Below are positions 1 to 48,658 of a stretch of 48,658 bases of DNA, piece by piece. The notes beneath the pieces were generated by a model. It had not been told where the DNA came from, did no database searches, and saw only the letters and a program-made list of their open reading frames with translations. The stretch is from Candidatus Omnitrophota bacterium. GTDB taxonomy: Bacteria; Omnitrophota; Omnitrophia; Omnitrophales; Aquincolibacteriaceae. The position numbers were made by a program, and so were the translations under genes. The stretch lies in the NCBI GenBank assembly GCA_043803685.1, contig JAZDJU010000059.1, positions 1-48,658 on the forward strand. The letters are read 5' to 3'. How positions within the stretch are numbered: position 1 is the first letter of the stretch; every line of letters begins with the position of its first letter.

Positions 1-1
1 C

Positions 2-742
2 GGTCCTTCGCAGCAGGGTCAGAGTGTCTACATCCGGTTTCTCGATCGCTAGCTGGATGTCTTTCCCTCCAGGAGTGTTTATCGATCCTTCCTTGGGGAG
101 GAAAACCCCAAGAGCATAAAGATCGGGATTATCCAGAGACATTTCCTGGCCAAAAACCTGGAAACCTCCGTGCCCGGATTTCACAAGTTCTCCCTTTTCA
201 TTAAAAACGGGATCCTGGACCGACCGCAGCCTTGCCGGGTATTCAGGAGCGATCGCCGCATCGATCGCGTAAACGAACACACCGTCCCTGGCCTTGGATT
301 CCTTGTTCCATATCCGCTGCCACAGGGTCTGCTCCAACCCCGTCCGTTCACCGGACGCGGTCATATGCAGACCTTTATTGAGATGGTATCGCGGCAACAG
401 AAGCGACAAACGCATCGCCAACCCGCTCATCAGGAACGCACCGACCGTCTTGCCGCGGGCCTTTTCCAGATTGAAATCGGGACCAAATTTTTCGTTAAGC
501 GCGGTGGCGACATCGGTGATACGCGCCAGACTCCCCGCTCCCTTTTCGCCGCGCTCCACCATCGGTAACCGTTCCTCATGGAACAACGTCCCGACATTGT
601 TCTGCAATATCTGTCCCACAGCGCCCACGGACGCCGGCGTCGTCACGACCACATTCGCATCAAAATCACGCTTGGGATCCCGCACCGCCTCCCGGAGATC
701 CTCTTCCGCCATCCTGACATACGCGAGCACATGGGCGTTTTC
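2..742 (-). other. Further nucleotidyltransferase-like module of giant A (truncated by the window edge)
   Basis: GAFLMSGLAMRLSLL...NKGL, VFVYAIDA and LYALGVF...IQLAIEKP follow the order of NTP_transferase motifs (LAGGxGxRL..K, GD, YGV...EKP). Confidence 0.5.
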
Positions 743-3700
743 CCGAATTTCGGAACGCGTGACGGCGGCCTTCGGAGTAACGACGACGATTCCGGCTGTC
801 CCCGTTTCATACCGGAATCCCTTCGGACTGCTCGCTGCATCCACGAATTTACCATCGCCCCGTGTAAATGCGTCCTTGCTGTTCGCCAGGAGATACACGC
901 TCATGATCTTCTCCCCGATCTCTGAGCTCTTCGAGGCCACAGCATCCTGAATTTCAGTGTAAGTATAACCTTTGCCATCGGGGTAATATTTCTTCCCCGT
1001 CAGAACGATCATGGCAACCTTCCCGCTTTCCGTGATCCCGATAAGGTTGTGGGGATAACGCGCGGGACGCATCTTGACATGAAGGTTATTGTTCTCAATA
1101 TAATACTCGCCTGGCGCTAACTCATTCCAAGGCTTGGCTATCACAGGTTTATAGTCCCAGAGCCAGTTCTGCAACGCTCCCTTTTCAATCGCCGCCCGAA
1201 TCTCGACGGGCGTCGAACCCTTCTTCACATAAGGTTCCAGATCCACCGCTCCGGTAAGATACGGCGTCAGATCGATTTCCGTATAACCATCGCGCTGTGC
1301 CGCTTTGAGAAGTTCAGGCCTGTCCTGGGGAACGACCGGGTATTCCTTGCCACGCCTCAACTGATCGAGGCCGATATTCGCCCCGTACTTTGGCCCGCCA
1401 TCCGGGTTCTGGGTCAAAAACTGCGGAACGTCATACAACTGAAAAATATCGCTAAATTGGTGCGAGACACGCGCCAGCGGAACCTTCACGCCATTCTCGA
1501 TGAGTCTCTGTCCAAAGACCGCGAAATTTATGTCCCCACCCATATGTTTCTTCTCAGGATCCGCCGCACGATAGACACGCACACCGCCCTTAACAGCGGC
1601 GTCTTTCAGGAACCGGAGGTCCTCGGAAGACACATGACGGTCCTTCCAGGAAACGAACATACTGTAAGTTCTGTCCTGGAACGGTTCATTGAGCGCGTGA
1701 TAAAGCTTCCCGGTCTCGCCGTTATAAGCCACGAACCAGTCATTGTGGTAGAGGTCGTGATAGGAGTAGAGCGCAAGTTGCCCCACCGATGCATTGTTCA
1801 CAGGCAGGAGCGGCGTCTCAAACTCAGTCCACGGCCTATCCGCTCCCTTGGGAAGCCCATGATCGCTCGGATACATATTGTTGATCGCCTCATTCGCCAC
1901 GAATCGAAGATATTTCGTAGCCGGATCGATCACATCCACCACCTGTGGATATTGCTCTCGCATCTCAGAACGAGCGCTGCCGGTCTTTGAGACATTCTCT
2001 GAAGGATTACGCACCGCGGTCGTGGCTAACTGCATCCGGAGCGCGCCAAGATCGCCCTTGGCTTTCTTGTAAGTCCGCCCCCCGCCCAAGTAAGGCAGCG
2101 AGATAAGATCCTTCCGATGCTCCTGCTCAAGCTTCGATTTCTTTTCAGAAATTCGCGCACTTAGCGTCTTATCATCAACCGGTTTATCCGAGACTTCATT
2201 TTCATCCGCAACAGCTTGAATAGCCGCTTGCATCGCCTCAAACAATTTCTCATCTGAGAGGGTATAGACATCCTTCCAAGCCGAAATACCATCAATCCCC
2301 AAAAGAAGCGGGTGCATGGCGGTAAAAGCCTTGTACAGTGCCTCACCCATCGGAAGATCCTTAACATCCTCATAACGAACACCCGAAGTGTTCAGAAGCC
2401 CCTGGAACTGCGGGACAAATCTCTGATAAGACATCGCCTCGATCCCGGGCTGCAATACTTTCGGATCGGTCACTCCCGCCAGAGCACGAGCCGAGCCCAA
2501 CAATGCCGAAAGATCCGTCTTCGTCAACCGCGCCGACGGAATTCTTGAAATCTCTTCGGCGATCGCGTGTCCTTTTTGAACGCTGGAAAGCGCAGACGAA
2601 CCGTTGATCTTGAGGATCTCCTTTTGCACCTTTTCCCGGGTCTCGTCACTAATATCTTCACTGAAGATCAAACTCACGAGTTCCAGCCAATCCAGAGGAC
2701 CGTTGACATAGGCCGACAAAGAATGCTCCATCGCACTTTCAAAATCATCTGCGATCCCTAAACGGCTCTCGATCATGGACCATCTCTCGAACCCGCCCAC
2801 GATCTTCGGAAGCGTCTTGCGAACCACCGCATTTCCGTTTTCCTTAACCGTCTCCGCCTTGTAAGGAATGCTGTTGATCATCCGGGCGAGATAACTCGTT
2901 CCATCCGCATATTGAAGCGTCGTAAGGGTCTCATCCCCATAGACCACAAGCTTCTGCGCAGGTTCAGAATTCCCGACCTCCCGGACCTTTCCAGGCTCAA
3001 AATCGACCCCGAGAACAACACCCCCTTCTCCATGAAACTCCATCGGACCTTTCACTGTGGAATCGATGATCTTCGTCCTTGCAGGGATCCGAAGTGTTTC
3101 ACCATTGAGATAAATCTTTGAGCTCTCAATGACCACATGTTCGCTGATCTCCACCGTACCTGTCCCAGAAAACTCCACGTTCCTTAGGAGATAATGAAGG
3201 TCCGCACGATTCCCGTTATAAACCACCGTAATACCGTCTGCCTTCTTGACCTGGATCTCCTTGGGACCGGAATAATCCCTCAAATACTGCTCCCACATCA
3301 GGAAATACTGCTCCAGTCCCGCAATGTCACTGACAACACTGCCTTCCCCGTACGAGATCCCGTAGATCTTCGAGACGTACTTCTGAACAATGGGCCGGGC
3401 ACGCAATGTCACTACTGGCTTTTGTCCGGACTTCGGGAAAAAGCCGCCGAACACTGTCTCGAAAACGCTCACAGGAATACGCGCCAAGCGACCATCTTTT
3501 CCGTAAACACTCTGCTTGTTAAAATCCTCCACCAAGTGATAGCTCGTATCCGCCTTCTCGATCACAAAGAAGATGTTCTCGATCACCTGGGCGTCTTCAC
3601 CCTTCGAAGAATGATCGTACGCCAGCTTCACGAGCGCTTTCTCATTGGGCTTCTCACGAAAATCCTGCATCACTCCCGCCGCATCCGTCACATAGATCCC

Positions 3701-6700
3701 GCGCTGCGTCAACACGCGTCTTGCGATGTTGGCTTCCGCTCGAGACCAGATCTTTTGGAACGTCGGATTGCCATTCAATCCCGCTGTGTCCCAAGCAAAC
3801 TGGCTCATCAGAGGCTCAAGCGCATCCCGGTCCTTGGCACTCAACACTAAAGCTTCCGGACCCGCAGCAGCGATCTGAAAATCAGAAGGAAGTTCCGACA
3901 ACGGCTTGCCGCCAAGATGGATTTTCCCGAAACGGATACGTCCGTCACTGGCCAACCACAACTTGAAACCCTTACCCAGTTTCGGAAGGAGGAGCCACAT
4001 CACCCCACCCGTCAGCATATTCCCCTCAAGGAAGGTCATGCCCTCCGCCATCAAGGTCTTCGACCAGTGCTCGAACCGGATCCCGGCATTGGCCGCGCGA
4101 GTCTTCTCGCCGCCGTCTGAGACGTTCGCCGTATATTCCTGCAAATAAAAATCCCTGCCCATCCGGTCAAGGACACGTCTCCTGGATGTAAAGGTTCCGG
4201 GAAGATCATGATCTAAAGGCTTGTACGGTTTCGCCTCGCCGGGAAGAGTCACACCCGGGGACTGGATCGAGAGGAAGAACGTGATGTTCCCGTTGTATTT
4301 CTTGGACATCTCGCGCAAGAAACTCACGTAAGCCAGATACGTCCGGGGAGTAAAGTTCTGAATATTGATGATAAAGAACGGCTTGAGTTTGCCTTCTCTC
4401 ACGGCCTCCGCAAAGATCCCCTGCAAACGATCAAACTCGTCACTCGAGGTCTCGGCACTCGAAATCTCAAAAGGTGTCTCCGTATCCAAATGACGCTTCT
4501 CTTCACCCGTCAGCAACAGCTCTGAAGCCTGAGCCTTGCCCGGAACCTCCCGGACCACAAGCAGGGACGATGAGAAGAGAACCTCCTCGATCCACGTCGC
4601 AACCTCTACATCCTTGTTCCCCATCGCCAGTTTTTCCAACTCGTCCGTGAAAAGAATGCCGTCATTAAGGACTTCCTCACGAGACATTCCCGACGGAACA
4701 TTGCTTTGCGACAACACCGCCAAGTAATGGAGACGAACGATAGTGCTCTGGCGATCCTCATCCGCAGCATAAGGATGCTGCTTGAAATAAACCCGGGCTT
4801 CCTCAAGCGCTTTCTCTGAAACAGGCTCTGCCACACGATGCGGCTCCGCGATACGGCTGATCGGGTCCTTCAGCGAATCATAAAGCACGACACGAACATC
4901 CGATTCTTTCGGAGAAACAGGTGCTGTTTCAAAAGGAGGCGTTTTCAACCCAACGAAATCGAGAAGTTCCTGGTTCCCGAGCACCTGGAGAGGATCCGCG
5001 CTATGCACCAACGCGTAAAGATCGACCTCCGAGGCCTCCCCTTGCTGCAACTCATAAAGACGGTTCCCGATCACAAGTGACTTCCCATCCCATGGTTTTC
5101 CATACTCGACCACCCGACGAATACGAAGCTCGGCTCCCGTATCCATGCGCACCAGCATCAGCGAATCCCCGTCCCCACTCTTCTCAACCGAAAGAACACT
5201 GCTGAAGCTATCAGCAAGCGCACCCAACGTGATCCCAGTCTCTCCCAAATACGCCGCCACCTGGCGCATCTCGGAACGAGCCCCGCCAACCGCTGAGACA
5301 TCCCCCATGGGATTGCGCACCGCAGTCGTCGCTAACTGCATCCTGAGCGCTCCAAGATCGCCCTTGGCCTTCTTGTAAGTCCGCCCTCCACCCAAATACG
5401 GCAACGAAATGAGATCTTTCCGATGCTCCTTCTCAATCGTCGCAGTGAGCTTTGCCAAATCCTTGTTATCAGCCTCTTCACCAGCCATCTCTTTTTTAGT
5501 CACAAACGCTTGAACTGCCGCCTGCGTCTTCTCGAGCAATTTCCCAGAAGAAAGGGTATAAACATCTTCCCAGGTTGAAATGCCGGGAATTCCCAAGAGT
5601 AGCGGGTGCATGGCCGAAAAAGCTTTGTACAGAGCTTCACCCATCTGTAGATTTTTGACTTCATCGTAACGAACGCCCGACTTATTCAACAGATCCCGGA
5701 ATTGCGGGACAAACCTCTGCTGCGACATCGCCTCGATCCCGGGCTGCAACACACTCGGATTCGTCACACCCACCAAAGCACTAGCCGACCCTAACAGTGG
5801 AGAGAGATCCGTCTTCGTCAGTCGCGCCGACGGAATGTCTGCGATCACTTTGGCGATCGCATGTCCCTTTTGGACCGGCGAAAGTGCGGAGGAGCCGTTG
5901 ATCTTGAGTATTTCCTTTTGCACCTTCCCCCGGGTCTCATCACTAATATCCTCACTAAAGATCAAACTTACAAGCTCAAGCCAATCCAGAGGACCACTGA
6001 TATAGGCCGATAAAGGCCGCTCCATCGCGGCCTCAAATTCATCCTTGATCCCTAAACGGCTCTCGATCAAGGACCATCTCTCGAACCCCCCCACGATCTT
6101 AGGAAGCGTTTTGCGGACCACTAAAGAACTTTCGCTAGCCTTAACTTCCTCCGCCTTGTAGGGAATACTATTGACCATTCGTGTGAGGTAACTCGTCCCA
6201 TCCGCATATTGAAGCGTCGAGAGGGTCTCATCGCCATAGACCACAAGCCTGTCCGGCGTGGAACCATTGATCTCCTGGACCTTTCCAGACTCAAAATCAA
6301 CCCCAAGAACAACGCCACCCTCCCCATGAAACTCCATCGGACCCTTCACACTGGAATCAATGATCTTCGTTCTCGCCGGGATGCTCAGCATTTCACCTTG
6401 AAGCGCGATCTTCGAACTCTCGATCACAACATGCTCGCCGATCTCCACCGTCCCTGTCCCGGAAAACTCCACGTTCCTTAGGAGATAATGAAGGTCCGCC
6501 GGATTCCCGTTATAAGTCACCGTAATACCATCCGTCTTCTTGACCTCGATCTCCTTGGAACCGGCATAATCCCTCAAATACTGTTCCCACATCAGGAAAT
6601 ATTGCTCCAGTCCAGCGATATCGCTGACAACGCTCCCTTCCCCGTACGAGATCCCGTAGATTTTGGCAACATGTTTCTGAACGATCGGACGGGTGCGCAA

Positions 6701-9700
6701 TGTCACAACCGGCTTTTGTCCATCCTTCGGGAAAAAGCCGCCAAACACCGTCTCAAAAACGCTCACAGGAATACGGGCCAGGCGGCCGTCTTTTCCGTAA
6801 ACACTCTGCTTGTTAAAATCCTCCACCAAGTGATAGCTCGTGTCCGCCTTCTCGATCACAAAGAAGATGTTCTCGATCACATTGGCGTCTTCCCCCTTCG
6901 AGGAATGATCGTACGCCAGCTTCACGAGCGCTTTCTCATTGGGCTTCTCACGAAAATCCTGCATCACTCCCGCCGCATCCGTCACATAGATCCCGCGCTG
7001 TGTCAGCACGCGTCTTGCGATGTTGGCTACCGCCCGAGACCAGATCTTCTGGAACGTCGGATTGCTATTCAATCCCGGTGAATCCCAAGCAAATTGACTA
7101 CGGAGCTGCGCCAGAGCATCCCGATCCTTGGCGCTCAACACCAAAGCTTCCGGACCCGCAGCCGCGATCTGAAAATCAGCCGGGAGCTCTGACAGAGGTT
7201 TTCCGCCAAGATGGATCTTCCCGAACCGGATACGCCCATCACTCGCGAGCCAAAACTTAAAACCCTTACCCAGTTTCGGAAGAAGGAGCCACATCACCCC
7301 ACCCGTCAGCATGTTCCCCTCAAGGAAGGTCATCCCCTCCGCCATCAAGGTCTTCGACCAGTGCTCGAACCGGATCCCGGCATTGGCCGCGCGGGTCTTC
7401 TCGCCACCGTCTGAGACGTTGGCCGTATACTCTTCCAGATAAAAATCCCTACCCATACGCTCAAGAACACGCCGCCGCGATGTAAAAGTTCCGGGAAGAT
7501 CATGATCTAAAGGCTTGTACGGTTTCGCTTCCCCGGGAAGGTTCACACCCGGAGACTGGATCGAGAGGAAGAAGGTAATGTTCCCGTTGAATTTCCTGGA
7601 CATCTCGCGCAAGAAACTCACGTAAGCCAGGTAAGTCCGGGGAGTGAAATTCTGGATATTGATGATAAAGAAAGGCTTGATCTTGCCCGCTCTCACCACC
7701 TCCGCGAAGATCGCCTGAAGATGATCGAACTCGTCACTCGAGGTCTCCGCGCTCGTGATCTCAAAAGGGGTCTGGGTATCCAAATGACGCTTCTCATCAT
7801 CCGTCAGCAACAGCTCCGCAGCCTGAGCCTTCCCCGGAACCTCGCGAATAACGAGCAGGGACGATGAGAAAAGAACCTCCTCGATCCACGTCGCAATCTC
7901 TACATCCTTGTTCTCCATTGCCAGTTTTTCCAGCTCATTCGTAAACAGAATGCCATCCTTAAGAACCGACTCACGGGAACCCCCCGCCGGAACACTACTC
8001 TGAGACAACACCGCCAAATAATGGAGACGAACGATCGTGCTCTGACGATCCTCATCCACAGAATAAGGATGCTGTTTAAAATAAACCCGTGCTTCCTCAA
8101 GCGCTTTCTCCGAAATAGGCTCCCCTACGCGATGCGGCTCGGCGATCCGGCTGAGCGGATCCTTCAATGAATCGTAAAGAACCACGCGAACACCCGATTC
8201 TTTTGAAGCGGGAGTTTTTTCTAAAGAAGGCGTCTTCAAACCGACGAAATCGAGAAGTTCCTGGTTCCCGAGCGCCTGGAGAGGATCCGCGCTATGGACT
8301 AACTCATAAAGATCGACCTCGGGGCTCTCCCCTCCCTGCAACTCATAAAGACGGTTCCCGATAACAAGAGACCTCCCGTCCCACGGTTGTCCATACTCGA
8401 TCACCCGACGAATCCGAAGCTCGGCTCCGGTATCCGCCCTTATCAGCATCAGCGAATCACCGTCCCCGCTCTTCTCAACAGAAAGAACACCCCTGAAGCT
8501 ATCAGCAAGTTCACCTAACGTGATACGTGTCTCTCCCAAATACGCCGCCACAGTACGCATCTCGGAGCGGGCGGAGGCGCTGGGGACATTGCGGACCTCG
8601 GAACGCTTAGTCCCTATGGAGGCTTCGGCTTGCGATATTCTGGCCCTGATCTTGGAGAGTTCAGATTCCGAAAAACTCTTATTAGCAATGATCTCATTCC
8701 ACTCTTTGGAGTCACGCTGAGTCGTTTGCAATTGAGCCGCCAAAGCCTCTATTTTGTCGACGGTCGATGCCTCCTCCGCTCGCCACACTTCGAGGCTCTT
8801 CTGCCAGGTCTGCACACGATCGCTCTCCTGAGCCGCCGGCGCAGCCGGAGATGTTGCAGGAGCTGCCGGAGCATTGGTGGCAGGAGGCGCGGTTGGAGGT
8901 GCGCCCGCCTGTGTTTTTTTCTGAGCCATCTTGGATCTCAGCCACTCCACGAACCCGCCAGCAAGACGGATGAAAGTGCTGGCAATAATAAAAGTCGCCC
9001 ATCCCATCATCCAGGGATCGTTGCCTTGAAGTGCCAGATGGAAAAGCGCGCTTCCGTCCATGCCGCCGACTCCAGACCCTACTGACACAAAGAAAGTATT
9101 CGGATCAAAATGCTGATGGAAGTACCCGAAGAGACTCTGAAGAGTATGCGAGTAAATCATCCCAAAGGTCAAACCCAATGCGGCAACCGCCCGATACATA
9201 GAGCGTCTGTCGGCTTTTCCCGCCTCCATCAGAACACCATCCCAATAGTCCGCCACAGGCTTGGCCAAGAAAGCAAACCAAAGCGGCATCGTGAGCGGAA
9301 GGTAATAGAAAGGCACCACAGCCGCTAGAAGGGGCAAAGCAAAGCCCACGGTGATCAAAGCTCCAGATGCCAAGAGAAGAGATGATCCGATCCTCCGGAG
9401 GGCAACCGCCTCATATTCTTTCCTTTTATCTCCGCGAAAAACCTCTCTTAAAAACCATCCCACGAATCCAGCTACCGCTGCTCCCATCCCGTATTTAAAG
9501 ACCAGAGCACCGGACAAACCCAATATACTAAAACCGGCAACTCCGGATATGATCCCCAGAACGATGATGGATCCAACGACCAAACCGACCGCGGCGCCAC
9601 GCCAGGATCTTTTATAAGAATCCGCCCACATTTGAAAAAAAAGCTTTGGCGTCTTGCTTTCAGCCGTTTTGATGAATGCCTTACCGTCTCCATATTTATC

Positions 9701-12700
9701 TTTGTGATACTGGTTCAGATATTGCTGTAACCGATGTTTATATTCAGTAGGTTGTTGTGTCGTGCGCAACATCGGAATCCAAAAAGCAACAATGCTGACA
9801 ACAATAGCGATAATACCGCCCGATAAGCTCATCACCAAAGGCGGCATGATCGGCGAGAGTCCTATCCCAAATAGCAGGAAAACAGCCGTAAATCCAACAA
9901 GAAGCCCGCGCCGAACCGTGCTGGGCCGCCAATATTCCTTCATAGCTTCCGTTTTAGCGGTCAGATCGGCAGGACGAGCCCCCGGGGAATCAACCTTGTG
10001 CAGAAAACGGAAGAAATCCTCAGTCGCTTCGATGAAATCCATAATATCCAGAACAAAAGTAAGATAAGTCGTACCCCCTTTCTCATCGATCCATCTGAGC
10101 AAATCCATCGGTATTTCCAAGAACCTCCTGCCAGAGCCCGGAGCCCGAGCTTCACCACCAAAACCCTTAACACCAAAACGTTCGAGCCCGTTCACAATGG
10201 CTCCAAATAGTGACGGAACAAAGACCATTGTTAGAATGAGCAATCCGAGCCATTGGGCACCCAGAACAGCGATGACACCATAGACGCCCGGGACAAGCGC
10301 TGCAAAAAGCATAATACCGAGTGTCAATCGCCAAAATGGATTACTGAACATTCCCTTGATCGGTTTATCATCAAAAAATTTTGGCGCTTTGGTTCTGGCG
10401 AAACTTCTTCCAAACAATCTCAGCCAAGTCGTAGGAATGTCATTAGATTTCAACCACTTCTCCATTTTTTGGAGCAAGGTCAAGAAATTCATATCGCGAT
10501 CATCACCAATGAGCCCTTTGCCGTCCGCACGAACCAGGAGAGTTGTACTAACCCCCTGTAAAGGCGGCTCGATGCTCGCGAGATCTTCAAAGAATTTTGA
10601 CGGCAAGTTATCAAGCGCTTGAACGCTCCAAGGCATATTTCTTAAATGCCAGAGACGGTAAAAGAACCGTGACAATCCGGAAGACGTTGACTGCCGATCC
10701 TTATAGCCCTGGATACGGACCATTTTTTCGTGCGCAAAACGAACGATCTCCCAACTGTCCGCAGGCGTTGCAGTGACGATCTCATCTTCACCATTCACCT
10801 TTCCGCCAAGTCCGTTATCACCCGTCAAATTGAGGCTAAAGGTCTTGGGCGGAGTATTTTCGCCTTCCTTAGGCGTTACCAAACTCACAATAGCGCTTTC
10901 ACTTAATGTGTCCAAATGCTTAAACAAAAGTCCATCCAACAGCCCCGTTCGTGTACGGTAGGGCCCCCAAACGAATCCCTTTGTCTGCGCGGACATACGG
11001 CGCGAAACTTTAGTCATGACCACATATTTCCCAAAAGCGCGATTGTAGTTCGCCAGGGCCGCCGCGAACATGATGGTCCGGAACAGCATTTTGTGGATCG
11101 CCTTGCCCTGCGTCCATCCCATGCTTGCCTCATCGCTATCATAGAACGTGGCTCCCTGAAGGATACCGATGTCGGGACGTCTCGCGAGATTACGAGTGAA
11201 GTATACCGAGGCGCCCGCGAACGCAAAATTCGATCCATCCACCGTCGTAGAGTAACGAACGTTCGGGATTGGCTCGCTATTTTCGTCTAATTCAAATGTC
11301 CCATCAGCCTTTTTCTTCGGAAGAAGGTCCTGAAACGCAAGCGTATCTTTTACCTCTCCATACGGAACAAATGCCCTATCAGGGGTCGCAGTCCCGCGGA
11401 AGAACGGTTCGTTAAGTGTCGGGACATATGTCTCATAGGGTGCGACAATGTCCCGAATCTCAGGGGAGTAAGCCTCTTTGATCAAGATCCAATTTCGGAT
11501 CTTCCATTTTGCATCTAAGCTCATGAACAGCTTATTCTGTTTTTCAAAATTCTTTTCTTTTTCCTTTACGATTTTGTTTTTCTCATTCTTTTCTGCTTCA
11601 GGCGCCACCTTCGCCGCAGCCTTAGCATTCTCCAAATCAGCAAGAGCACTCTCCACATCGTCCTTCGCCCTTTGCCATTCAGCAACATTATGCGCTTGAT
11701 GCGCTTCAAGCAATGCCTTGGAAGGCTCTTTCAAACCATTCTCTACACCAACGACTTCATCGTAAAGACTACCGCTTTCAAAAACACGGTTAATTGCAGC
11801 GGTCAGTTGTTCCGCGGTCGCATTCTTTGCCGTAACCCACTCATTATCTATAAGATCCTTGATCACGAGGTCGTTGATCGCCTTTTTGGAAGGATCCCTC
11901 AAGGAAACCTTCAACGCCTCAGCGCCTTTCCTGATATGAGTCTTGACGCCAAGTTTGGATCCGATAATAAAAGCCCGTCCATTGCGGACATGCACAGTAA
12001 CTGCTTCGTCGGCGCCCTCAAGAGTGGCCCCCGCGCCGCTTTGAGGGGTCGTGCCGTCATTCCCCCATCCCGTAAACGCACCCACCATTTCCACATTTCT
12101 TGCAGGCTTTCTACAAGCAGGCATATAGACGATCATCATACGTTCATGACCCGGAACAAATCTTCCCCTTCCGGGATCATTGTCGCCCAAGTAGGGCCAA
12201 TAAACTTTTGCCATTTCCTGGAGGGCCGCCGCTTTTTTCATTTCGGCATCGCCCCAAACCCGGGCCCCCGCCTGGAGCACCACGCGAGTCTGCCTAAAAT
12301 TATTACCGATAAGGATCCTTGCAAGAGAATCGATCACCTTGGGCCAGTCATTGGGCTCGGAGTAATCCAAAAGCCACGGCTGAACATAGAGCGTCAGCTC
12401 ACCATCTCTAAATTCGTAGTCGACACCCTCGGGAAGATCCTTGGGCCGATGCTCCCCAAGAACTTCGTTCATATCCTTGACCTGGATCCTCGCCTGGAGT
12501 TCTCCTTTCCGTTTAGCGAGCACATCCCCCGAAAGGGTCCCCGCCTTCTCTTCGGCGTGGATCGCCTGGATCTCGGTCATGATCGATTTGACTTCCTTCT
12601 CGGACATCTCCCACCCTGTAGAATCGATGTCGTCGACGATCAGACCGTTCTTTTTGTCGAGTGCGATCCATATGGCAAGAACGTATGGGAGTACCACAAG

Positions 12701-15700
12701 GGGCAAAGCCCAATAATTAAGAGCGAACCATCCGAAAAGCACAACCCAACCTCCACCCCAGAAGCCAGAAACCGTGATCGAGAGGGCCGCAAGACCCGTC
12801 AGCCACGCAACACCCTTCGGCCTGGCCAGGATCGTCGACCAGAACGTTTCGGTGAGACTGTTGTACAAGAACTTATAGGCCAGCATGGAGATCGCGATGG
12901 GAACTGCCGCGACAGCGCCAGCCCACGGGGTGATCACCGCCATGGACCAAAAAACAAGCACGAGGTCCGAGTACCCATAAAGAGCCTTCCCAACATTGAG
13001 GCGCATATCTGCCCATTGACGTTTCTTGATCCAGTCGCCGACTTCCGCCTCTTTTTTCAGCTTTGCTTGCGCTCTTGCGTCAAGGTCCTCCACACGCACC
13101 TCAGACCGCTTGGTCGACTGCCCTTCGGCCCGTCCTGTTGGAACGGTGAGAGCGACCTTTTTTTCAAGATGCTTATATTTGGACCTTTTAAAGATCAGTC
13201 TGAAAAAAAACGCAATAAAGGCGCCCATGAATGCGTAAAAAAAGATCTGCTGCAGGGGAGCCTCAGGCGTGTTGAAATTGGGGAGAGGAATCTCAAGATC
13301 AGTCCCCGGGATGCGGAGCTTTTTCTCCCCCGCTTCAAAATTAATAGCGTCCGCGAAAAAAGACCTCTCGGCGAACTCGCGCATGGCCTTGACCTTCTCC
13401 GCGATATCTGTTTCGCTCACTCCCTGCTCGCGCAAAGCCTTCTCCTCTGCCGCGATGTCAGTTTGAGAGTAACGTCTAGGGGCGCTGTATTGCTCCATAA
13501 AGTCCATGTTCAGACGGCGCGTCAAGGCCGCGAATTTGTCTGTCACGAGCTGATCGCGTCCGTTGATATCCGTCTCGGGAATGAAAGGAATGAGAACTTT
13601 TCCCGTCACGGTCGGGTCGTTTCCTTTGACTTCCGCGGCGGGGATATGGGAGGTGAGAATCTCGAAAAGGCCGATCCGTTTCGCCGGGTCCGGGTTCTGG
13701 AGATCCTCAAGAAGCGCGAGCCAGAGCGGTGATTCCAGCTTGGGCTTCGGCCGCGGATCGGATTGCAGGCTCGATTCCTGACTGGCCTGATAGGAGGCGT
13801 CCAAAAGCTTCTGGTATTTCTCTTTCACCCTCTGCATGAAATTGTAAAGATCGAGCGGCGTAATGGCATTCGCCTCAAGCATGGCCTGAATACGGGCTTC
13901 AAGGGCTTCCCGTTGTTTCTCTTTCAATTCGGGATTCTCGGCCCATTTCGCCTCCTGCGCGGACTCGAGGCTTTTCTCTATTTCTCTATTTCTGCCAAGA
14001 TTGAAAAATTTCCAAAACCAATCCTTGTCAGACTTCACAAAACCGGCCCGGCTGTAATTAGCAGCTTCGGGACTCTCGGCATCAACACCTTTCGGACGGA
14101 GCTGGTACGGATCCATCGGGCTTCCCTCCTCACCCAGGAAAGCGCCGAGCGTCTGGCTCACAAGATCTTTTTCCGTCCCCTCTGCCCACGGATAAGGATC
14201 CGGTTGTGCGGCAAGCCCGAGCTTCAACAGGCTGTCCGCCTCAAAAAGGACCCTCTTCATATCCGGAGTTGCGCCTTTCGTGGCATTCGCGTCCTTGTAA
14301 ATCTGGATCCCGAGATCAAGCCACTTTTCAACAGCCTCTGAAGGGATCGAACGGTTGTGACTGTCTTCCGCGATCCTCTGGATCTGGTCTTTGAGCTCTT
14401 TCTCGCTTTCATAGAGCTCTTTCCACTCCGTCTCGGAAAGCATGGCGCGGATGTCGGCAAATTTCTTTTTCACCTTCGTTTCCCGATCCTGAACATCCAT
14501 AAACTCCTCGCGTACGACTTTGATGCGCTCCAGCAATACGGCCGGGATCGCTTCACCGTTCTGGAATTGAGCGCGATCAAGGATCTGGCGGGCACGGTGC
14601 AGGATCCTGGCTTTCATGTCCTTCTCGGCGCTCACATCCCTCTCGCCAACCGCATTCTTGATGTCGATCCTATCGATATCCGCCGCCTGTCCCATGTCCT
14701 GGGCCACCTGCGGAATGATGTAGCCGTTCATGATCAGGATTTCGGTCTCGGAGTATCCGGACCGCAACATCTCCCCGGCAAGGGACATCAGGTCGCTCCG
14801 AGAAAATTCGATGGGCTTCGCTTTGAGTTCCGGAACGTTCTCATTCATTTTCGTCAAGGCATCCGCCAGGCGCTGAACGGTCTCTTTGGCGACCAAGACA
14901 TAAGTCTCTGTCTTAAACCTTTCCGCTGTCGCCGCCAACAACTTGCGCCGGTTTTCTTCGAGTGCGAGACGTTTCTTCTCGAGTTCCCCTTCCTTGTTCC
15001 TCAGCGTCCCGTCGCGCTCCTGCGCTATGCGCGCTTTCTGTTTCGAGTAGTTCTGAATGAACCAAGCGGCCTGTTGATCCACGAACGCTTTGATCCTGGC
15101 ATCAAGCGACGCCAGCGCCGCTGGGTCGAGAACCTTCGAAACGTCGGGCGAGGAACCGTAAGTGGCGCGGATAAACGCATCGCGAGCGTCCTTCATCGCG
15201 ATCATGAATTCGAACTGGGCCGCTTCGATCTGCGCCGGGGTGTACCCTTGGGCACTCAAAACCTGGGTCAAATTTGAAAACTGGGACAAACCCCATTTGA
15301 TCCCAAAAACATTATCCGCTTCAGGGCCGATCGTCGCAGGCAGATCCACGCCCAATATCTGGCGATAAAGGAACCGGTAGTCCCTTGCCTCTTCGGCCGT
15401 GTGGCCGTTCAACTCAGGGATCTTCCGGGTGGCCGTCCGCGTATCGATATTCATGTAAAGCTCGGTCTCGTACTTGTCACGAAGATGCTGAATCGCCTGC
15501 CGCTCCCGGATTTCCATCTTAAAACCAGGTCTTTCCCGGATCGTCAAGGCATTGCCCCGGGCGCTTCGAACAAGCCCCGGAAGCGCTTCGGGCGCGGAGA
15601 AAGTCCCGTACCTTTCATAAAGCACCGCTTCCAGGATCGCCGCATCCGCCAACCAGTCATAAATACGCCGCTCGAGAGCACCCGCTTCTTTCGGAAAGAA

Positions 15701-18700
15701 CTTCGCCCCCCGGTACCCCTCGGCGTTCCGGTCCTGTATTTCAAGGTCCCGTGAAATATTCCCGAAGATCTTCTCGATCGGCCAGCGGGCGTGATTTTCC
15801 TTGACCCATCGGACAAGATCTTTACTTTTGATGGTTGCTCTGTTGTCTTTGGTCGGATTCCCATCCTGACCGATGCCGACAAATCCGAATTCTTCTAGCC
15901 GCTTGGCGATCTCCGCCGAAAAATCGCGCACGATACCATCATAGGCAAATTTGTTATCTATGCCTTTTTGGGGTACATAGGGATTCAGTTCATTCCCATC
16001 AGGGTCCTTAAATTCACGCCCATCCAATGCCGCCGCGAGCAATCCGCGCCCGGTCAACAGTCGTGCGTAGAACTGCAATGCCGGTTCAGTTTCCTTCTTC
16101 TCGGCATCCGGTTTTACCTGCTGGGTATCCGGTTTTTCCTGCATGGCATCCAGTTTTTCCCGAAGCATAATGACACGGGAATAGGACGCCAATTCTCCCC
16201 GGGTCAGAAACTGCCGCTGTCCTTTTCCATCATTTTCAACACCCGGTTTCCCGGAGTCGATAACCGGGTAAAGATCATTGGCCGCCTGAAGATACATCTC
16301 CACTTCCACCCGTCTCTCGATATCTTTTTTGGCATTTTCGGCATTGTCCGTCTTTGCGAGGCCCCAACGGATCTGCTCCTCCACCCACGCCTTAGCCTCG
16401 TTCACCGTATAAGGCTCTGTCGAGAGGTCATCGATCGACTTGAGCATTCGACCTTTTTCTTGCTCGGTCATCCAAAAGGGTAATGTCTTGTATTTCCCAT
16501 CTTCCTTGAAAGCATTTATCAAATCGTTCCCGACATTCGCCCTGGCTTTGAGAACGGTGTTGACCCAATCGTAGTAAGTTGCGACCTGTTTTTTGTATTC
16601 TTCGAGACCCAACTTTCCATCGCGATCAAAAAGCCGGTGGATCGTCGTATATTCCGCATCGAGATCATCCGCCCTCACCTTGAGCGTCGAAACTGCAACC
16701 GAAGGCGCTTCACCTTTGGGATTCGTGATTTCATAAATGGCTTTTCGTTTATCAAGAATTTTTTTGGCTTCAGCCAGATAACCCGCGGCCCCGTTCTCCT
16801 TCTTGATCGCGTCGCCCTTGGAGCCTTCTTCGTCCACGCCGGCCAATTTCAAGGTCAAATCCCGGGCCAGCATCACCTGGTCGCCGACCTGGGCACGCGG
16901 ATTGTTCGCTTTTGCCTTATAAGCCCCGTCGCCATCAGTATCCTTCAAATACTGGTCCAACACGGGATTCGCCTTCCCCTTCTCCTCCGATTTCAGAAGG
17001 ACTGAAAAGAGCATCCATATATTGTCCTTGTTGACAGGGGTACCATCCGCATTAAAGAAATCTTTCCACGCGGAGGGTTTCGTCGCGATCTCGCGCGCGA
17101 CGGCGAAAAGCGTCCCGAGCTCTTTTTGGGTTTCATTGGTGATCTGCCCAGTGCCGTCTTTCCCAAGGGCTTTATTCATATTGAACGAGATCTCGATCCA
17201 TTTTTCGATCGATTCAGGACTGAGTTCGTTATATCGCGCATTCTCATACCACGCGGTGACTACGCCGCGATCTTTCCGGCTTGTCTTGATGTCGATCTTC
17301 GGATAGAGCCCTTTCCTGAGGGCATCCGCGATCCGAGGCATGGCGCGATAGGAATCATGGATATCGTCGCTCAGACCAGAAAAAGGACCCGCTTTGAGCG
17401 CCCCAGGACCTTGCTTGGCGAGTTGGTCCAGCACGGGACCTAAGCCCATGGGCTTGGCCTGCTGCAGCATGGCAACGATCCGGTCCGCCTGCCCAGGATA
17501 ATCTGTCTCAGGATACTTTGTTTTCAGGGCCGCGATCTTCTTCTCCGTCAACTCCGCGGGATGCCCCTTGATCCCTTCTTCCTCCACAAAAAAACCATTG
17601 AGCATTAACCAGTCAAACATCTTGGGATCTTCGGGAAAGACCGCTCCAAAAGCGCTCTTCGAGACAAGACCCTGTCCACGGGCATATTGTTCCAGCGTAT
17701 TGATCGTCCGGAACATCACCTCGCCAAAAAGCTGCCCATTCCGAAGGCTCATCAGCTCCTTCTCGACCTCCCGCATATCAGGAATAGAATCGGGTCTCTG
17801 CTTCGCCTCAAGAAAACGCAGCATGACTCCATCCGAAGGGAGCGCTCTCAGCTCTCCCGGTTTCAACTCATAAACCTTCTTGATACGAGCGCGCTCGTTC
17901 TGAAGGATCTCGTCGGCCAAAAGAGCGATCGCGCGAAGGCGGTCGAAACGCACGGCTTTGTCGGGACTATAGATCTTGCCCATAAAGCTCATGAACTGCC
18001 AAGCCGTCAGGTCGGGAAGGCTTCCCATGGCCATATCGCCGTAGAGCGCTGAGTCCCTACCAAAATGTTTAAGATAAAGAGGCCCGACGATCTTACGGAC
18101 CTCGTCAAAATCCTGGAAGGGCTCGCTCACCTGCTTCGAGAACATAAAGTAAGGCGCCTCACTGACCCGGCGCTGAGTGTACGTGTACCAATCGAAGAGC
18201 GCTTCCGTGGCAAATCGAGTCTTCAGCTGTTTCCACCCCTTCTCATCCTTCGGAGCAAAGAAAGTATCTTTGGGATTAGCCATCTTCTGCCGGGCAAGCC
18301 ACCCTTTGAAATCCTCGCGTTTATCAAGGGTCTCGACCAATCGTGCGAAGAGACCGTCCCGGGTCAAAACACCAAGCTCGGCATCGGTGAATTCGATCCG
18401 GACAGGGGCACGATCCTTTTGTTTGCTTTGGGCAGCAATATTTTCAAGGATCTTTGAGAGGAAAATGAAGTGGACTTCCAGCCGCTCAGAAAATCCCTGA
18501 TTGAAAAGATCCGTAAAACGGGCCCGGACCATCGCCGGGACCTTTGAGGCCTCAACGCGATTCAACTCCTGAGGCTTTAATTCTTTCAGGATCGACGCCG
18601 CGTAAAAAACATAGGCCCCCAGAACGCGGAGATCCGTTTTTTCGTCCAGCTCCGTGGCATCCTCCTTTTGAGACATCGCCGCGATGATGTCGGTATCCAG

Positions 18701-21700
18701 AAGGCCTTCGATCACCTGCGCAAAGTGCAAACCCCATTTTTCGTCACGAGGCACTCCCTGCTCAGGATCCACAAGCTTGAGAAACTCCGGGTCCTTCAAC
18801 TTGTCGCGAAGCGACGCATTCCCCTTGCTCCCGGGCTCGGACAACACCTTCATGATCTCCAACATGGCCAATCGCTGGTTGGGATTCAACTGCATGGCGT
18901 TGAACAGATTGACAAAGATATCTTCGACGACGATCACGGGGCTCAATCCCCCCTTGATCCTCCCGTCCTCCTTATTCAGATCCTTCTTGGCGATGTCGTC
19001 CACCCCGAAGATATTCTTCCACAACACCTTCACGGCAGGCTCATAAGCGGCCGCGGACGGATCCCGGTAATCCTGGCGCGGTTCACGGGCCAGCACCTGG
19101 GAAACATCCTTCAATTCCTTGATCATATCCACGGGAGGTTTGGGGGTAGGCGACACGCCTTCCAACTGCTCATCGATCTTTTTCACCTCAATTGCCGCCT
19201 CAGAGATCCTTTTGCCAGCCGCCTCAAGCTTCTCCAACGCATCCCGTTGATGAGTCTCCACCGGCAACGTCTTTTGCGCGACACTTTCAAGTTTCTTCGC
19301 CACGTCTCCGAGTTTCATCAAGGCGAGCGTGCTTTTGAAATTGATCACGGATTTGTTGAGTTCAAAATGAGCGCCGGAAAGCTGCAAGGCATCGATCTCA
19401 AGGCGATTCAGGGCGGCATGGGCCTCATTGATGGTTCTCACCTTGGTGCCTGTGATCCCCTTGGCCCGGTAACCGTTCACAACATCGGTTGCTGAAGTCT
19501 CGGACATCGCGAACTCATTCGCCATTTGAAGCAAGCGCACCCGGTTCTGGACAAACGTCGCATATTCATTCAAAGCCTGCAACTGAATGGACCTCAGGAG
19601 AGGGTCGGATTGCACTTTGGCTAACTCTTTTTTGGCCTCCTCAAGCTTCAGAAGTGCGCCCTGCTGGGCATGGATCAAATGAACCGTAGCCTCGACTCCC
19701 AGGGACTGCGTCGTCCCTAAAAACGCCCCCGCTTGGGAAGTCCCAACACGTTTCTGCCACTCCTCCCTGATCGCGGCGTCCGCCACATTGACGTTTTCAA
19801 TGATGGCCTGATACCGGGGATCGTCCAAAGCGCTTTTCAGCATGTCCCGAACAATATCCCCTTGGATCTCCTCCCCGTTAGAAACCTGGTCCAGGAGTTT
19901 CGTTTCAGGGACATCGATCTTGACGTCCTTCGGGATCTCCGCGACAAATTTCAGCATATTCTCAGAAATGCTAAGGTCCCGTTTGGCCGTCTCCACCATG
20001 GTACGCGTACGGATCATCTCACCGTCGATCGCGGTGTGATCTTCCTTAGCCATTCCGACATCCGCGCTTGCGTTAAGCTTTTCGCGCCAACGAGCCTGCT
20101 CCTCGCGAATCCCCAAAATAGCCTTGGCACGCAGGACATCCTGCCACGCAAGTCTTACTAAACGACGCTTGAGGTCCTGGCGATATTCGTTCTCTTTGCC
20201 AAGCTGTTTGGCCCTCAGCTCATAGGCCTCCGCCTGTCCGCTCTTCAACAAAGCTTCCACAAGGTCCATGGTGAGCCGGACGCCGATCTGAAGATCGTCC
20301 CCCGAACCAAGCCCAAGCGGGATCTTACTCGCTTCCGCGCTCGCCCCGGCATGACGCAAGAGTCTGTATTCCTTCTGAATGTCAGAAAGATCGCGCGCGA
20401 GCCGTTCGTTCGAACTTGCGACACGGTCACTGCTCGCGGCAACGAATTTTTCGAAACTCTCCTGATCCTGACTTATGATCAAACGACCGCCCCGGATCCC
20501 CATGTCCTTTAACCGATTATTTTCCGCGTCCGAAGAGACAGCCCCGGCCCGCGCAGGGCTCTTCACCGCAAGGTCACGCGAACGAAGGTGTTCATTCCTC
20601 GTATGGATCAGAAGATTGTCCGCCTGGGTCGCGCGATTCACTCTTCCGATCGCCGTAAAAAGATCCGCCTCTCCTGCTCCCGTAACCGCACGTTGCTGCT
20701 TCGCTGAGAACTCGACTTGATTTTCCCTATCGAGATCCCCAAGGAGACGTTGAGTTTCCTTTTTTTGGTCCACGGTGTTTTTGACCTGGTAGCCAAGATT
20801 CTCATAGACCAAGGGTTCCCGAAGTAGGAACTTCTGATAATCTTCGTAGACGACCCCAAGATTCGTTCGCGCGATCTGGATGTTAAGATCTTTATCTTTG
20901 GAAAGCGCTCCGGAATAGAGCCGAAGACTCGCCGATCCCCCCAGTTCGCCCACACCCTTGTCGCCCGATGCGTTAGAGAGGAAAGGGAACATGAGATAGA
21001 GTTGTTTGTAGTTCGCCTGCTCCGCCGCGCTCCAGAGCGCCCACTGGATCCGCACCCTCTGATCCGCGACATTCTGATCGATCTCCGGCTCAAAGGCGCG
21101 CCGCTCCGTTTCAGCGACCCATGCTTCCATACCCTGCTTGACCGGGGTGACGTAGTCCTTCTTGATCACACTAAAAGATTGCTCATCCGCGGGGGTATAG
21201 ATCAATGTATCGCCCTTTTCACCCACGTTACGACCCATCAGACGGAGCATTTTCTGCTTCTGCCTGCCATACGCATCCTCCAAAGATGTTTTGGCATCCC
21301 GGAGGAACTCAAGCCGCTGCGTCCCCGACCGGATCTGAATATCAAGATCGTCTCTCTTTGCCTTCGTCTCGTCCAGAGGTAGCTTCAATTCCCGCAACCC
21401 GTTCAACTGATCTTTGAGCAAGACCAAGAGTCCTCTGGGTCGCTCTTCCTGAATGAATGGGGAACCCCCAAGATCCAGCTTCTTCCCGGAAAGATCGGTG
21501 ATCGCGACGATGCGCCGGTCACCTTCCGTTGGCTGAACGTTGACGCGAACTTTTGTTCCGTCCGCAAGTCTTCCAAGATACTGGCCGCCTCCCGCCTCCG
21601 AAGTCACGGTAATGAGACGCTCACCCTTTGCCGTACCGATCACCAGAACCTTCTCAGAACGGGTCATATCTTCGATCCCCATGCCAAGCCAAACGATACG

Positions 21701-24700
21701 GGAGTGGATCTCATCCAGTGCATCACGCTGGTCGAGGATATTTTTGACATACTCACGCGCGTGAGCTTGCTCCAGGAGCTCTGATTCTCTCAGCGCCTGG
21801 TAGAAAAAGTCGAGTTGCCCCGAAAGATCAGGATCCCAAGTCCCGGTGAAACCGACCCCCATGGCCCCGTCAAAGATCCCGATCGATTCGATCCCCCCAC
21901 CCGCAAAGGAATAACCGCCGAGTTTCAGTCTTTCCTTGCTCTTGGGCGGCCCTAGCTTTTCAAGATCCGCATTCACCTGGGAAAGAACCTTTTTCAATGC
22001 GTCAAACTCACGCCCGGCCTGCTCTTTTCTATCCTGGGTCGTCTCAGAAGAATCGCGGACCGCCTGGGCTTGATCCATGAGATCCTTGATCTCTTCTTTT
22101 TGACCTTCCCAAACACCCCGCATGATCTCGGGAAGCATCGCTTTTAGAGCTTCATGCTTGATCCCATTGATCTTCTGGATCTCGGTCATGATGACCTCGG
22201 GAGCGCGAGGTTTGCTCCGGAAGAGATCGCCAATCATTTGAAACACGCTCCGGTCAGCAAGCGCCGTAGCCCGCTCGAATTCATCAAAAAGACCGGCCTC
22301 GGCGTCCTGAAGATCCTCGATCATCACCTCACGTTCCTTGGCGTCATCGATCTTGCCGTCAAGGTTCACATCCAGGGCATCGACCTTCCCTACGAATTTG
22401 ATCCCCGCGGCACTCAACGTCTGGATCATGCGTTCCCGGAGCTCCCGGGCCCGTAGATCCTCGAAACGAAGGTTCGCGTTGGATCCAAGCTCCAGGTTCC
22501 GCTTCGGATCCGTCACATCGACCGACGTCGGAGAACCCGGAGACCCCAACTTGGCCTCGAGCTGCGTGAAATATTCCGCATCGAACGGTTTGGAGCTCTG
22601 ACCCGCCTTGGCTTTTTCTTTATCTTTCTCAAAATCTTTTTCGAATTTTGAAAGAGTCCCGGACACACCCGCCGCAAAGCGATCCACCTCGATCTGGAGC
22701 CGCTCCTGCTCGTGATACGCATGGTTCATGGCGGTTCTTTCGCGGCTATAGTTCTCAACTGCCGACTTGAACCGTTCCGCCCAACCCGATTCCTTGAAAC
22801 GCTCCCTTTCCAGATCCATAAGCTCTTGAGCTGACTGAAAACGCGCGATCGCTCTTTGAGCCGCCTGTTGGGCCGATTCGACGCGCCCCTTCAGATCCGC
22901 CAGGTTCGCCTCGATCCCTTGAGCATCCAGGAAGTACTGGTACGCCGCGCGGTCGCGGGCGATCATATGGATCATGGGATGAGTTTGGGGATCGCGCGTA
23001 AAGGAAAGCGGGATCCGGAAATCACCCGCCCCTGAAAAATTCAAAAAAATCCGAGGATTGAAAAAGACGGCCATCTTTTCCTGAGCTTCCCTATAGGCGG
23101 TTCCAAGCACGTCCACCGAATACTTCCCTTGAGCGAGCACGCGATCCATATTCATTGCACCGCCCATACTCACTTTGTATCGCGCCAACAGAGCCTCAGA
23201 CTTCTTGCGGATCTCCTCGGCATTTACGGGATCCTTGCCAGCACCTTCCAGAGCCTCATCAAAAACGATCGTTTTTTCCGTGACTCCGATCAAAGCGCCA
23301 ATGGCACGCAGGATCTCGGCCTGTTCCTGAACGCGGGCCTCAAGATCGTACTCGAGATCGCGTCGCGCCCTTTCGATTGCGGCAGCAGCATCCGGATCCA
23401 TACCCGTTTTTGTGTTATCCCTGGCTTTCTCCTCGTCTATTCGAACCTTTGCAAGATTATCCCTCAAACCCTCTGCTAACGCTTTGGAACGGAAATAATT
23501 GTTAAGATGGGTCCGGACTTCACGAACAGTATCCGCCGCCACCCGTTGGACCATCAACTCAGCCTCATCCTCACGCTCTTTCGCAAGGTTGTCCTTAACC
23601 TTGGCCGAAGGATCTGAGATGGAAACTTTTAGTTCAAAACCAACACCGGCATTGATAGGGGCAGCATTAAAAAAATCTGAACCCGCACGGGCGACAACGC
23701 TTAAAGTCACCCCGCGTTCATTCCGGTGATAATGGGCCAACGCCTTCGCAACCTTTTCGGAAGCGCCTCCCACCGTCATACTATGATTGACGGCCTTGTT
23801 CAAAAGCTGATCCAACCCGATCGCTTTTCCATCCGGCCTGTACTCGGGCGAATCGATGATCACGAGCGGGATCGCCGGAGTAACTTTCCCAGCCCCGATC
23901 TCTTTTACCCTCAAAGGAATAGCGATTTTAAAGACGTCGCGCACGATTTCGAGCTCTGAGGGCGAGAGCGGCCCGCCCGGAATACCCTGGAAACTCTCCG
24001 GATCCTTTATGAATTCCCCGAATCGCGCGATCAGATTATCCGTGTCTTCTTTTAAAGCAACCTTAGGATCAATGGCTTTTTTTGAATTGTCCGAGTACTT
24101 ATCTTTGAAGTAATCGTTGAGAGATTTAGCATAGCGCTCACTGAGAATATTGATAACACCTGCTCTCTTCAACAATTCGTCGGAGCCCTTCCGATCCGCA
24201 CCGGTCGCCTGACGCCGGATCTGGTGAAGAACTTCAACCGAAAGGAAAGACGATAATCGCTCCGCATATTCCTCAACACGCGTATCAAGACGGTCCTCGG
24301 CTGCCTCGCGTGCGCTCAGAAGCTGCTCGTGGAGGTCCTTCTTGGGCCGGGTGACCTCTGCCGCGACGCCCATCGGCCCGGAAACGGCCGCTTCCTTGAT
24401 AAGCTTTTTGACCCCTGACCTTTCGATCTTCTGGACAGCTTTTTTCTCTGTTTCAGGGGCAGGTGTCGCAGCAACCTGAGCGGGCTTCAGTTCAGCTTTA
24501 GGAGCGGGCGCTTCGACGACCGTCAGAGGCTGCACGGCGACCTTGGAAGGCGTTGGCGCGGCAATCTTTGCAATGGCTTTTTCGCCGATGGCAATGGGAC
24601 CTGAAATAACGGCCAAAGCGGCCAGCGTATTACCCCCGAGAATATTGTCGACCCCGGCGCCTTTCAAAGGCGTGAGCGTCTGCCCCACGGGAATTTTCTT

Positions 24701-27700
24701 GGCTATCTCGAGGCTAGGCTGCTTCCCTTTCAAGATGCCGGCGAGTTCGGGGTTTTTCGCCACTTCCGCTTGAAAGTTCTTGATCGCTTGAGGAATGTTC
24801 GCCTGGATCCAGGCGTTAAGGTTCGAGAGCGTTGCATCCTTCCCTTCTCGCGCAAGCGCGGCTTTACCTACCTCGATCACATTTCGAAGATCGGCCGAAT
24901 AAGTTCGCAACGCATCGCTTTCCTGATAGGAAACCGGTTCCTTAGCTTCTTTCACCGGAGCGGGAGCTTTAACCGCTGGCTCGGTAGCAGGCTTCGCCAT
25001 CGGAGCAACCTTCACCACGGCCTTCGAGAACCCTGCGTCAACCCATTGAAAGAGCACTTTGGTGTTCGTCCCAAAGTAGCCGGTGTCCGGAGAAACAGCA
25101 ACCGTCTGAAGTTTTGCGCCGCCCAACTGCGCGCTCATTGCGGCAGAAGGAGATCCCTTCAGAACACCGAGAAGCTCAGGATATTTTGACGCCTCAGTCT
25201 GGAAGTTTTTGATCAATCCGGGATACTGATCACGGAACCACTTATTGAGAAGCGCAGGCGTCCGCTCCATGCCTTCCTTAGCAAATGCTTTCTCACTCTC
25301 GGCAAGCCTGAGCTTCATTTCTCGAGTCAGTGTTCGCAGTGTCTGACTTTCAAGATACGCGCCCACCGCCGGAAACTCTTTGGATGGCTCAACGATCGAT
25401 TTAGCCGGTTCTTCAATAGTGACCGGTGCGATTACAGGAGTGACCTTCGGAGTGGCCATATCCGCAGGAGCTTGCGCAGCAGTTTTTCCAACACTCGCCT
25501 CCAGCTTGGCAAGTTTTCCTTGCAAAGAACGTATTTCCTCTAGATAGAGAGTCGTGTAAACATCGTTGAGTTGAGCGCTTGTCTTTCCGCTCACCACCAT
25601 CTCTTGTCTCAGCGCCAAACCATCTTGCGCAAATTTTATTTTTCCAAGCGTCTCTTTTATCTGCAAAGAGATCTCCTCAGCGGACCCACCTGCCGGCTCA
25701 GTGAATTTTTTAAACGCAGCTTCCGAAGCAGTCTTGGAAGTGGCCATGTCCGGAGTAGCTTGAGAAGCTTCCTCCGCAGCTTTCGGGATGAGATCTGCGG
25801 GAGGCGTCACCGCAAACGACGATGTCGGCGAAATAGATTCCAGGATACCATTCCCGAGAGCGGCAAACCCCGACACAACAGGATCAAGGGTTTTATGCCC
25901 CCACGAGATCATCTTGTGTTCGACAAAACCTACGACGTGACTCGCAAGCATCCAGTTTTCATTAAAGCGGAAATCAACACCCACGGACTCCAAGCCAGAA
26001 TTAGCCGCCCCTAATACCGATTTATCGAGCAACTGAACAAAGCCGTCCGTGCGGGCATCAAAAGCCAACCCTTGAACGTGCACAGGAGCCGCTCCCGCAT
26101 GATCAGGAACTTCAACGCCCGCAAGCGTTCCGATCTCAACATTCACAAGGGCCATACCAACGCCGCCCGCGTAAGACTCCATAAGATAAGCCTTAAAAAG
26201 GTCCCACGTGGTAAACACTGTAAAAATACTAACGAGTCTGGAACGGATCTGAAGAATTCCGCGATCCAACACAGACAAAGCCGGAGCTCCCTCTTGCGAC
26301 ACAAGCCCAAGGCTTTCGAGCTGAGCATCAAACTTCGCACGCTGAGCGTCAGAAGTAAACCGGATCAAGTTAAGCCTGCGGAGCGTCACGAGGTCCTGAG
26401 CCACATCGCGACTCAGTTTCCCTTCCGCGATCAACGAAAGGATCCGCATCACAACCTGCCCCGTCAAAAGAACCTGAAATGCCTGCAACCCTCTCAATTT
26501 TACGGGGGTCGAGGAACCTTCGGCGGTGAAAGTCGTCATTTGCGCTTCGATCGCGTCAAAAACTTTCCGGGACTCCTCGCTGACCCATCTATGGTTCGCA
26601 AGAATGGCTTTGTCGCTGAAATGCTGACTAAGAAGCCCGATATACTTTTCCATGGCAAGAGTGGCGCCCATTCCCATAGCCACGGCGAGCCCCTGAAGCG
26701 TGAGCGCTTTAGCCAACAGCGTAACAAAGGCACTCAGAACAGGAACTTCGGCGGTCAGAACAATGGCCTTTGCGAAAAATCCTGCAAAAAGCTGCGCGGA
26801 AGCAATACCCGCCGGGAGAAGCGAGAAACCGAGAGCCACCCCAGCGCCCACAACCATCATCAGAGCTGCAAGCTTCCACCGGCCTTCCATGAACTTCGCC
26901 AGAGGATTGAACCAGGGATCAATGCCCCAGGCATAAACTGAACGGGCGATACTGAGGGAGGTCTTTCCAAGAGCACTCTGGGGCATTCCATAGTTAAAGC
27001 CGTGAACGATCCTCTTGCCGAGATCCGCTTTCAGAAAAACGGCATAAGCGATCTTGTGTAAAAATCCCTTTCCTTTCCAGTCTTCATGGGTCGCACCGTA
27101 GTATTTTTGCTCCGACAACAACGCCACGCCGTCCAGCAACGAAAGAGCCTCAACAAGAGGCATCACCGTCTGCGTTTTGCTCTGGAACAATCCGAAACGC
27201 TGGCCCCATTTGTCCGGCCAGAATCGTACAAAGTTTAAAACGATGCCCGGCCAATGCCAAAACGCAAGTGCTCCCATAATGGGGTTAAACGCCATTTGAA
27301 CCGCACCCAGAGCCCCTTTCGCTTGTGTCTTACTTTGCGCCTTGATCTGCCTTTCCCGGGCCTTCGCACTAGCGACCTGTTCATCATGCGTGCGTTTGAA
27401 CTGGTTGTACGCAAGACGCCAATCAACTGAATCGAGATCCTTACCACGAACCTTCTGAAAATATTCCGCCGCGATCGTCTCATCGCCATCAAACCAGTTG
27501 TGGACCACCGCCTGCCTCAACTTTTCCTGACTCGCATTCCATGGATTCCACACCCATGTGAATTTAACTTTCCTCGGTTGGACATTTTCCGTGACCTGTG
27601 TCAAAGGCGTTAAAAACGCCGTGAATTTTTGTTCTGCTGAAACGACCTCGGATTTAGCGGCTTCGGGTGCGGCGGGTTGCGCTTCGGGCTGGGCGACCAC

Positions 27701-30319
27701 AGACTGCTTTTCTTTCGCAAGCTCCTGGATCCTCCCCATACTAAGGGACACCGTCACCGCATTGACCGAAACTCCCGGGATCGCGCGCAGGGCCGGGATC
27801 TTCTGACGGATCATATCGGCGCTGGAACGGAGAAGAAGACGAAGAATGGTCGCCTGCGAAAGCCCTTCAGTGCCAACTTCTTTAAGAGCCGTCAACTTCT
27901 GATCTAGATTCCTGTTAAGGAGAATTGTGCGGAAGGCTACCTCCTGAGAAGTAAGATCCTTCGTCTTGCCAAGATCAATCCCCTCGGGAACCGAAAATCC
28001 TGCCGCTAAATAGCTCTTCAGACTGGCCGCGATGCGCCCTTGCTCCGATTGGACTTTGGCTTCACCTATCGCTTTTTCCTGAACGGCTGCAACCTCAGCT
28101 TCAGCATTCACCGCGCCCGGTTGAGGTTTCGAAGCGATCGTCCCCACCGTCACATCAAGATCGCCGATCCGGGCGTGACTTGTGCCAAACCGGGCATTGT
28201 GACGATCCAGGATCGTTTGCGGGATCATCGCCAGATCGCGATTGATGTTCGGATAATAGATCCAACGCTCACTCCCAACCTGAATGGACTGGGTTTTTCC
28301 CTGCGCCCCGGCAACTCGAACTTCCCGTTGTCCGCGTTCTTGCGCGGCACTCTGGATCAGGAACGCCGCCGTCTGAGTGCCATTCAGCATCCAAACGACC
28401 TTGCCATCGACATAGGCGCCATCGAACTTCGCGAATTCACTGTCCACCAACGTCTTCGCGGCGGGATTAAGCACCTTGGCGGCTCCTCTCAACGCTTCTA
28501 ATGCAAGCGCTGCATCTTTTTCGGCTGCGATACTCGCCACAATACTCATGCGGATCTCGGAACGGGCCAGCGACAGTTGTTGCCCCCCTGCGATAAGACC
28601 TCCCAGAGTGGGAGTCATGTGCTCAGCAGATAACTGAAACCGGGGGTCGTTCAGGACGCCGGTCTTGGGCTGGAGGAACGCCTCTGAGAGAACCTTCTCG
28701 ATCGGGAGCGGGGTTTCGCGGAGCGCGGCGTCATAGAGAGCGGATTCCTTGGCCTGATCGATCGCTTTGGTGATGCGCGGCGCGACTACTATATAGGAGA
28801 GGTCCTTCTCACGAAGGTACTTCTCGATCCCGGGCGTATGGAAACCACCTGTGACGATGGCGGATATCTTCGCACCCGTAGCAAAGGTTTTCTCAACCGC
28901 TCGCTCGATCAGCACCTGGTCCCGCTCAAGAGCGGCTTTATAGAAGCGCTCCACTCGCGGGAGATCCTGATCGAGGATCTTCACTTGGGACGGCAATCCG
29001 TAGGTGAAGTGATACTGCGTCATGAGCGGTGTGAGAAAACTAACGAAAGTCTCCGATTTGAACTCGTTCTGATAGGTATAAAAGAACTCGGCGTCCTGCT
29101 TGGTCAGCGTGAAATCGAACATTTTGCAATAGATGTCATAGATACGGAGCACGTGGTCGAGCTTGACCTGCTCATTAGAGGTGAAAAGCTTGTTCTTGAC
29201 CGTCTTCTCGAGGAACTCGATCTCGTCAAAGATCGAAACGTCGATCGCGTCATAGAGCTTCATATATTGAATGTAGGCCATGACGTTGGCGTATTTCGCG
29301 CTCAGGTCCTCTCCCGTCGTTGCCGCGCTCACGCCCGCGATCTCATCCTGGAGATATCCATAGTAGGCGGCGCGCTTCATCTTCTTCATGCGGAAGTGAA
29401 CGGTGTTGGTCAGAAAGCGGGAGAGCTTTTCGCGGGAGAGGACGAGCTTGAGGTCGTTAATGAGCTGGTCCGTCTCTTTTTCGGCCTTATCGAAATCGAC
29501 CTGCTTTTCAAGATCGACCAATTGGATCAGGGAATGCATCCGGGGATATTCATCCAACGCGATATGATGCTTCCGGGAAAGCTCGACTAGATAGCGAACA
29601 TAAGCAACGAGTTCCGGTCCGCCTTCCTGGAACGCGGCGCGGCGGCGGATCAGTTCGCGCAACTCTTCGGGAAAAACGAAACGGCTGACGCCCACGAGCA
29701 CCTTATCCAGTTCGGCCAGAACTTTTTCATCACGATCCTTAAACTGAAGCGCGTCGACATAGGCCTTCCGGTTCTCTTCATAGAGGTCTTTGTCTTCCAC
29801 GCCAAAAAGGGTCATCGCCGGCTTATCAACGATCGCCAGATGCTCCGGCCCGGTGAGACGTCCTTCCTTCAAGAAATAATCGGCGACATTCTTGCGGGCA
29901 TCCTTGTTCGGAAAGAATGAAAAGAGTTCGGGGTAAAGTTCTCCGGAGGCGCCTTCAAGGTTCACGAGGCCCAGCTGGTACTTCTCGGAAAAATAGCGAA
30001 GGATGTTGCCGATATTGCGCTGGGCTTCTTCGTTGATATGGGCATCCTGGATCGCAAGGATGACCGGCTCGCGGTTCCCTTTGAAGGAACTCTTGATCGT
30101 GCCATAACTGTCGGGAAGATCGGGACGATCGATCAGAGAAAGAATGGCATTCGCTTTAAAAGTTTCGACCGGAGAAATATTTTGAGAATTGGATGCGGCC
30201 GCGTAAGCTTTATTAATGCCGCCGTCCCAGACGACGGACGTAAAAGAAAACACACAGACCGTCAAAAGCGCAACGGTCCTGAGCCACGGTTTAAAACTGT
30301 GTGTTTGCCATGAAATCAT
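2..30319 (-). CDS. Giant multidomain membrane protein A, at least 10,106 aa, 3'-truncated by the window edge
   Basis: ATG at 30319-30317 follows a GAGAGGA RBS-like sequence. Translation begins MISWQTHSFKPWLRTVALLTVCVFSFTSVVWDGGINKAYAAAS. Manual translation stays open to the window edge (...KDIQLAIEKPDVDTLTLLRRT). The ORF track lists no minus-strand ORF in this frame, so there is no stop. Most long plus-strand ORFs in 170..30313 start at positions equal to 2 mod 3, i.e. they are its antisense shadows. Confidence 0.95.
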   Translation of the reverse strand, partial: MISWQTHSFKPWLRTVALLTVCVFSFTSVVWDGGINKAYAAASNSQNISPVETFKANAILSLIDRPDLPDSYGTIKSSFKGNREPVILAIQDAHINEEAQRNIGNILRYFSEKYQLGLVNLEGASGELYPELFSFFPNKDARKNVADYFLKEGRLTGPEHLAIVDKPAMTLFGVEDKDLYEENRKAYVDALQFKDRDEKVLAELDKVLVGVSRFVFPEELRELIRRRAAFQEGGPELVAYVRYLVELSRKHHIALDEYPRMHSLIQLVDLEKQVDFDKAEKETDQLINDLKLVLSREKLSRFLTNTVHFRMKKMKRAAYYGYLQDEIAGVSAATTGEDLSAKYANVMAYIQYMKLYDAIDVSIFDEIEFLEKTVKNKLFTSNEQVKLDHVLRIYDIYCKMFDFTLTKQDAEFFYTYQNEFKSETFVSFLTPLMTQYHFTYGLPSQVKILDQDLPRVERFYKAALERDQVLIERAVEKTFATGAKISAIVTGGFHTPGIEKYLREKDLSYIVVAPRITKAIDQAKESALYDAALRETPLPIEKVLSEAFLQPKTGVLNDPRFQLSAEHMTPTLGGLIAGGQQLSLARSEIRMSIVASIAAEKDAALALEALRGAAKVLNPAAKTLVDSEFAKFDGAYVDGKVVWMLNGTQTAAFLIQSAAQERGQREVRVAGAQGKTQSIQVGSERWIYYPNINRDLAMIPQTILDRHNARFGTSHARIGDLDVTVGTIASKPQPGAVNAEAEVAAVQEKAIGEAKVQSEQGRIAASLKSYLAAGFSVPEGIDLGKTKDLTSQEVAFRTILLNRNLDQKLTALKEVGTEGLSQATILRLLLRSSADMIRQKIPALRAIPGVSVNAVTVSLSMGRIQELAKEKQSVVAQPEAQPAAPEAAKSEVVSAEQKFTAFLTPLTQVTENVQPRKVKFTWVWNPWNASQEKLRQAVVHNWFDGDETIAAEYFQKVRGKDLDSVDWRLAYNQFKRTHDEQVASAKARERQIKAQSKTQAKGALGAVQMAFNPIMGALAFWHWPGIVLNFVRFWPDKWGQRFGLFQSKTQTVMPLVEALSLLDGVALLSEQKYYGATHEDWKGKGFLHKIAYAVFLKADLGKRIVHGFNYGMPQSALGKTSLSIARSVYAWGIDPWFNPLAKFMEGRWKLAALMMVVGAGVALGFSLLPAGIASAQLFAGFFAKAIVLTAEVPVLSAFVTLLAKALTLQGLAVAMGMGATLAMEKYIGLLSQHFSDKAILANHRWVSEESRKVFDAIEAQMTTFTAEGSSTPVKLRGLQAFQVLLTGQVVMRILSLIAEGKLSRDVAQDLVTLRRLNLIRFTSDAQRAKFDAQLESLGLVSQEGAPALSVLDRGILQIRSRLVSIFTVFTTWDLFKAYLMESYAGGVGMALVNVEIGTLAGVEVPDHAGAAPVHVQGLAFDARTDGFVQLLDKSVLGAANSGLESVGVDFRFNENWMLASHVVGFVEHKMISWGHKTLDPVVSGFAALGNGILESISPTSSFAVTPPADLIPKAAEEASQATPDMATSKTASEAAFKKFTEPAGGSAEEISLQIKETLGKIKFAQDGLALRQEMVVSGKTSAQLNDVYTTLYLEEIRSLQGKLAKLEASVGKTAAQAPADMATPKVTPVIAPVTIEEPAKSIVEPSKEFPAVGAYLESQTLRTLTREMKLRLAESEKAFAKEGMERTPALLNKWFRDQYPGLIKNFQTEASKYPELLGVLKGSPSAAMSAQLGGAKLQTVAVSPDTGYFGTNTKVLFQWVDAGFSKAVVKVAPMAKPATEPAVKAPAPVKEAKEPVSYQESDALRTYSADLRNVIEVGKAALAREGKDATLSNLNAWIQANIPQAIKNFQAEVAKNPELAGILKGKQPSLEIAKKIPVGQTLTPLKGAGVDNILGGNTLAALAVISGPIAIGEKAIAKIAAPTPSKVAVQPLTVVEAPAPKAELKPAQVAATPAPETEKKAVQKIERSGVKKLIKEAAVSGPMGVAAEVTRPKKDLHEQLLSAREAAEDRLDTRVEEYAERLSSFLSVEVLHQIRRQATGADRKGSDELLKRAGVINILSERYAKSLNDYFKDKYSDNSKKAIDPKVALKEDTDNLIARFGEFIKDPESFQGIPGGPLSPSELEIVRDVFKIAIPLRVKEIGAGKVTPAIPLVIIDSPEYRPDGKAIGLDQLLNKAVNHSMTVGGASEKVAKALAHYHRNERGVTLSVVARAGSDFFNAAPINAGVGFELKVSISDPSAKVKDNLAKEREDEAELMVQRVAADTVREVRTHLNNYFRSKALAEGLRDNLAKVRIDEEKARDNTKTGMDPDAAAAIERARRDLEYDLEARVQEQAEILRAIGALIGVTEKTIVFDEALEGAGKDPVNAEEIRKKSEALLARYKVSMGGAMNMDRVLAQGKYSVDVLGTAYREAQEKMAVFFNPRIFLNFSGAGDFRIPLSFTRDPQTHPMIHMIARDRAAYQYFLDAQGIEANLADLKGRVESAQQAAQRAIARFQSAQELMDLERERFKESGWAERFKSAVENYSRERTAMNHAYHEQERLQIEVDRFAAGVSGTLSKFEKDFEKDKEKAKAGQSSKPFDAEYFTQLEAKLGSPGSPTSVDVTDPKRNLELGSNANLRFEDLRARELRERMIQTLSAAGIKFVGKVDALDVNLDGKIDDAKEREVMIEDLQDAEAGLFDEFERATALADRSVFQMIGDLFRSKPRAPEVIMTEIQKINGIKHEALKAMLPEIMRGVWEGQKEEIKDLMDQAQAVRDSSETTQDRKEQAGREFDALKKVLSQVNADLEKLGPPKSKERLKLGGYSFAGGGIESIGIFDGAMGVGFTGTWDPDLSGQLDFFYQALRESELLEQAHAREYVKNILDQRDALDEIHSRIVWLGMGIEDMTRSEKVLVIGTAKGERLITVTSEAGGGQYLGRLADGTKVRVNVQPTEGDRRIVAITDLSGKKLDLGGSPFIQEERPRGLLVLLKDQLNGLRELKLPLDETKAKRDDLDIQIRSGTQRLEFLRDAKTSLEDAYGRQKQKMLRLMGRNVGEKGDTLIYTPADEQSFSVIKKDYVTPVKQGMEAWVAETERRAFEPEIDQNVADQRVRIQWALWSAAEQANYKQLYLMFPFLSNASGDKGVGELGGSASLRLYSGALSKDKDLNIQIARTNLGVVYEDYQKFLLREPLVYENLGYQVKNTVDQKKETQRLLGDLDRENQVEFSAKQQRAVTGAGEADLFTAIGRVNRATQADNLLIHTRNEHLRSRDLAVKSPARAGAVSSDAENNRLKDMGIRGGRLIISQDQESFEKFVAASSDRVASSNERLARDLSDIQKEYRLLRHAGASAEASKIPLGLGSGDDLQIGVRLTMDLVEALLKSGQAEAYELRAKQLGKENEYRQDLKRRLVRLAWQDVLRAKAILGIREEQARWREKLNASADVGMAKEDHTAIDGEMIRTRTMVETAKRDLSISENMLKFVAEIPKDVKIDVPETKLLDQVSNGEEIQGDIVRDMLKSALDDPRYQAIIENVNVADAAIREEWQKRVGTSQAGAFLGTTQSLGVEATVHLIHAQQGALLKLEEAKKELAKVQSDPLLRSIQLQALNEYATFVQNRVRLLQMANEFAMSETSATDVVNGYRAKGITGTKVRTINEAHAALNRLEIDALQLSGAHFELNKSVINFKSTLALMKLGDVAKKLESVAQKTLPVETHQRDALEKLEAAGKRISEAAIEVKKIDEQLEGVSPTPKPPVDMIKELKDVSQVLAREPRQDYRDPSAAAYEPAVKVLWKNIFGVDDIAKKDLNKEDGRIKGGLSPVIVVEDIFVNLFNAMQLNPNQRLAMLEIMKVLSEPGSKGNASLRDKLKDPEFLKLVDPEQGVPRDEKWGLHFAQVIEGLLDTDIIAAMSQKEDATELDEKTDLRVLGAYVFYAASILKELKPQELNRVEASKVPAMVRARFTDLFNQGFSERLEVHFIFLSKILENIAAQSKQKDRAPVRIEFTDAELGVLTRDGLFARLVETLDKREDFKGWLARQKMANPKDTFFAPKDEKGWKQLKTRFATEALFDWYTYTQRRVSEAPYFMFSKQVSEPFQDFDEVRKIVGPLYLKHFGRDSALYGDMAMGSLPDLTAWQFMSFMGKIYSPDKAVRFDRLRAIALLADEILQNERARIKKVYELKPGELRALPSDGVMLRFLEAKQRPDSIPDMREVEKELMSLRNGQLFGEVMFRTINTLEQYARGQGLVSKSAFGAVFPEDPKMFDWLMLNGFFVEEEGIKGHPAELTEKKIAALKTKYPETDYPGQADRIVAMLQQAKPMGLGPVLDQLAKQGPGALKAGPFSGLSDDIHDSYRAMPRIADALRKGLYPKIDIKTSRKDRGVVTAWYENARYNELSPESIEKWIEISFNMNKALGKDGTGQITNETQKELGTLFAVAREIATKPSAWKDFFNADGTPVNKDNIWMLFSVLLKSEEKGKANPVLDQYLKDTDGDGAYKAKANNPRAQVGDQVMLARDLTLKLAGVDEEGSKGDAIKKENGAAGYLAEAKKILDKRKAIYEITNPKGEAPSVAVSTLKVRADDLDAEYTTIHRLFDRDGKLGLEEYKKQVATYYDWVNTVLKARANVGNDLINAFKEDGKYKTLPFWMTEQEKGRMLKSIDDLSTEPYTVNEAKAWVEEQIRWGLAKTDNAENAKKDIERRVEVEMYLQAANDLYPVIDSGKPGVENDGKGQRQFLTRGELASYSRVIMLREKLDAMQEKPDTQQVKPDAEKKETEPALQFYARLLTGRGLLAAALDGREFKDPDGNELNPYVPQKGIDNKFAYDGIVRDFSAEIAKRLEEFGFVGIGQDGNPTKDNRATIKSKDLVRWVKENHARWPIEKIFGNISRDLEIQDRNAEGYRGAKFFPKEAGALERRIYDWLADAAILEAVLYERYGTFSAPEALPGLVRSARGNALTIRERPGFKMEIRERQAIQHLRDKYETELYMNIDTRTATRKIPELNGHTAEEARDYRFLYRQILGVDLPATIGPEADNVFGIKWGLSQFSNLTQVLSAQGYTPAQIEAAQFEFMIAMKDARDAFIRATYGSSPDVSKVLDPAALASLDARIKAFVDQQAAWFIQNYSKQKARIAQERDGTLRNKEGELEKKRLALEENRRKLLAATAERFKTETYVLVAKETVQRLADALTKMNENVPELKAKPIEFSRSDLMSLAGEMLRSGYSETEILIMNGYIIPQVAQDMGQAADIDRIDIKNAVGERDVSAEKDMKARILHRARQILDRAQFQNGEAIPAVLLERIKVVREEFMDVQDRETKVKKKFADIRAMLSETEWKELYESEKELKDQIQRIAEDSHNRSIPSEAVEKWLDLGIQIYKDANATKGATPDMKRVLFEADSLLKLGLAAQPDPYPWAEGTEKDLVSQTLGAFLGEEGSPMDPYQLRPKGVDAESPEAANYSRAGFVKSDKDWFWKFFNLGRNREIEKSLESAQEAKWAENPELKEKQREALEARIQAMLEANAITPLDLYNFMQRVKEKYQKLLDASYQASQESSLQSDPRPKPKLESPLWLALLEDLQNPDPAKRIGLFEILTSHIPAAEVKGNDPTVTGKVLIPFIPETDINGRDQLVTDKFAALTRRLNMDFMEQYSAPRRYSQTDIAAEEKALREQGVSETDIAEKVKAMREFAERSFFADAINFEAGEKKLRIPGTDLEIPLPNFNTPEAPLQQIFFYAFMGAFIAFFFRLIFKRSKYKHLEKKVALTVPTGRAEGQSTKRSEVRVEDLDARAQAKLKKEAEVGDWIKKRQWADMRLNVGKALYGYSDLVLVFWSMAVITPWAGAVAAVPIAISMLAYKFLYNSLTETFWSTILARPKGVAWLTGLAALSITVSGFWGGGWVVLFGWFALNYWALPLVVLPYVLAIWIALDKKNGLIVDDIDSTGWEMSEKEVKSIMTEIQAIHAEEKAGTLSGDVLAKRKGELQARIQVKDMNEVLGEHRPKDLPEGVDYEFRDGELTLYVQPWLLDYSEPNDWPKVIDSLARILIGNNFRQTRVVLQAGARVWGDAEMKKAAALQEMAKVYWPYLGDNDPGRGRFVPGHERMMIVYMPACRKPARNVEMVGAFTGWGNDGTTPQSGAGATLEGADEAVTVHVRNGRAFIIGSKLGVKTHIRKGAEALKVSLRDPSKKAINDLVIKDLIDNEWVTAKNATAEQLTAAINRVFESGSLYDEVVGVENGLKEPSKALLEAHQAHNVAEWQRAKDDVESALADLENAKAAAKVAPEAEKNEKNKIVKEKEKNFEKQNKLFMSLDAKWKIRNWILIKEAYSPEIRDIVAPYETYVPTLNEPFFRGTATPDRAFVPYGEVKDTLAFQDLLPKKKADGTFELDENSEPIPNVRYSTTVDGSNFAFAGASVYFTRNLARRPDIGILQGATFYDSDEASMGWTQGKAIHKMLFRTIMFAAALANYNRAFGKYVVMTKVSRRMSAQTKGFVWGPYRTRTGLLDGLLFKHLDTLSESAIVSLVTPKEGENTPPKTFSLNLTGDNGLGGKVNGEDEIVTATPADSWEIVRFAHEKMVRIQGYKDRQSTSSGLSRFFYRLWHLRNMPWSVQALDNLPSKFFEDLASIEPPLQGVSTTLLVRADGKGLIGDDRDMNFLTLLQKMEKWLKSNDIPTTWLRLFGRSFARTKAPKFFDDKPIKGMFSNPFWRLTLGIMLFAALVPGVYGVIAVLGAQWLGLLILTMVFVPSLFGAIVNGLERFGVKGFGGEARAPGSGRRFLEIPMDLLRWIDEKGGTTYLTFVLDIMDFIEATEDFFRFLHKVDSPGARPADLTAKTEAMKEYWRPSTVRRGLLVGFTAVFLLFGIGLSPIMPPLVMSLSGGIIAIVVSIVAFWIPMLRTTQQPTEYKHRLQQYLNQYHKDKYGDGKAFIKTAESKTPKLFFQMWADSYKRSWRGAAVGLVVGSIIVLGIISGVAGFSILGLSGALVFKYGMGAAVAGFVGWFLREVFRGDKRKEYEAVALRRIGSSLLLASGALITVGFALPLLAAVVPFYYLPLTMPLWFAFLAKPVADYWDGVLMEAGKADRRSMYRAVAALGLTFGMIYSHTLQSLFGYFHQHFDPNTFFVSVGSGVGGMDGSALFHLALQGNDPWMMGWATFIIASTFIRLAGGFVEWLRSKMAQKKTQAGAPPTAPPATNAPAAPATSPAAPAAQESDRVQTWQKSLEVWRAEEASTVDKIEALAAQLQTTQRDSKEWNEIIANKSFSESELSKIRARISQAEASIGTKRSEVRNVPSASARSEMRTVAAYLGETRITLGELADSFRGVLSVEKSGDGDSLMLIRADTGAELRIRRVIEYGQPWDGRSLVIGNRLYELQGGESPEVDLYELVHSADPLQALGNQELLDFVGLKTPSLEKTPASKESGVRVVLYDSLKDPLSRIAEPHRVGEPISEKALEEARVYFKQHPYSVDEDRQSTIVRLHYLAVLSQSSVPAGGSRESVLKDGILFTNELEKLAMENKDVEIATWIEEVLFSSSLLVIREVPGKAQAAELLLTDDEKRHLDTQTPFEITSAETSSDEFDHLQAIFAEVVRAGKIKPFFIINIQNFTPRTYLAYVSFLREMSRKFNGNITFFLSIQSPGVNLPGEAKPYKPLDHDLPGTFTSRRRVLERMGRDFYLEEYTANVSDGGEKTRAANAGIRFEHWSKTLMAEGMTFLEGNMLTGGVMWLLLPKLGKGFKFWLASDGRIRFGKIHLGGKPLSELPADFQIAAAGPEALVLSAKDRDALAQLRSQFAWDSPGLNSNPTFQKIWSRAVANIARRVLTQRGIYVTDAAGVMQDFREKPNEKALVKLAYDHSSKGEDANVIENIFFVIEKADTSYHLVEDFNKQSVYGKDGRLARIPVSVFETVFGGFFPKDGQKPVVTLRTRPIVQKHVAKIYGISYGEGSVVSDIAGLEQYFLMWEQYLRDYAGSKEIEVKKTDGITVTYNGNPADLHYLLRNVEFSGTGTVEIGEHVVIESSKIALQGEMLSIPARTKIIDSSVKGPMEFHGEGGVVLGVDFESGKVQEINGSTPDRLVVYGDETLSTLQYADGTSYLTRMVNSIPYKAEEVKASESSLVVRKTLPKIVGGFERWSLIESRLGIKDEFEAAMERPLSAYISGPLDWLELVSLIFSEDISDETRGKVQKEILKINGSSALSPVQKGHAIAKVIADIPSARLTKTDLSPLLGSASALVGVTNPSVLQPGIEAMSQQRFVPQFRDLLNKSGVRYDEVKNLQMGEALYKAFSAMHPLLLGIPGISTWEDVYTLSSGKLLEKTQAAVQAFVTKKEMAGEEADNKDLAKLTATIEKEHRKDLISLPYLGGGRTYKKAKGDLGALRMQLATTAVRNPMGDVSAVGGARSEMRQVAAYLGETGITLGALADSFSSVLSVEKSGDGDSLMLVRMDTGAELRIRRVVEYGKPWDGKSLVIGNRLYELQQGEASEVDLYALVHSADPLQVLGNQELLDFVGLKTPPFETAPVSPKESDVRVVLYDSLKDPISRIAEPHRVAEPVSEKALEEARVYFKQHPYAADEDRQSTIVRLHYLAVLSQSNVPSGMSREEVLNDGILFTDELEKLAMGNKDVEVATWIEEVLFSSSLLVVREVPGKAQASELLLTGEEKRHLDTETPFEISSAETSSDEFDRLQGIFAEAVREGKLKPFFIINIQNFTPRTYLAYVSFLREMSKKYNGNITFFLSIQSPGVTLPGEAKPYKPLDHDLPGTFTSRRRVLDRMGRDFYLQEYTANVSDGGEKTRAANAGIRFEHWSKTLMAEGMTFLEGNMLTGGVMWLLLPKLGKGFKLWLASDGRIRFGKIHLGGKPLSELPSDFQIAAAGPEALVLSAKDRDALEPLMSQFAWDTAGLNGNPTFQKIWSRAEANIARRVLTQRGIYVTDAAGVMQDFREKPNEKALVKLAYDHSSKGEDAQVIENIFFVIEKADTSYHLVEDFNKQSVYGKDGRLARIPVSVFETVFGGFFPKSGQKPVVTLRARPIVQKYVSKIYGISYGEGSVVSDIAGLEQYFLMWEQYLRDYSGPKEIQVKKADGITVVYNGNRADLHYLLRNVEFSGTGTVEISEHVVIESSKIYLNGETLRIPARTKIIDSTVKGPMEFHGEGGVVLGVDFEPGKVREVGNSEPAQKLVVYGDETLTTLQYADGTSYLARMINSIPYKAETVKENGNAVVRKTLPKIVGGFERWSMIESRLGIADDFESAMEHSLSAYVNGPLDWLELVSLIFSEDISDETREKVQKEILKINGSSALSSVQKGHAIAEEISRIPSARLTKTDLSALLGSARALAGVTDPKVLQPGIEAMSYQRFVPQFQGLLNTSGVRYEDVKDLPMGEALYKAFTAMHPLLLGIDGISAWKDVYTLSDEKLFEAMQAAIQAVADENEVSDKPVDDKTLSARISEKKSKLEQEHRKDLISLPYLGGGRTYKKAKGDLGALRMQLATTAVRNPSENVSKTGSARSEMREQYPQVVDVIDPATKYLRFVANEAINNMYPSDHGLPKGADRPWTEFETPLLPVNNASVGQLALYSYHDLYHNDWFVAYNGETGKLYHALNEPFQDRTYSMFVSWKDRHVSSEDLRFLKDAAVKGGVRVYRAADPEKKHMGGDINFAVFGQRLIENGVKVPLARVSHQFSDIFQLYDVPQFLTQNPDGGPKYGANIGLDQLRRGKEYPVVPQDRPELLKAAQRDGYTEIDLTPYLTGAVDLEPYVKKGSTPVEIRAAIEKGALQNWLWDYKPVIAKPWNELAPGEYYIENNNLHVKMRPARYPHNLIGITESGKVAMIVLTGKKYYPDGKGYTYTEIQDAVASKSSEIGEKIMSVYLLANSKDAFTRGDGKFVDAASSPKGFRYETGTAGIVVVTPKAAVTRSEIRENAHVLAYVRMAEEDLREAVRDPKRDFDANVVVTTPASVGAVGQILQNNVGTLFHEERLPMVERGEKGAGSLARITDVATALNEKFGPDFNLEKARGKTVGAFLMSGLAMRLSLLLPRYHLNKGLHMTASGERTGLEQTLWQRIWNKESKARDGVFVYAIDAAIAPEYPARLRSVQDPVFNEKGELVKSGHGGFQVFGQEMSLDNPDLYALGVFLPKEGSINTPGGKDIQLAIEKPDVDTLTLLRRT
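760..1957 (-). other. Phosphodiester glycosidase (NAGPA-like) module of giant A
   Basis: RPARYPHNLIGITESGKVAMIVLTGK...GYTYTEIQDAV...VYLLANSKDA resembles RHPRTAIG..DG.LLLVVVDGR...G.T..ELA...NLDGGGS. The module is bounded by RSEMR and RSEIR. Confidence 0.5.
1973..8569 (-). repeat. Intragenic tandem duplication, two ~3.3-kb (~1100-aa) units, each with a sugar-1-phosphate nucleotidyltransferase-like domain and a beta-helix-like segment
   Basis: 5279-8569 and 1973-5278 are collinear with an offset of about 3294 nt; 3609-3706 is identical to 6903-7000. Both units begin with RSEMR. Motifs: NVSDGGEKTRAAN, GIYVTDAAGVMQDFREKP, and a downstream LRNVEF.GTGTVEI.EHVVIESSKI segment. Confidence 0.9.
8930..12990 (-). 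other. OpgH/MdoH-like membrane GT2 glucosyltransferase module with eroded catalytic motifs
   Basis: Motifs appear in OpgH order: AEMKKAAAL (AEQKAW), RKPARNVEMVGAFTGWG (RKSGNIDDFCRRWG), RYSTTVDGSN (YMVVLDADS), ARRPDIGILQ (ANPNAGIIQ), KHLDTLSESAIV (SHDFVEAAL), LDNLPSKFFEDLASIEPPLQG ([20 protein letters not shown]). Multiple hydrophobic helices flank the core. Confidence 0.6.
19320..23820 (-). other. Three tandem TolC/outer-membrane-efflux (OEP)-like protomers inside giant A
   Basis: Six helix/beta-hairpin/long-helix half-repeats, e.g. GLDQLLNKAVNHSMTVGGASEKVAKA...AGVGFELKVSISD...REVRTHLNNYFRSKAL; AQQAAQRAIARFQSAQELMDLERERF; ELGGSASLRLYSG...IQIARTNLG; LQIGVRLTMDL...VRLAWQDVLRAKAIL; KSALDDPRYQAIIENVNVADAAIREEW...LGVEATVHL. 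Approximate units: 22670-23820, 20560-22510, 19320-20480. Confidence 0.6.
24614..25360 (-). repeat. Two ~105-aa internal repeats with peptidoglycan-binding (PGBD-like) motifs, set in Pro/Ala-rich linkers
   Basis: YLESQTLR...LIKNFQTEASKYPELLGVLKG...DTGYFGTNTKVLF (about 25043-25360) and YQESDALR...AIKNFQAEVAKNPELAGILKG...VDNILGGNTLAAL (about 24614-24931) resemble the PG_binding_1 pattern AVxxFQ...DGxxGxxTxxAL. Confidence 0.5.
28740..30130 (-). other. N-terminal domain of giant A, TraB/Tiki/EreA-ChaN-like, paralogous to the N-terminus of giant B
   Basis: Motifs AIQDAH (30038-30055), NLEGASG..PELF, FGVED, ERDQVL and IVTGGFH (28838-28858) align in order with HIQSAH, FLEGAAG..PELF, FGMED, LRENKM and IVTGGFH of giant B. 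Confidence 0.65.
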
Positions 30320-30426
30320 TAGGATTGCCGTCCTCTCTTCAAGCCATTTAGGATTGCTTTTTTTCTCTGGGACTCGAAGCTACGTCTATATAAAACTTAT
30401 TTTAAGAACTTACTAACCTCAAAACA

Positions 30427-30455
30427 AATATACACAATGAATGCATTCTAGTCAA
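30427..30455 (-). promoter_or_regulatory. Sigma70-type promoter for giant A
   Basis: Minus strand TTGACT (30455-30450), 17-nt spacer, TATATT (30432-30427), about 110 nt upstream of the ATG in an AT-rich intergenic region. Confidence 0.65.
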
Positions 30456-30481
30456 GGAAACCTAAAAAATTTTTAATGATA

Positions 30482-30506
30482 TAAGTCGTTATTAATCAAT
30501 GTGTTA
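30482..30506. promoter_or_regulatory. IHF-consensus-like site upstream of the giant A promoter
   Basis: AATCAATGTGTTA (30494-30506) matches WATCAANNNNTTR, with a weaker inverted copy (TAAGTCGTTATTA) adjacent. Confidence 0.3.
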
Positions 30507-30910
30507 TGATAAACCTTAAAAGAATATTATATTTGCTTGAATTCCTTTGAACTCTTCATAGCACCAGAGAGCTCAAAAAACAGCCCATTTTAAAGCCTAG
30601 AATTATCGATCCGAATAAACGATTTTATCACCACATTAAAAAGTATTTTTAAATGGCCGGAAAATTTCTCCCTCATTTTGCGCGTGGAAAAAGATGCGAT
30701 GTGAACAACAGGAGGAATAAAAACCACCGCGAGAAACGAAGCCTAATCCCCTTGAGCTTCACAATCGCCTCATAATCGCTTCACATCCTGATGCGATTAG
30801 AACCTCTAATCGTCGCATTTACAAACACGGAATAACAATCAGGATAAGCAGAGGCGTGAGATCCAATGGCTTTTTTCAATATTACGGACAATGAGTCGAG
30901 GCCTGTCGGC

Positions 30911-31702
30911 TCAGAAGAGCTTGAGGATTTCCTTGAAGGTGTTCCGTATTTCTTCGTTGATACTTCCCTCCTCGATCCATCCGCGGAGGAATGGCCGCAA
31001 CATAAGATATCCGGGCGAAGCGTTAGAAGAGAGATATTCGCGAATATTGTCGCGAAAAGCGTTGAAATATTCGTCCTTTTCAAAACCGGCCAAGGCCGCG
31101 AGAAGAGCCGCCTTATCGGGATGAAATTTGAGAATAAAATAGACATAGAACAAGTCCTTGTCCCGCTTGAACCCTTCGGAACGAATCACAAAGGTGATCG
31201 CCTTATGATAAAAAAAGATCTCGGGCGTAGGCACCTTGACGGTTAACAATTCATTCTTGACCTTGATCGGGACAGTCACCGTTTGCTTCAAAAGCAGCTC
31301 AAAAGCCTCGATCCTGTTGCAGGCGAGTTCACTTCCGAGAAAGCGGTTCAGGGTATCATCCGAGGTTTCAAAGGAAGTGATAAATTCAACCTTCAGTTTT
31401 ACAGCCTTTTTCTGGTAAATGAATTCGACGGGAAGCTCCTCGTCCTCACAGATCCGTTCCAGCGCATATCCGGCGGACTTGAGCTTTTCATAAACGGTGA
31501 CTTTGAATCGCCGGGTACCCGTCTCAAGAACTCCCAGATCGATATCGGTGGTGGTCGGGATCTCAGGGATCGGCTTCTTCCAAAGATAACGGGCATAGAG
31601 ATAAGGACACCAACCACCCACTACGACGATCTCGGGCAACACGTCCTTTAAGACTGCCAGCGTCTCTTGAAATCCGGATTCAAGCTTCTCAAGATCCGAC
31701 AA
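30911..31702 (-). CDS. AbiEii/GSU2403-like nucleotidyltransferase-fold toxin (type IV toxin-antitoxin / abortive infection), ~263 aa
   Basis: IVVVGGW...TTDIDL nucleotidyltransferase motif and HKAIT...KRDKDLFY. Likely TTG start at 31702 after GGGAGGGAGG, overlapping the upstream gene's stop; the track start at 31879 lies deep inside the upstream gene. Confidence 0.75.
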   Translation of the reverse strand: MSDLEKLESGFQETLAVLKDVLPEIVVVGGWCPYLYARYLWKKPIPEIPTTTDIDLGVLETGTRRFKVTVYEKLKSAGYALERICEDEELPVEFIYQKKAVKLKVEFITSFETSDDTLNRFLGSELACNRIEAFELLLKQTVTVPIKVKNELLTVKVPTPEIFFYHKAITFVIRSEGFKRDKDLFYVYFILKFHPDKAALLAALAGFEKDEYFNAFRDNIREYLSSNASPGYLMLRPFLRGWIEEGSINEEIRNTFKEILKLF

Positions 31703-32381
31703 AAGCGCCTCCCTCCCTTTTATAAAGAGAAACAAGGTGCTCGGCCTCTTCGGGTCCGGAGGGCGGAAATCCCATGAGGTCCAAATAGAGCTGCAGGTCC
31801 GAAACCGCGCGGTATCCTTTAATTTTCCTGGAGTCCCTGAAAACGGAGCCCCGGTAAAAAGGCATGGCAAAACAGACATTGCCTCCCTGGACGAGTTTCA
31901 AAAGGCCCGTCTGGATCTCCATTTCTTTAAGAAAGGAGGCAAAATGATCCCGCTCCAGGTCAAGATAAAGGAAGTGCCGCTCATCCTTAACATAAGTCTC
32001 GATCAACCGGCTTGCGCTAAAAAGCGTCAGGGCATAAGCGATCTTTTTATCTTCCAGATAGCGAACGCAAACTTTCAGAAGATCCGGTTTCGGATAAAAA
32101 TAAAAGGTCTGGAGATTCTTCTCGAAGGAATACTGGCTCGTCCAATCCTTGAGGAGTTTTTCTTTTCGGATCAAACGGCTATAGCTTCCCGGCCCCTTCT
32201 GCACCCGCTCCACATACCCCAAGGACTCCGCCTTCGCCAGAACCTCGCTAGCGAACCCCTTGGAAACGCCCCGCTTGGCAAAATCGAGGGTCGTCCATTT
32301 TCTGTCCGGCTCCTCCAGCATCCCTCGAAGGATGAGAGAAGAACGATCGCTGAAGATATTTTGCACGAGCTGTCGGGTCAT
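31689..32381 (-). CDS. AbiEi-family antitoxin / transcriptional regulator, ~230 aa
   Basis: N-terminal wHTH (WTTLDFAKRGVSKGFASEVLAKAESLGYV), LLKDW, and C-terminal VSDLQLYLDL...GPEEAEHL typical of AbiEi_2. Start moved to ATG 32381 because a promoter and a repeat lie within the track's longer 5' extension. Confidence 0.8.
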   Translation of the reverse strand: MTRQLVQNIFSDRSSLILRGMLEEPDRKWTTLDFAKRGVSKGFASEVLAKAESLGYVERVQKGPGSYSRLIRKEKLLKDWTSQYSFEKNLQTFYFYPKPDLLKVCVRYLEDKKIAYALTLFSASRLIETYVKDERHFLYLDLERDHFASFLKEMEIQTGLLKLVQGGNVCFAMPFYRGSVFRDSRKIKGYRAVSDLQLYLDLMGFPPSGPEEAEHLVSLYKREGGAFVGS

Positions 32382-32439
32382 ATGAGTATCTCGCTCATTG
32401 TTATGTCTCAATATATATCGAGAGTTACGATCTGTCGAG

Positions 32440-32467
32440 ACTATATATTTTGAATTATAACTGTCAA
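32440..32467 (-). promoter_or_regulatory. Sigma70 promoter of the AbiE-like operon with an overlapping inverted repeat
   Basis: TTGACA (32467-32462), 16-nt spacer, TATAGT (32445-32440). AATATATA (32410-32417) and TATATATT (32442-32449) form an inverted pair that may be an autoregulatory operator. Confidence 0.7.
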
Positions 32468-32496
32468 CGCGGATGGGGTCAATAGCTGAAGCGGAT

Positions 32497-32615
32497 GTCA
32501 TTGCGAGGAGCGATTTTTGCGACGCGGCAATCTCGCTTTTAAAACAGACTGTCCGCCAGAGGACGGATCCGTCCAATGTTTTATGGCGGACTTCACCCTT
32601 CGGGTTCGCAATGAC
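32497..32615. repeat. REP-like palindromic element (GTCATTGCGA...TCGCAATGAC) containing a nested TCCGCCA...TGGCGGA hairpin
   Basis: Perfect 10-bp terminal inverted repeat, internal GCGACGCGGCAATCTC and CTTCACCCTTCGGG, and an inner palindrome at 32552-32590. Confidence 0.75.
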
Positions 32616-32617
32616 GT

Positions 32618-32654
32618 AAAAAAAGACAGGCTACTTTATGAAAAGTAGCCTGTC
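32618..32654 (-). terminator. Intrinsic terminator downstream of giant B
   Basis: 13-bp perfect stem GACAGGCTACTTT/AAAGTAGCCTGTC followed by T7 on the minus strand. A T-run also follows on the plus strand, so it may be bidirectional. Confidence 0.75.
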
Positions 32655-32695
32655 CCCTTTTTGAGGTAGAATTGCCTGAACAAATACATTACGCC

Positions 32696-32726
32696 GAGGC
32701 ACCTATCCCCAAGGGATAGGTACTTC
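32696..32726. repeat. Short hairpin just past the giant B stop codon
   Basis: ACCTATCCC-CAA-GGGATAGGT, a perfect 9-bp stem with imperfect extension. Confidence 0.5.
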
Positions 32727-32751
32727 TGCGTGCGGATCCTTGGATGATCCG

Positions 32752-35700
32752 CTACGCAGAGGCCAGAACCTTCGCCTGGGCCGCGACATAGGTCGTCAGC
32801 TCCGCCATCAAGGCTTCCAGCCCACCAAGCTTCTCCACGGACACAAAGTGATAGCCCAATGACCAGATCGATTCATTCAGTAGTTTATCCGCCGCCAAAA
32901 GTGTGGAAGCGGTTTGCTTCAGCGGATCAGAAGCACCGACCACGCTCAAAAGATGCTTACGTGAACCGATCTTTTGGGTCACGACCGAATTCTCACGATC
33001 CGTAATAAGAGCCACGGATTTTCCGAACGGCGCCGCGCTATTATAGAAACCGGCAAAAGCTCCGACGAATTCGTTTTCATCGCCGAATGCCTGCACCTTA
33101 AAATTCTGCGGTAACGCTCCCTTCGCGCTCAACGCCGCAAGTTCCTTTTCGAACGCAGCAACCTCAGAAGCGTCTGCGATCAAGGCGAGCCTCACTTCGG
33201 ACCTTGCATTGTAAAGCGCAAAGGTCACCAAAGGCAGAACACTTGCCGCGTCCGGGATCCCCTGCCGCTGATCGATGACCATACGTTCCGTAGAAGCTGT
33301 CGCGAAGCGGCTAATGATCTTGCCAAACACCGGCCACTTGGTCGCAAAAGCTGACGGAACCACCGAGACTTGCTGATAATGAGCAGTACCGACGAAAAGC
33401 TGCGGCTTGATCTCCTCAGCAAACGCCGGAGCGCTCGAAACAAGCGGAGAAACAATCTTCTCCACCACGCCAAGCGCTACCCTGATCTTCGTACCCAAGC
33501 TACTTGTATTCGCCAACGAAACCTGAGAAACAACAGGCGTCTCAGTCCGGACTTCAGAGGGTGCGACATCTGCCTTGTCGCCATTCTCAGCACGGATGCT
33601 ACTACGTGCCTCCGAGCGGACGATAGTTATCTTTAGTTCACCTGGGACATCAACAACCTTATACCTATCATCAGTTCCAGGCCCAGGAAATGGCCCACCC
33701 CCCTTAGGCCAACCTTCATCCGTAACGGAGTTATCCTCTCCTTCGAGATGTGACTGTTCTTGCTCTTCCACATATGTAGCTTTTGTCTCTTCACCTCGCT
33801 CTAAATTGGCTTTGATAACCTGGATTGCTTCAGCATCTAATGCATTGTAGGAACCCATACCATAGCTGATCCATACAAAATACCTCTGCAACTGGATCAA
33901 ACGATCGTCCTTAATATCACGCAATGCACGAGCAGCGCTAGTGGGAGCATCCTTCAATGCATCAATCAACGCTGAAACGGCATTTTTTTCTTTATGTTTA
34001 CCAAGCAACTCGGCGGACATCGACCGGACATAGGCTGAAGCATCTGTAAGCGCGGCAATCAACCGTCCAGTTATCTTGGTGTCACCACACTGCCAAAGAG
34101 CTTCCGCAATTGCAAACCATACGGCTCCGTCTTTTTCTTTATCCAAAGCAACTGTCAAAACAGGAATGGCAGTGAAATCTTTTAAAACGGCCAGCGCCTC
34201 GGCAACAGCCTTTCTAACGAAAGCACTTTCATGCTCAAGTGCGGCAAGAAGCTCCGGAAGAGCCTTTTTATCACGCAGAATGCGAACAGCAGCAAGTTTG
34301 CGATTCACACCGCTATCATTGAATCTACCATCCCACCACTTGGGCTGGAGGTCCGACATCGCCTTCTGGAATTGCTTTTCCTGCGCGGGCGTCAACCGGA
34401 CTTCGGAACGGCTTCCGCCAGGGCCTCCAATTCCTTCCCAATAGCCCCTATCCTCATCATCATCCGAACTAACTGAATTACTCTCTGCGACTTCACGACG
34501 TTCCCTCTCCTTCCATGAATACTCGTTTAATGCCGTTGTGGCAACAGAACCTCCTATTTCCTGCAAAGCAGCCTCTACTGCATTCCGAACACTCTCTCTT
34601 GAATCCCCTAAGGCATCTATCAAAATAGGAACAGCTCGGAAATCCTTGCTTCTCCCAAGTGTTTCAGCCGCAGCAATCCGCCGCGATACACGTTTCCACC
34701 TCAAGTCGTATATAAAATTATATTCACGCCCATTAAACGACTCACCTAACAAAAAATAGTCGAGAAACAAACTTTCTTTTAATTCTTTTTTCGCTTTCTG
34801 AAATTCCGCTTCCGTCAGCCGGACCTCGGAACGGGATTCGGGGACAACTTTGGTTCCCGAAGCATCCTTGCGGTCCATGCCAGCAATCGAACGTATAAAG
34901 TTAAAAAACTTCAGAAAGACGAAACGATACACGCTCATTTCCAAGAAAAAGAGCGCGGTGATCCACGTGAACTGGAACAACAAGATGCCCAGAGTTAATT
35001 CACCTATAAAATATTTCAAATATTCGCCACAAGCCAGCCCGGCGAACAAGGCCATGTACCTGGCATCCCTGCTCAACCTGGCTTTGAGCGCCTGCTCACC
35101 GGTCAGTTCAGATCCGGACCGCTCGAAACGTTTATACCCGGATATCAAATAAAGGACCAAATACCCGTTAAGTCTGGTGAAAGTGATGACCGCCAACGCT
35201 GCAAAAACAGCGTTTAGAACGTGGGTATCGACCCCCATTAGCTGGAATTGAAAATGAGCCAGGTCCGGCATCGCGAATGCCGGAAACAGAAGGCTTGAGA
35301 CTGTCATGGTCTGCGGCTTGCGGTCTTCTATACGATTAAATTGCTTTTCCTGTGCGGGCTTCAGCCGAACTTCCGACCTCCCTTGTTTTTGAATTTCTTC
35401 ATACTTTTTCTTAAGAACTTCAACAACATCCATGGCCCGGTCGGAAAGCAGAAGGAGCGTCTTCCTGCTTTCGCTACCGTCACTTGTTGCCTCTGCCGCC
35501 TTTCGCAGGACGGGACGGATCTCCGCCGCGATTGATGAAGCCCCGTTTCCTTTTTTTAGTCCGATATAGATCAAACTTTGAATCTGCCCTAACCGAAGCT
35601 GAAGCACTACATCCATCAACTCTTTCTTCGCCTCACGCTGGTACGTCTCCGCAAAAGATCGCTGGTATCCCAATACCATCTCCACCCGCTCTACAGGGAC

Positions 35701-38700
35701 GATCGCCGTCTCGAATAGTTCGGAATACCACCGCTTGAGTGCGTCGGCAAATTCACCGCCACGGATACCTTGGAAGTCGTCATCACGAAGCGGTGGCGCC
35801 GTCCGAACCTCTTGACTGGAGCTCTCGCTGGAAGCATCGTCGGGTTCATTGGCCTGCCCTACAACATTTGCAGCGGAAGCGTTTTTCTTAAGAACTCGAG
35901 TTTTTAAATCATTCAGTTCTTGTGCGGATAATTGGTCGAGCGACTGTCGCGGCCCGATCTCAACATCGATGGCTTGCCACATTTGCCGTTCAGTTTCGAG
36001 ATGCGATCCCGGATTTGAAGCGAGAATTCTTTGGATCGCAGCATCCGGAAACCTCTCTTTAGTCACTCCATCCTGCGCTCTTGCGAAATCAAAAAAGGTC
36101 GACTTCGGATTCGTGAGTCGGAAAACCAGCATGGAATTTAAAAACGCTTCACGCTCCTGCGCAATGGCGGCATAGCCATCTAAGGAGGTGCGACCCTCAG
36201 GATAAGCCACTTGCCCGAGATGGGAAAGTTCATGGGCAAATGCGACAAGATTGCTCCCGCCCGGCTTCTTCTTCAAAAAGATCACCGGCAAAGAAACAGC
36301 CGGAAGATGCAAAGAATCGGTGATCAAATCCGCCATACGCCGATGATATTGTCCTTTAATCAAGGCGAAACCCGCCATTTCAGAGAACGTTGCGGGCAAC
36401 ATTTGGTATTCCCTTGACATGCGCACAATATTCTCATCATTATCCAAACGATAGGCATCCTCTTCGCCAATCAAAACAACATTGACCGCGTCCATCAATG
36501 GGAAAAAATTATTGAAAATTCGACCTGTCATACCGATTTCATTTCCAAATTCACGGGCGGTATATCGGACTTGGACCTGCGGTTCGATGCGAAATTGAGC
36601 GGGAAAACTCTCCTTCGCAGAAGGAGCGCTTAAAACCACGGCAAAAGCACCCGCGAGAAAGAAAAGCTTCAGAAAACTATGACGCACTTCAGAACGGGCA
36701 TTCTGGAGCATAAGGGGACGAAGACCCTGCGTCTCAAGAAGCACCTTGCCGTGACCCGATACTGGGAACACATCTCCTACGCTCGAATCCTGTCTCGACC
36801 CAATCTTATCGAAATTTCCCAAAGTCGCCATCCGAACCTCGGAACGGGATTTTTTGCTAGCTTCTCCCTCCGAACGGAGTCCGGGACCCTGGTTGTTTGT
36901 GACTTGGGATTCGACTTCGACACGAGTCAGGAGAGCGCTAAGAGTTTTCATGGCGTTCTCGACGTCGCTCCCCATCGGAACGGGCGCCGACAGCGGCTTA
37001 CCATCCTTGCCATTCTGGTTCGGCCAATTCTTTACTTTGCTCGCTTCGTCCAGCCCGACCTTGAGCCACGCCATGGCCTTTTCGTCAGACATCGAAGCGA
37101 TGTCGGGGATATAGGGCGTATAACTGACAAGCTCGATACCCGCCTCAGCAAGAGTCTTCCCTTCTTGTTTGGTGAACTCCACGACAAAAACGCCGGCCTG
37201 TTTAGCCTGCATCCACGGCATCCCCATCAGAAGGATCCTCTTGGCAGACGGCATTTCCTTCAAGATGATCGCCCTGGATTTCCAGAGGTTTTCGACAGTG
37301 CTGATCGACTCTTTTTCAATGAACTTCTCTTTCACCGGAACGCCCTTCGCCGCCATCTTGGCCGCAAAGTATTCGGCTTCCGTGATGCGACCGCCTTTTC
37401 CGTCAGGCTTATTCAGGGCCAGCAACACCTTTTCAGGCGGACCGTATTTGCCGCTCGTGATCACTTCCATCCCCTCGCTCCCGTTCAGGCGCAAAAGCTT
37501 CAAAAGCTCGGCCGCTTCTTCTGGAACTCTTTCATCTGCCGAGCCCAGCACCAAGCCCATATCAAACTTCATCCGGAGGAGATCCGTTTCCGTTATGGGC
37601 GTCCAGGTCCCGGTCTTCACGTCATATTTCGCGCGCTGTCCCAGCGCGTTCACAAGTGTCTGTCCCGCCTGATCCACGATCGCCCTCTCTGCCGGCGTAA
37701 AAGACCTCATCTCCGAGCGCTTGATGTGGGGGGCCAGGGTCTCGGCCACCACTTTGGGATCAAAGAGCACACGGTCTTCGAACTTGCCCTGCTCCCGTTT
37801 CGCCACCCGCTTCGCGACCACCGTCCGGGTCGGAAATTTTATAATGTGCTCATTGAGCTCGGGCCACCGGCTCTTGATCAGTTCCTTCTCTTCCCACATC
37901 AGCGCAATACCTCCGCGGCTCTTTTTGGCGGCGTCGGAAGCAGCTCCCACATCCGTACGGATCGAAAATTTGATCTGAGGGTACATCGCGTGGAGCAATA
38001 CGAAGAACTGAAGTTCGCGGAGAGCCTCCGCTCCCTGCTCGATAGAGAGACTGGTTTGCTCGCCCAGAAAGTCAAGAAAGACAGTCTTCGCCGCCGCTTC
38101 GTCCAATCGATCAGCACTCATTGCAGACGCGGCAGCATTGGCCTTGAGGATACTTTCCTTTTCTTCCAAAGCGGCAAGGATCAACCAGGCAACCTCGGAC
38201 GGCATGAGCGCACTGGGGTCTTCATCGATCTCACGAAGTTTCTTCGAAAGCCGTGACTGGGGATCATGCTTGTCTTTCTTCACAAGGGCCGCCAATTCCC
38301 CAAGCGAGGACTTCCTTTTCGCATCTTTAGACAGTAGCCGCACAGCTTCTTCCAAAGCGGCCTCATCCCAGAGTAACTTTTGCTTATCCTCCACGGAGTT
38401 CAAAGATCTCGCTTTGAACACTTCGTTAAATTCCCCACCTCCCAACATTCTTTCCACCTGCTTTTCAATTTCTTCTTTGACCTTCTCACGCGCGATCCGA
38501 TGATCCGGAACAGCGATCGCGATATCCGTGATCATATCGGTCAGGCGAAGATTTTTCGAGCGCTCCTTGATAGTCACCTCAAGGGTCTCCAAAAGCTCAT
38601 AAGGAGAATAGTTCGCGGTCTCATTGTCAAAGCTACCGTTCATCACCAGAATGACCCGCGCGCCGTTACCGCGCGCCGTCTGTAAAGCCTCCGGCATGCC

Positions 38701-41700
38701 CTGCACCATCAGGTGCGGCATGATGGACGTAAAATGACTTCCAGGGCCGATCAGGATCACATCCTGGGGTTTTGCCAGCCTGATAGACTCAAGAAGCGCA
38801 TGGTTGGGCTCAAGACGAACGGGCGCGGTCCCCCCGCGCAAAATATTCACGAACTCACCGAATCCATCCAGCAACCCGATCTTCAGGATCTTCGAAAGAT
38901 TGATGAGTTCCGTGATGTTCGTCTGTTTTTTGACAAAACGGCTCACCCAATACACGCGTGCGCCGGCTTTGCTTTCAAAAAGCGGTCCCTCCTTCACCTT
39001 CCCTGTCGCCTGATCCCACTCCCTGCCGGTCCCATCCGGCATCACGATCTTCACGTTCCCTTCGTCACTGGTGAAGGTGAGATTATCGGGATCACTGTCA
39101 TCCAATTTCCACAACTTGCCGTCCACCTGCAAAGCAATTCCGCCGAATTCAGCTGTGATCTCGATACCCTCTTCGATCCCGATCGTTCGCGATGCGTCGC
39201 CCGGTACCACCTCTTTCCTTCCAGGTTCCCCCTCCTTCAACATGGGCCTTGTGACCGACACAGTTCCATTCTCCCCTCGGGTGATCACCGCGGGATTCGG
39301 ATAGGCCGTCACCGGCTTTCCCGTCTTCGGGTCCGTACTCGGCATGCCGATCGCGAGCGTGTGGCCCTCGTATTCCGCGTACAACGTCTTGGGATCCAGA
39401 CTCGAGAGCGTCACTGAAAATTGCTCAGCCCCCGCCGCATCCACAGCCTCTTTCAGCGCCTGGTCATATTTCTTCTGCGCCTCCCGGCTGCCAAATGCGG
39501 GCTTATCTTTTTTCTTTTCGTCGGCCTCTGCAAACAACCCCTTATTCACCAGAAAACCAAGGAGATAAATATTCCGGATACTCTGACCGTTCACCTCGAT
39601 CAGCTTGGCTTTCTCGCCTTCCTGAAGTGTTTCGTTCCTGTTCTGGATCTCCCGATTAAGTTCGTCCACCTTCCGCACAGCTGCCAAAAGGATCCGGGCG
39701 AAATAAAAGAAATCCGGCTGAAGCTCTAAAGGCTGCGCCTCTATCCCGGCATCCGCGATAGTCCTGTGGATAAAAGGAAGCACCATTTCTTCGAATGTGG
39801 GATTTTTTCCCTTCTCCACCGAGATCCTGCCGCCATCACCCATCAGGTGGATCTTTTTATCGAGCGTCATCGCTCCGGAAGTAGCGTTCATAAGATCTCC
39901 CAAAGGCGGCGTGATCCCAAAACCGGCATCGTTCAAAGTCTTGATCAATTTCGCGGTGCTTCCCCCGTCATCGGTGTTTCCCACAACGCTTTTGATCCCC
40001 GCATGAGCGCGGATCCCGAGACTTTCAAGCACGGGCACCCAGAGCGTTCCCGACGAAGTGCCGCCCGTAATGGTAATGACCTGGGGTTTTTCTTTCGCAG
40101 CTTCCGGCATGTCCGCCCGGGTGGGATGCTCCGGAGAGAAATTGTCCCGGAATTTCAAAAGGTCCTCGATCTTTCCCCCTTCATTCCGTAGACTCTCCGT
40201 CAAAAGAAAGCTCAGACGCTCGAGAAGATATTCCTCACGCTTTTTTCCGTTCTTCCGGACTTTCTCCGCGTACCGGTTGCGCAACTGGATAATCTGCGTC
40301 GCATAATGTAGATCGGTGGTCAATGCCTCGACATTGCCGCCGACAACGCCCGCGTCCACAGCTTCCATGATCGCGCTTTCCACCACCCCGCTGAGAACCC
40401 AACCATTCGGCCTGTCAGTCGAGATCAGATCGTGGAAAAAAGGAGGCTGGGACCGGATACTCTCCAGCACTTCCAGAAGATCGGCCTGCCATTTTTGGTC
40501 CTGGGAACGCGCGAAGAGCGCCTGCGCCACATGCCGGAATCCCGAGAAATAAGCTTTATTTTTAAGAAGTCCTTCCAACTTTTCTTTAGCTTTGTTATCT
40601 TTCCCCTCGATCAACAAACCGCTGATGGTCGCGAATGCGCGGCCTTCGGACACCGTCAAGGGCCGGTACCCCACCCAACGAGGCTCCCCTTCGGTATCCC
40701 TGATCTTTTCCGCAAATTCGCGCTGACGCGCGGAGTCTTTAATACTGGCGGGAGTATCCCCGACATTCACAAATCGCGTCTGATATTGCGAACCGCTCGA
40801 AGCACCGGATGCCTTCAAATTCCGATCCGCGATCATTCCAAAAAGATTCCAGGCCAAGGCTTGGGTCTCCCCATTTTTGGGGTCAACCGTCCACATTCGC
40901 GTCAGATGCACATCGTCCATACCGTTCTTGGGATCATAGTCCGCGTACCCGCCGTTCAGATATTGCGCGTCAACATCTGTTTTGAGTTCGTACAAAAGAT
41001 CCGCCTGTACGATGGCCGTGTTCGAGGAGATGAGCAATTCCGCGCCTGAGCTTCCATTTTCCATCACCGCGAAATGGTTTCGGATAAATGCTTGTCGCTC
41101 TTTGTCTAGATCTTTCCAGTTTTTCAAATCTTTATTCACGGCCAACAACAGTTCCTGCGTCAAAACATATCCATCATCACTGATGCTGAAGTACTCGTTG
41201 TCTTTCTCCTCCCGGAGTTTTTGCACGGCACCCTTCAGCGCCTTGGGGTCCCCCTTCCGGAGAGATTCGAGTTTATTTTCAAGAACCGCCAGTTTTTCAC
41301 CGAACTCGGACCAGACCTTGTCATGTCTGGCACCCTTCATCTTCTTCCGGTGCGGGATAATGCCCCAGTCCGTGTAAAGAAGCAGTTGTTGGCCGTCCCC
41401 GTTAAAAAAGAAATTTCCTTTACCTTCGATCTTTCCATCTGACGGTTTGCCGCCAGCAACGGCTTGCGCGTCCTGGCCCAGGATCTCCAGATAGGTGATC
41501 AGTGAGGGGTTTGTAAGAGATCGATCGATCGCGGTCGACATCTCGCCGAACGCCACCTGGAAATAGGCTGTCTTTTTATTCCGGGTCTTCAGGATCGATG
41601 AAACCTGGACCAGGTGATCGCCATGCCCACCTTCGGGCGTCGTTTGAAAGATCTCGACCTCCTCGGGGTCAACGCCCAGGTACGACCTGACTTTTTCGGG

Positions 41701-44700
41701 ATCAAGATACTGGACAGTCACTTCTTTCTTGCGGCTCCCCGGAGAGAATTCCGCGATCTTCGGATCGAGCACGAAGGCATTCTTGACCCTGTCATATCCG
41801 GCAAGATATTCATCCTTAACGAGCAGGCCAAGGATCTTTTCTCCGACCACGACCGCGGGCTTAACACCCGGAGTCCGGTAAGAACCCTGCACGGTGTAAC
41901 CAATGTTTGTCTTTTTAAGACCCGCGCGGGCGGCGGTCTTGTGAATAAAACTTGAAAAGCGGGTCGCGTAGCCGCCGGCCATGATCACAGGACGAACACC
42001 GAAATGATCGCGGAACAGATCCTGCTGGTATTGGATCGATTCCAATGTCTGACCAATATTTCGCAATTTCTGGTGCATCATTTTCAGCGCGGCCAATGCC
42101 CGAGATGTGGCCTCCTCGCGGCGATCTTCCGGTAAACGCTGATCCAGGATAAGGTCCTCAACACCCATGAGTTTATGAACGCTATCCAGCATCTGTTGGG
42201 TCAACTTGATCCCCGTCGCAATTTCTTGTCCGACCAGCTGATGGTCGCCGCGTTCCGGAGATTCTTTTGGGGAAGCAACCGCTTGCTTGTGGTATGAATG
42301 ATTCCCGCGAAGTCTTTCGACCAGGATCTTGAAGAACCGCCTTCGCTCATCATCTTCGCGCCCGAAACTCGAGCGGCTCCCATCACCGAATCCCGAGCTC
42401 ATCGTCGCGGACAAGATAGGAAGAACAGTAATCTCAGCTACGGTATCAAGCTTCACTTTGCCGTCATCATGTAACACACCGTCATATCTTTCATCCCGTA
42501 TCTCCACCACAGGCGGACGCACATTTTTCCCGGCGGTCAAGTGATAGCGGAAATTCGGATAGATCGTCTTGAGCTCTTCACGAAAAAGATTTTTGTCTAC
42601 TACTTTTTCAGTGAGCCGTTCGGTGTAATATTCGCCCAAAAGACCTTCCGCATGGATGTCCCCACTCACAGGATCTTCGCTTACGCCCCCAAGGATTTCC
42701 AGGATCTTTTCAGTTTCTTTCCTGCCAAGCCGAAGACTTGAATGATAATTTTCATCCTTTTCAACATTCCATTTCCCTGATCCCTCCCCGGCTTTCCCCT
42801 TAAAATTAAGCCCGTATTTTGTGATCACTCCGTTAGCATACAAAGGAATAGTAAAGTGAGATTTTCTCCCCAAAAGTCCAGGCTCGGTCTTTTTATGATT
42901 AAAGTATTTCGCGAGGGGATCCAGAACCTTCTCCTTCATTAACTCCCCCTCGTGATCCGCAAAAAATCCGATCCTCACCCCTCTTTCGATAAGTTCGCCA
43001 AGGGCTATCAGGGTATCTTCGCGGTCTGTGGCCAGCGCTTCCGTATCCATGGTCCTCCCGCCGAGATCGGCGGTCGTGGGCTTACGACCCACGATCACAT
43101 TGTCCACGGAGAATCCAATGAATTCGGGCAAGGGATGGGTGGCAGGGTCTTTTCCGTTATTCAGCAAGAGCTCTTGTAACCATACCGTTGTCGCGCCGGG
43201 ACCTGCGCCTATCTTCTTCACTTGAGGGTGATCCATCACCTGCCCCTGATCATAATCCACCGCGAGGACCGGCAACCCATCAATACCCGTAAGGATGCCG
43301 TCCCGGTCTTCCGGAGAAGACGTCAGTGCACCGATAAAATATCCGTTCTTCTCTTCAAGATTAAATTCCTTGAGAAATTCTTCCATCACGGTTTTTTTTG
43401 TAACAGGCTCTCTTTTATCATCCGCCCGGGTGATATCAATGGATGCCTCGCCGCCTTCACGGATCGCAATATCCACGGCTTCTCCGTTCTCACCCACCGG
43501 CAACTTCACAACCACATTCATCCGCATGCCTTGCGACGAGCTACCTCTCATTTCGGAACGCCGTACATTATGAAAAACACCCGTCTCCTCTGCCTTTGAA
43601 AGAACATTCCTGATGAATTGCCTTCTCGAGTCTTCTTCTGTGTCCGACACGTTATTCCCGGGCCACGCAGCGGAGGCGAACGGCGCCAGAGCGATCACTG
43701 AAACGCTGCCATCATCCATCGGATCCCGTTCTTCGATGAACGGGAATGACATATTGCCGGCGGGTGTCTTTTTATAAAAATTTGGATAAATGGACTCAAA
43801 AGACTCCGCAGGCACACGACGGCCTTGGGAATCGCGTGTGATCGAATCGTAATAATGTCCTAACGATCCCTCAAGGACCATTCCCGCGGCAGTTTCCCGG
43901 ATCGATCCAAGACTTTTTAAAATAACCTGTTTGGTTTCCTGGTTCATACGGAAGGGACGCCCATAGTCCGCATCGAAAAGCTGCTCGATCCCCGCGGAGG
44001 CAACGTTCACATGAAATTTCGTGGTCATAAGACTGGAATAAAAATCGATCCGTGCTGTTTTTTCTCCAAGTTGAGAGCCGACGAGTTTGCCCAGAGGCTC
44101 TCCGATGCGCTCAAAAGCGACCTTCGAACTGCTATCCGTAAAAAAAACAATTTGAACGCCTCTCAGAACAAGCTTTGCCAGCGCCTCGGCGATCCCGCGC
44201 CGGTCGGCCATAAGCCCTTCTTTGGACGCACTGCCCGATATGGATTTTTTGAGCCCAAGCACGGTATCATCAATATCAAGACCGACGAACAAGGGGAGCT
44301 TGTTCTTGGGAAGGTCCGCAAGTCTTGCGAGTTCCCGCTCCGTAGCGCCGACCCCGACTCCGATACCCCGAACACCCGGAATGATCCCCTTTTGATCCGC
44401 ATCGACTCCAAGCACGGTCAATCCTTTGACCCCAGACATAGCCCCATCTCGCGCATCGACGCTCTGGTTTTCGTTACCGATGTAAATGCCGCGCTTGGGA
44501 TCAAGTCCCGTGGAGCGGACATAATCTTCCATAGCGTTCTTTTTGGTGGGCATCGGGTGCATGGCAAACTCGACCGTATAATTACCGCCCTCCCGAAGCT
44601 TAACAGTCGCCACGGAACCATCCGCTTTAACAATATCCACCAAATAGCTTTCTCTCACCACTTTCCGCACCTCGGAGCGAGAAATATTCGGATCCTTCGA

Positions 44701-46914
44701 ATGGCTAACTTCAGTCGCTTTCCTAAGGGCCTCGTCGGCCCCAAGCCCCATCGCACGAAAATTCGCCGCATTACGCTCTAACTCCGAATACGTATCCCCG
44801 ACTTTGAAAGGATTCTCCTTAAAAGAGACCGAAACGAGAGAGCCATCGCCCAATTGTAGAAATGTATCCTCCTCATTGCCCGTCCCGTAAGGATCATTCA
44901 ATAAATCCACAACGGTCAGGCCTCCTTCTTGCCTAACTTCAGAACGAGCCAAATCAAGCGTAGGAGAACCAATGATGGTCTTAGCAAAAGCGGACTTGAG
45001 GCCGGAGTTCTCTGGTTCGGAATTGATCATGCCGAGGACAAGCTCACGAATATCGCGAGCCCAATCCTTGGTTGTGGCAATCCCGGTCACGGCGACTCGT
45101 TGGGCGCGATCAATAAGACTAAGAAGTGCCGCGATCTGCGAAGTCTTGATATCACGACTGCCCAACATCGACCGAAGATAGATTTCATGATCTCGCTTTG
45201 AGACTTCGGCGATGCGCGGGGTGATCTGGATGTAAGAGCAGTTCCTGGATGAGGCGAGTTTCTTAAGGCCGTCGGCGTGGAAACCACCGGTGACGATCAC
45301 AGCGCGTTGCTGCTTCGTCTCGCTCATTTTCTTCAAGGCGTTTTGGAACATCTTGTTTTCGCGAAGAATGGCAGTCTCGTAAAACTCGACCGCCTTCGCG
45401 AAAACAGACTGAAGACTGGAGACTGAAGACTGCAGTCCCCTCACCCCATCCCTCTCCCCCTGGGAGAGGACCGGCGAGGGCAAAGCTTTTTGCTGTGGTC
45501 TGTGGTCTGCGGTCTGTAGTCCCGCCGCAAGCTCCTCGGATGAGATATGCAAGTTCCGGAGTTCTTCGTACTCGGAACGCGTCATCTCAAGGCTGAATAG
45601 ACGCTTTAAGAGGTAGAGCTTGCGTGCGGCGGTGAGATACTCTTTCTCTTCCGGTGTCTGAGCCAAAGCGGTCTGGATCATGTCTTTCAGGCGCACGGTC
45701 TCTTCGTGGAGCCCCTTCCCTTCCATCTCCTGCATCAGGATGATGTATTGGGCATAGAGCGTCCAGTTCGGCCACGCCTTCATCGAAAAATCTTTCGGGA
45801 GTTTCTCGAAAGCCTGATCAAATGCGGCGCGAAGCGGCGAATATTCACGACCCACGTTCCACGTGCCACGCTCCACGCCTCCCGTGGCCCTTGGCTCGTG
45901 GCTCGTGGCTCGAAACTTCCCAATGATCTCCTTCGAAATTCCCCGTTTCTCGAGTTCCTTAATGAAGGACGCCTCTTCGACACTCGCTTTATCGCGGTCG
46001 ATCTTGGAGCCGATGGCCTGGAGACGGAAATAGCGGATGAGGGACGGATACTGATCCTGATAAAAAGCATCGGAAAGGTCGGTCTTGAGATGTTTCTTGC
46101 TTCCTTCTCCAAGGGTCTTGATCCAGCTTCCAAAAGAGACGGTCCCGGAACCTAGAGCCTCTTCCTGGCGGACGAGGCTTAGGAGATCCTTGTTCAGCTT
46201 GGAAGCAAAGCGTTTGTCGATCGACGCACGGAGCTTCATTAAATAATTCTCAGCGGTCTTTTCTTTCTTCGCAACCTGGATGAACGCCTCACGATCTTTT
46301 TTGTAGGCATCTAAATCCTCCATGCCAAAAGCCTGCATGGAGCCGGATGACGGATGGAGGATGGAGGATGGAGTAAGCGGTTTTTCGCCTTCCGCCATCC
46401 GCCCTCCGCCATCCATTTTTTGATTGATCAAAAAATTCTCCGGCCCCGTCAAATAGCCTTCCTGCATGAGCTTGTCCGTGACCTTGCGATTGAAATCGGG
46501 ATTTCCGGGAAAGAGGCGAAAGAGTTCGGGGTTGAGTTTGCCGGCGGCGCCTTCGAGGAACATCGTCTTTACGGAAGAGTTCTTTTCGATATAACCCAGA
46601 AGCTTCTCGATATTATTTTCCGCCTGATAATTTCCGTGCGCGGATTGGATATGAATGAATGCCGGGGCTTTGGGATCGCCCGTGACCGTCTCGGTCACTT
46701 GACCGAATTCTGCGGGGATGGCCAGCGTACTCGCCGTAAGTGAAGACACTTCTCCCGCGAGCGTGGACACACCCGTCGCGGCGAATGTTTCAGGAGTAAT
46801 TCCAAGACTGGTAAGAGTAAAATTAAAAACGACGGCGGAGGCGATGAACTTCATGGCGGGAGTACGTTGGTCCATTGTGGGGGCCCATCCTTTTCTTTGG
46901 ATTTTAAAAGCCAT
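32752..46914 (-). CDS. Giant multidomain protein B, 4720 aa, modules delimited by RSExR
   Basis: Uninterrupted ORF in the track. Hydrophobic N-terminus (MKFIASAVVFNFTLTSLGITPETFA), N-domain shared with giant A, ten RSE[VM]R plus one RSEAR, and recognisable enzyme motifs. The exact start (46914, 46875 or 46854) is uncertain. Confidence 0.95.
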   Translation of the reverse strand: MAFKIQRKGWAPTMDQRTPAMKFIASAVVFNFTLTSLGITPETFAATGVSTLAGEVSSLTASTLAIPAEFGQVTETVTGDPKAPAFIHIQSAHGNYQAENNIEKLLGYIEKNSSVKTMFLEGAAGKLNPELFRLFPGNPDFNRKVTDKLMQEGYLTGPENFLINQKMDGGGRMAEGEKPLTPSSILHPSSGSMQAFGMEDLDAYKKDREAFIQVAKKEKTAENYLMKLRASIDKRFASKLNKDLLSLVRQEEALGSGTVSFGSWIKTLGEGSKKHLKTDLSDAFYQDQYPSLIRYFRLQAIGSKIDRDKASVEEASFIKELEKRGISKEIIGKFRATSHEPRATGGVERGTWNVGREYSPLRAAFDQAFEKLPKDFSMKAWPNWTLYAQYIILMQEMEGKGLHEETVRLKDMIQTALAQTPEEKEYLTAARKLYLLKRLFSLEMTRSEYEELRNLHISSEELAAGLQTADHRPQQKALPSPVLSQGERDGVRGLQSSVSSLQSVFAKAVEFYETAILRENKMFQNALKKMSETKQQRAVIVTGGFHADGLKKLASSRNCSYIQITPRIAEVSKRDHEIYLRSMLGSRDIKTSQIAALLSLIDRAQRVAVTGIATTKDWARDIRELVLGMINSEPENSGLKSAFAKTIIGSPTLDLARSEVRQEGGLTVVDLLNDPYGTGNEEDTFLQLGDGSLVSVSFKENPFKVGDTYSELERNAANFRAMGLGADEALRKATEVSHSKDPNISRSEVRKVVRESYLVDIVKADGSVATVKLREGGNYTVEFAMHPMPTKKNAMEDYVRSTGLDPKRGIYIGNENQSVDARDGAMSGVKGLTVLGVDADQKGIIPGVRGIGVGVGATERELARLADLPKNKLPLFVGLDIDDTVLGLKKSISGSASKEGLMADRRGIAEALAKLVLRGVQIVFFTDSSSKVAFERIGEPLGKLVGSQLGEKTARIDFYSSLMTTKFHVNVASAGIEQLFDADYGRPFRMNQETKQVILKSLGSIRETAAGMVLEGSLGHYYDSITRDSQGRRVPAESFESIYPNFYKKTPAGNMSFPFIEERDPMDDGSVSVIALAPFASAAWPGNNVSDTEEDSRRQFIRNVLSKAEETGVFHNVRRSEMRGSSSQGMRMNVVVKLPVGENGEAVDIAIREGGEASIDITRADDKREPVTKKTVMEEFLKEFNLEEKNGYFIGALTSSPEDRDGILTGIDGLPVLAVDYDQGQVMDHPQVKKIGAGPGATTVWLQELLLNNGKDPATHPLPEFIGFSVDNVIVGRKPTTADLGGRTMDTEALATDREDTLIALGELIERGVRIGFFADHEGELMKEKVLDPLAKYFNHKKTEPGLLGRKSHFTIPLYANGVITKYGLNFKGKAGEGSGKWNVEKDENYHSSLRLGRKETEKILEILGGVSEDPVSGDIHAEGLLGEYYTERLTEKVVDKNLFREELKTIYPNFRYHLTAGKNVRPPVVEIRDERYDGVLHDDGKVKLDTVAEITVLPILSATMSSGFGDGSRSSFGREDDERRRFFKILVERLRGNHSYHKQAVASPKESPERGDHQLVGQEIATGIKLTQQMLDSVHKLMGVEDLILDQRLPEDRREEATSRALAALKMMHQKLRNIGQTLESIQYQQDLFRDHFGVRPVIMAGGYATRFSSFIHKTAARAGLKKTNIGYTVQGSYRTPGVKPAVVVGEKILGLLVKDEYLAGYDRVKNAFVLDPKIAEFSPGSRKKEVTVQYLDPEKVRSYLGVDPEEVEIFQTTPEGGHGDHLVQVSSILKTRNKKTAYFQVAFGEMSTAIDRSLTNPSLITYLEILGQDAQAVAGGKPSDGKIEGKGNFFFNGDGQQLLLYTDWGIIPHRKKMKGARHDKVWSEFGEKLAVLENKLESLRKGDPKALKGAVQKLREEKDNEYFSISDDGYVLTQELLLAVNKDLKNWKDLDKERQAFIRNHFAVMENGSSGAELLISSNTAIVQADLLYELKTDVDAQYLNGGYADYDPKNGMDDVHLTRMWTVDPKNGETQALAWNLFGMIADRNLKASGASSGSQYQTRFVNVGDTPASIKDSARQREFAEKIRDTEGEPRWVGYRPLTVSEGRAFATISGLLIEGKDNKAKEKLEGLLKNKAYFSGFRHVAQALFARSQDQKWQADLLEVLESIRSQPPFFHDLISTDRPNGWVLSGVVESAIMEAVDAGVVGGNVEALTTDLHYATQIIQLRNRYAEKVRKNGKKREEYLLERLSFLLTESLRNEGGKIEDLLKFRDNFSPEHPTRADMPEAAKEKPQVITITGGTSSGTLWVPVLESLGIRAHAGIKSVVGNTDDGGSTAKLIKTLNDAGFGITPPLGDLMNATSGAMTLDKKIHLMGDGGRISVEKGKNPTFEEMVLPFIHRTIADAGIEAQPLELQPDFFYFARILLAAVRKVDELNREIQNRNETLQEGEKAKLIEVNGQSIRNIYLLGFLVNKGLFAEADEKKKDKPAFGSREAQKKYDQALKEAVDAAGAEQFSVTLSSLDPKTLYAEYEGHTLAIGMPSTDPKTGKPVTAYPNPAVITRGENGTVSVTRPMLKEGEPGRKEVVPGDASRTIGIEEGIEITAEFGGIALQVDGKLWKLDDSDPDNLTFTSDEGNVKIVMPDGTGREWDQATGKVKEGPLFESKAGARVYWVSRFVKKQTNITELINLSKILKIGLLDGFGEFVNILRGGTAPVRLEPNHALLESIRLAKPQDVILIGPGSHFTSIMPHLMVQGMPEALQTARGNGARVILVMNGSFDNETANYSPYELLETLEVTIKERSKNLRLTDMITDIAIAVPDHRIAREKVKEEIEKQVERMLGGGEFNEVFKARSLNSVEDKQKLLWDEAALEEAVRLLSKDAKRKSSLGELAALVKKDKHDPQSRLSKKLREIDEDPSALMPSEVAWLILAALEEKESILKANAAASAMSADRLDEAAAKTVFLDFLGEQTSLSIEQGAEALRELQFFVLLHAMYPQIKFSIRTDVGAASDAAKKSRGGIALMWEEKELIKSRWPELNEHIIKFPTRTVVAKRVAKREQGKFEDRVLFDPKVVAETLAPHIKRSEMRSFTPAERAIVDQAGQTLVNALGQRAKYDVKTGTWTPITETDLLRMKFDMGLVLGSADERVPEEAAELLKLLRLNGSEGMEVITSGKYGPPEKVLLALNKPDGKGGRITEAEYFAAKMAAKGVPVKEKFIEKESISTVENLWKSRAIILKEMPSAKRILLMGMPWMQAKQAGVFVVEFTKQEGKTLAEAGIELVSYTPYIPDIASMSDEKAMAWLKVGLDEASKVKNWPNQNGKDGKPLSAPVPMGSDVENAMKTLSALLTRVEVESQVTNNQGPGLRSEGEASKKSRSEVRMATLGNFDKIGSRQDSSVGDVFPVSGHGKVLLETQGLRPLMLQNARSEVRHSFLKLFFLAGAFAVVLSAPSAKESFPAQFRIEPQVQVRYTAREFGNEIGMTGRIFNNFFPLMDAVNVVLIGEEDAYRLDNDENIVRMSREYQMLPATFSEMAGFALIKGQYHRRMADLITDSLHLPAVSLPVIFLKKKPGGSNLVAFAHELSHLGQVAYPEGRTSLDGYAAIAQEREAFLNSMLVFRLTNPKSTFFDFARAQDGVTKERFPDAAIQRILASNPGSHLETERQMWQAIDVEIGPRQSLDQLSAQELNDLKTRVLKKNASAANVVGQANEPDDASSESSSQEVRTAPPLRDDDFQGIRGGEFADALKRWYSELFETAIVPVERVEMVLGYQRSFAETYQREAKKELMDVVLQLRLGQIQSLIYIGLKKGNGASSIAAEIRPVLRKAAEATSDGSESRKTLLLLSDRAMDVVEVLKKKYEEIQKQGRSEVRLKPAQEKQFNRIEDRKPQTMTVSSLLFPAFAMPDLAHFQFQLMGVDTHVLNAVFAALAVITFTRLNGYLVLYLISGYKRFERSGSELTGEQALKARLSRDARYMALFAGLACGEYLKYFIGELTLGILLFQFTWITALFFLEMSVYRFVFLKFFNFIRSIAGMDRKDASGTKVVPESRSEVRLTEAEFQKAKKELKESLFLDYFLLGESFNGREYNFIYDLRWKRVSRRIAAAETLGRSKDFRAVPILIDALGDSRESVRNAVEAALQEIGGSVATTALNEYSWKERERREVAESNSVSSDDDEDRGYWEGIGGPGGSRSEVRLTPAQEKQFQKAMSDLQPKWWDGRFNDSGVNRKLAAVRILRDKKALPELLAALEHESAFVRKAVAEALAVLKDFTAIPVLTVALDKEKDGAVWFAIAEALWQCGDTKITGRLIAALTDASAYVRSMSAELLGKHKEKNAVSALIDALKDAPTSAARALRDIKDDRLIQLQRYFVWISYGMGSYNALDAEAIQVIKANLERGEETKATYVEEQEQSHLEGEDNSVTDEGWPKGGGPFPGPGTDDRYKVVDVPGELKITIVRSEARSSIRAENGDKADVAPSEVRTETPVVSQVSLANTSSLGTKIRVALGVVEKIVSPLVSSAPAFAEEIKPQLFVGTAHYQQVSVVPSAFATKWPVFGKIISRFATASTERMVIDQRQGIPDAASVLPLVTFALYNARSEVRLALIADASEVAAFEKELAALSAKGALPQNFKVQAFGDENEFVGAFAGFYNSAAPFGKSVALITDRENSVVTQKIGSRKHLLSVVGASDPLKQTASTLLAADKLLNESIWSLGYHFVSVEKLGGLEALMAELTTYVAAQAKVLASA
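33910..34680 (-). repeat. HEAT/PBS-lyase-like repeats in two RSEVR-delimited modules of giant B
   Basis: AVPILIDALGDSRESVRNAVEAALQEIG, ALPELLAALEHESAFVRKAVAEALA and LIAALTDASAYVRSMSAELLG. Confidence 0.85.
35800..36681 (-). other. Internal signal-like segment plus HExxH zinc-metallopeptidase-like module in giant B
   Basis: RSEVR-HSFLKLFFLAGAFAVVLSAPSA, then AFAHELSHLGQ (36220-36234) with a downstream QEREAF. Confidence 0.55.
37030..37570 (-). other. DUF218 (YdcF/ElyC/SanA)-like domain in giant B
   Basis: DMGLVLGS, AAELL, VITSG, TEAEYFA...GVP...IEKESISTVENL and RILLM. Confidence 0.75.
37730..40086 (-). other. YvcK/CofD (UPF0052)-like domain in giant B, with large insertions
   Basis: VITITGGTS, NTDDGGST, PPLGDLMN, ILIGPGSHFTSIMPHL and FDPKVVA. 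Confidence 0.75.
40730..42000 (-). other. GlmU/NTP-transferase-like domain in giant B
   Basis: PVIMAGGYATRFSSFIHKT, QTTPEGGHGDHL and QVAFGEM parallel ILAAGxGTRM.S..PK, Q...LGTGHA and LYGD. Confidence 0.6.
42300..44664 (-). other. Two circularly permuted HAD-like (class IIB) phosphatase units in giant B
   Basis: Unit 1: EGG..VEF..TKKNAM..IYIGNE..D, then GLDIDDTV..VFFTDS. Unit 2, after RSEMR: EGGEASIDI..TKKTVM..YFIGA..D, then GFSVDNVI..GFFADH. Confidence 0.65.
45405..45521. repeat. In-frame heptamer palindromic insertion with a nested CCCCTCACCCC...GGGAGAGG hairpin
   Basis: (NAGACTG)x4 and (CTGYRGT)x4 arms enclose CCCCTCACCCCATCCCTCTCCCCCTGGGAGAGGACCGGCGAGGG (45437-45480). Encodes LQTADHRPQQKALPSPVLSQGERDGVRGLQSSVSSLQS. 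Confidence 0.8.
45846..45912. repeat. In-frame heptamer palindromic insertion
   Basis: (CACGNNC)x4 facing (CGTGGCT-like)x4. Encodes RATSHEPRATGGVERGTWNVGRE. Confidence 0.8.
46345..46414. repeat. In-frame heptamer palindromic insertion
   Basis: (GGATGGA-like)x4 facing (NTCCGCC)x3. Encodes MDGGGRMAEGEKPLTPSSILHPSS, which is absent at the aligned position of giant A. Confidence 0.8.
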
Positions 46915-47340
46915 ATGGAGAAATCTCTTTTTGCTTTTTAAATTCCTTCAGAAACTAAATCGTGCGGGAAGCCTAACATGTGTTTTTGTTTTTGGCAAAT
47001 GACACGCCCAAAAAATTGCGATTAAAATCGTTAGGCGGCTATCACTGAACGATAAGTATCGTCTTGCAGTAGTCACCGTTTCTTCTTTATAATTCCATGA
47101 AGCACTCGCGCTGTCAAAAGCTAGCATCCATACTCATTCAGCCGGCATCGCAATCCTTGAGAAGAATTTTTACTTGCCCCTTGCAGCTTGGGTGCGCCCA
47201 AAGTGTGCCCGCGTCTTCTTCTGGCTTTTATTGCAAGGAAAAAAATTCAAAAGGTCAGGCATTGGTCAAGCTGTTCGGGCTAAGCTATACCTCCTTGTAA
47301 AAATAAAGTTGCTCGGAGAATTGCCAAAGGAGAGCCGGTC

Positions 47341-47562
47341 ACGAAATACAAGATAGTATTGGAGGCGGAGCAAAAAGGCGGTTATTCCGTTTATGTTCCC
47401 GAACTCCCCGAATGCGCCTCGCAAGGCGAGACCCGCCAAGAAGCTATCAAGAACATCAAGGAAGCCATTCATCTTTACTGCTGGTCCGTGAAGCAGGATC
47501 GCGAATCTTTGCAAAAATCCCACATTATGATCCGCGACATTTCGGTCCCCTATAAAACCTGA
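47341..47562 (+). CDS. hicB: HicB-family antitoxin, orphan, with ACG at the expected start position (possible pseudogene)
   Basis: (ACG)KYKIVLEAEQKGGYSVYVPELPECASQGETRQEAIKNIKEAI is a typical HicB N-terminal fold. AAGGAGAG lies 6 nt upstream of the ACG. No hicA is adjacent. Confidence 0.75.
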   Translation, partial: TKYKIVLEAEQKGGYSVYVPELPECASQGETRQEAIKNIKEAIHLYCWSVKQDRESLQKSHIMIRDISVPYKT

Positions 47563-47659
47563 GCCATACCCTTCATATATTTCCTGAATGGTCGGCAGGA
47601 CTGCCCCAATCCCAACGTAAAATCCAGCTCAAGGCTCCGACGCCGCCGATACTTATCCG

Positions 47660-47971
47660 TCAGGTCTTTTTCGGGCCAGCCTGTATCACCGCATAGTCCG
47701 CTTCGATGATGTTCCGGAAATTCTCGTCCGTCTCCGCCCAGTCGATCACATCGACCTTAAAGGACAGATCGGATTCCGAGAATGCATGACGAACAGCGGC
47801 CAGTTTTTCCGTCGATAAGATCCGGGAAGACCGAACGGCCAGGTCGAGATCCGAGAACGGTTTCAGATTCCTGCCGTGAACCCTTGAACCAAAAGCGATC
47901 ACTTCATATTCCGGAACATGCCGCCTGAGGATATCGCAAACGAGGGTCCTCTCTTCGGGTTTCAGATGCAT
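47660..47971 (-). CDS. mntA: Minimal nucleotidyltransferase (MNT) antitoxin, HI0073-like
   Basis: AFGSRVHGRNLKPFSDLDLAV (GS...DxD) and FKVDVID; 103 aa; starts 2 nt downstream of the HEPN gene. Confidence 0.85.
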   Translation of the reverse strand: MHLKPEERTLVCDILRRHVPEYEVIAFGSRVHGRNLKPFSDLDLAVRSSRILSTEKLAAVRHAFSESDLSFKVDVIDWAETDENFRNIIEADYAVIQAGPKKT

Positions 47972-47973
47972 CG

Positions 47974-48387
47974 TTATTTCGGCTGGAGCAGTTTTAGCAG
48001 ATCTTCTGCGGAGCGAAGGAACGCGGGCAGGGTTTGATAAACGCGATCGGCCTTGGCTTCATCATACGTATGGGCCGTGATATTGCGAAGCTCCCGGTAG
48101 GAAAACCATTTTTCGGGATCCGGGATCAGCCCCTTCTCCGCGCCGGTGCGCACAAGGTCCCGGAAAGACAGATGATCGATATTTTGCGTTGAAGAAGCGG
48201 AGAGCTCAAGATGCCGTTGGAGCATCTTGACGCACAATTCATAGGAATATTCAAAAGCCTGGATCGAGGCGGCGCGAAATTGAATGAATAATTCCTCGTT
48301 TTTTTTAGCATCCTCGCTACGAGCGAACTGGAGGCTTTTTCCCAGCTGGTTGATCGCTTTTTTTAATGGCGTTAGATCCAGAATCAC
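47974..48387 (-). CDS. HEPN-domain protein, HI0074 family (putative RNase toxin of a HEPN-MNT system)
   Basis: IQAFEYSYEL and RNITAHTY (Rx4HxY); GTG start after GAGGTG. Confidence 0.85.
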   Translation of the reverse strand: MILDLTPLKKAINQLGKSLQFARSEDAKKNEELFIQFRAASIQAFEYSYELCVKMLQRHLELSASSTQNIDHLSFRDLVRTGAEKGLIPDPEKWFSYRELRNITAHTYDEAKADRVYQTLPAFLRSAEDLLKLLQPK

Positions 48388-48574
48388 AGTAGCACCTCGG
48401 CATTAATTTAATCTGCCGCATTGTACCATAACCCGAACTGCGGTCCCAATATCTATCATCCCTTATCATCCCGGCCGTTACTTAGGCGGGATGGGGCTGC
48501 CCAAGCTGCCCTTCGAGAAAAGAAACGAAAAGCTTGGACTAGCCCATTTAACCTTAAATTTCTTGAAAGAGAAA

Positions 48575-48592
48575 TGGACCTGAGGAGAGTCG
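48575..48592 (-). other. Possible tRNA-Ala 3'-end fragment (att-site remnant)
   Basis: The minus strand reads CGACT-CTCCT-CAGGTCC-A, fitting T-loop end, T-stem 3' arm, acceptor 3' arm (T at position 70) and discriminator A. The 5' part of a tRNA is missing. Confidence 0.3.
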
Positions 48593-48658
48593 GAGACGTG
48601 GCCGCTCAAAAGCCCGACAACGGAACGCCCACCTCACATACACCAACACATCGGAACA

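Follow-up and report, generated by a model that had tools for sequence, protein, structure and literature searches.

A 10,106-codon Omnitrophota gene as a probable processed polyprotein with a TIKI-like head, pentapeptide module borders and a GT2-like glycan synthase

A single Omnitrophota gene of more than 10,100 codons probably encodes a processed polyprotein, one chain that would carry a toolkit for synthase-dependent glycan production (probability about 55%). We infer the cleavage, the topology and the logic of the pathway. The first-pass annotation had described the product as an envelope-spanning glycan machine made by one gene; the gene, the synthase and the signal, helix and KRSKYK landmarks stand, and a processed polyprotein is preferred over a single chain. 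The N-domain listed in that annotation is a TIKI-like head shared across giants, a point it had missed, and this head, together with an R-S-E-x-R punctuation of the chain, turns ‘one machine, one chain’ into a probably processed polyprotein.

The window, the whole stretch of DNA that was analysed, is an entire contig (C59, 48,658 nt), and the frame that fills most of it is a genuine Omnitrophota gene cut at its 3' end (Table 1). None of its 10,106 codons is a stop, which at ~52% GC is not expected by chance from the frequency of stop codons; it lacks a terminal stop because the contig itself ends there. Two complete, collinear orthologous frames exist, of 12,133 aa in genome G044 and 13,921 aa in genome G036, from which we estimate that about 1,000–1,250 residues are probably missing. 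Collinearity with both extends over aa 1–7250 and aa 9440–10104. Close relatives of the first 585 residues occur at 30 loci, and the named ones belong to Ca. Omnitrophota/Omnitrophica, plus one Ca. Taenariivivens, which bears out the origin proposed at first pass. Attempts to extend the contig to the stop, as had been suggested, gave no continuation: no 21–127-mer overlap joins the contig ends to other contigs of the genome, and seven 5'-open fragments compared with the C-terminal parts of the two orthologues yielded no match.

That such a frame results from mis-assembly, for instance at a repeat that was collapsed or joined chimerically, or is the chance opening of a pseudogene in decay, is very improbable. 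The contig does end inside the gene, two 3.3-kb repeats of the type that breaks assemblies lie in the 3' part, and completeness and contamination of the genome bin are 91% and 6.6%; against this stand the uninterrupted frame, its collinearity with two independent full-length orthologues, and motif sites under protein-level constraint. The tandem repeat modules (~1,100 aa each) are moreover only 84% identical in DNA (939/1,097 residues in protein), which makes them true diverged copies and not a collapsed repeat, and the same module recurs in G132 as well as in two further proteins.

Table 1. Features of the giant frame and of the neighbouring giant, in nucleotide positions of the 48,658-nt window
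Feature	Residues (aa)	Position	Strand	Basis or remark
Giant ORF	1–10106	2..30319	-	10,106 codons, ATG start, 3' end open at contig end
Sec-type signal-like N-terminus	1–40	30200..30319	-	K10, R14, hydrophobic aa 15–31, AYA 38–40
TIKI/erythromycin-esterase-like head	41–585	28565..30199	-	invariant Q91, H94, E122, R466, H494
Motif site 1, RSEIR	586–590	28550..28564	-	between head and first cargo; low-confidence model linker
Cargo 1, ~5,100 aa, motif-free	591–5691	13247..28549	-	helix cluster, linker, repeats, TolC/OEP-like stretch, long helical region
Hydrophobic helix cluster	1150–1215	26675..26872	-	Kyte-Doolittle scan
Two 86-aa helical repeats	1637–1722 and 1780–1865	24725..25411	-	BLASTP 41% identity, E 4e-19
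TolC/OEP-like stretch, weak	2170–2341	23297..23812	-	Pfam OEP E 0.002, 18.4 bits (cut-off 22)
Stop-transfer-like helix, then KRSKYKH	5692–5710 (helix)	13169..13246	-	hydrophobicity scan and sequence
Motif site 2, RSEVR	5738–5742	13094..13108	-	sequence scan
Membrane-integrated processive GT-A (GT2-like) synthase, predicted	5743–7238	8606..13093	-	helices and AlphaFold fold
Motif site 3, RSEVR	7239–7243	8591..8605	-	sequence scan
Motif site 4, RSEMR	7251–7255	8555..8569	-	sequence scan
Repeat module 1	7256–8347	5279..8554	-	possible sugar-1-phosphate nucleotidyltransferase and left-handed beta-helix
Motif site 5, RSEMR	8348–8352	5264..5278	-	sequence scan
Repeat module 2	8353–9449	1973..5263	-	939/1,097 residues identical to module 1
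Motif site 6, RSEMR	9450–9454	1958..1972	-	sequence scan
NAGPA-like (phosphodiester glycosidase-like) module	9455–9854	758..1957	-	Pfam NAGPA E 2.1e-4
Motif site 7, RSEIR	9855–9859	743..757	-	sequence scan
Last module, cut by contig end	9860–10106	2..742	-	35% identical to G044 aa 10778–11096
Neighbouring giant, same family	4,720 aa	32752..46914	-	same head; HEAT, CofD-like, DUF218 modules

The chain opens with a putative Sec-type signal, as the first-pass annotation had placed it, read here by eye from the sequence and a hydrophobicity scan; a signal-like start is common to all 14 aligned heads. The head that follows is ~550 aa long in its family, carries the motifs IQ.AH, EGA, FY..A..R[DE] and TGGFH, and has paralogues in 12 other giant ORFs and two stand-alone genes of the same genome. 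A head profile matched 9,861 clusters of a protein library (E<=1e-3); the 150 best matches are proteins of 482–7,853 aa, and every one of them has the head at its N-terminus. The head yielded no match in Pfam, NCBIfam or PDB sequence and profile searches. Its AlphaFold model (pLDDT 81) placed TIKI-superfamily structures in five of the top seven rows of an all-against-all structure search, and they came up again when the search was repeated. The five are HopBA1 (5t09; Z 8.5, 169 aligned), ChaN (2g5g; Z 8.3, 187 aligned), BcR135 (3b55/2rad; Z 7.9 and 7.7) and EreC (6xcq; Z 7.9, 189 aligned). These fold matches are middling (Z 7.4–8.5; Foldseek best E 0.15, none at E<=1e-3), and a methyltransferase with no relation to the superfamily ranks first (Z 9.0, 96 aligned).

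In the putative active site, H94 and E122 show no variation among 50 sequences, and the two sit at the ends of model strands 48–57 and 83–86; their spacing of 28 residues equals that of the catalytic His-Glu pair of Bcr135 (85/113) and of the RRSP pair (3902/3930), and the second invariant histidine, H494, resembles RRSP H4030 (PMC6254334, excerpted text). RRSP and Tiki are described in the same excerpts as sequence-specific endopeptidases. The full 2His/2Glu set of RRSP is absent from the head in the alignment of 14 paralogues: the first Glu is unconserved, with D, S, N, T or E at position H-2, and Q at H-3 is invariant. The head is best read as having a TIKI/erythromycin-esterase-like fold with a conserved His-Glu pair, and a hydrolytic activity is putative. 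As modelled, it resembles the superfamily in its alpha/beta core around a parallel sheet, in the 28-residue spacing and in a second His after a later strand; it differs in a ~300-residue helical insert between the core halves, in the unconserved first Glu and in being always N-terminal in very long proteins. Among the literature matches listed, none links Omnitrophota or Omnitrophica to TIKI, TraB or erythromycin esterase.

Behind this head, the chain is punctuated by the pentapeptide R-[S/A]-E-x-R. The giant contains exactly seven copies, no degenerate ones, and every copy lies at a module border. At four of the seven, each of the two orthologues has the motif or a variant form in the aligned column, although the flanks have diverged: RAELR in G044 and KAELR in G036 at site 1, RSELR and RAELR at site 2, RSESR and RKERR at site 6, RAEVR and RKERR at site 7. 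An RSEVR likewise closes the G132 module homologous to that ended by site 5. Cargo content varies between the orthologues and is exchanged at motif borders, and the Pfam domains that their frames carry begin just after a motif site. Motif codons vary synonymously, which speaks against a DNA- or RNA-level signal; the sites are under protein-level constraint.

Across the genome, the motif was counted 111 times in 96,840 aa of frames of at least 2,000 aa, versus 8 times in 1,415,700 aa of frames of 100–500 aa. All 13 head-bearing frames of at least 1,200 aa carry 4–25 copies (the neighbouring giant has 11 in its 4,731-aa stop-to-stop frame), whereas the motif is missing from every one of the 18 frames that lack a head and are intact at the 5' end; three 5'-cut fragments hold two copies each. 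An unbiased 5-mer count, made with no preset motif on 150 family proteins from elsewhere, returned RSEMR, RSEVR, RSEAR, RSETR, RSESR, RSELR and RSEIR as its top seven words, enriched 104–703x. A first site 60–150 aa after the head is taken as a mark of the family; the sites lie a median of 204 aa apart, in flanking sequence rich in S, A, T and P. Head and motif do not always go together: of the 150 top-ranking family proteins, just 92 carry RSE[VIM]R, the one giant read in G224 has a head and no motif excess (2 seen, 3.4 expected), and two giants read in G060 show a small one (11 seen, 4.4 expected).

The form of the motif differs between genomes. It is RSE[VM]R here, more fully R-S-E-[V/M/A]-R with S in 147 of 163 copies across the genome, and RAE[LKR]R in nine G036 giants, where the second residue is A in 81 of 124 copies (R-A-E-[L/K/R]-R). 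Orthologous heads are 71–84% identical between genomes with different motif forms, and paralogous heads within a genome are ~24% identical, yet share one form. The form of the motif thus goes with the genome rather than with the lineage of the head, and a single reader shared within each cell is favoured; a head that reads its own motif strictly in cis is less likely given these genome-wide forms. Around 1,143 family sites, hydrophobic segments are depleted before the motif and 3–4x enriched after it, and lipobox signal peptides follow 8 of 1,148 sites versus 15 of 22,960 random positions. A literature search with RSEVR, RSEMR, RSExR and RSEAR as words found nothing relevant; from the literature searched, which held neither, the motif and the head are apparently unreported in print.

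About half of the giant, aa 591–5737, is free of the motif, and a cut into enzyme-sized pieces is therefore not true of the whole protein. Most of this half is cargo 1, for which the helices and the positive-inside rule predict a location outside the cytoplasm; it has no paralogue in the genome. Membrane helices had been proposed at about 27330–26130, and the hydrophobic cluster of Table 1 falls within that interval; the proposed Pro-Ala linkers are equally apparent as P/A/S/T-rich stretches at aa 1493–1547 and, in the synthase module, at aa 7125–7177. The repeats announced as peptidoglycan-binding are real as an 86-aa repeat and fail under that name: neither the giant nor its orthologues has a Pfam match to PG_binding_1 (PF01471), alignment to true members by hhalign gave a probability of 6.2%, and a six-frame genome search found the domain only on contigs C92 and C117. 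BLAST found no such 86-aa repeat in the two orthologues. In place of three TolC-like domains, one sub-threshold OEP match was obtained (PF02321, profile 2–180 of 187), with a second weak one in the G044 orthologue (16.7 bits); hhalign against true OEPs gave 0.9% on shallow alignments, and a PDB profile search with the stretch found none. The stop-transfer-like helix with its basic KRSKYK, a landmark already seen at first pass, ends the putatively exported part.

This arrangement also suits an unlikely alternative, in which one uncut machine spans the envelope and the motifs are linker or docking sites bound by a scaffold, a chaperone or the head. The exported part, the stop-transfer helix with KRSKYK, the synthase and the cytoplasmic enzymes follow one another in a plausible order, and half of the chain is motif-free. 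Conserved short motifs within linkers rich in S, A, T and P also fit protein-binding motifs, and a genome-wide motif form would suit any shared binding partner. What tells against an uncut chain is that complete signal peptides, some with a lipobox, stand directly after motifs elsewhere in the family, which makes a new N-terminus or an independent targeting unit hard to avoid, and that modules are shuffled freely between orthologues at motif borders, as expected for independent units.

The module after the stop-transfer helix is, at the level of fold, a processive glycan synthase. It consists of helices (aa 5786–5887), a soluble GT-A region and further helices (aa 6667–7011), and its conserved motifs run T.DG.N, QG.T.Y, R.FGKY, NGEDE, DDRD and KW. 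GT2 processive synthases are recognised by the signature motifs DxD, TED and QxxRW; the literal QxxRW is absent from this module. Sequence methods gave nothing: a Glycos_transf_2-type model of GT2 matched neither the query nor 22 homologues, PDB sequence and profile searches found no GT2 enzyme, and an ESM Atlas search with the module returned no usable match. The AlphaFold model of aa 5890–7089 (pLDDT 69.8, pTM 0.72) matched the cyclic beta-1,2-glucan synthase Cgs best (8rf9; Z 15.3, 451 aligned), then BcsA (4p00, 9fmv; Z 13.1 with 427 aligned, and 12.9), hyaluronan synthases (Z 11.8 with 348 aligned, and 11.1) and SpsA (Z 10.6, 224/239 residues), besides many GT-A enzymes. Chitin, cellulose, hyaluronan and cyclic-glucan synthases filled the top Foldseek rows at E 0.02–0.3. 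A row for an IdeS-like protease (E 0.13; NGEDEIV against NGKDDLL) was set aside as chance, there being no Cys at the catalytic position. The membrane glycosyltransferase, modelled as a cytoplasmic GT-A domain on a transmembrane helix bundle, is thereby confirmed at fold level, and it lies where an ‘OpgH-like GT2’ had been placed; OpgH itself is not among the rows of either the Foldseek or the Z-scored search. Homologues of the synthase occur in 24 of 301 genomes of the phylum, always within giant frames.

The giant resembles BcsA and Cgs in packing GT-A on a helix bundle, here together with envelope parts and sugar-nucleotide enzymes, and departs from them in having no detectable sequence similarity, no literal QxxRW and a single frame in place of an operon. 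BcsA works with periplasmic and outer-membrane partners; a parallel to these in the giant, the TolC-like duct, is weakly indicated.

The modules behind the synthase are read with less certainty. The two repeat modules, proposed as nucleotidyltransferases, carry the motifs DGGEKTR and G.M..F.EKP, match the NCBIfam GlgC model at E 0.0011, and have as language-model neighbours (0.84–0.86) NTP_transferase, Hexapep_GlmU or LbH_GLGC in ten of ten cases; an hhalign comparison with the nucleotidyltransferase family (PF00483) gave a probability of 4.6% over 29 columns at F.EKP only, and Pfam and PDB searches found no match, which leaves the assignment possible. The NAGPA-like module reached 22.0 bits against a cut-off of 25 (PF09992, profile 69–125 of 169) and had no match in a PDB profile search; the sub-threshold match recurs in the corresponding region of both orthologues, in G044 at E 1.1e-4 (22.9 bits) and in G036 at E 0.032 (14.9 bits). 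The last module, called a further nucleotidyltransferase at first pass, has no match at all in Pfam. A theme of sugar activation is nonetheless borne out by the orthologues, which carry an NAD-epimerase/dehydratase domain (E 3.4e-10), DUF218 and a weak UDPGP hit (E 2e-4). No significant match arose when the whole giant was scanned in pieces against Pfam and NCBIfam, none from PDB sequence searches with single modules, and no meaningful one from PDB profile searches with the head, synthase, repeat-module, NAGPA-like and TolC-like alignments. The module list of the first-pass annotation therefore holds for the signal, the helices and the GT2 synthase, falls for the peptidoglycan-binding repeats and the last nucleotidyltransferase, and is sub-threshold for the TolC-like, NAGPA-like and paired nucleotidyltransferase modules.

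A chain of enzymes behind a signal could also be a secreted, MARTX-like multi-effector polyprotein, cut in a host or prey by the head or by a host-activated factor, whose sugar-nucleotide enzymes would strike the victim's cell-wall precursors. We regard this as improbable. It would fit the signal-like N-terminus of every aligned head and the neighbouring giant, in which ~3,400 residues of enzyme-like modules lie between the signal and the first hydrophobic helix; RRSP, a TIKI-family endopeptidase, belongs to autoprocessing MARTX toxins (PMC6254334, in part), and Omnitrophota are described as host-dependent or predatory (bioRxiv 10.1101/2023.11.21.568195, in part). A processive membrane synthase with about a dozen helices and a stop-transfer helix is, on the other hand, suited to the producer's own inner membrane, lipoprotein signals after motifs indicate sorting in the producer's envelope, and Pfam scans of the giant found no secretion-system domain.

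We return to the processed glycan toolkit, the preferred reading. The order common to the family would be a Sec-type signal, a TIKI-like head and then variable cargo modules with R-[S/A]-E-x-R between them. In the giant, a putatively exported and mostly helical part of ~5,100 residues, perhaps similar to TolC, would precede the stop-transfer helix; the membrane-integrated GT2-type synthase would polymerise a glycan and thread it through the membrane; and the modules after it, predicted to be cytoplasmic and similar to nucleotide-sugar enzymes, would act alongside the epimerase/dehydratase that the orthologues add. The seven motif sites would separate the chain, or at least be individually recognised. 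Separation would release the head, an envelope part of 5,100 residues, the synthase, a pair of paralogous enzymes, the NAGPA-like protein and further C-terminal modules.

That the chain is really separated at the pentapeptides, by a single machinery serving the whole cell, is a tentative proposal that we put somewhat short of even odds. The candidates for the reader are a dedicated protease that would co-evolve with the motif form of its genome, a hydrolase of the head type acting in trans, and a 2A-like skip at the ribosome. The head has a suitable fold, yet the motif form favours a shared reader. Signal-bearing heads are moreover expected outside the cytoplasm and sites 2–7 are predicted to be cytoplasmic, which makes the head an unlikely reader of all sites.

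Among known systems, the nearest are the giants of the same phylum reported by West-Roberts et al. 2023 (bioRxiv 10.1101/2023.11.21.568195) and, as a ‘multi-enzyme metabolic cluster’ class, in bioRxiv 10.64898/2026.06.07.730766, which, in the parts of these preprints covered here, likewise exceed 10,000 aa and combine a signal, helices and sugar-metabolism modules on one chain. Their authors also ask whether the products are cleaved, and name C39 and S8 peptidase domains (bioRxiv 10.64898/2026.06.07.730766; 10.1101/2023.11.21.568195). According to the same parts, N-terminal regions ‘generally lack identifiable domains’, the cleavage points are unknown, which blocks a module-by-module analysis, and whether the product is whole or cut is unsettled. 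In the main text of the two preprints, as searched, the terms TIKI, TraB and esterase do not occur, nor does such a motif. The giant described here differs in its TIKI-like head and its defined pentapeptide borders, and dockerin, C39 and S8 domains were not found in it by Pfam.

Polyproteins of other kinds offer a second comparison. MARTX toxins are processed by a cysteine protease domain and not by their TIKI module, and polyproteins of the flavivirus type have their pieces sorted by internal signal peptides. The giant shares with MARTX and viral polyproteins the joining of many units in one chain by short linker sites, and its TIKI-like head has a counterpart in the TIKI-family module of MARTX (PMC6254334, excerpted text). 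In contrast to MARTX, no cysteine protease domain was found, and its use would be in envelope building or housekeeping, in a bacterial genome with a dozen or more such genes; giant genes make up ~7% of this genome (69,379 codons or ~208 kb of 2.89 Mb, by arithmetic from the giant frame lengths) and a larger share in relatives.

A defined pentapeptide that is linked to the head, conserved in position, specific in form to each genome and followed by sorting signals makes the whole-or-cut question directly testable, and the motif provides a rule for splitting giants into units for structure prediction. The fold result points to a processive glycan synthase, unrecognised by sequence methods, within giant genes of 24 of 301 genomes. 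If the proposed reading is true, giant genes of Omnitrophota would be cellular polyproteins standing in for operons, the signal or lipoprotein peptide that a released piece carries would direct its sorting, and one gene would supply a complete glycan factory in which duct, synthase and enzymes for nucleotide sugars are made at a fixed 1:1 ratio.

The giant, the 3'-cut frame of contig C59, most likely encodes a synthase-dependent glycan toolkit in the form of a polyprotein that is punctuated and probably processed, and whose cleavage we infer. This reading is likelier than the envelope glycan machine made from one gene that the first-pass annotation proposed, of which the real gene, the synthase fold and the sugar-nucleotide theme stand. 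The 30-kb frame is a single one with an ATG start, and a script translation of its 10,106 codons contained zero stops. Its landmarks, namely the signal-like N-terminus, the helices, KRSKYK and the Pro/Ala/Ser/Thr-rich linkers, had also been placed rightly. The window spans all of C59 in a bin (G000) of 2.89 Mb, 133 contigs and ~20 frames >2,000 aa, so it is the assembly, rather than the limits of the window, that truncates the giant; among the G000 contigs, neither overlaps between contig ends nor 5'-open fragments supply the missing 3' part. Its tandem C-terminal modules (~1,100 aa each) share 939 of 1,097 residues and 84% of their DNA sequence, too diverged for an assembly duplication, and are thus real copies.

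Features of the window and of related loci (nt, contig positions; aa, residues of the giant)
Feature	Location	Strand	Remarks
Giant frame	2..30319	-	10,106 codons, ATG start, 3'-open (ORF scan)
Head (N-domain)	aa 36-590		sole giant module with paralogues in G000
Helices	aa 1150-1215
Pro/Ala/Ser/Thr-rich linkers	aa 1493-1547; aa 7125-7177
OEP/TolC-like stretch	aa 2170-2341		E 0.002, 18.4 bits (cut-off 22), nearly full profile
Helix, then KRSKYK	aa 5692-5710
Synthase module	aa 5743-7238		between sites 2 and 3
Helix clusters	aa 5786-5887; aa 6667-7011
NAGPA-like stretch	aa 9737-9794		E 2.1e-4, 22.0 bits (cut-off 25)
RSE[VMI]R sites 1-7	aa 586, 5738, 7239, 7251, 8348, 9450, 9855		exactly at module borders
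NTP_transf_8 protein	30911-31879	-	322 aa, Pfam E 1.2e-11
295-aa ORF	31689-32576	-	overlaps start of NTP_transf_8 gene
Second giant gene	32752..46914	-	4,720 aa, same family, upstream of giant
Small ORFs	47359-48387		67, 103 and 137 aa, upstream of second giant
Head-only gene, G000	C114		739 aa, beside 5,189-aa giant
Head-only gene, G044	C14		743 aa, beside 8,230-aa giant
Head-only gene, G036	C1		736 aa, beside 6,318-aa giant

The first 585 residues retrieved 30 close loci from species-representative genomes, and the organism-named records among them are all Candidatus Omnitrophota/Omnitrophica plus one Ca. Taenariivivens baikalensis, in agreement with the Omnitrophota origin assigned earlier. 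Complete collinear orthologous frames are found in G044 (12,133 aa, same genus) and G036 (13,921 aa, same family), sharing their N-terminus with the giant and their C-terminus with each other. The last residues of the giant align to 10066-11096 of the G044 frame and 11675-12686 of the G036 frame, so ~1,000-1,250 residues are probably missing. The orthologues' extra C-terminal modules matched NAD-dependent epimerase/dehydratase (E 3.4e-10 in G036, and in G044 too), DUF218 and HEAT repeats, with a weak UDP-glucose pyrophosphorylase match (E 2e-4). Since these include proper domain matches, the sugar-nucleotide theme is real for the giant's lineage.

The punctuation is a pentapeptide, R-[S/A]-E-x-R, with seven sites in the giant and no degenerate extra copies. 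In G000 its density in frames of at least 2,000 aa is ~200 times that in frames of 100-500 aa, and its codons vary among many synonymous sets, which places the constraint on the peptide. All 13 G000 frames of at least 1,200 aa that bear the N-terminal head domain carry 4-25 copies; the 18 frames that lack the head but are intact at the 5' end carry zero, including those of 5,861, 5,124, 3,333 and 3,018 aa; each of three 5'-cut fragments has two copies. These four headless, motif-free frames (on C75, C72, C86 and C130, respectively) belong to a second population, so giant genes of at least two unrelated kinds occur in G000. An unbiased 5-mer count over the 150 best family proteins elsewhere ranked seven R-S-E-x-R words on top (104-703x). 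Across the family, sites have a median spacing of 204 aa, begin at ~residue 643 and are flanked by S/A/T/P-rich sequence. Four of the giant's seven sites align with the motif or a variant in both orthologues despite diverged flanks; the other three border lineage-specific repeats. The coupling of head and motif is not universal: one giant read in G224 has the head and no motif excess, and two read in G060 show little. In the latter, a more distant genome, R.E.R is barely enriched in L093 and L094, where REQGT, EQGTG and IRSQD recur instead; these 5-mers could be a different form of punctuation or merely tandem repeats.

The form of the motif differs between genomes, being R-S-E-[V/M/A]-R in G000 (S in 147 of 163 R.E.R sites) and R-A-E-[L/K/R]-R in G036 (A in 81 of 124, nine giants). 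Between genomes, orthologous heads share 71-84% identity, and within one genome paralogous heads share ~24%; motif form thus tracks the genome and not head orthology, which argues that the motif co-evolves with something cell-wide. The head as sole factor recognising the sites is disfavoured, because all heads carry signal-like N-termini and sites 2-7 lie on the predicted cytoplasmic side. Around 1,143 sites, the preceding 35 residues contain almost no hydrophobic segments, and the stretch just after a site is 3-4x enriched in them. Of 1,148 sites, 8 are followed by a complete lipoprotein-type signal peptide, one example being counted twice, compared with 15 of 22,960 random positions. A signal starting at the motif would be expected of a site where a new N-terminus begins, or at least a unit that is sorted independently.

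Paralogues of the head open 12 other giant frames in G000 and form two stand-alone genes (634 and 739 aa). Head-family frames sum to 69,379 codons, ~7% of the bin; G036, with 2.2 Mb, has ~17, the longest being 13,921 aa. A 14-head profile retrieved 9,861 clusters at 50% identity (6,774 at E<=1e-30), and the head is N-terminal in each of the 150 best matches, proteins of 482-7,853 aa. Sequence libraries and a PDB profile search did not recognise it. The AlphaFold model (pLDDT 81, pTM 0.75) displays an alpha/beta core split by a ~300-residue helical insert, with site 1 in a low-confidence linker. Foldseek rows were weak throughout, EreC, BcR135 and ChaN being among the best. An independent aligner placed HopBA1 (Z 8.5), ChaN (8.3), BcR135 (7.9 and 7.7) and EreC (7.9) within its top seven, rank 1 being an unrelated methyltransferase with only 96 residues aligned; a repeat comparison gave the same picture. 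HopBA1, Bcr135 and ChaN are described as TIKI-superfamily members in PMC6254334, which gives the catalytic His-Glu pair as His-85/Glu-113 in Bcr135 and His-3902/Glu-3930 in the endopeptidase RRSP, where a second His is also essential. In a 50-sequence head alignment, H94, E122 and G123 are invariant, and Q91, R466 and G491-G492-F493-H494 invariant or nearly so. The 28-residue spacing of H94 and E122 equals that of both pairs. Of the four residues in RRSP's set, as given there, the first Glu is not conserved. H94, E122 and H494 each follow a core strand in the model. The head likely belongs to the TIKI superfamily, and an active hydrolase site is plausible. A Tetrahymena respiratory complex IV subunit (8b6h_DQ, 7w5z_E, 8bqs_DQ) compares with the head at about the TIKI level (Z 7.1-7.7, 152-188 residues aligned) and may itself be TIKI/TraB-like. 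In three genomes, ~740-aa head-only genes lie divergent beside head-bearing giants. The stand-alone gene keeps the His/Glu/His residues and is a candidate trans-acting partner.

Homologues of the synthase module occur in 24 of 301 phylum genomes, always within giant frames (1,927-13,921 aa). T.DG.N, QG.T.Y, R.FGKY, NGEDE, DDRD and KW are conserved in a 22-sequence alignment; Pfam scans of all 22 members and a PDB profile search both failed to recognise a glycosyltransferase. An AlphaFold model of aa 5890-7089 (pLDDT 69.8, pTM 0.72) was searched with Foldseek and with an independent all-against-representatives aligner. Foldseek gave nothing at E<=1e-3, its top rows being nearly all chitin, cyclic-glucan, hyaluronan and cellulose synthases (E 0.02-0.3). 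The aligner returned cyclic beta-1,2-glucan synthase (Z 15.3, 451 residues aligned, rmsd 4.3), BcsA (Z 13.1 and 12.9) and hyaluronan synthases (Z 11.8 and 11.1), then many GT-A enzymes including SpsA (224 of 239 residues). The GT2-type call is upheld at the fold level, where we accept the module as a predicted membrane-integrated processive GT-A (GT2-like) synthase.

Pfam and NCBIfam scans of the giant in three pieces yielded nothing significant, and a module-by-module scan only two matches, OEP/TolC and NAGPA, both sub-threshold. The NAGPA-like call retains a match that recurs weakly in both orthologues (E 1.1e-4 and 0.032), below the cut-off in the giant. The OEP match also recurs weakly in orthologues (E 0.0068, at a second position); for the TolC-like call, hhalign against nine true OEPs gave a probability of 0.9%. 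The repeated ~1,100-aa module, called nucleotidyltransferase, is rare, being present in one other genome among the family's 66 and in two library proteins. It matches NCBIfam GlgC (E 0.0011), and its ten best language-model neighbours are all GlgC/GlmU-type, at a lead-level 0.84-0.86; hhalign against true nucleotidyltransferases of the lineage pairs F.EKP only (29 columns, probability 4.6%), and a PDB profile search was empty. Three independent, weak leads thus hint at a GlgC/GlmU-type nucleotidyltransferase with a beta-helix. The 86-aa repeat read as PGBD-like is genuine (41% identity, E 4e-19), yet the assignment was not recovered: with twelve true PG_binding_1 domains as the target, the hhalign probability was 6.2%, and a six-frame search confined that family in G000 to two contigs other than C59. 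The alignment pairs A.A.EG...NFQ with Q.AL..AG...FQ, probably the source of the PGBD impression. The nucleotidyltransferase, TolC and PGBD alignments were all shallow, so these failures are not proof of absence.

The second giant on C59 shares the head and carries HEAT, CofD/YvcK-like and DUF218 modules; its stop-to-stop frame contains 11 copies of the motif. At ~aa 3405, its ARSEVR is directly followed by a signal-peptide-like segment (HSFLKLFFLAGAFAVVLSAPSA). Between the two giants, the NTP_transf_8 gene and the 295-aa ORF occupy a low-GC stretch (0.455) and, as a guess, may form a toxin-antitoxin or defence pair of the nucleotidyltransferase type. Among the small ORFs, the translation of the 67-aa one reads like a HicB-type antitoxin, and those of the adjacent 103-aa and 137-aa ORFs like a minimal nucleotidyltransferase and its HEPN partner.

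A 2026 Omnitrophota preprint (bioRxiv 10.64898/2026.06.07.730766) describes a class of giants, the 'multi-enzyme metabolic cluster', in which sugar metabolism features strongly; the giant fits that class as described there, and as such is of a kind already known. West-Roberts et al. (bioRxiv 10.1101/2023.11.21.568195) call cleavage points unknown and N-terminal regions generally devoid of identifiable domains. Term searches of the available text of both preprints returned neither the motif nor a TIKI-like head, a literature search with the motif words found nothing, and no link of Omnitrophota with TIKI, TraB or erythromycin esterase appeared among the matches listed. New from the window are the strict head-motif coupling within G000, motif forms that are specific to a genome and run counter to the orthology of the heads, signal peptides that follow sites, a His-Glu spacing that matches, and a cryptic processive synthase identified at the fold level.

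What the first reader, a model, noticed from the sequence alone, without database searches (positions are those of the whole stretch)
743..44946. Candidate bacterial polyprotein system: giant proteins punctuated by an RSE[VMIA]R linker
Seen: the pentapeptide occurs 7 times in giant A (28550, 13094, 8591, 8555, 5264, 1958, 743) and 11 times in giant B (44932, 44665, 43546, 37705, 36832, 36682, 35365, 34819, 34396, 33604, 33190), plus degenerate QREVR, SQEVR and PSEVR. Codons vary synonymously (CGT/CGC/CGG/AGG, TCT/TCC/TCG, GAA/GAG), so conservation acts at the peptide level. Nearly all copies fall between recognisable domains. Inference: a protease cleavage or export/chaperone recognition site that lets one giant gene yield many separate proteins, as in viral polyproteins.
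Basis: partly seen in the sequence, partly recalled or inferred. Interest (0 to 1): 0.92.

Follow-up and report, generated by a model that had tools for sequence, protein, structure and literature searches.

The report
Cut-here marks in giant bacterial proteins
Two giant proteins of an uncultured Omnitrophota bacterium are strings of gene-sized modules separated by one five-residue mark, most likely the place where they are cut into separate working proteins, which makes the open question of whether such giants are processed directly testable.

Summary
The motif is real. All 18 copies lie in frame at the stated positions (about 0.06 expected). Genome-wide, all 139 copies lie in ORFs of 1,000 aa or more, in proteins that share one N-terminal head domain.

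The motif marks module starts. It avoids Pfam domains (2 of 100 inside, 19.5 expected) and bounds shuffled and duplicated modules. It is often followed directly by Sec, lipoprotein or Tat signal peptides and is depleted of proline at the next residue. One window copy (33190) lies inside a folded domain.

Relatives use other genome-wide motifs (AxSLG, GARLA, RxSTSG). The head has a Tiki/EreA/ChaN-like fold with intact His/Glu residues. The motif follows the genome, not the head lineage, so a single shared protease is likelier than self-cleavage by each head. This genome has Tat-type signals after motifs but no TatC was found, which hints at processing inside a host cell.

Cleavage itself is not shown. 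The passages read in three Omnitrophota giant-protein papers report no such motif. This scan noted the motif and the head before, on other genomes and on another piece of this one.

The parts
2..30319 (-). Giant ORF A, at least 10,106 aa, truncated by the contig end; signal-peptide-like start (read by eye)
32752..46914 (-). Giant ORF B, 4,720 aa, complete: signal-like start, head, cargo modules, C-terminal domain
28700..30157 (-). Tiki/EreA/ChaN-like head of A (about aa 55-540; H94, E122, E175, R466, H494)
45115..46752 (-). Homologous head of B (about aa 55-600), 26% identical to that of A
28550..28564 (-). RSEIR, A aa 586: ends the head
   Evidence: linker before it has pLDDT under 50
13094..13108 (-). 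RSEVR, A aa 5738: between a transmembrane segment and a multi-pass membrane module
   Evidence: a copy at the matching place in a same-genus orthologue
8591..8605 (-). RSEVR, A aa 7239 (12 aa before the next copy)
8555..8569 (-). RSEMR, A aa 7251: start of duplicated module, copy 1
5264..5278 (-). RSEMR, A aa 8348: joint between the two duplicated modules
1958..1972 (-). RSEMR, A aa 9450: end of duplicate 2, start of a module shared with three unrelated giants (weak NAGPA match)
743..757 (-). RSEIR, A aa 9855
1955..8578 (-). Tandem duplication of an 1,100-aa module (aa 7248-8353 and 8345-9455; 84% DNA identity) whose ends coincide with motif copies
44932..44946 (-). RSEVR, B aa 657: ends the head region
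44665..44679 (-). RSEVR, B aa 746: start of an internal repeat (743-970 matches 1116-1370)
43546..43560 (-). RSEMR, B aa 1119: start of second repeat; motif kept at this joint in a 36%-identical relative
37705..37719 (-). RSEMR, B aa 3066: between the YvcK/CofD-like module (38476-38811) and the DUF218 module (37198-37557)
36832..36846 (-). RSEVR, B aa 3357: end of DUF218 module
36682..36696 (-). RSEVR, B aa 3407: directly followed by a signal-peptide-like segment
36625..36681 (-). Internal Sec-type signal-peptide-like segment (basic residue, hydrophobic core, small-residue end); called by hydropathy rule and by eye
35365..35379 (-). RSEVR, B aa 3846: start of a membrane module
34819..34833 (-). 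RSEVR, B aa 4028: start of a HEAT-like module
34396..34410 (-). RSEVR, B aa 4169: start of HEAT module (34096-34293)
33604..33618 (-). RSEAR, B aa 4433 (with PSEVR at 33547): start of C-terminal domain
33190..33204 (-). RSEVR, B aa 4571: NOT a module joint; lies on a strand of the C-terminal domain, absent in relatives
32755..33519 (-). Conserved alpha/beta C-terminal domain of B ending in an amphipathic-looking helix and Ser-Ala; no specific fold match

Best explanation
The giants are polyproteins: operons written as one reading frame. Each has an export-signal-like start, a conserved Tiki-like hydrolase head, a variable row of gene-sized cargo modules and a C-terminal domain ending in Ala-Ala or Ser-Ala. 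R-[S/A]-E-x-R (x = V, A, M, L, T, S or I) is the recognition site of a protease that cuts after the last Arg. The cut gives each module a free N-terminus, so its own Sec, lipoprotein or Tat signal can work and oligomeric enzymes can assemble. One enzyme shared by the whole genome does the cutting: an unidentified protease, or one master paralogue of the head. That is why all paralogues in a genome carry the same motif. It acts in a cytoplasm, either the producer's or that of a prokaryotic host. Shown: motif, placement, signals, lineage pattern, head fold. Inferred: cleavage, the cut position, the enzyme, the compartment.
For: Confinement. 139 of 139 genome copies are in 17 ORFs of 1,000 aa or more. 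13 of these carry the head; the other 4 lack their N-terminus at a contig end. 12 of 12 headless ORFs of 1,500 aa or more have none.

Placement. 2 of 100 copies fall inside Pfam stretches against 19.5 expected, in 12 proteins. With the motif masked, 54% of 81 cargo alignments start at a motif, against 11% in the null (maximum 20% in 200 draws). Duplications end at motifs. Cargo in relatives includes whole PGI, glutamate dehydrogenase, enolase and cytidylate kinase domains.

New N-termini. A charge-free hydrophobic stretch follows 120 of 1,569 motifs, precedes 27, and occurs at 3.5% of random sites. Lipoboxes: 10 of 1,569 (0.64% vs 0.10%). 8 of 16 Tat-like motifs lie within 40 aa after a copy, 1.5 expected.

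Cut register. Pro at +1 is 1.1% vs 5.6% in flanks (n=1,578), 0 of 144 for AxSLG and 0 of 118 for GARLA, while Pro at -1 of RSExR is normal.

Shared enzyme. Heads from the AxSLG genome do not form one clade against RSExR heads (AU p=0.0009). No head column separates the two motif types.
Against: No cleavage, peptide or structural evidence of binding was obtained. No protease was identified: S8, C39, C11, C14 and TraB families were not found in this 91%-complete genome, and the C25 search had no positive control. One of 18 window copies is inside a folded domain, and A has 5,150 aa without a copy. Five genomes with headed giants showed no repeated motif in 12 loci examined. An N-terminal export signal with no transmembrane stop before the first motif (129 of 136 proteins) fits poorly with cutting in the producer's own cytoplasm unless it is co-translational. 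ClpS was not found, so the depletion of F/W/Y/L/K/R at +1 cannot be credited to this cell's N-end rule. The statistics pool related proteins, which are not independent.
Confidence: 0.5

Rival explanations
1. Polyprotein cut by its own head in cis, MARTX-style: after export or delivery, the Tiki-like domain of each giant cleaves its own chain at the motifs.
For: Motif and head co-occur in every testable protein of this genome. The head's best full-domain fold matches are Tiki-superfamily members (HopBA1 Z 8.6/172 aligned/rmsd 4.3, ChaN 8.3/187/6.1, EreC 8.0/180/3.7). H94 (282 of 284), E122 (283), R466 (284) and H494 (284) are kept. The superfamily includes a site-specific endopeptidase (PMC6254334, passages). 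Stand-alone heads sit directly upstream of long genes in several genomes.
Against: Head lineages predate the motif switch, so about 20 paralogues at 22-30% identity would have had to change specificity in parallel. No specificity column was found. Heads occur with no detectable motif. Many Tiki-fold proteins are esterases or non-enzymes.
Confidence: 0.2
2. An uncut docking tag: a chaperone, unfoldase or translocon binds the motif to thread or re-route each module of an intact giant protein.
For: Explains module-start placement and genome-wide sharing equally well. Internal signal-like segments could act as anchors.
Against: Lipoprotein and Tat signals normally need a free N-terminus (established knowledge). 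Segments with a single hydrophobic helix outnumber two-helix ones 168 to 69 (crude hydropathy rule), which would put successive motifs on opposite sides of a membrane. Pro exclusion at +1 is typical of scissile bonds.
Confidence: 0.15
3. A DNA-level joint: the 15 bases are a recombination or cassette-insertion site, and the peptide is a by-product.
For: Strong synonymous bias that codon context does not explain. Near-invariant codons in one genome (G012, 15 copies). Duplications end at motifs.
Against: 121 of 128 matches to the DNA consensus are in-frame peptide copies; the other 7 fall in other frames in or next to ordinary ORFs. 145 different 15-mers among 173 copies. The bias differs between genomes with the same peptide and is near absent in one. 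Amino-acid constraints at +1 and the signal peptides are unexplained.
Confidence: 0.08
4. Internal translation start or ribosome skip: the motif's codons carry a ribosome-binding site or start codon, so modules are made separately without proteolysis.
For: Some copies contain a Shine-Dalgarno-like run. The fourth codon is ATG, GTG or TTG in 84 of 167 copies here. SD plus in-frame start after the motif is 16% vs 9% background in this genome.
Against: No such excess in the other well-sampled genomes (6 vs 6, 7 vs 7, 2 vs 4, 6 vs 6%; one small set, G086, 3 of 22 vs 7%). Half the copies have no start codon at that place. Five unrelated motifs argue against a property of the conserved ribosome.
Confidence: 0.05

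Closest known systems
Omnitrophota giant multi-enzyme proteins ('Archaeovorins', bioRxiv 10.1101/2023.11.21.568195; 'multi-enzyme metabolic clusters', bioRxiv 10.64898/2026.06.07.730766; PMC10066038)
   Same: Same phylum (source names), signal peptide plus transmembrane helices, many unrelated enzyme domains in one frame. The 2023 preprint proposes cleavage and says cleavage points are unknown (passages).
   Different: In the passages read, none reports a junction motif, lineage-specific motifs, internal export signals or a Tiki-like head. The 2026 preprint has 0 hits for motif, cleav, polyprotein, linker and Tiki. The proposed C39 and S8 peptidases were not found in this genome. These proteins are shorter (2-16 kaa).
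MARTX toxins (search listing and abstract starts)
   Same: Works alike in the novel reading: secreted giant, conserved ends, variable cargo, release by site-specific cuts inside a target cell.
   Different: No RTX repeats or cysteine protease domain were found. There are many paralogues per genome, the cargo is metabolic and membrane proteins with bacterial export signals, and the motif is shared genome-wide.
Viral polyproteins with consensus cleavage sites (recalled)
   Same: One ORF, many products, a short consensus at joints with restrictions on the residue after the cut.
   Different: This is a cellular gene family, found in 151 of 201 genomes of the phylum. The protease appears not to be tied to its own chain.
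Tiki/TraB/EreA/ChaN superfamily (HopBA1 5T09, ChaN 2G5G, EreC 6XCQ, Bcr135/136, RRSP)
   Same: Fold of the head core and order of His, Glu, Arg, His motifs.
   Different: About 270-aa helical insertion; Gln-x-x-His where the esterases have an acidic residue (recalled); no Pfam or NCBIfam family clearly assigned; substrate unknown.
Multi-core RiPP precursors such as cyanobactin PatE (recalled)
   Same: Short conserved recognition sequences between hypervariable cassettes, cut by a protease in trans.
   Different: Cassettes here are whole proteins (median 222 aa over 1,319 segments), not short peptides.

Membership tests
Tiki/TraB/EreA/ChaN superfamily (head domain) | Parallel beta-sheet core flanked by helices (Tiki fold) | tested here: met
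   Model pLDDT 78.9, pTM 0.70. The longest-aligned top matches are HopBA1, ChaN, EreC and Bcr135/136 at Z 7.4-8.6 over 167-187 residues. Support is moderate: rank 1 was a methyltransferase (Z 8.8, only 92 aligned), and Foldseek gave nothing at E<=0.001, though EreC and ChaN had the highest probabilities among the top rows.
Tiki/TraB/EreA/ChaN superfamily (head domain) | 2His/2Glu catalytic set plus conserved basic residue | tested here: inconclusive
   His94, Glu122, Arg466 and His494 are near-invariant in 284 heads. The first acidic position is Gln/variable; a further Glu175 is conserved. Mapping is by motif order and secondary structure, not by superposition.
Tiki/TraB/EreA/ChaN superfamily (head domain) | Match to a curated family profile | tested here: inconclusive
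   PF04187 ChaN in 6 of 18 members, best E 5e-4. No NCBIfam match. PF01963 not found in the genome.
Tiki/TraB/EreA/ChaN superfamily (head domain) | Peptidase activity | not testable with these tools
   Needs an assay.
Omnitrophota multi-enzyme giant proteins | Omnitrophota origin; many unrelated domains in one frame; signal peptide or membrane helices | tested here: met
   signal peptides judged by eye and hydropathy.
Archaeovorin subtype | C39 or S8 peptidase near the N-terminus; SecA-like domain; over 30,000 aa | tested here: not met
   No C39 or S8 in the genome. No SecA match in the window. B is 4,720 aa; A is truncated, so its full length is unknown.
MARTX toxins | RTX/MARTX repeats and InsP6-activated cysteine protease domain | tested here: not met
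   No such Pfam match in either giant.
Viral polyproteins | Viral genome context | tested here: not met
   The window is a contig of a bacterial genome; the family is in all 97 genomes of the class that were sampled. PHROGs was not searched.
Polyproteins in general | Demonstrated cleavage at the consensus | not testable with these tools
   Only indirect statistics.
Multi-core RiPP precursors | Short peptide cores with modifying enzymes nearby | tested here: not met
   Median segment 222 aa.

The most novel reading that the evidence does not exclude
A new protein-delivery system. These symbiotic or predatory bacteria export whole operons as single chains into a prokaryotic host's cytoplasm. There a co-delivered protease cuts them at a lineage-specific five-residue code, and the freed enzymes, membrane proteins, lipoproteins and Tat substrates are routed by the host's own machinery. 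The hint: this genome has three Tat-type signals 23-42 aa after motifs, yet no TatC or TatA was found, and TatC was found in only 3 of 19 genomes of the genus.
Probability: 0.3. Interest if true: 0.96.

Novelty: new variant of a known kind. Interest (0 to 1): 0.82.

Why it matters
Whether the giant proteins of Omnitrophota act as one chain or are cut up is a stated open question, and the lack of cleavage points was named as the obstacle. A five-residue site with a predicted cut position turns this into a direct proteomic and biochemical test. It also lets thousands of giant proteins be split into modules for annotation (9,706 clusters at 50% identity carry the head). If right, cellular bacteria use a virus-like polyprotein strategy genome-wide, with a code that changes between lineages, possibly to take over host cells.

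Tried and rejected

RNA runs: none was listed; this says nothing about expression.

Sequence search of the head profile against the PDB: 8 matches, none below E 0.005, no Tiki member. Foldseek: no match at E<=0.001 for head or C-domain. C-domain: generic alpha/beta matches only, best Z 8.0; ESM Atlas gave leads under 0.9 only.

A single profile for all C-terminal domains reached only 55 of 201 proteins, so a common C-domain family is not shown. Only the terminal Ala-Ala/Ser-Ala is general (14 of 14 complete giants vs 30 of 2,043 other ORFs).

Candidate trans proteases S8, C39, C11, C14 and TraB were not found. C25 and the ATP/ADP translocase searches had no positive control. The proteome was not scanned whole.

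Membrane-parity test (motifs always on one side): not supported. A palindrome in the motif DNA: no coupling of the variable bases beyond a slight one. Internal starts: not general. De novo motif search in G033, G055, G069, G150 and G140 found nothing convincing.

Literature searches. One search matched 817 papers on at least one term. The 20 listed had no RSExR word, only a surname; the other 797 were not seen. bioRxiv supplements were not read and could bear on novelty.
Full report
OBSERVATION. The window is the whole of contig C59 of a 2.89-Mb, 91%-complete genome. It holds two minus-strand giant ORFs: A (2..30319, at least 10,106 aa, cut by the contig end) and B (32752..46914, 4,720 aa). 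All 18 RSE[VMIA]R copies are in frame at the coordinates given, and the three degenerate copies exist. Composition predicts 0.039 copies in A and 0.022 in B. Across the genome all 139 copies lie in ORFs of 1,000 aa or more; none lies in 2,059 shorter ORFs, where 3.1 are expected. Near-variants with K for R, or D/Q/T for E/S, are not enriched; RAExR is (12 in giants). The working consensus is R-[S/A]-E-[V,A,M,L,T,S,I]-R.

ONE FAMILY. The motif does not mark long proteins in general. Of 17 motif-bearing ORFs, 13 share a roughly 500-aa N-terminal head, and the other 4 have lost their N-terminus at a contig end. All 12 headless ORFs of 1,500 aa or more have no copy. All 14 complete motif-bearing ORFs end in Ala-Ala or Ser-Ala, against 30 of 2,043 other ORFs. 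Relatives named by their sources are Omnitrophota. Of 52 long homologues (three from this genome), 40 carry RSExR and 12 do not; five of the 12 repeat an xxSLG motif instead. The head profile matched 151 of 201 genomes of the phylum and 9,706 clusters at 50% identity.

THE MOTIF MARKS MODULE STARTS. In 12 proteins (B, one other from this genome and 10 relatives; two scanned relatives were left out because they lack RSExR), 2 of 100 copies fell inside a Pfam stretch against 19.5 expected. Both lie at the start of a truncated TIM match (only the best stretch per family is reported). With the motif masked, 54% of 81 cargo alignments between different giants began within -5..+30 of a copy (null mean 11%, maximum 20%). 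31% ended within -30..+10 (null 12%), and 10 crossed a copy (null 36) (alignments are not independent). In A an 1,100-aa module is tandemly duplicated with ends at motif copies, and an internal repeat in B starts 3 aa before two copies. A 36-40%-identical relative of B keeps the motif at three of three testable joints. Median segment length is 222 aa. Against this, the copy at 33190 lies on a strand of B's C-terminal domain (pLDDT about 90) and is absent from 11 of 11 aligned relatives. A also has a 5,150-aa stretch without a copy.

MODULES LOOK LIKE INDEPENDENT GENES. A charge-free hydrophobic stretch begins within 25 aa after 120 of 1,569 dereplicated copies, before only 27, and at 3.5% of random sites. 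Ten carry lipoboxes (0.64% vs 0.10%). Eight of 16 Tat-like motifs lie within 40 aa after a copy, where 1.5 are expected; one passes the TIGR01409 cut-off. B has a Sec-like signal right after the copy at 36682. These calls rest on simple rules, not SignalP. The effect is also seen for GARLA (6 vs 1 of 114) but not for AxSLG (2 vs 4 of 144). Such signals normally need a free N-terminus in a cytoplasm (established knowledge). The residue after the motif is depleted of Pro (1.1% vs 5.6%, n=1,578; 0 of 144 and 0 of 118 for the other two motifs) and of aromatic residues, while Pro just before RSExR is normal. From this I infer a cut after the last Arg.

THE HEAD. The head keeps Q-x-x-H, E-G, G-x-E, R and G-G-[F/Y]-H motifs: H94 in 282, E122 in 283, R466 in 284 and H494 in 284 of 284 sequences. 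The model (pLDDT 78.9) matches HopBA1 (Z 8.6, 172 aligned, rmsd 4.3), ChaN (8.3, 187, 6.1), EreC (8.0, 180, 3.7) and Bcr135/136, behind one short generic match (Z 8.8, 92 aligned). Foldseek and PDB sequence search gave nothing significant. Pfam ChaN matched 6 of 18 members weakly. These structures define the Tiki superfamily, which includes esterases, non-enzymes and a site-specific endopeptidase with 2His/2Glu and an Arg (PMC6254334, passages). Stand-alone heads with signal-like starts lie directly upstream of long genes in several genomes. The head is therefore probably an active hydrolase tied to these proteins; its substrate is not shown.

THE CODE FOLLOWS THE GENOME. De novo search in 40 loci gave RSExR in three families of this order, AxSLG in G076, GARLA in G035/G047, RxSTSG in G012 and KxSSAG in G113. 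It gave nothing convincing in G033, G055, G069, G150 or G140 (12 loci). The patterns held on newly fetched loci. 24 of 25 G076 head proteins carry xxSLG (the exception is a stand-alone head), with one RSExR among them all; 18 of 18 G035/G047 proteins carry [G/A]ARL[A/S]; 11 of 11 G088 proteins carry RSExR. In the head tree, RSExR and AxSLG proteins interleave within well-supported clades, including that of giant A. Holding the 22 G076 heads together against 26 RSExR-genome heads is rejected (AU p=0.0009; two long-branch rows and proteins under 1,000 aa were left out). No alignment column separates the motif types. Paralogues older than the motif switch all changed motif together, which points to one shared reader rather than to each head reading its own chain. 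Exchange of cassettes between paralogues would also favour a shared motif, so cis cleavage is weakened, not excluded.

DNA LEVEL. The 173 copies use 145 different 15-mers, but codons are biased beyond context (first Arg CGY 84%). The bias differs between genomes and is near absent in G022. 121 of 128 matches to the DNA consensus are in-frame copies. I read this as peptide-level selection with spread by DNA copying. Internal translation starts are not general.

WHERE IS IT CUT? The proteins start with export-signal-like sequences, and 129 of 136 have no membrane helix between head and first motif, yet the cargo includes cytoplasmic enzymes and modules with their own signals. Either cutting is co-translational in the producer, or the chain is delivered to another cell. 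This genome has three Tat-type signals 23-42 aa after motifs. TatC was not found by family search, tblastn or phmmer, no TatA-like pattern was found, and the slot beside the ROK gene where relatives keep tatC holds a radical-SAM-like gene. TatC was found in 3 of 19 genomes of the genus and 59 of 96 of the order. The genome is incomplete, and the signals may be vestigial or usable by Sec, so this is a hint.

KNOWN WORK. West-Roberts et al. (10.1101/2023.11.21.568195; 12 passages) propose cleavage by C39 or S8 domains and state that cleavage points are unknown; neither family was found here. A 2026 preprint (10.64898/2026.06.07.730766; passages) has no hit for motif, cleav, polyprotein, linker, processing or Tiki, and downgrades internal signal-peptide calls as artefacts. 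Seymour et al. (PMC10066038; passages) has no hit for cleav or polyprotein. MARTX toxins are the nearest working analogy (listing); viral polyproteins and cyanobactin precursors are recalled. Searches found no description of the motif; supplements were not read. This scan's earlier notes report the motif and the head on other genomes and on another piece of this one. They are unchecked notes, not support. My Tiki idea was written down before the look-up; the Tat test and the 2026 preprint came from those notes.

VERDICT. Observation confirmed, interpretation partly supported. Cleavage at the motif is about 0.7 likely: 0.5 by a shared enzyme, 0.2 by the head in cis. It is an undescribed variant of the polyprotein strategy in a known but unexplained protein class, and makes a stated open question testable. 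Interest 0.82.

Noticed in passing
window 30911-32576 (-): Two genes between the giants match NTP_transf_8 and AbiEi_2: a type IV toxin-antitoxin-like pair.
   Followed up: no
window 47660-48387 (-): Minimal nucleotidyltransferase plus HEPN-like gene pair upstream of B.
   Followed up: no
window 23297-23812 (-), giant A aa 2170-2341: Weak outer-membrane-efflux (TolC-like) match, E 7e-4, below cut-off, inside the 5,150-aa motif-free helical module. Could be part of a channel.
   Followed up: partly
window 45409-45483, 45883-45912, 46348-46371 (-): In-frame tandem heptamer repeats and an inverted-repeat-like element inserted in loops of B's head. Two of the repeat strings occur 15-17 times in the genome; similar loops appear in other heads.
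   Followed up: partly
window 8870-13093 (-), giant A aa 5743-7150: Multi-pass membrane module that by eye resembles a processive glycosyltransferase; no Pfam or NCBIfam match supports this.
   Followed up: partly
L003:16202-18418 (+) (G000 C114): A 739-aa paralogue made of head plus C-terminal domain with almost no cargo and only degenerate motif copies, divergent from a giant gene.
   Followed up: partly
L133, L134, L136, L138: Stand-alone head genes (520-610 aa) tightly coupled upstream of long genes that have their own signal-like starts.
   Followed up: partly
L006:1977-3926 (-) and L010:6378-8054 (-): Modules behind the Tat-type signals: one has TPR repeats and, by eye, a Cys-His-Asp transglutaminase-like pattern; the other resembles a lytic transglycosylase by eye. 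Only the TPR and Tat parts have family matches.
   Followed up: partly
G000 C84, C98:2-3010, C12 (C-terminal domains): Other giants also have motif or near-motif copies inside their C-terminal domain, like the copy at 33190. Unexplained.
   Followed up: no
L065-L067 (G012): The RxSTSG motif is encoded by nearly invariant codons (Thr ACG in 15 of 15), suggesting recent DNA-level copying.
   Followed up: partly

What the first reader, a model, noticed from the sequence alone, without database searches (positions are those of the whole stretch)
743..44946. Candidate bacterial polyprotein system: giant proteins punctuated by an RSE[VMIA]R linker
Seen: the pentapeptide occurs 7 times in giant A (28550, 13094, 8591, 8555, 5264, 1958, 743) and 11 times in giant B (44932, 44665, 43546, 37705, 36832, 36682, 35365, 34819, 34396, 33604, 33190), plus degenerate QREVR, SQEVR and PSEVR. 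Codons vary synonymously (CGT/CGC/CGG/AGG, TCT/TCC/TCG, GAA/GAG), so conservation acts at the peptide level. Nearly all copies fall between recognisable domains. Inference: a protease cleavage or export/chaperone recognition site that lets one giant gene yield many separate proteins, as in viral polyproteins.
Basis: partly seen in the sequence, partly recalled or inferred. Interest (0 to 1): 0.92.

Follow-up and report, generated by a model that had tools for sequence, protein, structure and literature searches.

The report
Punctuation motif in Omnitrophota giant proteins
Two giant genes of an Omnitrophota-type bacterium carry a five-residue motif (Arg-Ser/Ala-Glu-x-Arg) at the joints between protein-sized modules, which suggests that these giants are cut into many separate proteins, although no cutting has yet been shown.

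Summary
RSE[VMIA]R occurs 7 times in giant A and 11 times in giant B at the stated coordinates, against 0.04 and 0.02 expected.

Both giants start with a homologous ~600-aa signal-anchored "head". That head defines a family of 8493 protein clusters, and the named relatives are mostly Omnitrophota. In 150 family representatives the strict motif occurs 345 times against 2.2 expected, and never inside the head.

The motif generalises to R-[S/A]-E-[aliphatic/small]-R. Its flanks are unconserved and linker-like.

Evidence that it separates whole proteins rather than domains:
- 0 of 29 Pfam stretches contain it, and multi-domain enzymes are never split by it.
- Homology blocks and a 1.1-kaa tandem duplication in A end at it.
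- All 8 strict Tat-type export signals found inside giants lie within 40 aa downstream of a motif.

My best reading (confidence about 0.6) is a site for cytoplasmic endoproteolysis that releases the modules, i.e. a bacterial polyprotein. Cleavage itself is untested and the protease is unknown. The head looks TIKI/ChaN-like but is predicted to lie outside the cytoplasm. One B copy (33190-33204) sits in a confidently folded β-strand. I found no prior description of the motif.

The parts
2..30319 (-). Giant ORF A, 10106 aa within the window; its 3' end runs off the window start
   Evidence: ORF listing. Its head clusters with type-A giants on the head tree.
32752..46914 (-). Giant ORF B, 4720 aa, complete
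   Evidence: ORF listing.
28565..30319 (-). Head of A (aa 1-585): N-terminal hydrophobic anchor or signal, followed by an alpha/beta core with a ~300-aa helical insert
   Evidence: 26% identical to the B head, E 1e-39. AF2 model has pLDDT 85 and pTM 0.76, with residues 551-585 below 50. H94, E122, E175, R466 and H494 are invariant in 50 heads.
44947..46914 (-). Head of B (aa 1-656)
   Evidence: Weak PF04187 (ChaN, Tiki superfamily) hit, E 0.007. 18 of 50 heads give such weak hits.
28550..28564 (-). RSEIR, A aa 586, directly after the head
   Evidence: Kept as R[SA]E.R in 4 of 11 type-A sequences aligned. The preceding 35 residues are low-confidence in the model.
13094..13108 (-). RSEVR, A aa 5738, 28 aa after a hydrophobic helix and a K/R-rich loop
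8591..8605 (-). RSEVR, A aa 7239, first copy of a double site
8555..8569 (-). RSEMR, A aa 7251, start of tandem unit 1
5264..5278 (-). RSEMR, A aa 8348, joint between tandem units 1 and 2
1958..1972 (-). RSEMR, A aa 9450, end of tandem unit 2
743..757 (-). RSEIR, A aa 9855
1973..8554 (-). Two tandem ~1095-aa modules of A (aa 7256-8347 and 8353-9449), 85% identical over 1108 aligned columns; each is bounded by RSEMR
44932..44946 (-). RSEVR, B aa 657, directly after the head
44665..44679 (-). RSEVR, B aa 746
   Evidence: The collinear alignment with P0077 starts here, and P0077 carries a motif at the matching place.
43546..43560 (-). RSEMR, B aa 1119
   Evidence: P0077 has a motif at the matching spacing.
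37705..37719 (-). RSEMR, B aa 3066, in front of the DUF218 module
   Evidence: The P0077 alignment ends at this motif, and the L019 alignment starts at it.
36847..37704 (-). DUF218 module (aa 3071-3356, 286 aa) between two motifs
   Evidence: PF02698, E 9.8e-9, on the excised segment.
36832..36846 (-). RSEVR, B aa 3357
36682..36696 (-). RSEVR, B aa 3407
36607..36681 (-). Signal-peptide-like stretch directly after the motif (HSFLKLFFLAGAFAVVLSAPSA...)
   Evidence: Hydropathy scans. Its reading as a Sec-type signal is my inference; no signal-peptide predictor was available.
35365..35379 (-). RSEVR, B aa 3846
34819..34833 (-). RSEVR, B aa 4028, start of a HEAT module
   Evidence: Alignments to P0091 and P0113 begin at the motif in both partners.
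34396..34410 (-). RSEVR, B aa 4169, start of a HEAT module
   Evidence: Coil with pLDDT below 50 in the model.
33604..33618 (-). RSEAR, B aa 4433
   Evidence: It lies in an ~80-residue coil with pLDDT below 50.
33547..33561 (-). PSEVR, B aa 4452: degenerate copy of the conserved site in front of the tail
   Evidence: Tail alignment. Coil in the model.
32755..33546 (-). Conserved C-terminal tail of B-type giants (aa 4457-4720), a Rossmann-like alpha/beta fold ending ...AQAKVLASA
   Evidence: Only weak, generic Rossmann/GT-B fold matches, E >= 0.01.
33190..33204 (-). RSEVR, B aa 4571: the exception, inside the folded tail
   Evidence: It replaces a conserved NPKAAVV in 10 homologues. It lies in a β-strand with pLDDT above 90.
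38476..38811 (-). CofD/YvcK-like region (aa 2702-2813) inside the 1942-aa module
   Evidence: PF01933, E 3e-12.

Best explanation
R-[S/A]-E-x-R (x mostly V, L, A, M, S or I) is a short linear motif that marks the joints between protein-sized modules. It occurs in a large family of giant ORFs whose named relatives are mostly Omnitrophota, and every member begins with the same signal-anchored head.

The most likely function is a recognition and cleavage site for a sequence-specific endopeptidase acting on the cytoplasmic side, during or soon after translation. The giant would then be a polyprotein.

The released pieces would follow their own routes:
- soluble enzymes stay in the cytoplasm;
- pieces that begin with Sec-, lipoprotein- or Tat-type signal peptides are exported;
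- membrane pieces insert into the membrane.

Shown here: the motif, its enrichment, its place at module boundaries, its linker context and the export signals that follow it.

Inferred: that the chain is cut, that this happens in the cytoplasm, and (weakly) that the cut follows the last Arg.

Unknown: the protease.
For: Enrichment:
- 7 and 11 copies against 0.039 and 0.022 expected in A and B.
- 345 strict copies in 452,081 aa of 150 head-bearing representatives against 2.17 expected, present in 85 of 150 and none inside the head.
- In related loci plus the window, 111 strict copies in 147,961 aa of ORFs >= 1000 aa, against 4 in 191,764 aa of other frames of 100-999 aa; all 4 lie in fragments of giants.

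Short-linear-motif character (561 RSE.R instances):
- About 4 bits at each of the four fixed positions, 1.1 bit at x, and at most 0.3 bit at any flanking position.
- Flanks are depleted in L/F/W/Y and rich in A/G/S/T.
- Pro is 1.7x enriched upstream and 0.4x at +1.
- L/F/W/Y/R/K make up 15% at +1 against 31% background, p 6e-21.

Boundaries:
- 0 of 29 Pfam stretches hold a motif. PGM I-III (1 case), UDP-glucose dehydrogenase N-mid-C (2) and PPDK_N + PEP-utilizers (1) are never split.
- A complete MarC profile (3-202 of 203) starts right after a motif. REC, ACP and HAD modules are framed by motifs.
- BLAST block starts lie at motifs in 102 of 389 cases against 24.6 for random positions (maximum 42 in 500 trials). 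Block ends do so in 55 of 346 against 18.6.
- The tandem units of A are bounded by RSEMR.
- 603 inter-motif segments have a median of 218 aa (IQR 103-442).

Export signals:
- A hydrophobic 15-mer follows within 28 aa in 5.2% of 705 motifs, precedes in 0.4%, and occurs at random places in 2.0%.
- 4 lipobox Cys follow motifs against 1.2 expected.
- Of 8 strict Tat-like signals in the bodies, 7 lie within 35 aa after a motif (0.48 expected) and the eighth at 40 aa.

Conservation:
- An aligned partner has a motif within 15 aa in 124 of 382 cases, against 77 of 14,217 control places.
- Some lineages use one variant almost exclusively (RSESR).
- One head clade lacks the motif altogether, and another carries a different repeated motif, A[ASQG]SLG.

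Models:
- The 35 residues before A 586 have pLDDT below 50.
- B 4169 and B 4433 lie in coil with pLDDT below 50.
Against: - No experiment or proteomic datum was available, so cleavage is untested.
- No protease was identified. The only universal module is the head (92 proteins). Its N-terminal K/R-then-hydrophobic segment predicts an extracytoplasmic location (my reading of the sequences), which does not fit cytoplasmic cutting.
- The tails fall into clusters that hhalign does not link. The B tail looks like a generic Rossmann fold.
- Conserved neighbouring genes include no evident endopeptidase.
- B 4571 lies in a confident β-strand of a folded domain.
- Site turnover is high: 258 of 382 motifs inside alignable regions have no counterpart within 15 aa in the partner, and A's first site is kept in only 4 of 11 type-A sequences aligned.
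- Giant A has a 5147-aa motif-free stretch. 21 of 107 head proteins >= 1500 aa have no copy.
- The clustering of block ends is partly inflated because the shared motif itself extends alignments.
- The biased first two codons are unexplained.
- Signal peptides were judged by simple patterns, not by a trained predictor.
Confidence: 0.6

Rival explanations
1. Uncleaved linker or docking motif. The giants work as single multi-enzyme, membrane-tethered polypeptides. R-[S/A]-E-x-R would be a conserved linker element bound by a partner, such as a scaffold, a chaperone or the translocon, without scission.
For: - The motif lies in flexible linkers, which fits a binding motif as well as a cleavage site.
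- The 2026 preprint reads these giants as membrane-anchored single polypeptides. I read its section 8 and passages of other sections.
- High site turnover and one copy inside a fold show that individual sites are dispensable.
Against: - Canonical Tat, lipobox and Sec-type signals directly after motifs have no clear use deep inside an uncut chain of thousands of residues.
- The motif separates whole enzymes rather than domains.
- Double sites 7-50 aa apart are common: 65 of 603 segments are under 50 aa.
Confidence: 0.2
2. The head itself is the processing protease. In this reading it is a TIKI/ChaN/Ere-like hydrolase that cuts the motifs in cis or trans, outside the cytoplasm or before its own export.
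For: - The head is the only module shared by all motif-bearing giants.
- Two His, two Glu and one Arg are invariant in 50 heads, and each His/Glu sits just after a β-strand in the model.
- The H94-E122 spacing of 28 equals the His85-Glu113 spacing of Bcr135 and the His3902-Glu3930 spacing of RRSP, as quoted in passages of PMC6254334.
- 18 of 50 heads give weak PF04187 hits.
- EreC and BcR135 appear among the top 25 fold matches.
- The type of punctuation motif follows head clades.
Against: - All family hits are below threshold: best Pfam E 6e-4, Foldseek E >= 0.4 with TM <= 0.25, and no PDB sequence hit.
- The K/R-rich segment followed by a hydrophobic N-terminus predicts that the head lies outside the cytoplasm, whereas Tat signals imply that the cut occurs in the cytoplasm.
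- Clade-specific motifs would track any genome-encoded protease equally well.
- Heads also occur on giants without any motif: 21 of 107.
- TIKI-superfamily members include non-proteases, namely esterases and haem binders (family descriptions).
Confidence: 0.12
3. Nucleic-acid-level signal. The conserved 15 nt would act in the DNA or mRNA, for example as a recombination joint for module shuffling, an RNase site or an internal ribosome entry point, rather than in the protein.
For: - The first two codons are biased: CGY 81% against 44%, and TCN 99% against 70%.
- Modules are shuffled with motifs at their ends.
- An open question about transcript cleavage is raised in passages of bioRxiv 10.1101/2023.11.21.568195.
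Against: - The Glu codon and the last Arg codon follow background usage.
- Position 4 is defined by residue class (V, L, A, M, S, I, T) across at least 30 different codons, many of which cannot serve as start codons.
- The S/A alternation and the sharp four-residue logo are peptide-level features.
- The TCN-only Ser can be explained by purifying selection, because TCN and AGY are not linked by single synonymous steps (established codon-table logic).
Confidence: 0.04

Closest known systems
Viral polyproteins (picornavirus/potyvirus 3C-type sites; flavivirus polyproteins that also use host signal peptidase). Recalled knowledge.
   Same: One long ORF. A short, degenerate, lineage-specific site recurs between complete proteins. 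Internal signal sequences follow some junctions. Double sites and site turnover occur.
   Different: This is a cellular genome. The modules are housekeeping-type enzymes, membrane proteins and exported proteins. No protease module has been identified and cleavage is not demonstrated.
MARTX toxins with a cysteine protease domain that releases effector modules. Abstract and passages of PMC6254334 read; the autoprocessing details are recalled.
   Same: A giant bacterial protein made of a modular cargo array, released by cuts in inter-module linkers. One MARTX effector (RRSP) is a TIKI-fold endopeptidase.
   Different: MARTX cutting is done by an internal Cys protease activated inside host cells, at simple Leu sites. 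Here the proteins are almost Cys-free, the site is a 5-residue motif, and the cargo is not toxin-like.
Omnitrophota giant proteins: 'multi-enzyme metabolic clusters' (bioRxiv 10.64898/2026.06.07.730766, section 8 and passages read) and Archaeovorins (bioRxiv 10.1101/2023.11.21.568195, passages read).
   Same: Same phylum. Same kind of cargo: PGM/PMM, receiver domains, methyltransferase, HAD, HEAT. Same mix of a signal peptide plus transmembrane helices.
   Different: In the parts I read, neither preprint reports a junction motif. [quoted passage not shown] The 2026 one contains no word starting with 'cleav' or 'motif' and suppressed internal signal-peptide calls as artefacts. B, at 4.7 kaa, is below their 10-kaa cut-off.
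TIKI/TraB/ChaN/erythromycin-esterase superfamily (for the head).
   Same: A parallel-sheet alpha/beta core, with 2 His + 2 Glu (+ Arg) invariant at strand ends, and the same His-to-Glu spacing of 28.
   Different: There is a ~300-aa helical insertion, and all sequence and fold scores are below the family thresholds.
Kex2/furin-type processing of repeat precursors, and the Mycoplasma hyopneumoniae adhesin cleavage motif S/T-X-F|X-D/E. Both recalled; not checked in a call.
   Same: A short basic or mixed motif between units of a precursor is cut by a dedicated endoprotease.
   Different: Those act on secreted or surface proteins after export. Here the export signals lie downstream of the sites, which implies cutting before export.

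Membership tests
Head-bearing giant ORF family (mostly Omnitrophota) | N-terminal ~600-aa head with the motifs IQ[SD]AH.N, LEGA.G and TGGFH | tested here: met
   A and B heads align at E 1e-39. 48 related loci were found: 31 titled Omnitrophota/Omnitrophica, 12 'uncultured bacterium', 4 Elusimicrobia and 1 Auribacterota. 8493 clusters match at E <= 1e-3, and the head lies within the first ~650 aa in the 150 listed.
Omnitrophota 'multi-enzyme metabolic cluster' giants (2026 preprint) | Many distinct Pfam families tile one polypeptide of >= 10 kaa | tested here: inconclusive
   A is >= 10,106 aa but has no Pfam hit. B has CofD, DUF218 and HEAT but is only 4720 aa. Relatives carry PGM/PMM, UGDH, UDPGP, PPDK, REC, HAD, ACP, MarC and methyltransferase.
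Proteolytically processed polyprotein | A recurring short site at the junctions of complete proteins | tested here: met
Proteolytically processed polyprotein | Demonstrated scission (neo-termini, product-sized species) | not testable with these tools
   No proteomic data were accessible. The papers read hold none on this point.
Proteolytically processed polyprotein | An identified protease, self-encoded or from the host | tested here: inconclusive
   The head is only a weak TIKI-like candidate. The tail is not protease-like. The neighbouring genes are uninformative.
TIKI/TraB/ChaN/Ere superfamily (head) | Score above the family threshold in Pfam | tested here: not met
   PF04187 scores 16.8 bits against a cut-off of 27.7 for B. 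The best E among 50 heads is 6e-4, and 18 of 50 match weakly.
TIKI/TraB/ChaN/Ere superfamily (head) | Conserved 2His/2Glu catalytic set (as described in PMC6254334) | tested here: inconclusive
   H94, E122, E175 and H494 are invariant in 50 heads and sit at strand ends.
TIKI/TraB/ChaN/Ere superfamily (head) | Fold match to solved members | tested here: inconclusive
   EreC 6xcs_A ranks 7 (E 0.4, TM 0.19/0.25). BcR135 2rad_B ranks 13 and 3b55 ranks 25. No match reaches E <= 1e-3, and the helical insert dominates the hit list.
Tat (twin-arginine) signal peptides after the motif | [ST]-R-R-x-F/L-L/K followed by an uncharged hydrophobic stretch near a free N-terminus | tested here: met
   A pattern scan of relatives found 8 in the bodies, all within 40 aa after a motif. 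The relaxed scan lists more. None lies in the window's own giants. No trained predictor was available.

The most novel reading that the evidence does not exclude
Omnitrophota (and some neighbouring lineages) would express a substantial part of their proteome as polyproteins instead of operons. Dozens of unrelated enzymes, membrane proteins and Sec/Tat/lipoprotein substrates would be translated as one chain behind a common signal-anchored head. An as yet unknown sequence-specific protease would cut them apart in the cytoplasm at R-[S/A]-E-x-R. Different clades would use different 'punctuation codes' (RSESR-only lineages, A-A-S-L-G lineages), as different virus families do.
Probability: 0.45. 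Interest if true: 0.95.

Novelty: new variant of a known kind. Interest (0 to 1): 0.85.

Why it matters
Whether the giant ORFs of Omnitrophota act as single megaproteins or are cut into pieces is stated as an open question. [quoted passage not shown]

A sharply defined junction motif shared across the family makes the question directly testable:
- It predicts the exact products: 12 pieces for B and at least 8 for A.
- It allows module-wise structure and function prediction.
- It gives proteomics a precise target.
- It defines the specificity of a protease that can then be sought.

If confirmed, this would be a cellular counterpart of viral polyprotein expression. It would also change how giant bacterial genes are annotated, and how their internal 'transmembrane helices' are interpreted, since many may be signal peptides of released products.

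Tried and rejected
- **Chance or low complexity:** rejected by shuffles and composition.
- **PDB sequence search with the head profile:** only a spurious hit at E 0.027.
- **Foldseek of the head:** no match at E <= 1e-3. Long helical proteins dominate because of the insert. The core could not be searched alone, because cutting out the insert would have made a joined sequence.
- **B tail as a hidden protease:** no Pfam hit. The ESM Atlas gave no hit at or above 0.9. The PDB profile search gave nothing. Foldseek gave only generic Rossmann/GT-B matches at E >= 0.01.
- **Tails of different clades:** not linked by local hhalign, all probabilities under 5%. There is therefore no universal tail.
- **The search for homologous proteins with B 3841-4720:** swamped by unrelated HEAT-repeat proteins, 12 hits, none useful.
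- **Conserved neighbouring genes as a protease candidate:** patatin, an S33-type alpha/beta hydrolase, PilZ, acyl-CoA synthetase, DUF520, thiolase and NAD synthase. This looks like ordinary synteny.
- **Relic start codons:** Met is not enriched in the 30 residues after the motif (407 against 427 expected), although some Tat signals keep an M just before SRR.
- **Literature:** searches for RSEVR, for giant/Omnitrophota/polyprotein, for bacterial polyprotein with twin-arginine and internal signal peptide, and for Omnitrophota with 'cleavage site' found no description of the motif.

**Not checked:**
- the closed metagenome and viral contig collections;
- supplements of the two bioRxiv preprints, which are closed and may hold domain tables of giants;
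- a whole-proteome regex;
- whether giants without the head also carry the motif.
Full report
**1. The observation**

The window holds two giant ORFs on the minus strand.
- A is 2..30319, 10106 aa, and runs off the window start.
- B is 32752..46914, 4720 aa.

RSE[VMIA]R occurs 7 times in A and 11 times in B, at exactly the coordinates given. Composition predicts 0.039 and 0.022 copies, and 2000 shuffles of each protein gave at most 3 and 1. RSEVR is the commonest 5-mer of the two proteins.

Codons vary in the window. Over 174 distinct instances in the window and related loci, the Glu codon and the last Arg codon follow background usage. The first Arg is CGY in 81% (background 44%) and Ser is TCN in 99% (background 70%). 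The TCN bias can follow from selection on Ser/Ala, because TCN and AGY are not joined by single synonymous steps. The CGY bias is unexplained.

**2. What the two genes are**

Both giants start with a K/R-rich stretch, a hydrophobic segment and then a homologous ~600-aa "head" (26% identity, E 1e-39).

A scan of one genome per species with the head found 48 loci. By record title, 31 are Omnitrophota/Omnitrophica, 12 are 'uncultured bacterium', 4 are Elusimicrobia and 1 is Auribacterota. An exhaustive profile search found 8493 protein clusters at E <= 1e-3, of which 3235 reach E <= 1e-30. In the 150 best, the head lies within the first ~650 residues, and these proteins reach up to 7853 aa.

Between the giants sits an AbiEi/AbiEii-like toxin-antitoxin pair, and beyond B a HepT/MntA-like pair.

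**3. The motif across the family**

- In the 150 representatives the strict motif occurs 345 times in 452,081 aa, against 2.17 expected. It is present in 85 of 150 proteins and never inside the head.
- It generalises to R-[S>A]-E-x-R. Among 561 RSE.R instances, x is V 22%, L 18%, A 18%, M 14%, S 11% and I 7%. The four fixed positions carry about 4 bits each and no flanking position exceeds 0.3 bit.
- Of 107 head proteins >= 1500 aa, 81 have two or more copies, 5 have one and 21 have none.
- In related loci plus the window, ORFs >= 1000 aa hold 111 strict copies in 147,961 aa. All other frames of 100-999 aa hold 4 copies in 191,764 aa, and all 4 lie in fragments of giants.
- Some lineages use one variant almost only (RSESR in P0082 and P0105).
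- On a quick tree of 66 heads, nine motif-less proteins form one clade. Three proteins with a different repeated motif, A[ASQG]SLG, form another (SH-aLRT 100). That motif occurs 27 times against 4.7 expected, and its first copy lies just after the head.

**4. Where the motif sits**

*Linker context.* The flanks look like linkers. L/F/W/Y make up 8-12% against 18% background. A/G/S/T reach 46% at -1. Pro is 1.7x enriched upstream and 0.4x at +1. Acidic residues are 3% at -1 and about 19% at +1 to +5.

*Pfam domains.* None of 29 Pfam stretches in 13 proteins contains a motif, and multi-domain enzymes are never split by one. These are PGM/PMM I-II-III, UDP-glucose dehydrogenase N-mid-C (two cases) and PPDK_N + PEP-utilizers. 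A complete MarC profile (3-202 of 203) begins one residue after a motif. A receiver domain, an ACP and a HAD hydrolase are each framed by motifs. The motif therefore separates whole proteins, not domains.

*Homology blocks.* BLAST block starts fall at motifs in 102 of 389 cases (random 24.6, maximum 42 in 500 trials). Block ends do so in 55 of 346 (random 18.6). This is partly inflated because the shared motif extends alignments.

*Duplication and segment size.* In A, two 85%-identical ~1095-aa modules are bounded on both sides by RSEMR. The 603 inter-motif segments have a median of 218 aa (IQR 103-442), and 65 are shorter than 50 aa, i.e. double sites.

*Architecture.* B-type giants share the head and a C-terminal tail, while the middle cargo differs between genomes. 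Among 707 motif-delimited segments only the head is universal (92 proteins). Tails form several clusters that hhalign does not link.

**5. Export signals after the motif**

- A strongly hydrophobic 15-mer follows within 28 aa in 5.2% of 705 motifs. It precedes in 0.4% and occurs at random places in 2.0%.
- Many of these look like N-terminal signal peptides. In the window, B 3407 reads RSEVR-HSFLKLFFLAGAFAVVLSAPSA.
- Four lipobox cysteines follow motifs (1.2 expected), in proteins that are almost Cys-free.
- With a strict pattern, 8 Tat-type signals occur in the bodies of the 152 proteins. Seven lie within 35 aa after a motif (0.48 expected) and the eighth at 40 aa. Several keep an M just before SRR.
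- Tat signals are recognised in the cytoplasm at or near a free N-terminus (established knowledge). This is the strongest argument that a new N-terminus is made near the motif, on the cytoplasmic side.
- The patterns are my own; no trained predictor was available.

**6. Models**

*Head of A.* pLDDT is 85 and pTM 0.76. The last 35 residues before the first motif are below 50.

*B 4160-4720.* With 13 rows in the alignment the model reaches a mean pLDDT of 62.
- Motif 4169, motif 4433 and the degenerate PSEVR at 4452 lie in coil with pLDDT below 50. The latter two lie in an ~80-residue disordered stretch.
- Motif 4571 lies in a β-strand of the confidently folded tail (pLDDT above 90). There it replaces a conserved NPKAAVV found in 10 homologues. 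This copy is a real exception.

**7. Conservation and turnover**

For motifs lying inside alignments of <= 70% identity:
- The partner has a motif in exactly the same columns in 91 of 382 cases, against a control of 424 of 14,217.
- It has one within 15 aa in 124 of 382 cases, against 77 of 14,217.

Sites are therefore conserved far above background, but two thirds have no counterpart in the partner. A's first site is kept in 4 of 11 type-A sequences aligned. A also has a 5147-aa motif-free stretch.

**8. Who cuts?**

*The head.*
- H94, E122, E175, R466 and H494 are invariant in 50 sequences, and each His/Glu sits right after a β-strand.
[quoted passage not shown] The TIKI family uses a 2His/2Glu set (passages of PMC6254334).
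- 18 of 50 heads give weak PF04187 (ChaN, Tiki superfamily) hits, best E 6e-4. EreC and BcR135 appear at ranks 7, 13 and 25 of the fold search, with E 0.4-0.8.
- All of this is below threshold, so membership is inconclusive.
- The head's N-terminus predicts that it lies outside the cytoplasm, which fits poorly with cytoplasmic cutting.

*Other candidates.* The B tail is a generic Rossmann-like fold. The neighbouring genes offer no endopeptidase.

The protease is therefore unknown. I put the head at about 0.12.

*Position of the cut.* The depletion of Pro and of L/F/W/Y/R/K at +1 is compatible with a cut after the last Arg, but it does not prove one.

**9. Comparison with what is known**

- Giant Omnitrophota ORFs are described. 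The 2026 preprint defines a 'multi-enzyme metabolic cluster' class with the same cargo families. It suppressed internal signal-peptide calls as artefacts and contains no word starting with 'cleav' or 'motif'.
- The 2023 preprint proposes proteolysis through C39/S8 domains and states that cleavage points are unknown.
- Seymour et al. 2023 mention no cleavage.
- Four literature searches found no description of the motif.
- Functionally the closest systems are viral polyproteins and MARTX autoprocessing.

**10. Verdict**

The motif is a family-wide junction mark between protein-sized modules. Polyprotein processing is the best-supported reading (confidence about 0.6), but it remains inference until neo-termini are seen.

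Rival readings and their weights:
- an uncut linker or docking motif: 0.2;
- a head-mediated cut: 0.12;
- a nucleic-acid-level signal: 0.04.

Noticed in passing
window 30911..31879 (-) and 31689..32576 (-): A type IV toxin-antitoxin-like pair sits between the two giants: an NTP_transf_8/AbiEii-like nucleotidyltransferase (E 1e-11) and an AbiEi_2-like regulator (E 2e-5). Their ORFs overlap.
   Followed up: partly
window 47660..47971 (-) and 47974..48387 (-): A MntA-like nucleotidyltransferase and an HI0074/HepT-like HEPN protein form a type VII toxin-antitoxin-like pair beside giant B. A short HicB-like-looking ORF at 47359..47562 (+) had no family hit.
   Followed up: partly
P0102, P0111, P0120, P0132 (relatives; not in the window): A head clade without R[SA]ExR carries a different repeated pentapeptide, A-[ASQG]-S-L-G: 27 copies against 4.7 expected over the whole set. 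The first copy lies right after the head. It may be an alternative punctuation code.
   Followed up: partly
all 174 motif instances in the window and loci L001-L048: Codon bias is confined to the first two motif codons: Arg as CGY in 81% against 44%, and Ser as TCN in 99% against 70%. Glu and the last Arg follow background usage. The CGY preference is unexplained.
   Followed up: partly
window 2..30319 (giant A) and relatives: The giants are almost free of cysteine: A rounds to 0.0%, and there are 308 Cys in 370,260 body residues of the family set.
   Followed up: no
window 32755..32790 (C-terminus of B) and tails in L003, L005, L019, L025: The extreme C-terminus of B-type giants is conserved (...AQAKVLASA). 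The largest other tail cluster also ends in ...sA. The role of this ending is unknown.
   Followed up: no
L023:7864-8826, with the same gene in L012, L030, L034, L036, L040, L042: An S33-type alpha/beta hydrolase gene (Hydrolase_4, E 9e-54) lies directly upstream of the giant in 7 loci. It sits in a conserved block with patatin+cNMP, PilZ, acyl-CoA synthetase, DUF520 and thiolase genes.
   Followed up: partly
window 28316..28330 (A aa 664, QREVR): The degenerate QREVR aligns with a full RSEVR in L030 and with partial forms in other orthologues (RSEVQ, RNEVR, RREVS), in a region that looks alignable and possibly folded.
   Followed up: partly
window 13109..28549 (A aa 591-5737): This 5147-aa stretch has no motif and no family hit, but has several hydrophobic helices. 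If A is processed, this stretch would remain a giant product in its own right.
   Followed up: no

Follow-up and report, generated by a model that had tools for sequence, protein, structure and literature searches.

The minus strand of the window (the whole 48.6-kb stretch of DNA that was analysed, from an uncultured Omnitrophota bacterium) carries a giant open reading frame, giant A, which is free of stops up to the window edge and open at its 3′ end. Searched in three large pieces spanning the whole protein, giant A matched no Pfam family at E ≤ 0.01. Its relatives are also giant proteins, of 6825-7941 aa, and those that are named come from Candidatus Omnitrophota MAGs; HEAT repeats are present in one of them (P0004) and also in giant B, the neighbour of giant A. 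Within giant A, a module of 1516 residues (aa 2160-3675), mostly helical in a crude propensity scan, lies between hydrophobic clusters that were located with our own Kyte-Doolittle hydropathy scan, not with a trained predictor. The first-pass annotation had proposed three tandem TolC-type protomers at 19320..23820, which corresponds to aa ~2167-3667. The features are as follows.

2..30319, minus strand: giant A, 10,106 aa, from the ORF list
26426..26872, minus strand: hydrophobic cluster (aa ~1150-1298) upstream of the module, comprising four 19-mers whose Kyte-Doolittle mean is at least 1.6
22640..23842, minus strand: P1, first TolC-like protomer (aa 2160-2560), from profile, AF2 and Foldseek
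23270..23842, minus strand: P1a, first half-repeat of P1 (aa 2160-2350), hairpin at ~aa 2206-2232 (window ~23624-23704)
22640..23167, minus strand: P1b, second half-repeat of P1 (aa 2385-2560), hairpin at ~aa 2423-2440 (window ~23000-23053)
22103..22639, minus strand: linker domain between P1 and P2 (aa 2561-2739, 179 aa), not TolC-like
20510..22102, minus strand: P2, putative middle protomer (aa 2740-3270), on weak evidence
~21833-21928 and ~20909-21004, minus strand: hairpin-like blocks of P2 (~aa 2798-2829 and ~aa 3106-3137)
21380..21664, minus strand: beta-rich insertion in P2a (aa ~2886-2980), from the alignment
19295..20467, minus strand: P3, third TolC-like protomer (aa 3285-3675), from hhalign and from Pfam OEP in orthologues
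~20264-20326 and ~19673-19741, minus strand: hairpins of P3 (~aa 3332-3352 and ~aa 3527-3549)
12653..13246, minus strand: the next hydrophobic cluster (aa ~5692-5889), lying downstream of the module and comprising five 19-mers

On profile evidence, P3 is a homologue of protomers of the outer membrane factors (OMFs). A 10-sequence profile of P3 aligned with 19 OMF genes at 97.2% (hhalign; E 3.2e-11) over 313 columns, residues 57-384 of P3 against 66-403 of the OMF profile, and the value was 96.1% with 13 OMF genes; a 4-sequence P3 profile gave a modest 38.5%. Taken by halves, P3b matched the OMF C-half at 95.1% and P3a the N-half at 66.8%. Three distant orthologues were compared with Pfam OEP, for which the cut-off is 22 bits, and their P3b segments scored 46.3 (P0007), 23.3 (P0010) and 9.8 bits (P0008). 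The hhalign match, together with OEP in two of these orthologues, bears out the earlier reading of the block at 20480-19320 as TolC-like. In an Atlas feature comparison, OEP clusters made up 29 of the 30 matches of P3 (score 0.98).

For P1, profiles and a structural model together identify a homologue of OMF protomers with a predicted OMF fold. P1a (191 aa) matched Pfam OEP (PF02321) with 23.7 bits (E 4.6e-5, profile positions 2-180 of 187), and the segment 23820-22670, as delimited at first pass, with 20.7 bits. In a pairwise comparison, the N-terminal helix and hairpin of P1a aligned with those of TolC. An 8-sequence profile of P1 aligned collinearly with 19 OMF genes over 332 columns (hhalign, 42%, P 2.6e-4), and with a combined OMF and P3 profile over 333 columns (87.5%, P 3.6e-6); a 4-sequence profile gave a modest 21.2% against OMFs. 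Pfam found no OEP in the window's copy of P1b, which matched the OMF and P3 profile at 55.1% (hhalign) and is included both in the collinear alignment of P1 and in the full-length AF2/Foldseek match. The AF2 model, of middling quality (pLDDT 65.5, pTM 0.52), comprises, in order, H10-41, E47-55, E65-73, H80-145, H152-185, H232-255, E264-268, H289-352 and H356-399, that is, helix, hairpin, 66-residue helix and helix, twice, which is the order of an OMF protomer. The model has three of the four expected strands, the second hairpin (P1b) being modelled as a single strand, and its confidence is lowest in the hairpin regions (pLDDT < 50 at residues 44-76 and 258-298). Foldseek returned 39 PDB matches at E ≤ 0.001, with VceC (1yc9) the best at E 1.4e-8, a fold match that is not independent of known structures since AF2 was trained on the TolC family. 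The best 28 of the 39 were all OMF or efflux-complex chains, 24 of them named OMFs and four under generic labels; the names comprised VceC, TolC, ST50, SilC, CusC, OprM, CmeC, MtrE, TOprJ1 and OprN. Matches to OMFs had TMq values of 0.42-0.58, rmsd of 8-11 Å and sequence identities of 8-15%. OMFs were recovered down to E ≤ 4.8e-4, followed by F-BAR and other helical proteins at E ≥ 0.04 and TM ≤ 0.19. The first block is therefore TolC-like as originally proposed, given the OEP match of P1a, the collinear OMF profile and the model.

The strongest OMF scores lie in these two units. When the whole of giant A was compared with the OMF profile in 75 sliding windows, the top five scores all fell in P1 or P3; of 22 windows over giant B, none reached the level of P1 or P3, and its helical parts stayed at background. 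HMMER searches against PDB sequences matched no OMF, most Pfam matches of module pieces at permissive thresholds were to coiled-coil families, and when the half-repeats of four orthologues were tested as 24 pieces, just one exceeded the OEP cut-off. The six OEP-like half-repeats of the first-pass annotation are in this way reduced to four with support, those of P1 and P3: Pfam alone recovers fewer than six, and more sensitive methods reach four of the six, the pair in P2 remaining putative.

No significant OEP signal was obtained for the middle block, which had also been called OEP-like, so that of the three proposed protomers the first and third stand, on sequence and profile evidence and, for P1, on fold. 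Pfam found no OEP in P2; hhalign against OMF profiles gave 18%, 44.4% and 35.3%, and 0.5% (P 0.13) with a 4-sequence profile; none of nine single P2 sequences exceeded 3.7% against the OMF profile, and single-sequence windows scored 17-18, at background level (median 13.9, 90th percentile 19.2). The P2 profile scored 38.1 and the best of 30 control windows 20.7, an uneven comparison in that the controls were single sequences. The weak matches by hhalign have the register expected of OMF protomers, in which the end of one half leads into the following hairpin. By Atlas language-model features, P2 lies closest (0.92) to the family TP096X_N (16 matches) and to clusters that partly carry OEP (14 matches), where the match to TP096X_N counts as a lead only, its recognition of 2155 being under the 2300 mark. 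Position, hairpin spacing, uniform conservation and these in-register matches are consistent with P2 being a third protomer.

P2 is preceded by the linker domain, which matched OMF profiles at 0.1-0.6% (hhalign) and no Pfam family. Among six close orthologues the linker has a mean identity of 52% and a length of 136-185 aa, and it contains an EF-hand-like loop, DVNLDGKID, that is deleted in L002 according to the alignment. The insertion in P2a, for which Pfam returned no family, is 88-99 aa long in the window, L001, P0002 and P0005 and 51 aa in P0007; at the same site L002, L003 and P0008 have 11-14 aa. It would lie at the would-be periplasmic tip, between what are presumed to be the descending and ascending helices. 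The non-significance of every direct test of P2, the 95-aa beta-rich insertion and the 179-aa linker that is not TolC-like would all fit an arrangement in which P1 and P3 are TolC-like and the middle domain is not. There would then be no self-sufficient 12-stranded channel, and either a third protomer would be recruited from elsewhere or a different envelope-spanning helical structure would form. We consider this unlikely, though deserving of weight, as the two hairpin-like blocks of P2 are spaced as expected, its matches are in register with a profile score above the controls, and its Atlas neighbours are TP096X_N and clusters that partly carry OEP, the Treponema pallidum proteins TP0966-TP0969 being described as TolC-like (PMC8407342).

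Across the module, six short Gly-rich beta-hairpin-like blocks occur in the same order in all eight relatives that cover it completely, and at the places where the half-repeats had been located at first pass. The number of units is always three in these relatives, in the same order, and never one, two or four. Not counting the linker or the insertion in P2a, hairpins are spaced 192-257 aa apart, and the P2 blocks are 206-214 aa apart in relatives that lack the insertion; the presumed strands are short (about 7-9 residues), indels cluster at the hairpin turns, and about 15-30 aa connect P2 with P3. Every segment of the module is 42-53% identical among six orthologues. The six half-repeats showed no similarity to one another by BLASTP at E ≤ 10, and by hhalign the best pair was P1a-P3b (P 0.001), the other 14 of 15 pairs scoring at most 0.7%. 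Units diverged beyond recognition yet conserved between orthologues are what a pseudo-symmetric single-chain assembly would be expected to show. A search of proteins of 825-2627 aa found no free-standing relative, and a profile search of 1.84e9 (1.84 billion) representatives gave nine matches, all of them giants or short fragments.

We propose that the ~1500-aa module consists of three tandem, strongly diverged OMF (TolC/OprM)-type protomers, each made of two half-repeats in which a short helix and a beta-hairpin are followed by a descending helix of ~65 residues and then by an ascending one. Packed together within one chain, the three protomers would make a single pseudo-threefold channel, whose six hairpins would supply 12 strands in the outer membrane and whose helices would form a tunnel in the periplasm. 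On both sides this channel would remain covalently linked to parts of the chain with inner-membrane-type hydrophobic helices, and it could act as a built-in exit duct or as an outer-membrane anchor of the giant protein. The first-pass observation is largely borne out; that one chain builds a whole TolC-like exit duct is a plausible prediction, to which we give even chances; barrel closure, intramolecular association, membrane insertion, an open channel and any cargo all belong to the predicted part. We found no description of such a single-chain three-unit module in the literature.

Canonical OMFs are homotrimers (PMC8277102; PMC8407342), and by analogy the TolC-like units could trimerise across copies of the giant, with the same unit or with mixed partners, so that three chains would form three channels. 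This is somewhat less probable than the arrangement with only P1 and P3 TolC-like, since exactly three units are present in all eight complete relatives, the units are mutually diverged and conserved between orthologues, as fits fixed non-equivalent positions in a ring, and the short connection between P2 and P3 would hold neighbours close together. Improbable, too, is a TolC-derived fold that does not conduct, a permanently closed outer-membrane anchor or strut fixing the giant across the envelope. Pfam detected no adaptor and no transporter or pump family within the window, five of the eight complete relatives have the large insertion at one tip, and published accounts of such giants emphasise adhesion and display at the surface (10.1101/2023.11.21.568195; PMC10066038); however, the insertion is absent from three relatives, and partners of the module may be encoded outside the 48.6 kb of the window. 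A chance likeness produced by long amphipathic helices in a generic coiled coil, suggested by the helicity of the region and its permissive Pfam matches, is very improbable, being contradicted for P1 and P3 by alignments collinear over 313-333 columns with hairpin matched to hairpin, by the OEP score of 46.3 bits in an orthologue, by the gap between OMFs and other helical proteins in Foldseek, and by the background scores of other helical parts of giants A and B.

In the proposed single-chain channel, P1 and P3 resemble OMFs (TolC, VceC, OprM, CusC/SilC, MtrE, CmeC; PF02321) in protomer size (~390-400 aa), in profile homology and in matching Pfam OEP at the first and the last half-repeat (the last in orthologues). 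The P1 model has the two-fold internal repeat and element order of OMFs of tripartite efflux and type I secretion, and is structurally closest to VceC (1yc9) and TolC. OMFs, in contrast, are free-standing proteins of ~450-500 aa with their own signal peptide or lipobox, and assemble from three identical chains, whereas the module would combine three unlike protomers inside a chain that exceeds 10,106 aa, with a hydrophobic cluster on either side. It also differs in its linker domain and variable tip insertion, in very short hairpin loops and in having no adaptor or pump gene nearby in the window.

Giant A further resembles the published giants of Omnitrophota, the ‘Archaeovorins’ and related proteins (West-Roberts et al., 2023, 10.1101/2023.11.21.568195; 10.64898/2026.06.07.730766; Seymour et al., 2023, PMC10066038), in phylum, as judged by the names of its relatives, and in having a very long ORF with few Pfam domains and several transmembrane clusters. 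Term counts over the available text of these three sources found neither ‘TolC’ nor ‘efflux’, and for 10.64898/2026.06.07.730766, the one source counted for it, no ‘OEP’. The available text of that preprint reports two DeepTMHMM ‘BETA’ calls, in giants of 15,129 and 10,556 aa, and dismisses them as artefacts because there are only short strands between long periplasmic regions. A TolC-like module would resemble this pattern. A second parallel is found in T. pallidum, where TP0966-TP0969 are described as four co-transcribed, diverged TolC-like OMFs (PMC8407342). Several strongly diverged OMF units are encoded side by side there as in the module, and the top feature neighbour of P2 in the Atlas, as a lead only, is the family TP096X_N; unlike the module, the four treponemal units come from separate genes and were each modelled as a homotrimer of their own (PMC8407342).

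Two giant ORFs lie on the minus strand of the window, and the putative channel module lies in the larger one, giant A, which is an Omnitrophota-type giant membrane protein by its length (at least 10,106 aa), relatives, hydrophobic clusters and sparse domains. Residue i of giant A begins at nucleotide 30319-3(i-1), so that the interval 19320-23820, in which the first-pass annotation had claimed six OEP-like half-repeats building a single-chain pseudo-trimeric channel, corresponds to aa ~2167-3667. The module as delimited here (aa 2160-3675, 1516 aa) holds three candidate TolC-like units in tandem, P1, P2 and P3, each divided into halves a and b. Its boundaries are working ones, drawn from alignment with relatives:

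2..30319, minus strand: giant A, 10,106 aa, reaching the window edge without a stop
32752..46914, minus strand: giant B, 4720 aa
22640-23842, minus strand: P1, giant A aa 2160-2560
22103-22639, minus strand: linker, giant A aa 2561-2739
20510-22102, minus strand: P2, giant A aa 2740-3270
giant A aa ~2886-2980: beta-rich insertion in P2a, from the alignment
19295-20467, minus strand: P3, giant A aa 3285-3675

A simple hydropathy scan (not a trained topology predictor) found hydrophobic clusters at five places in giant A, with those at aa 1150-1298 and 5692-5889 bracketing the module, and a hydrophobic stretch near the N-terminus (aa 12-30).

Relatives of the module are few. Among proteins of 5500-17500 aa there were three (P0002, P0003 and P0004), both named ones being from Candidatus Omnitrophota, and among 8000 scored candidates of 825-2627 aa there were none at E<=0.001. 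A scan of genome contigs found three loci (L001, L002 and L003), all in Candidatus Omnitrophota MAGs, L002 being identical with P0003. Against 1.84 billion representatives, a P2-P3 profile matched only 9 proteins at E<=0.001: the new giants or large proteins P0005, P0007, P0008 and P0010, the already known P0004, and four short fragments. P0005, P0007 and P0008 are collinear with the whole module. The set of complete modules thus comprises eight sequences (the window, L001, L002, L003, P0002, P0005, P0007 and P0008); P0004 and P0010 begin within the module and were not included. Exactly three units in the same order were present in 8/8. In six close orthologues mean pairwise identity was even across segments (41.7%-52.7%; P2a 45.9%, P2b 48.0%), and the conserved core reaches past the interval first proposed, to about aa 2011-4534.

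Family searches recognized the ends of the module. Pfam found no family at E<=0.01 when the whole of giant A was submitted in three large pieces. When the three segments of the first-pass annotation were searched, the first gave OEP (PF02321) at E 4e-4 and 20.7 bits, against a cut-off of 22, over profile positions 2-180 of 187, and the second and third gave no OEP. Excised, P1a of the window reached 23.7 bits (E 4.6e-5), above the gathering cut-off of 22, and was the only one of the six window half-repeats to do so, solely as an excised piece. As the OEP match in giant A surfaces only once a half-repeat is cut out, large-chunk domain scans of giants can overlook weak domains. A scan of six half-repeats in each of four orthologues (24 pieces) gave OEP at E<=10 in two pieces: this same P1a of the window, the only one above the cut-off, and P1b of L003 (6.6 bits, E 8.3). 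In three distant orthologues OEP fell each time on the P3b half of the P3 stretch and passed the cut-off in two: P0007 reached 46.3 bits (E 5.6e-12, profile 7-187 of 187) and P0010 23.3 bits, with P0008 at 9.8 bits. Judged by the Pfam matches on P1a and P3b, at least one family member has an OEP repeat at the first half-repeat position and at least one has it at the last. The claim of OEP repeats over the module thus held for P1a and, in distant orthologues, for P3b, but the full count of six was not reached by Pfam. NCBIfam returned nothing on the three originally proposed segments; no outer membrane factor (OMF, TolC/OprM type) was retrieved from PDB sequences by phmmer or hmmsearch, whether the query was the 1501-aa segment, the P3 of P0007 or a profile of P1 or of P2-P3; and tblastn of P3 against plasmids gave 5 chance-level matches, none on a TolC gene. 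A home-built OMF HMM run with HMMER against ten giants produced only four matches, of 5-8.5 bits, three of them in P3b.

Profile comparison with OMFs called for a diverse reference set. A homologue search with E. coli TolC gave only sequences of at least 88% identity, too uniform for a reference, and annotated genes were therefore used instead: E. coli tolC and 12 plasmid TolC-family genes, later joined by six more of the OprM, AdeC, TOprJ1, SilC and NodT types, for a total of 19 (L017 was left out for its wrong longest frame). As a positive control, the N-half and C-half of the 13-gene set matched at 99.7%. With query profiles of 8-10 sequences, P3 matched the 19 genes at 97.2% (E 3.2e-11, 313 columns, P3 57-384 on OMF 66-403), P3b matching the OMF C-half at 95.1% and P3a the N-half at 66.8%. 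P1 matched the same genes at 42% (P 2.6e-4, 332 columns, collinear, 8-349 on 2-360) and rose to 87.5% against a merged OMF+P3 profile (P 3.6e-6, 333 columns). Its first half scored 55.8% against the OMF C-half (19 genes) and 85.9% against OMF+P3, and its second half 8% and 55.1% against the 19 genes and OMF+P3. The linker stayed at 0.2-0.5% (19 genes) and 0.3% (OMF+P3). Scores were lower with 4-sequence profiles against 17 OMFs (P3 38.5% over 262 columns; P1 21.2% over 71 columns, being its N-terminal helix and hairpin), and in these alignments hairpin lay on hairpin. When 75 single-sequence windows of 400 aa across giant A were compared with the OMF profile, the top five scores all fell in P1 or P3; 22 windows of giant B contained no TolC-like window (maximum 20.6). 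Neighbours of P3 in a language-model search, taken as a lead only, carried OEP/TolC in 29/30 named clusters (score 0.98).

The predicted fold of P1 agrees with these alignments. An AF2 model of P1 alone, built from 8 sequences (mean pLDDT 65.5, pTM 0.52), consists of H10-41, E47-55, E65-73, H80-145 (66 residues), H152-185, two short helices, H232-255, E264-268, H289-352 (64 residues) and H356-399. For P1, this is the element order of an OMF protomer, i.e., helix, beta-hairpin, helix of ~65 residues and helix, twice over. Confidence drops below pLDDT 50 at both hairpins (residues 44-76 and 258-298), and the model lacks the fourth strand. A Foldseek search of the PDB with this model returned 39 matches at E<=0.001, headed by VceC (1yc9, E 1.4e-8). 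Among the 28 listed of these 39, 24 were named OMFs (VceC, TolC, ST50, SilC, CusC, OprM, CmeC, MtrE, TOprJ1, OprN) and 4 bore generic labels (efflux complex, 'membrane protein from P. aeruginosa'); superpositions among the listed matches had TMq 0.42-0.58 over 415-459 columns at rmsd 8-13 A. Matches after rank 39 begin at E 0.04 and include three more OMF chains (TM 0.37-0.44) and non-OMF structures (F-BAR, MSP-1, SNX) at TM<=0.19. As OMF structures were part of the AF2 training data, the P1 match speaks for compatibility and homology-level likeness and is not independent proof.

P1 and P3 are OMF-type protomers. The case of P2 is weaker. It matched the 19 OMF genes at 18% (P 1.3e-3, 120 columns) and OMF+P3 at 44.4%, and fell to 35.3% once P1 was also merged into the OMF profile. 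With a 4-sequence profile against 17 OMFs it scored 0.5% (P 0.13), none of nine single P2 sequences exceeded 3.7% against the OMF profile, and its windows in the giant A scan (17-18) lay between the median of 13.9 and the 90th percentile of 19.2. The language-model neighbours of P2, again a lead only, had a score of 0.92, with recognition under the stated mark; 16 led to TP096X_N and 14 to clusters with OEP in a minority. TP0966-TP0969 of Treponema pallidum are TolC-like OMFs according to the available text of PMC8407342. From its context, spacing and register and from this Atlas lead, P2 is probably an OMF-type protomer too. The proposal of three TolC-type protomers in tandem is borne out for P1 and P3 (by profile, Pfam and the P1 fold), but for P2 it meets profile scores of only 0.5-44%.

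The three units are not recognizably alike, as judged by self-BLASTP and half-repeat hhalign. Self-comparison of aa 1901-3900 by BLASTP showed nothing off the diagonal at E<=10, and among the 15 half-repeat pairs compared by hhalign, only P1a and P3b matched weakly in register (E 0.011 with 6-sequence profiles; P 0.001 and 21.3% with 8-10 sequences), the remaining 14 scoring at most 0.7%. Six Gly-rich hairpin-like blocks align in every sequence that covers them. Their length variation falls mostly at the turns, in P2b, P3a and P3b, as one would expect of external loops. First strands are spaced 218, 384, 301, 227 and 195 aa apart in the window, and 204-219, 324-392, 206-214, 206-246 and 192-229 aa in relatives that lack the P2a insertion (L002, L003, P0008), the 324-392-aa interval including the linker. 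Chou-Fasman and beta-moment scans were too crude to weigh as evidence. The module is shorter in L002 (1396 aa) and P0008 (about 1467 aa) than in the window. The P2a insertion measures 88-99 aa in four of the complete relatives, whereas P0007 has 51 aa and three others have 11-14 aa; judged from sequence, it sits between the descending and ascending helices and would form a periplasmic tip. Pfam found nothing on the linker, tip insertion or flanks. The linker, which has no Pfam family, contains an EF-hand- or dockerin-like loop, DVNLDGKID (giant A aa ~2650-2658), kept in most relatives and deleted in L002 in the alignment.

How many chains would make one channel can be argued from the relatives. 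Three giant A chains could each contribute to three channels, or a single chain could supply all three protomers of one. The invariant count of three units in the complete relatives, their fixed order, and the way they have diverged from one another while orthologues stayed alike all favour one chain and one channel over three chains and three channels. Overall, the chances that one giant A chain builds one pseudo-threefold channel appear evenly balanced. A fuller model, somewhat less probable and put forward tentatively, is that a single polypeptide spans the envelope: giant A would be anchored by inner-membrane helices on both sides of the module, the three unlike TolC-derived protomers would fold into an asymmetric pseudo-trimeric outer-membrane channel belonging to that chain, and the domain inserted at one periplasmic tip could gate that channel or dock a partner. 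The module would then be an OMF made naturally from a single chain, and a giant surface protein would have its exit duct built in.

In the available text of a 2021 review (PMC8277102) and of the T. pallidum paper (PMC8407342), OMFs are described as trimers giving 12 strands, homotrimers of separate chains. A typical OMF is a free-standing secreted homotrimer of ~420-500 aa with identical chains, whereas the module lies inside a 10,106-aa ORF and its units are mutually unrecognizable. Typical OMFs also have a periplasmic adaptor and an inner-membrane pump as partners, and the genes for these are often close by; scans of both giants and of small ORFs in the 48.6-kb window brought up no HlyD/MFP, RND, ABC or MFS family. 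No published TolC-like giant-protein module or natural single-chain OMF was found in a literature search that mostly excluded subscription journals, so its absence is unproven. By term counts, 'TolC' and 'efflux' do not occur in the available portions of three Omnitrophota papers (10.1101/2023.11.21.568195, 10.64898/2026.06.07.730766, PMC10066038). The accessible part of the second, a 2026 preprint, dismisses as artefacts two 'BETA' topology calls, in giants of 15,129 and 10,556 aa; a TolC-like module may account for these calls. If the single-chain reading is true, the module is a natural covalent pseudo-trimer, which would show that the threefold symmetry of OMFs can be broken, and each third of the channel could evolve separately, of interest for channel gating, protein design and the evolution of pseudo-symmetric membrane proteins. 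For the Omnitrophota giant proteins, which are almost unannotated, it would also be the first time that a part gains a concrete structural role, and it would supply a testable idea for how giant chains reach or hold the outer membrane.

Other features of the window concern the giants and the small ORFs around them. Giants A and B begin with a related domain of ~550 aa (25% identity, E 2.5e-35) on which Pfam has no match, and giant B has Pfam domains of its own (CofD-like, aa 2702-2813; DUF218, aa 3120-3239; HEAT repeats, aa ~4208-4273). The pentapeptide RSE[VMI]R, a possible signal for processing or sorting, is found at 7 places in giant A and at 10 in giant B, and 1-7 times in each relative; over 200 shuffles of the two giants it averaged 0.01 occurrences and never exceeded 1. 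The module lies within a stretch of giant A free of it (aa 587-5737). Giant A also carries a tandem duplication of ~1094 aa (85.6% identity), each copy preceded by an RSEMR motif. Between the giants stand an AbiEii-type nucleotidyltransferase (NTP_transf_8, E 1.2e-11) and, beside it, an AbiEi antitoxin-like regulator (E 1.6e-5), which together resemble a toxin-antitoxin pair of type IV.

~28766-30289, minus strand: shared N-terminal domain, giant A aa 11-518
~45205-46860, minus strand: shared N-terminal domain, giant B aa 19-570
giant A aa 586, 5738, 7239, 7251, 8348, 9450, 9855, minus strand: RSE[VMI]R
giant B aa 657, 746, 1119, 3066, 3357, 3407, 3846, 4028, 4169, 4571, minus strand: RSE[VMI]R
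~2000-8570, minus strand: tandem duplication, giant A aa ~7250-8337 and ~8347-9439
30911-31879 and 31689-32576, minus strand: AbiEii-type and AbiEi-like pair
47359-47562, plus strand: HicB-like antitoxin ORF
47660-47971, minus strand: nucleotidyltransferase, paired with the next ORF
47974-48387, minus strand: NTase_sub_bind/HepT-like ORF
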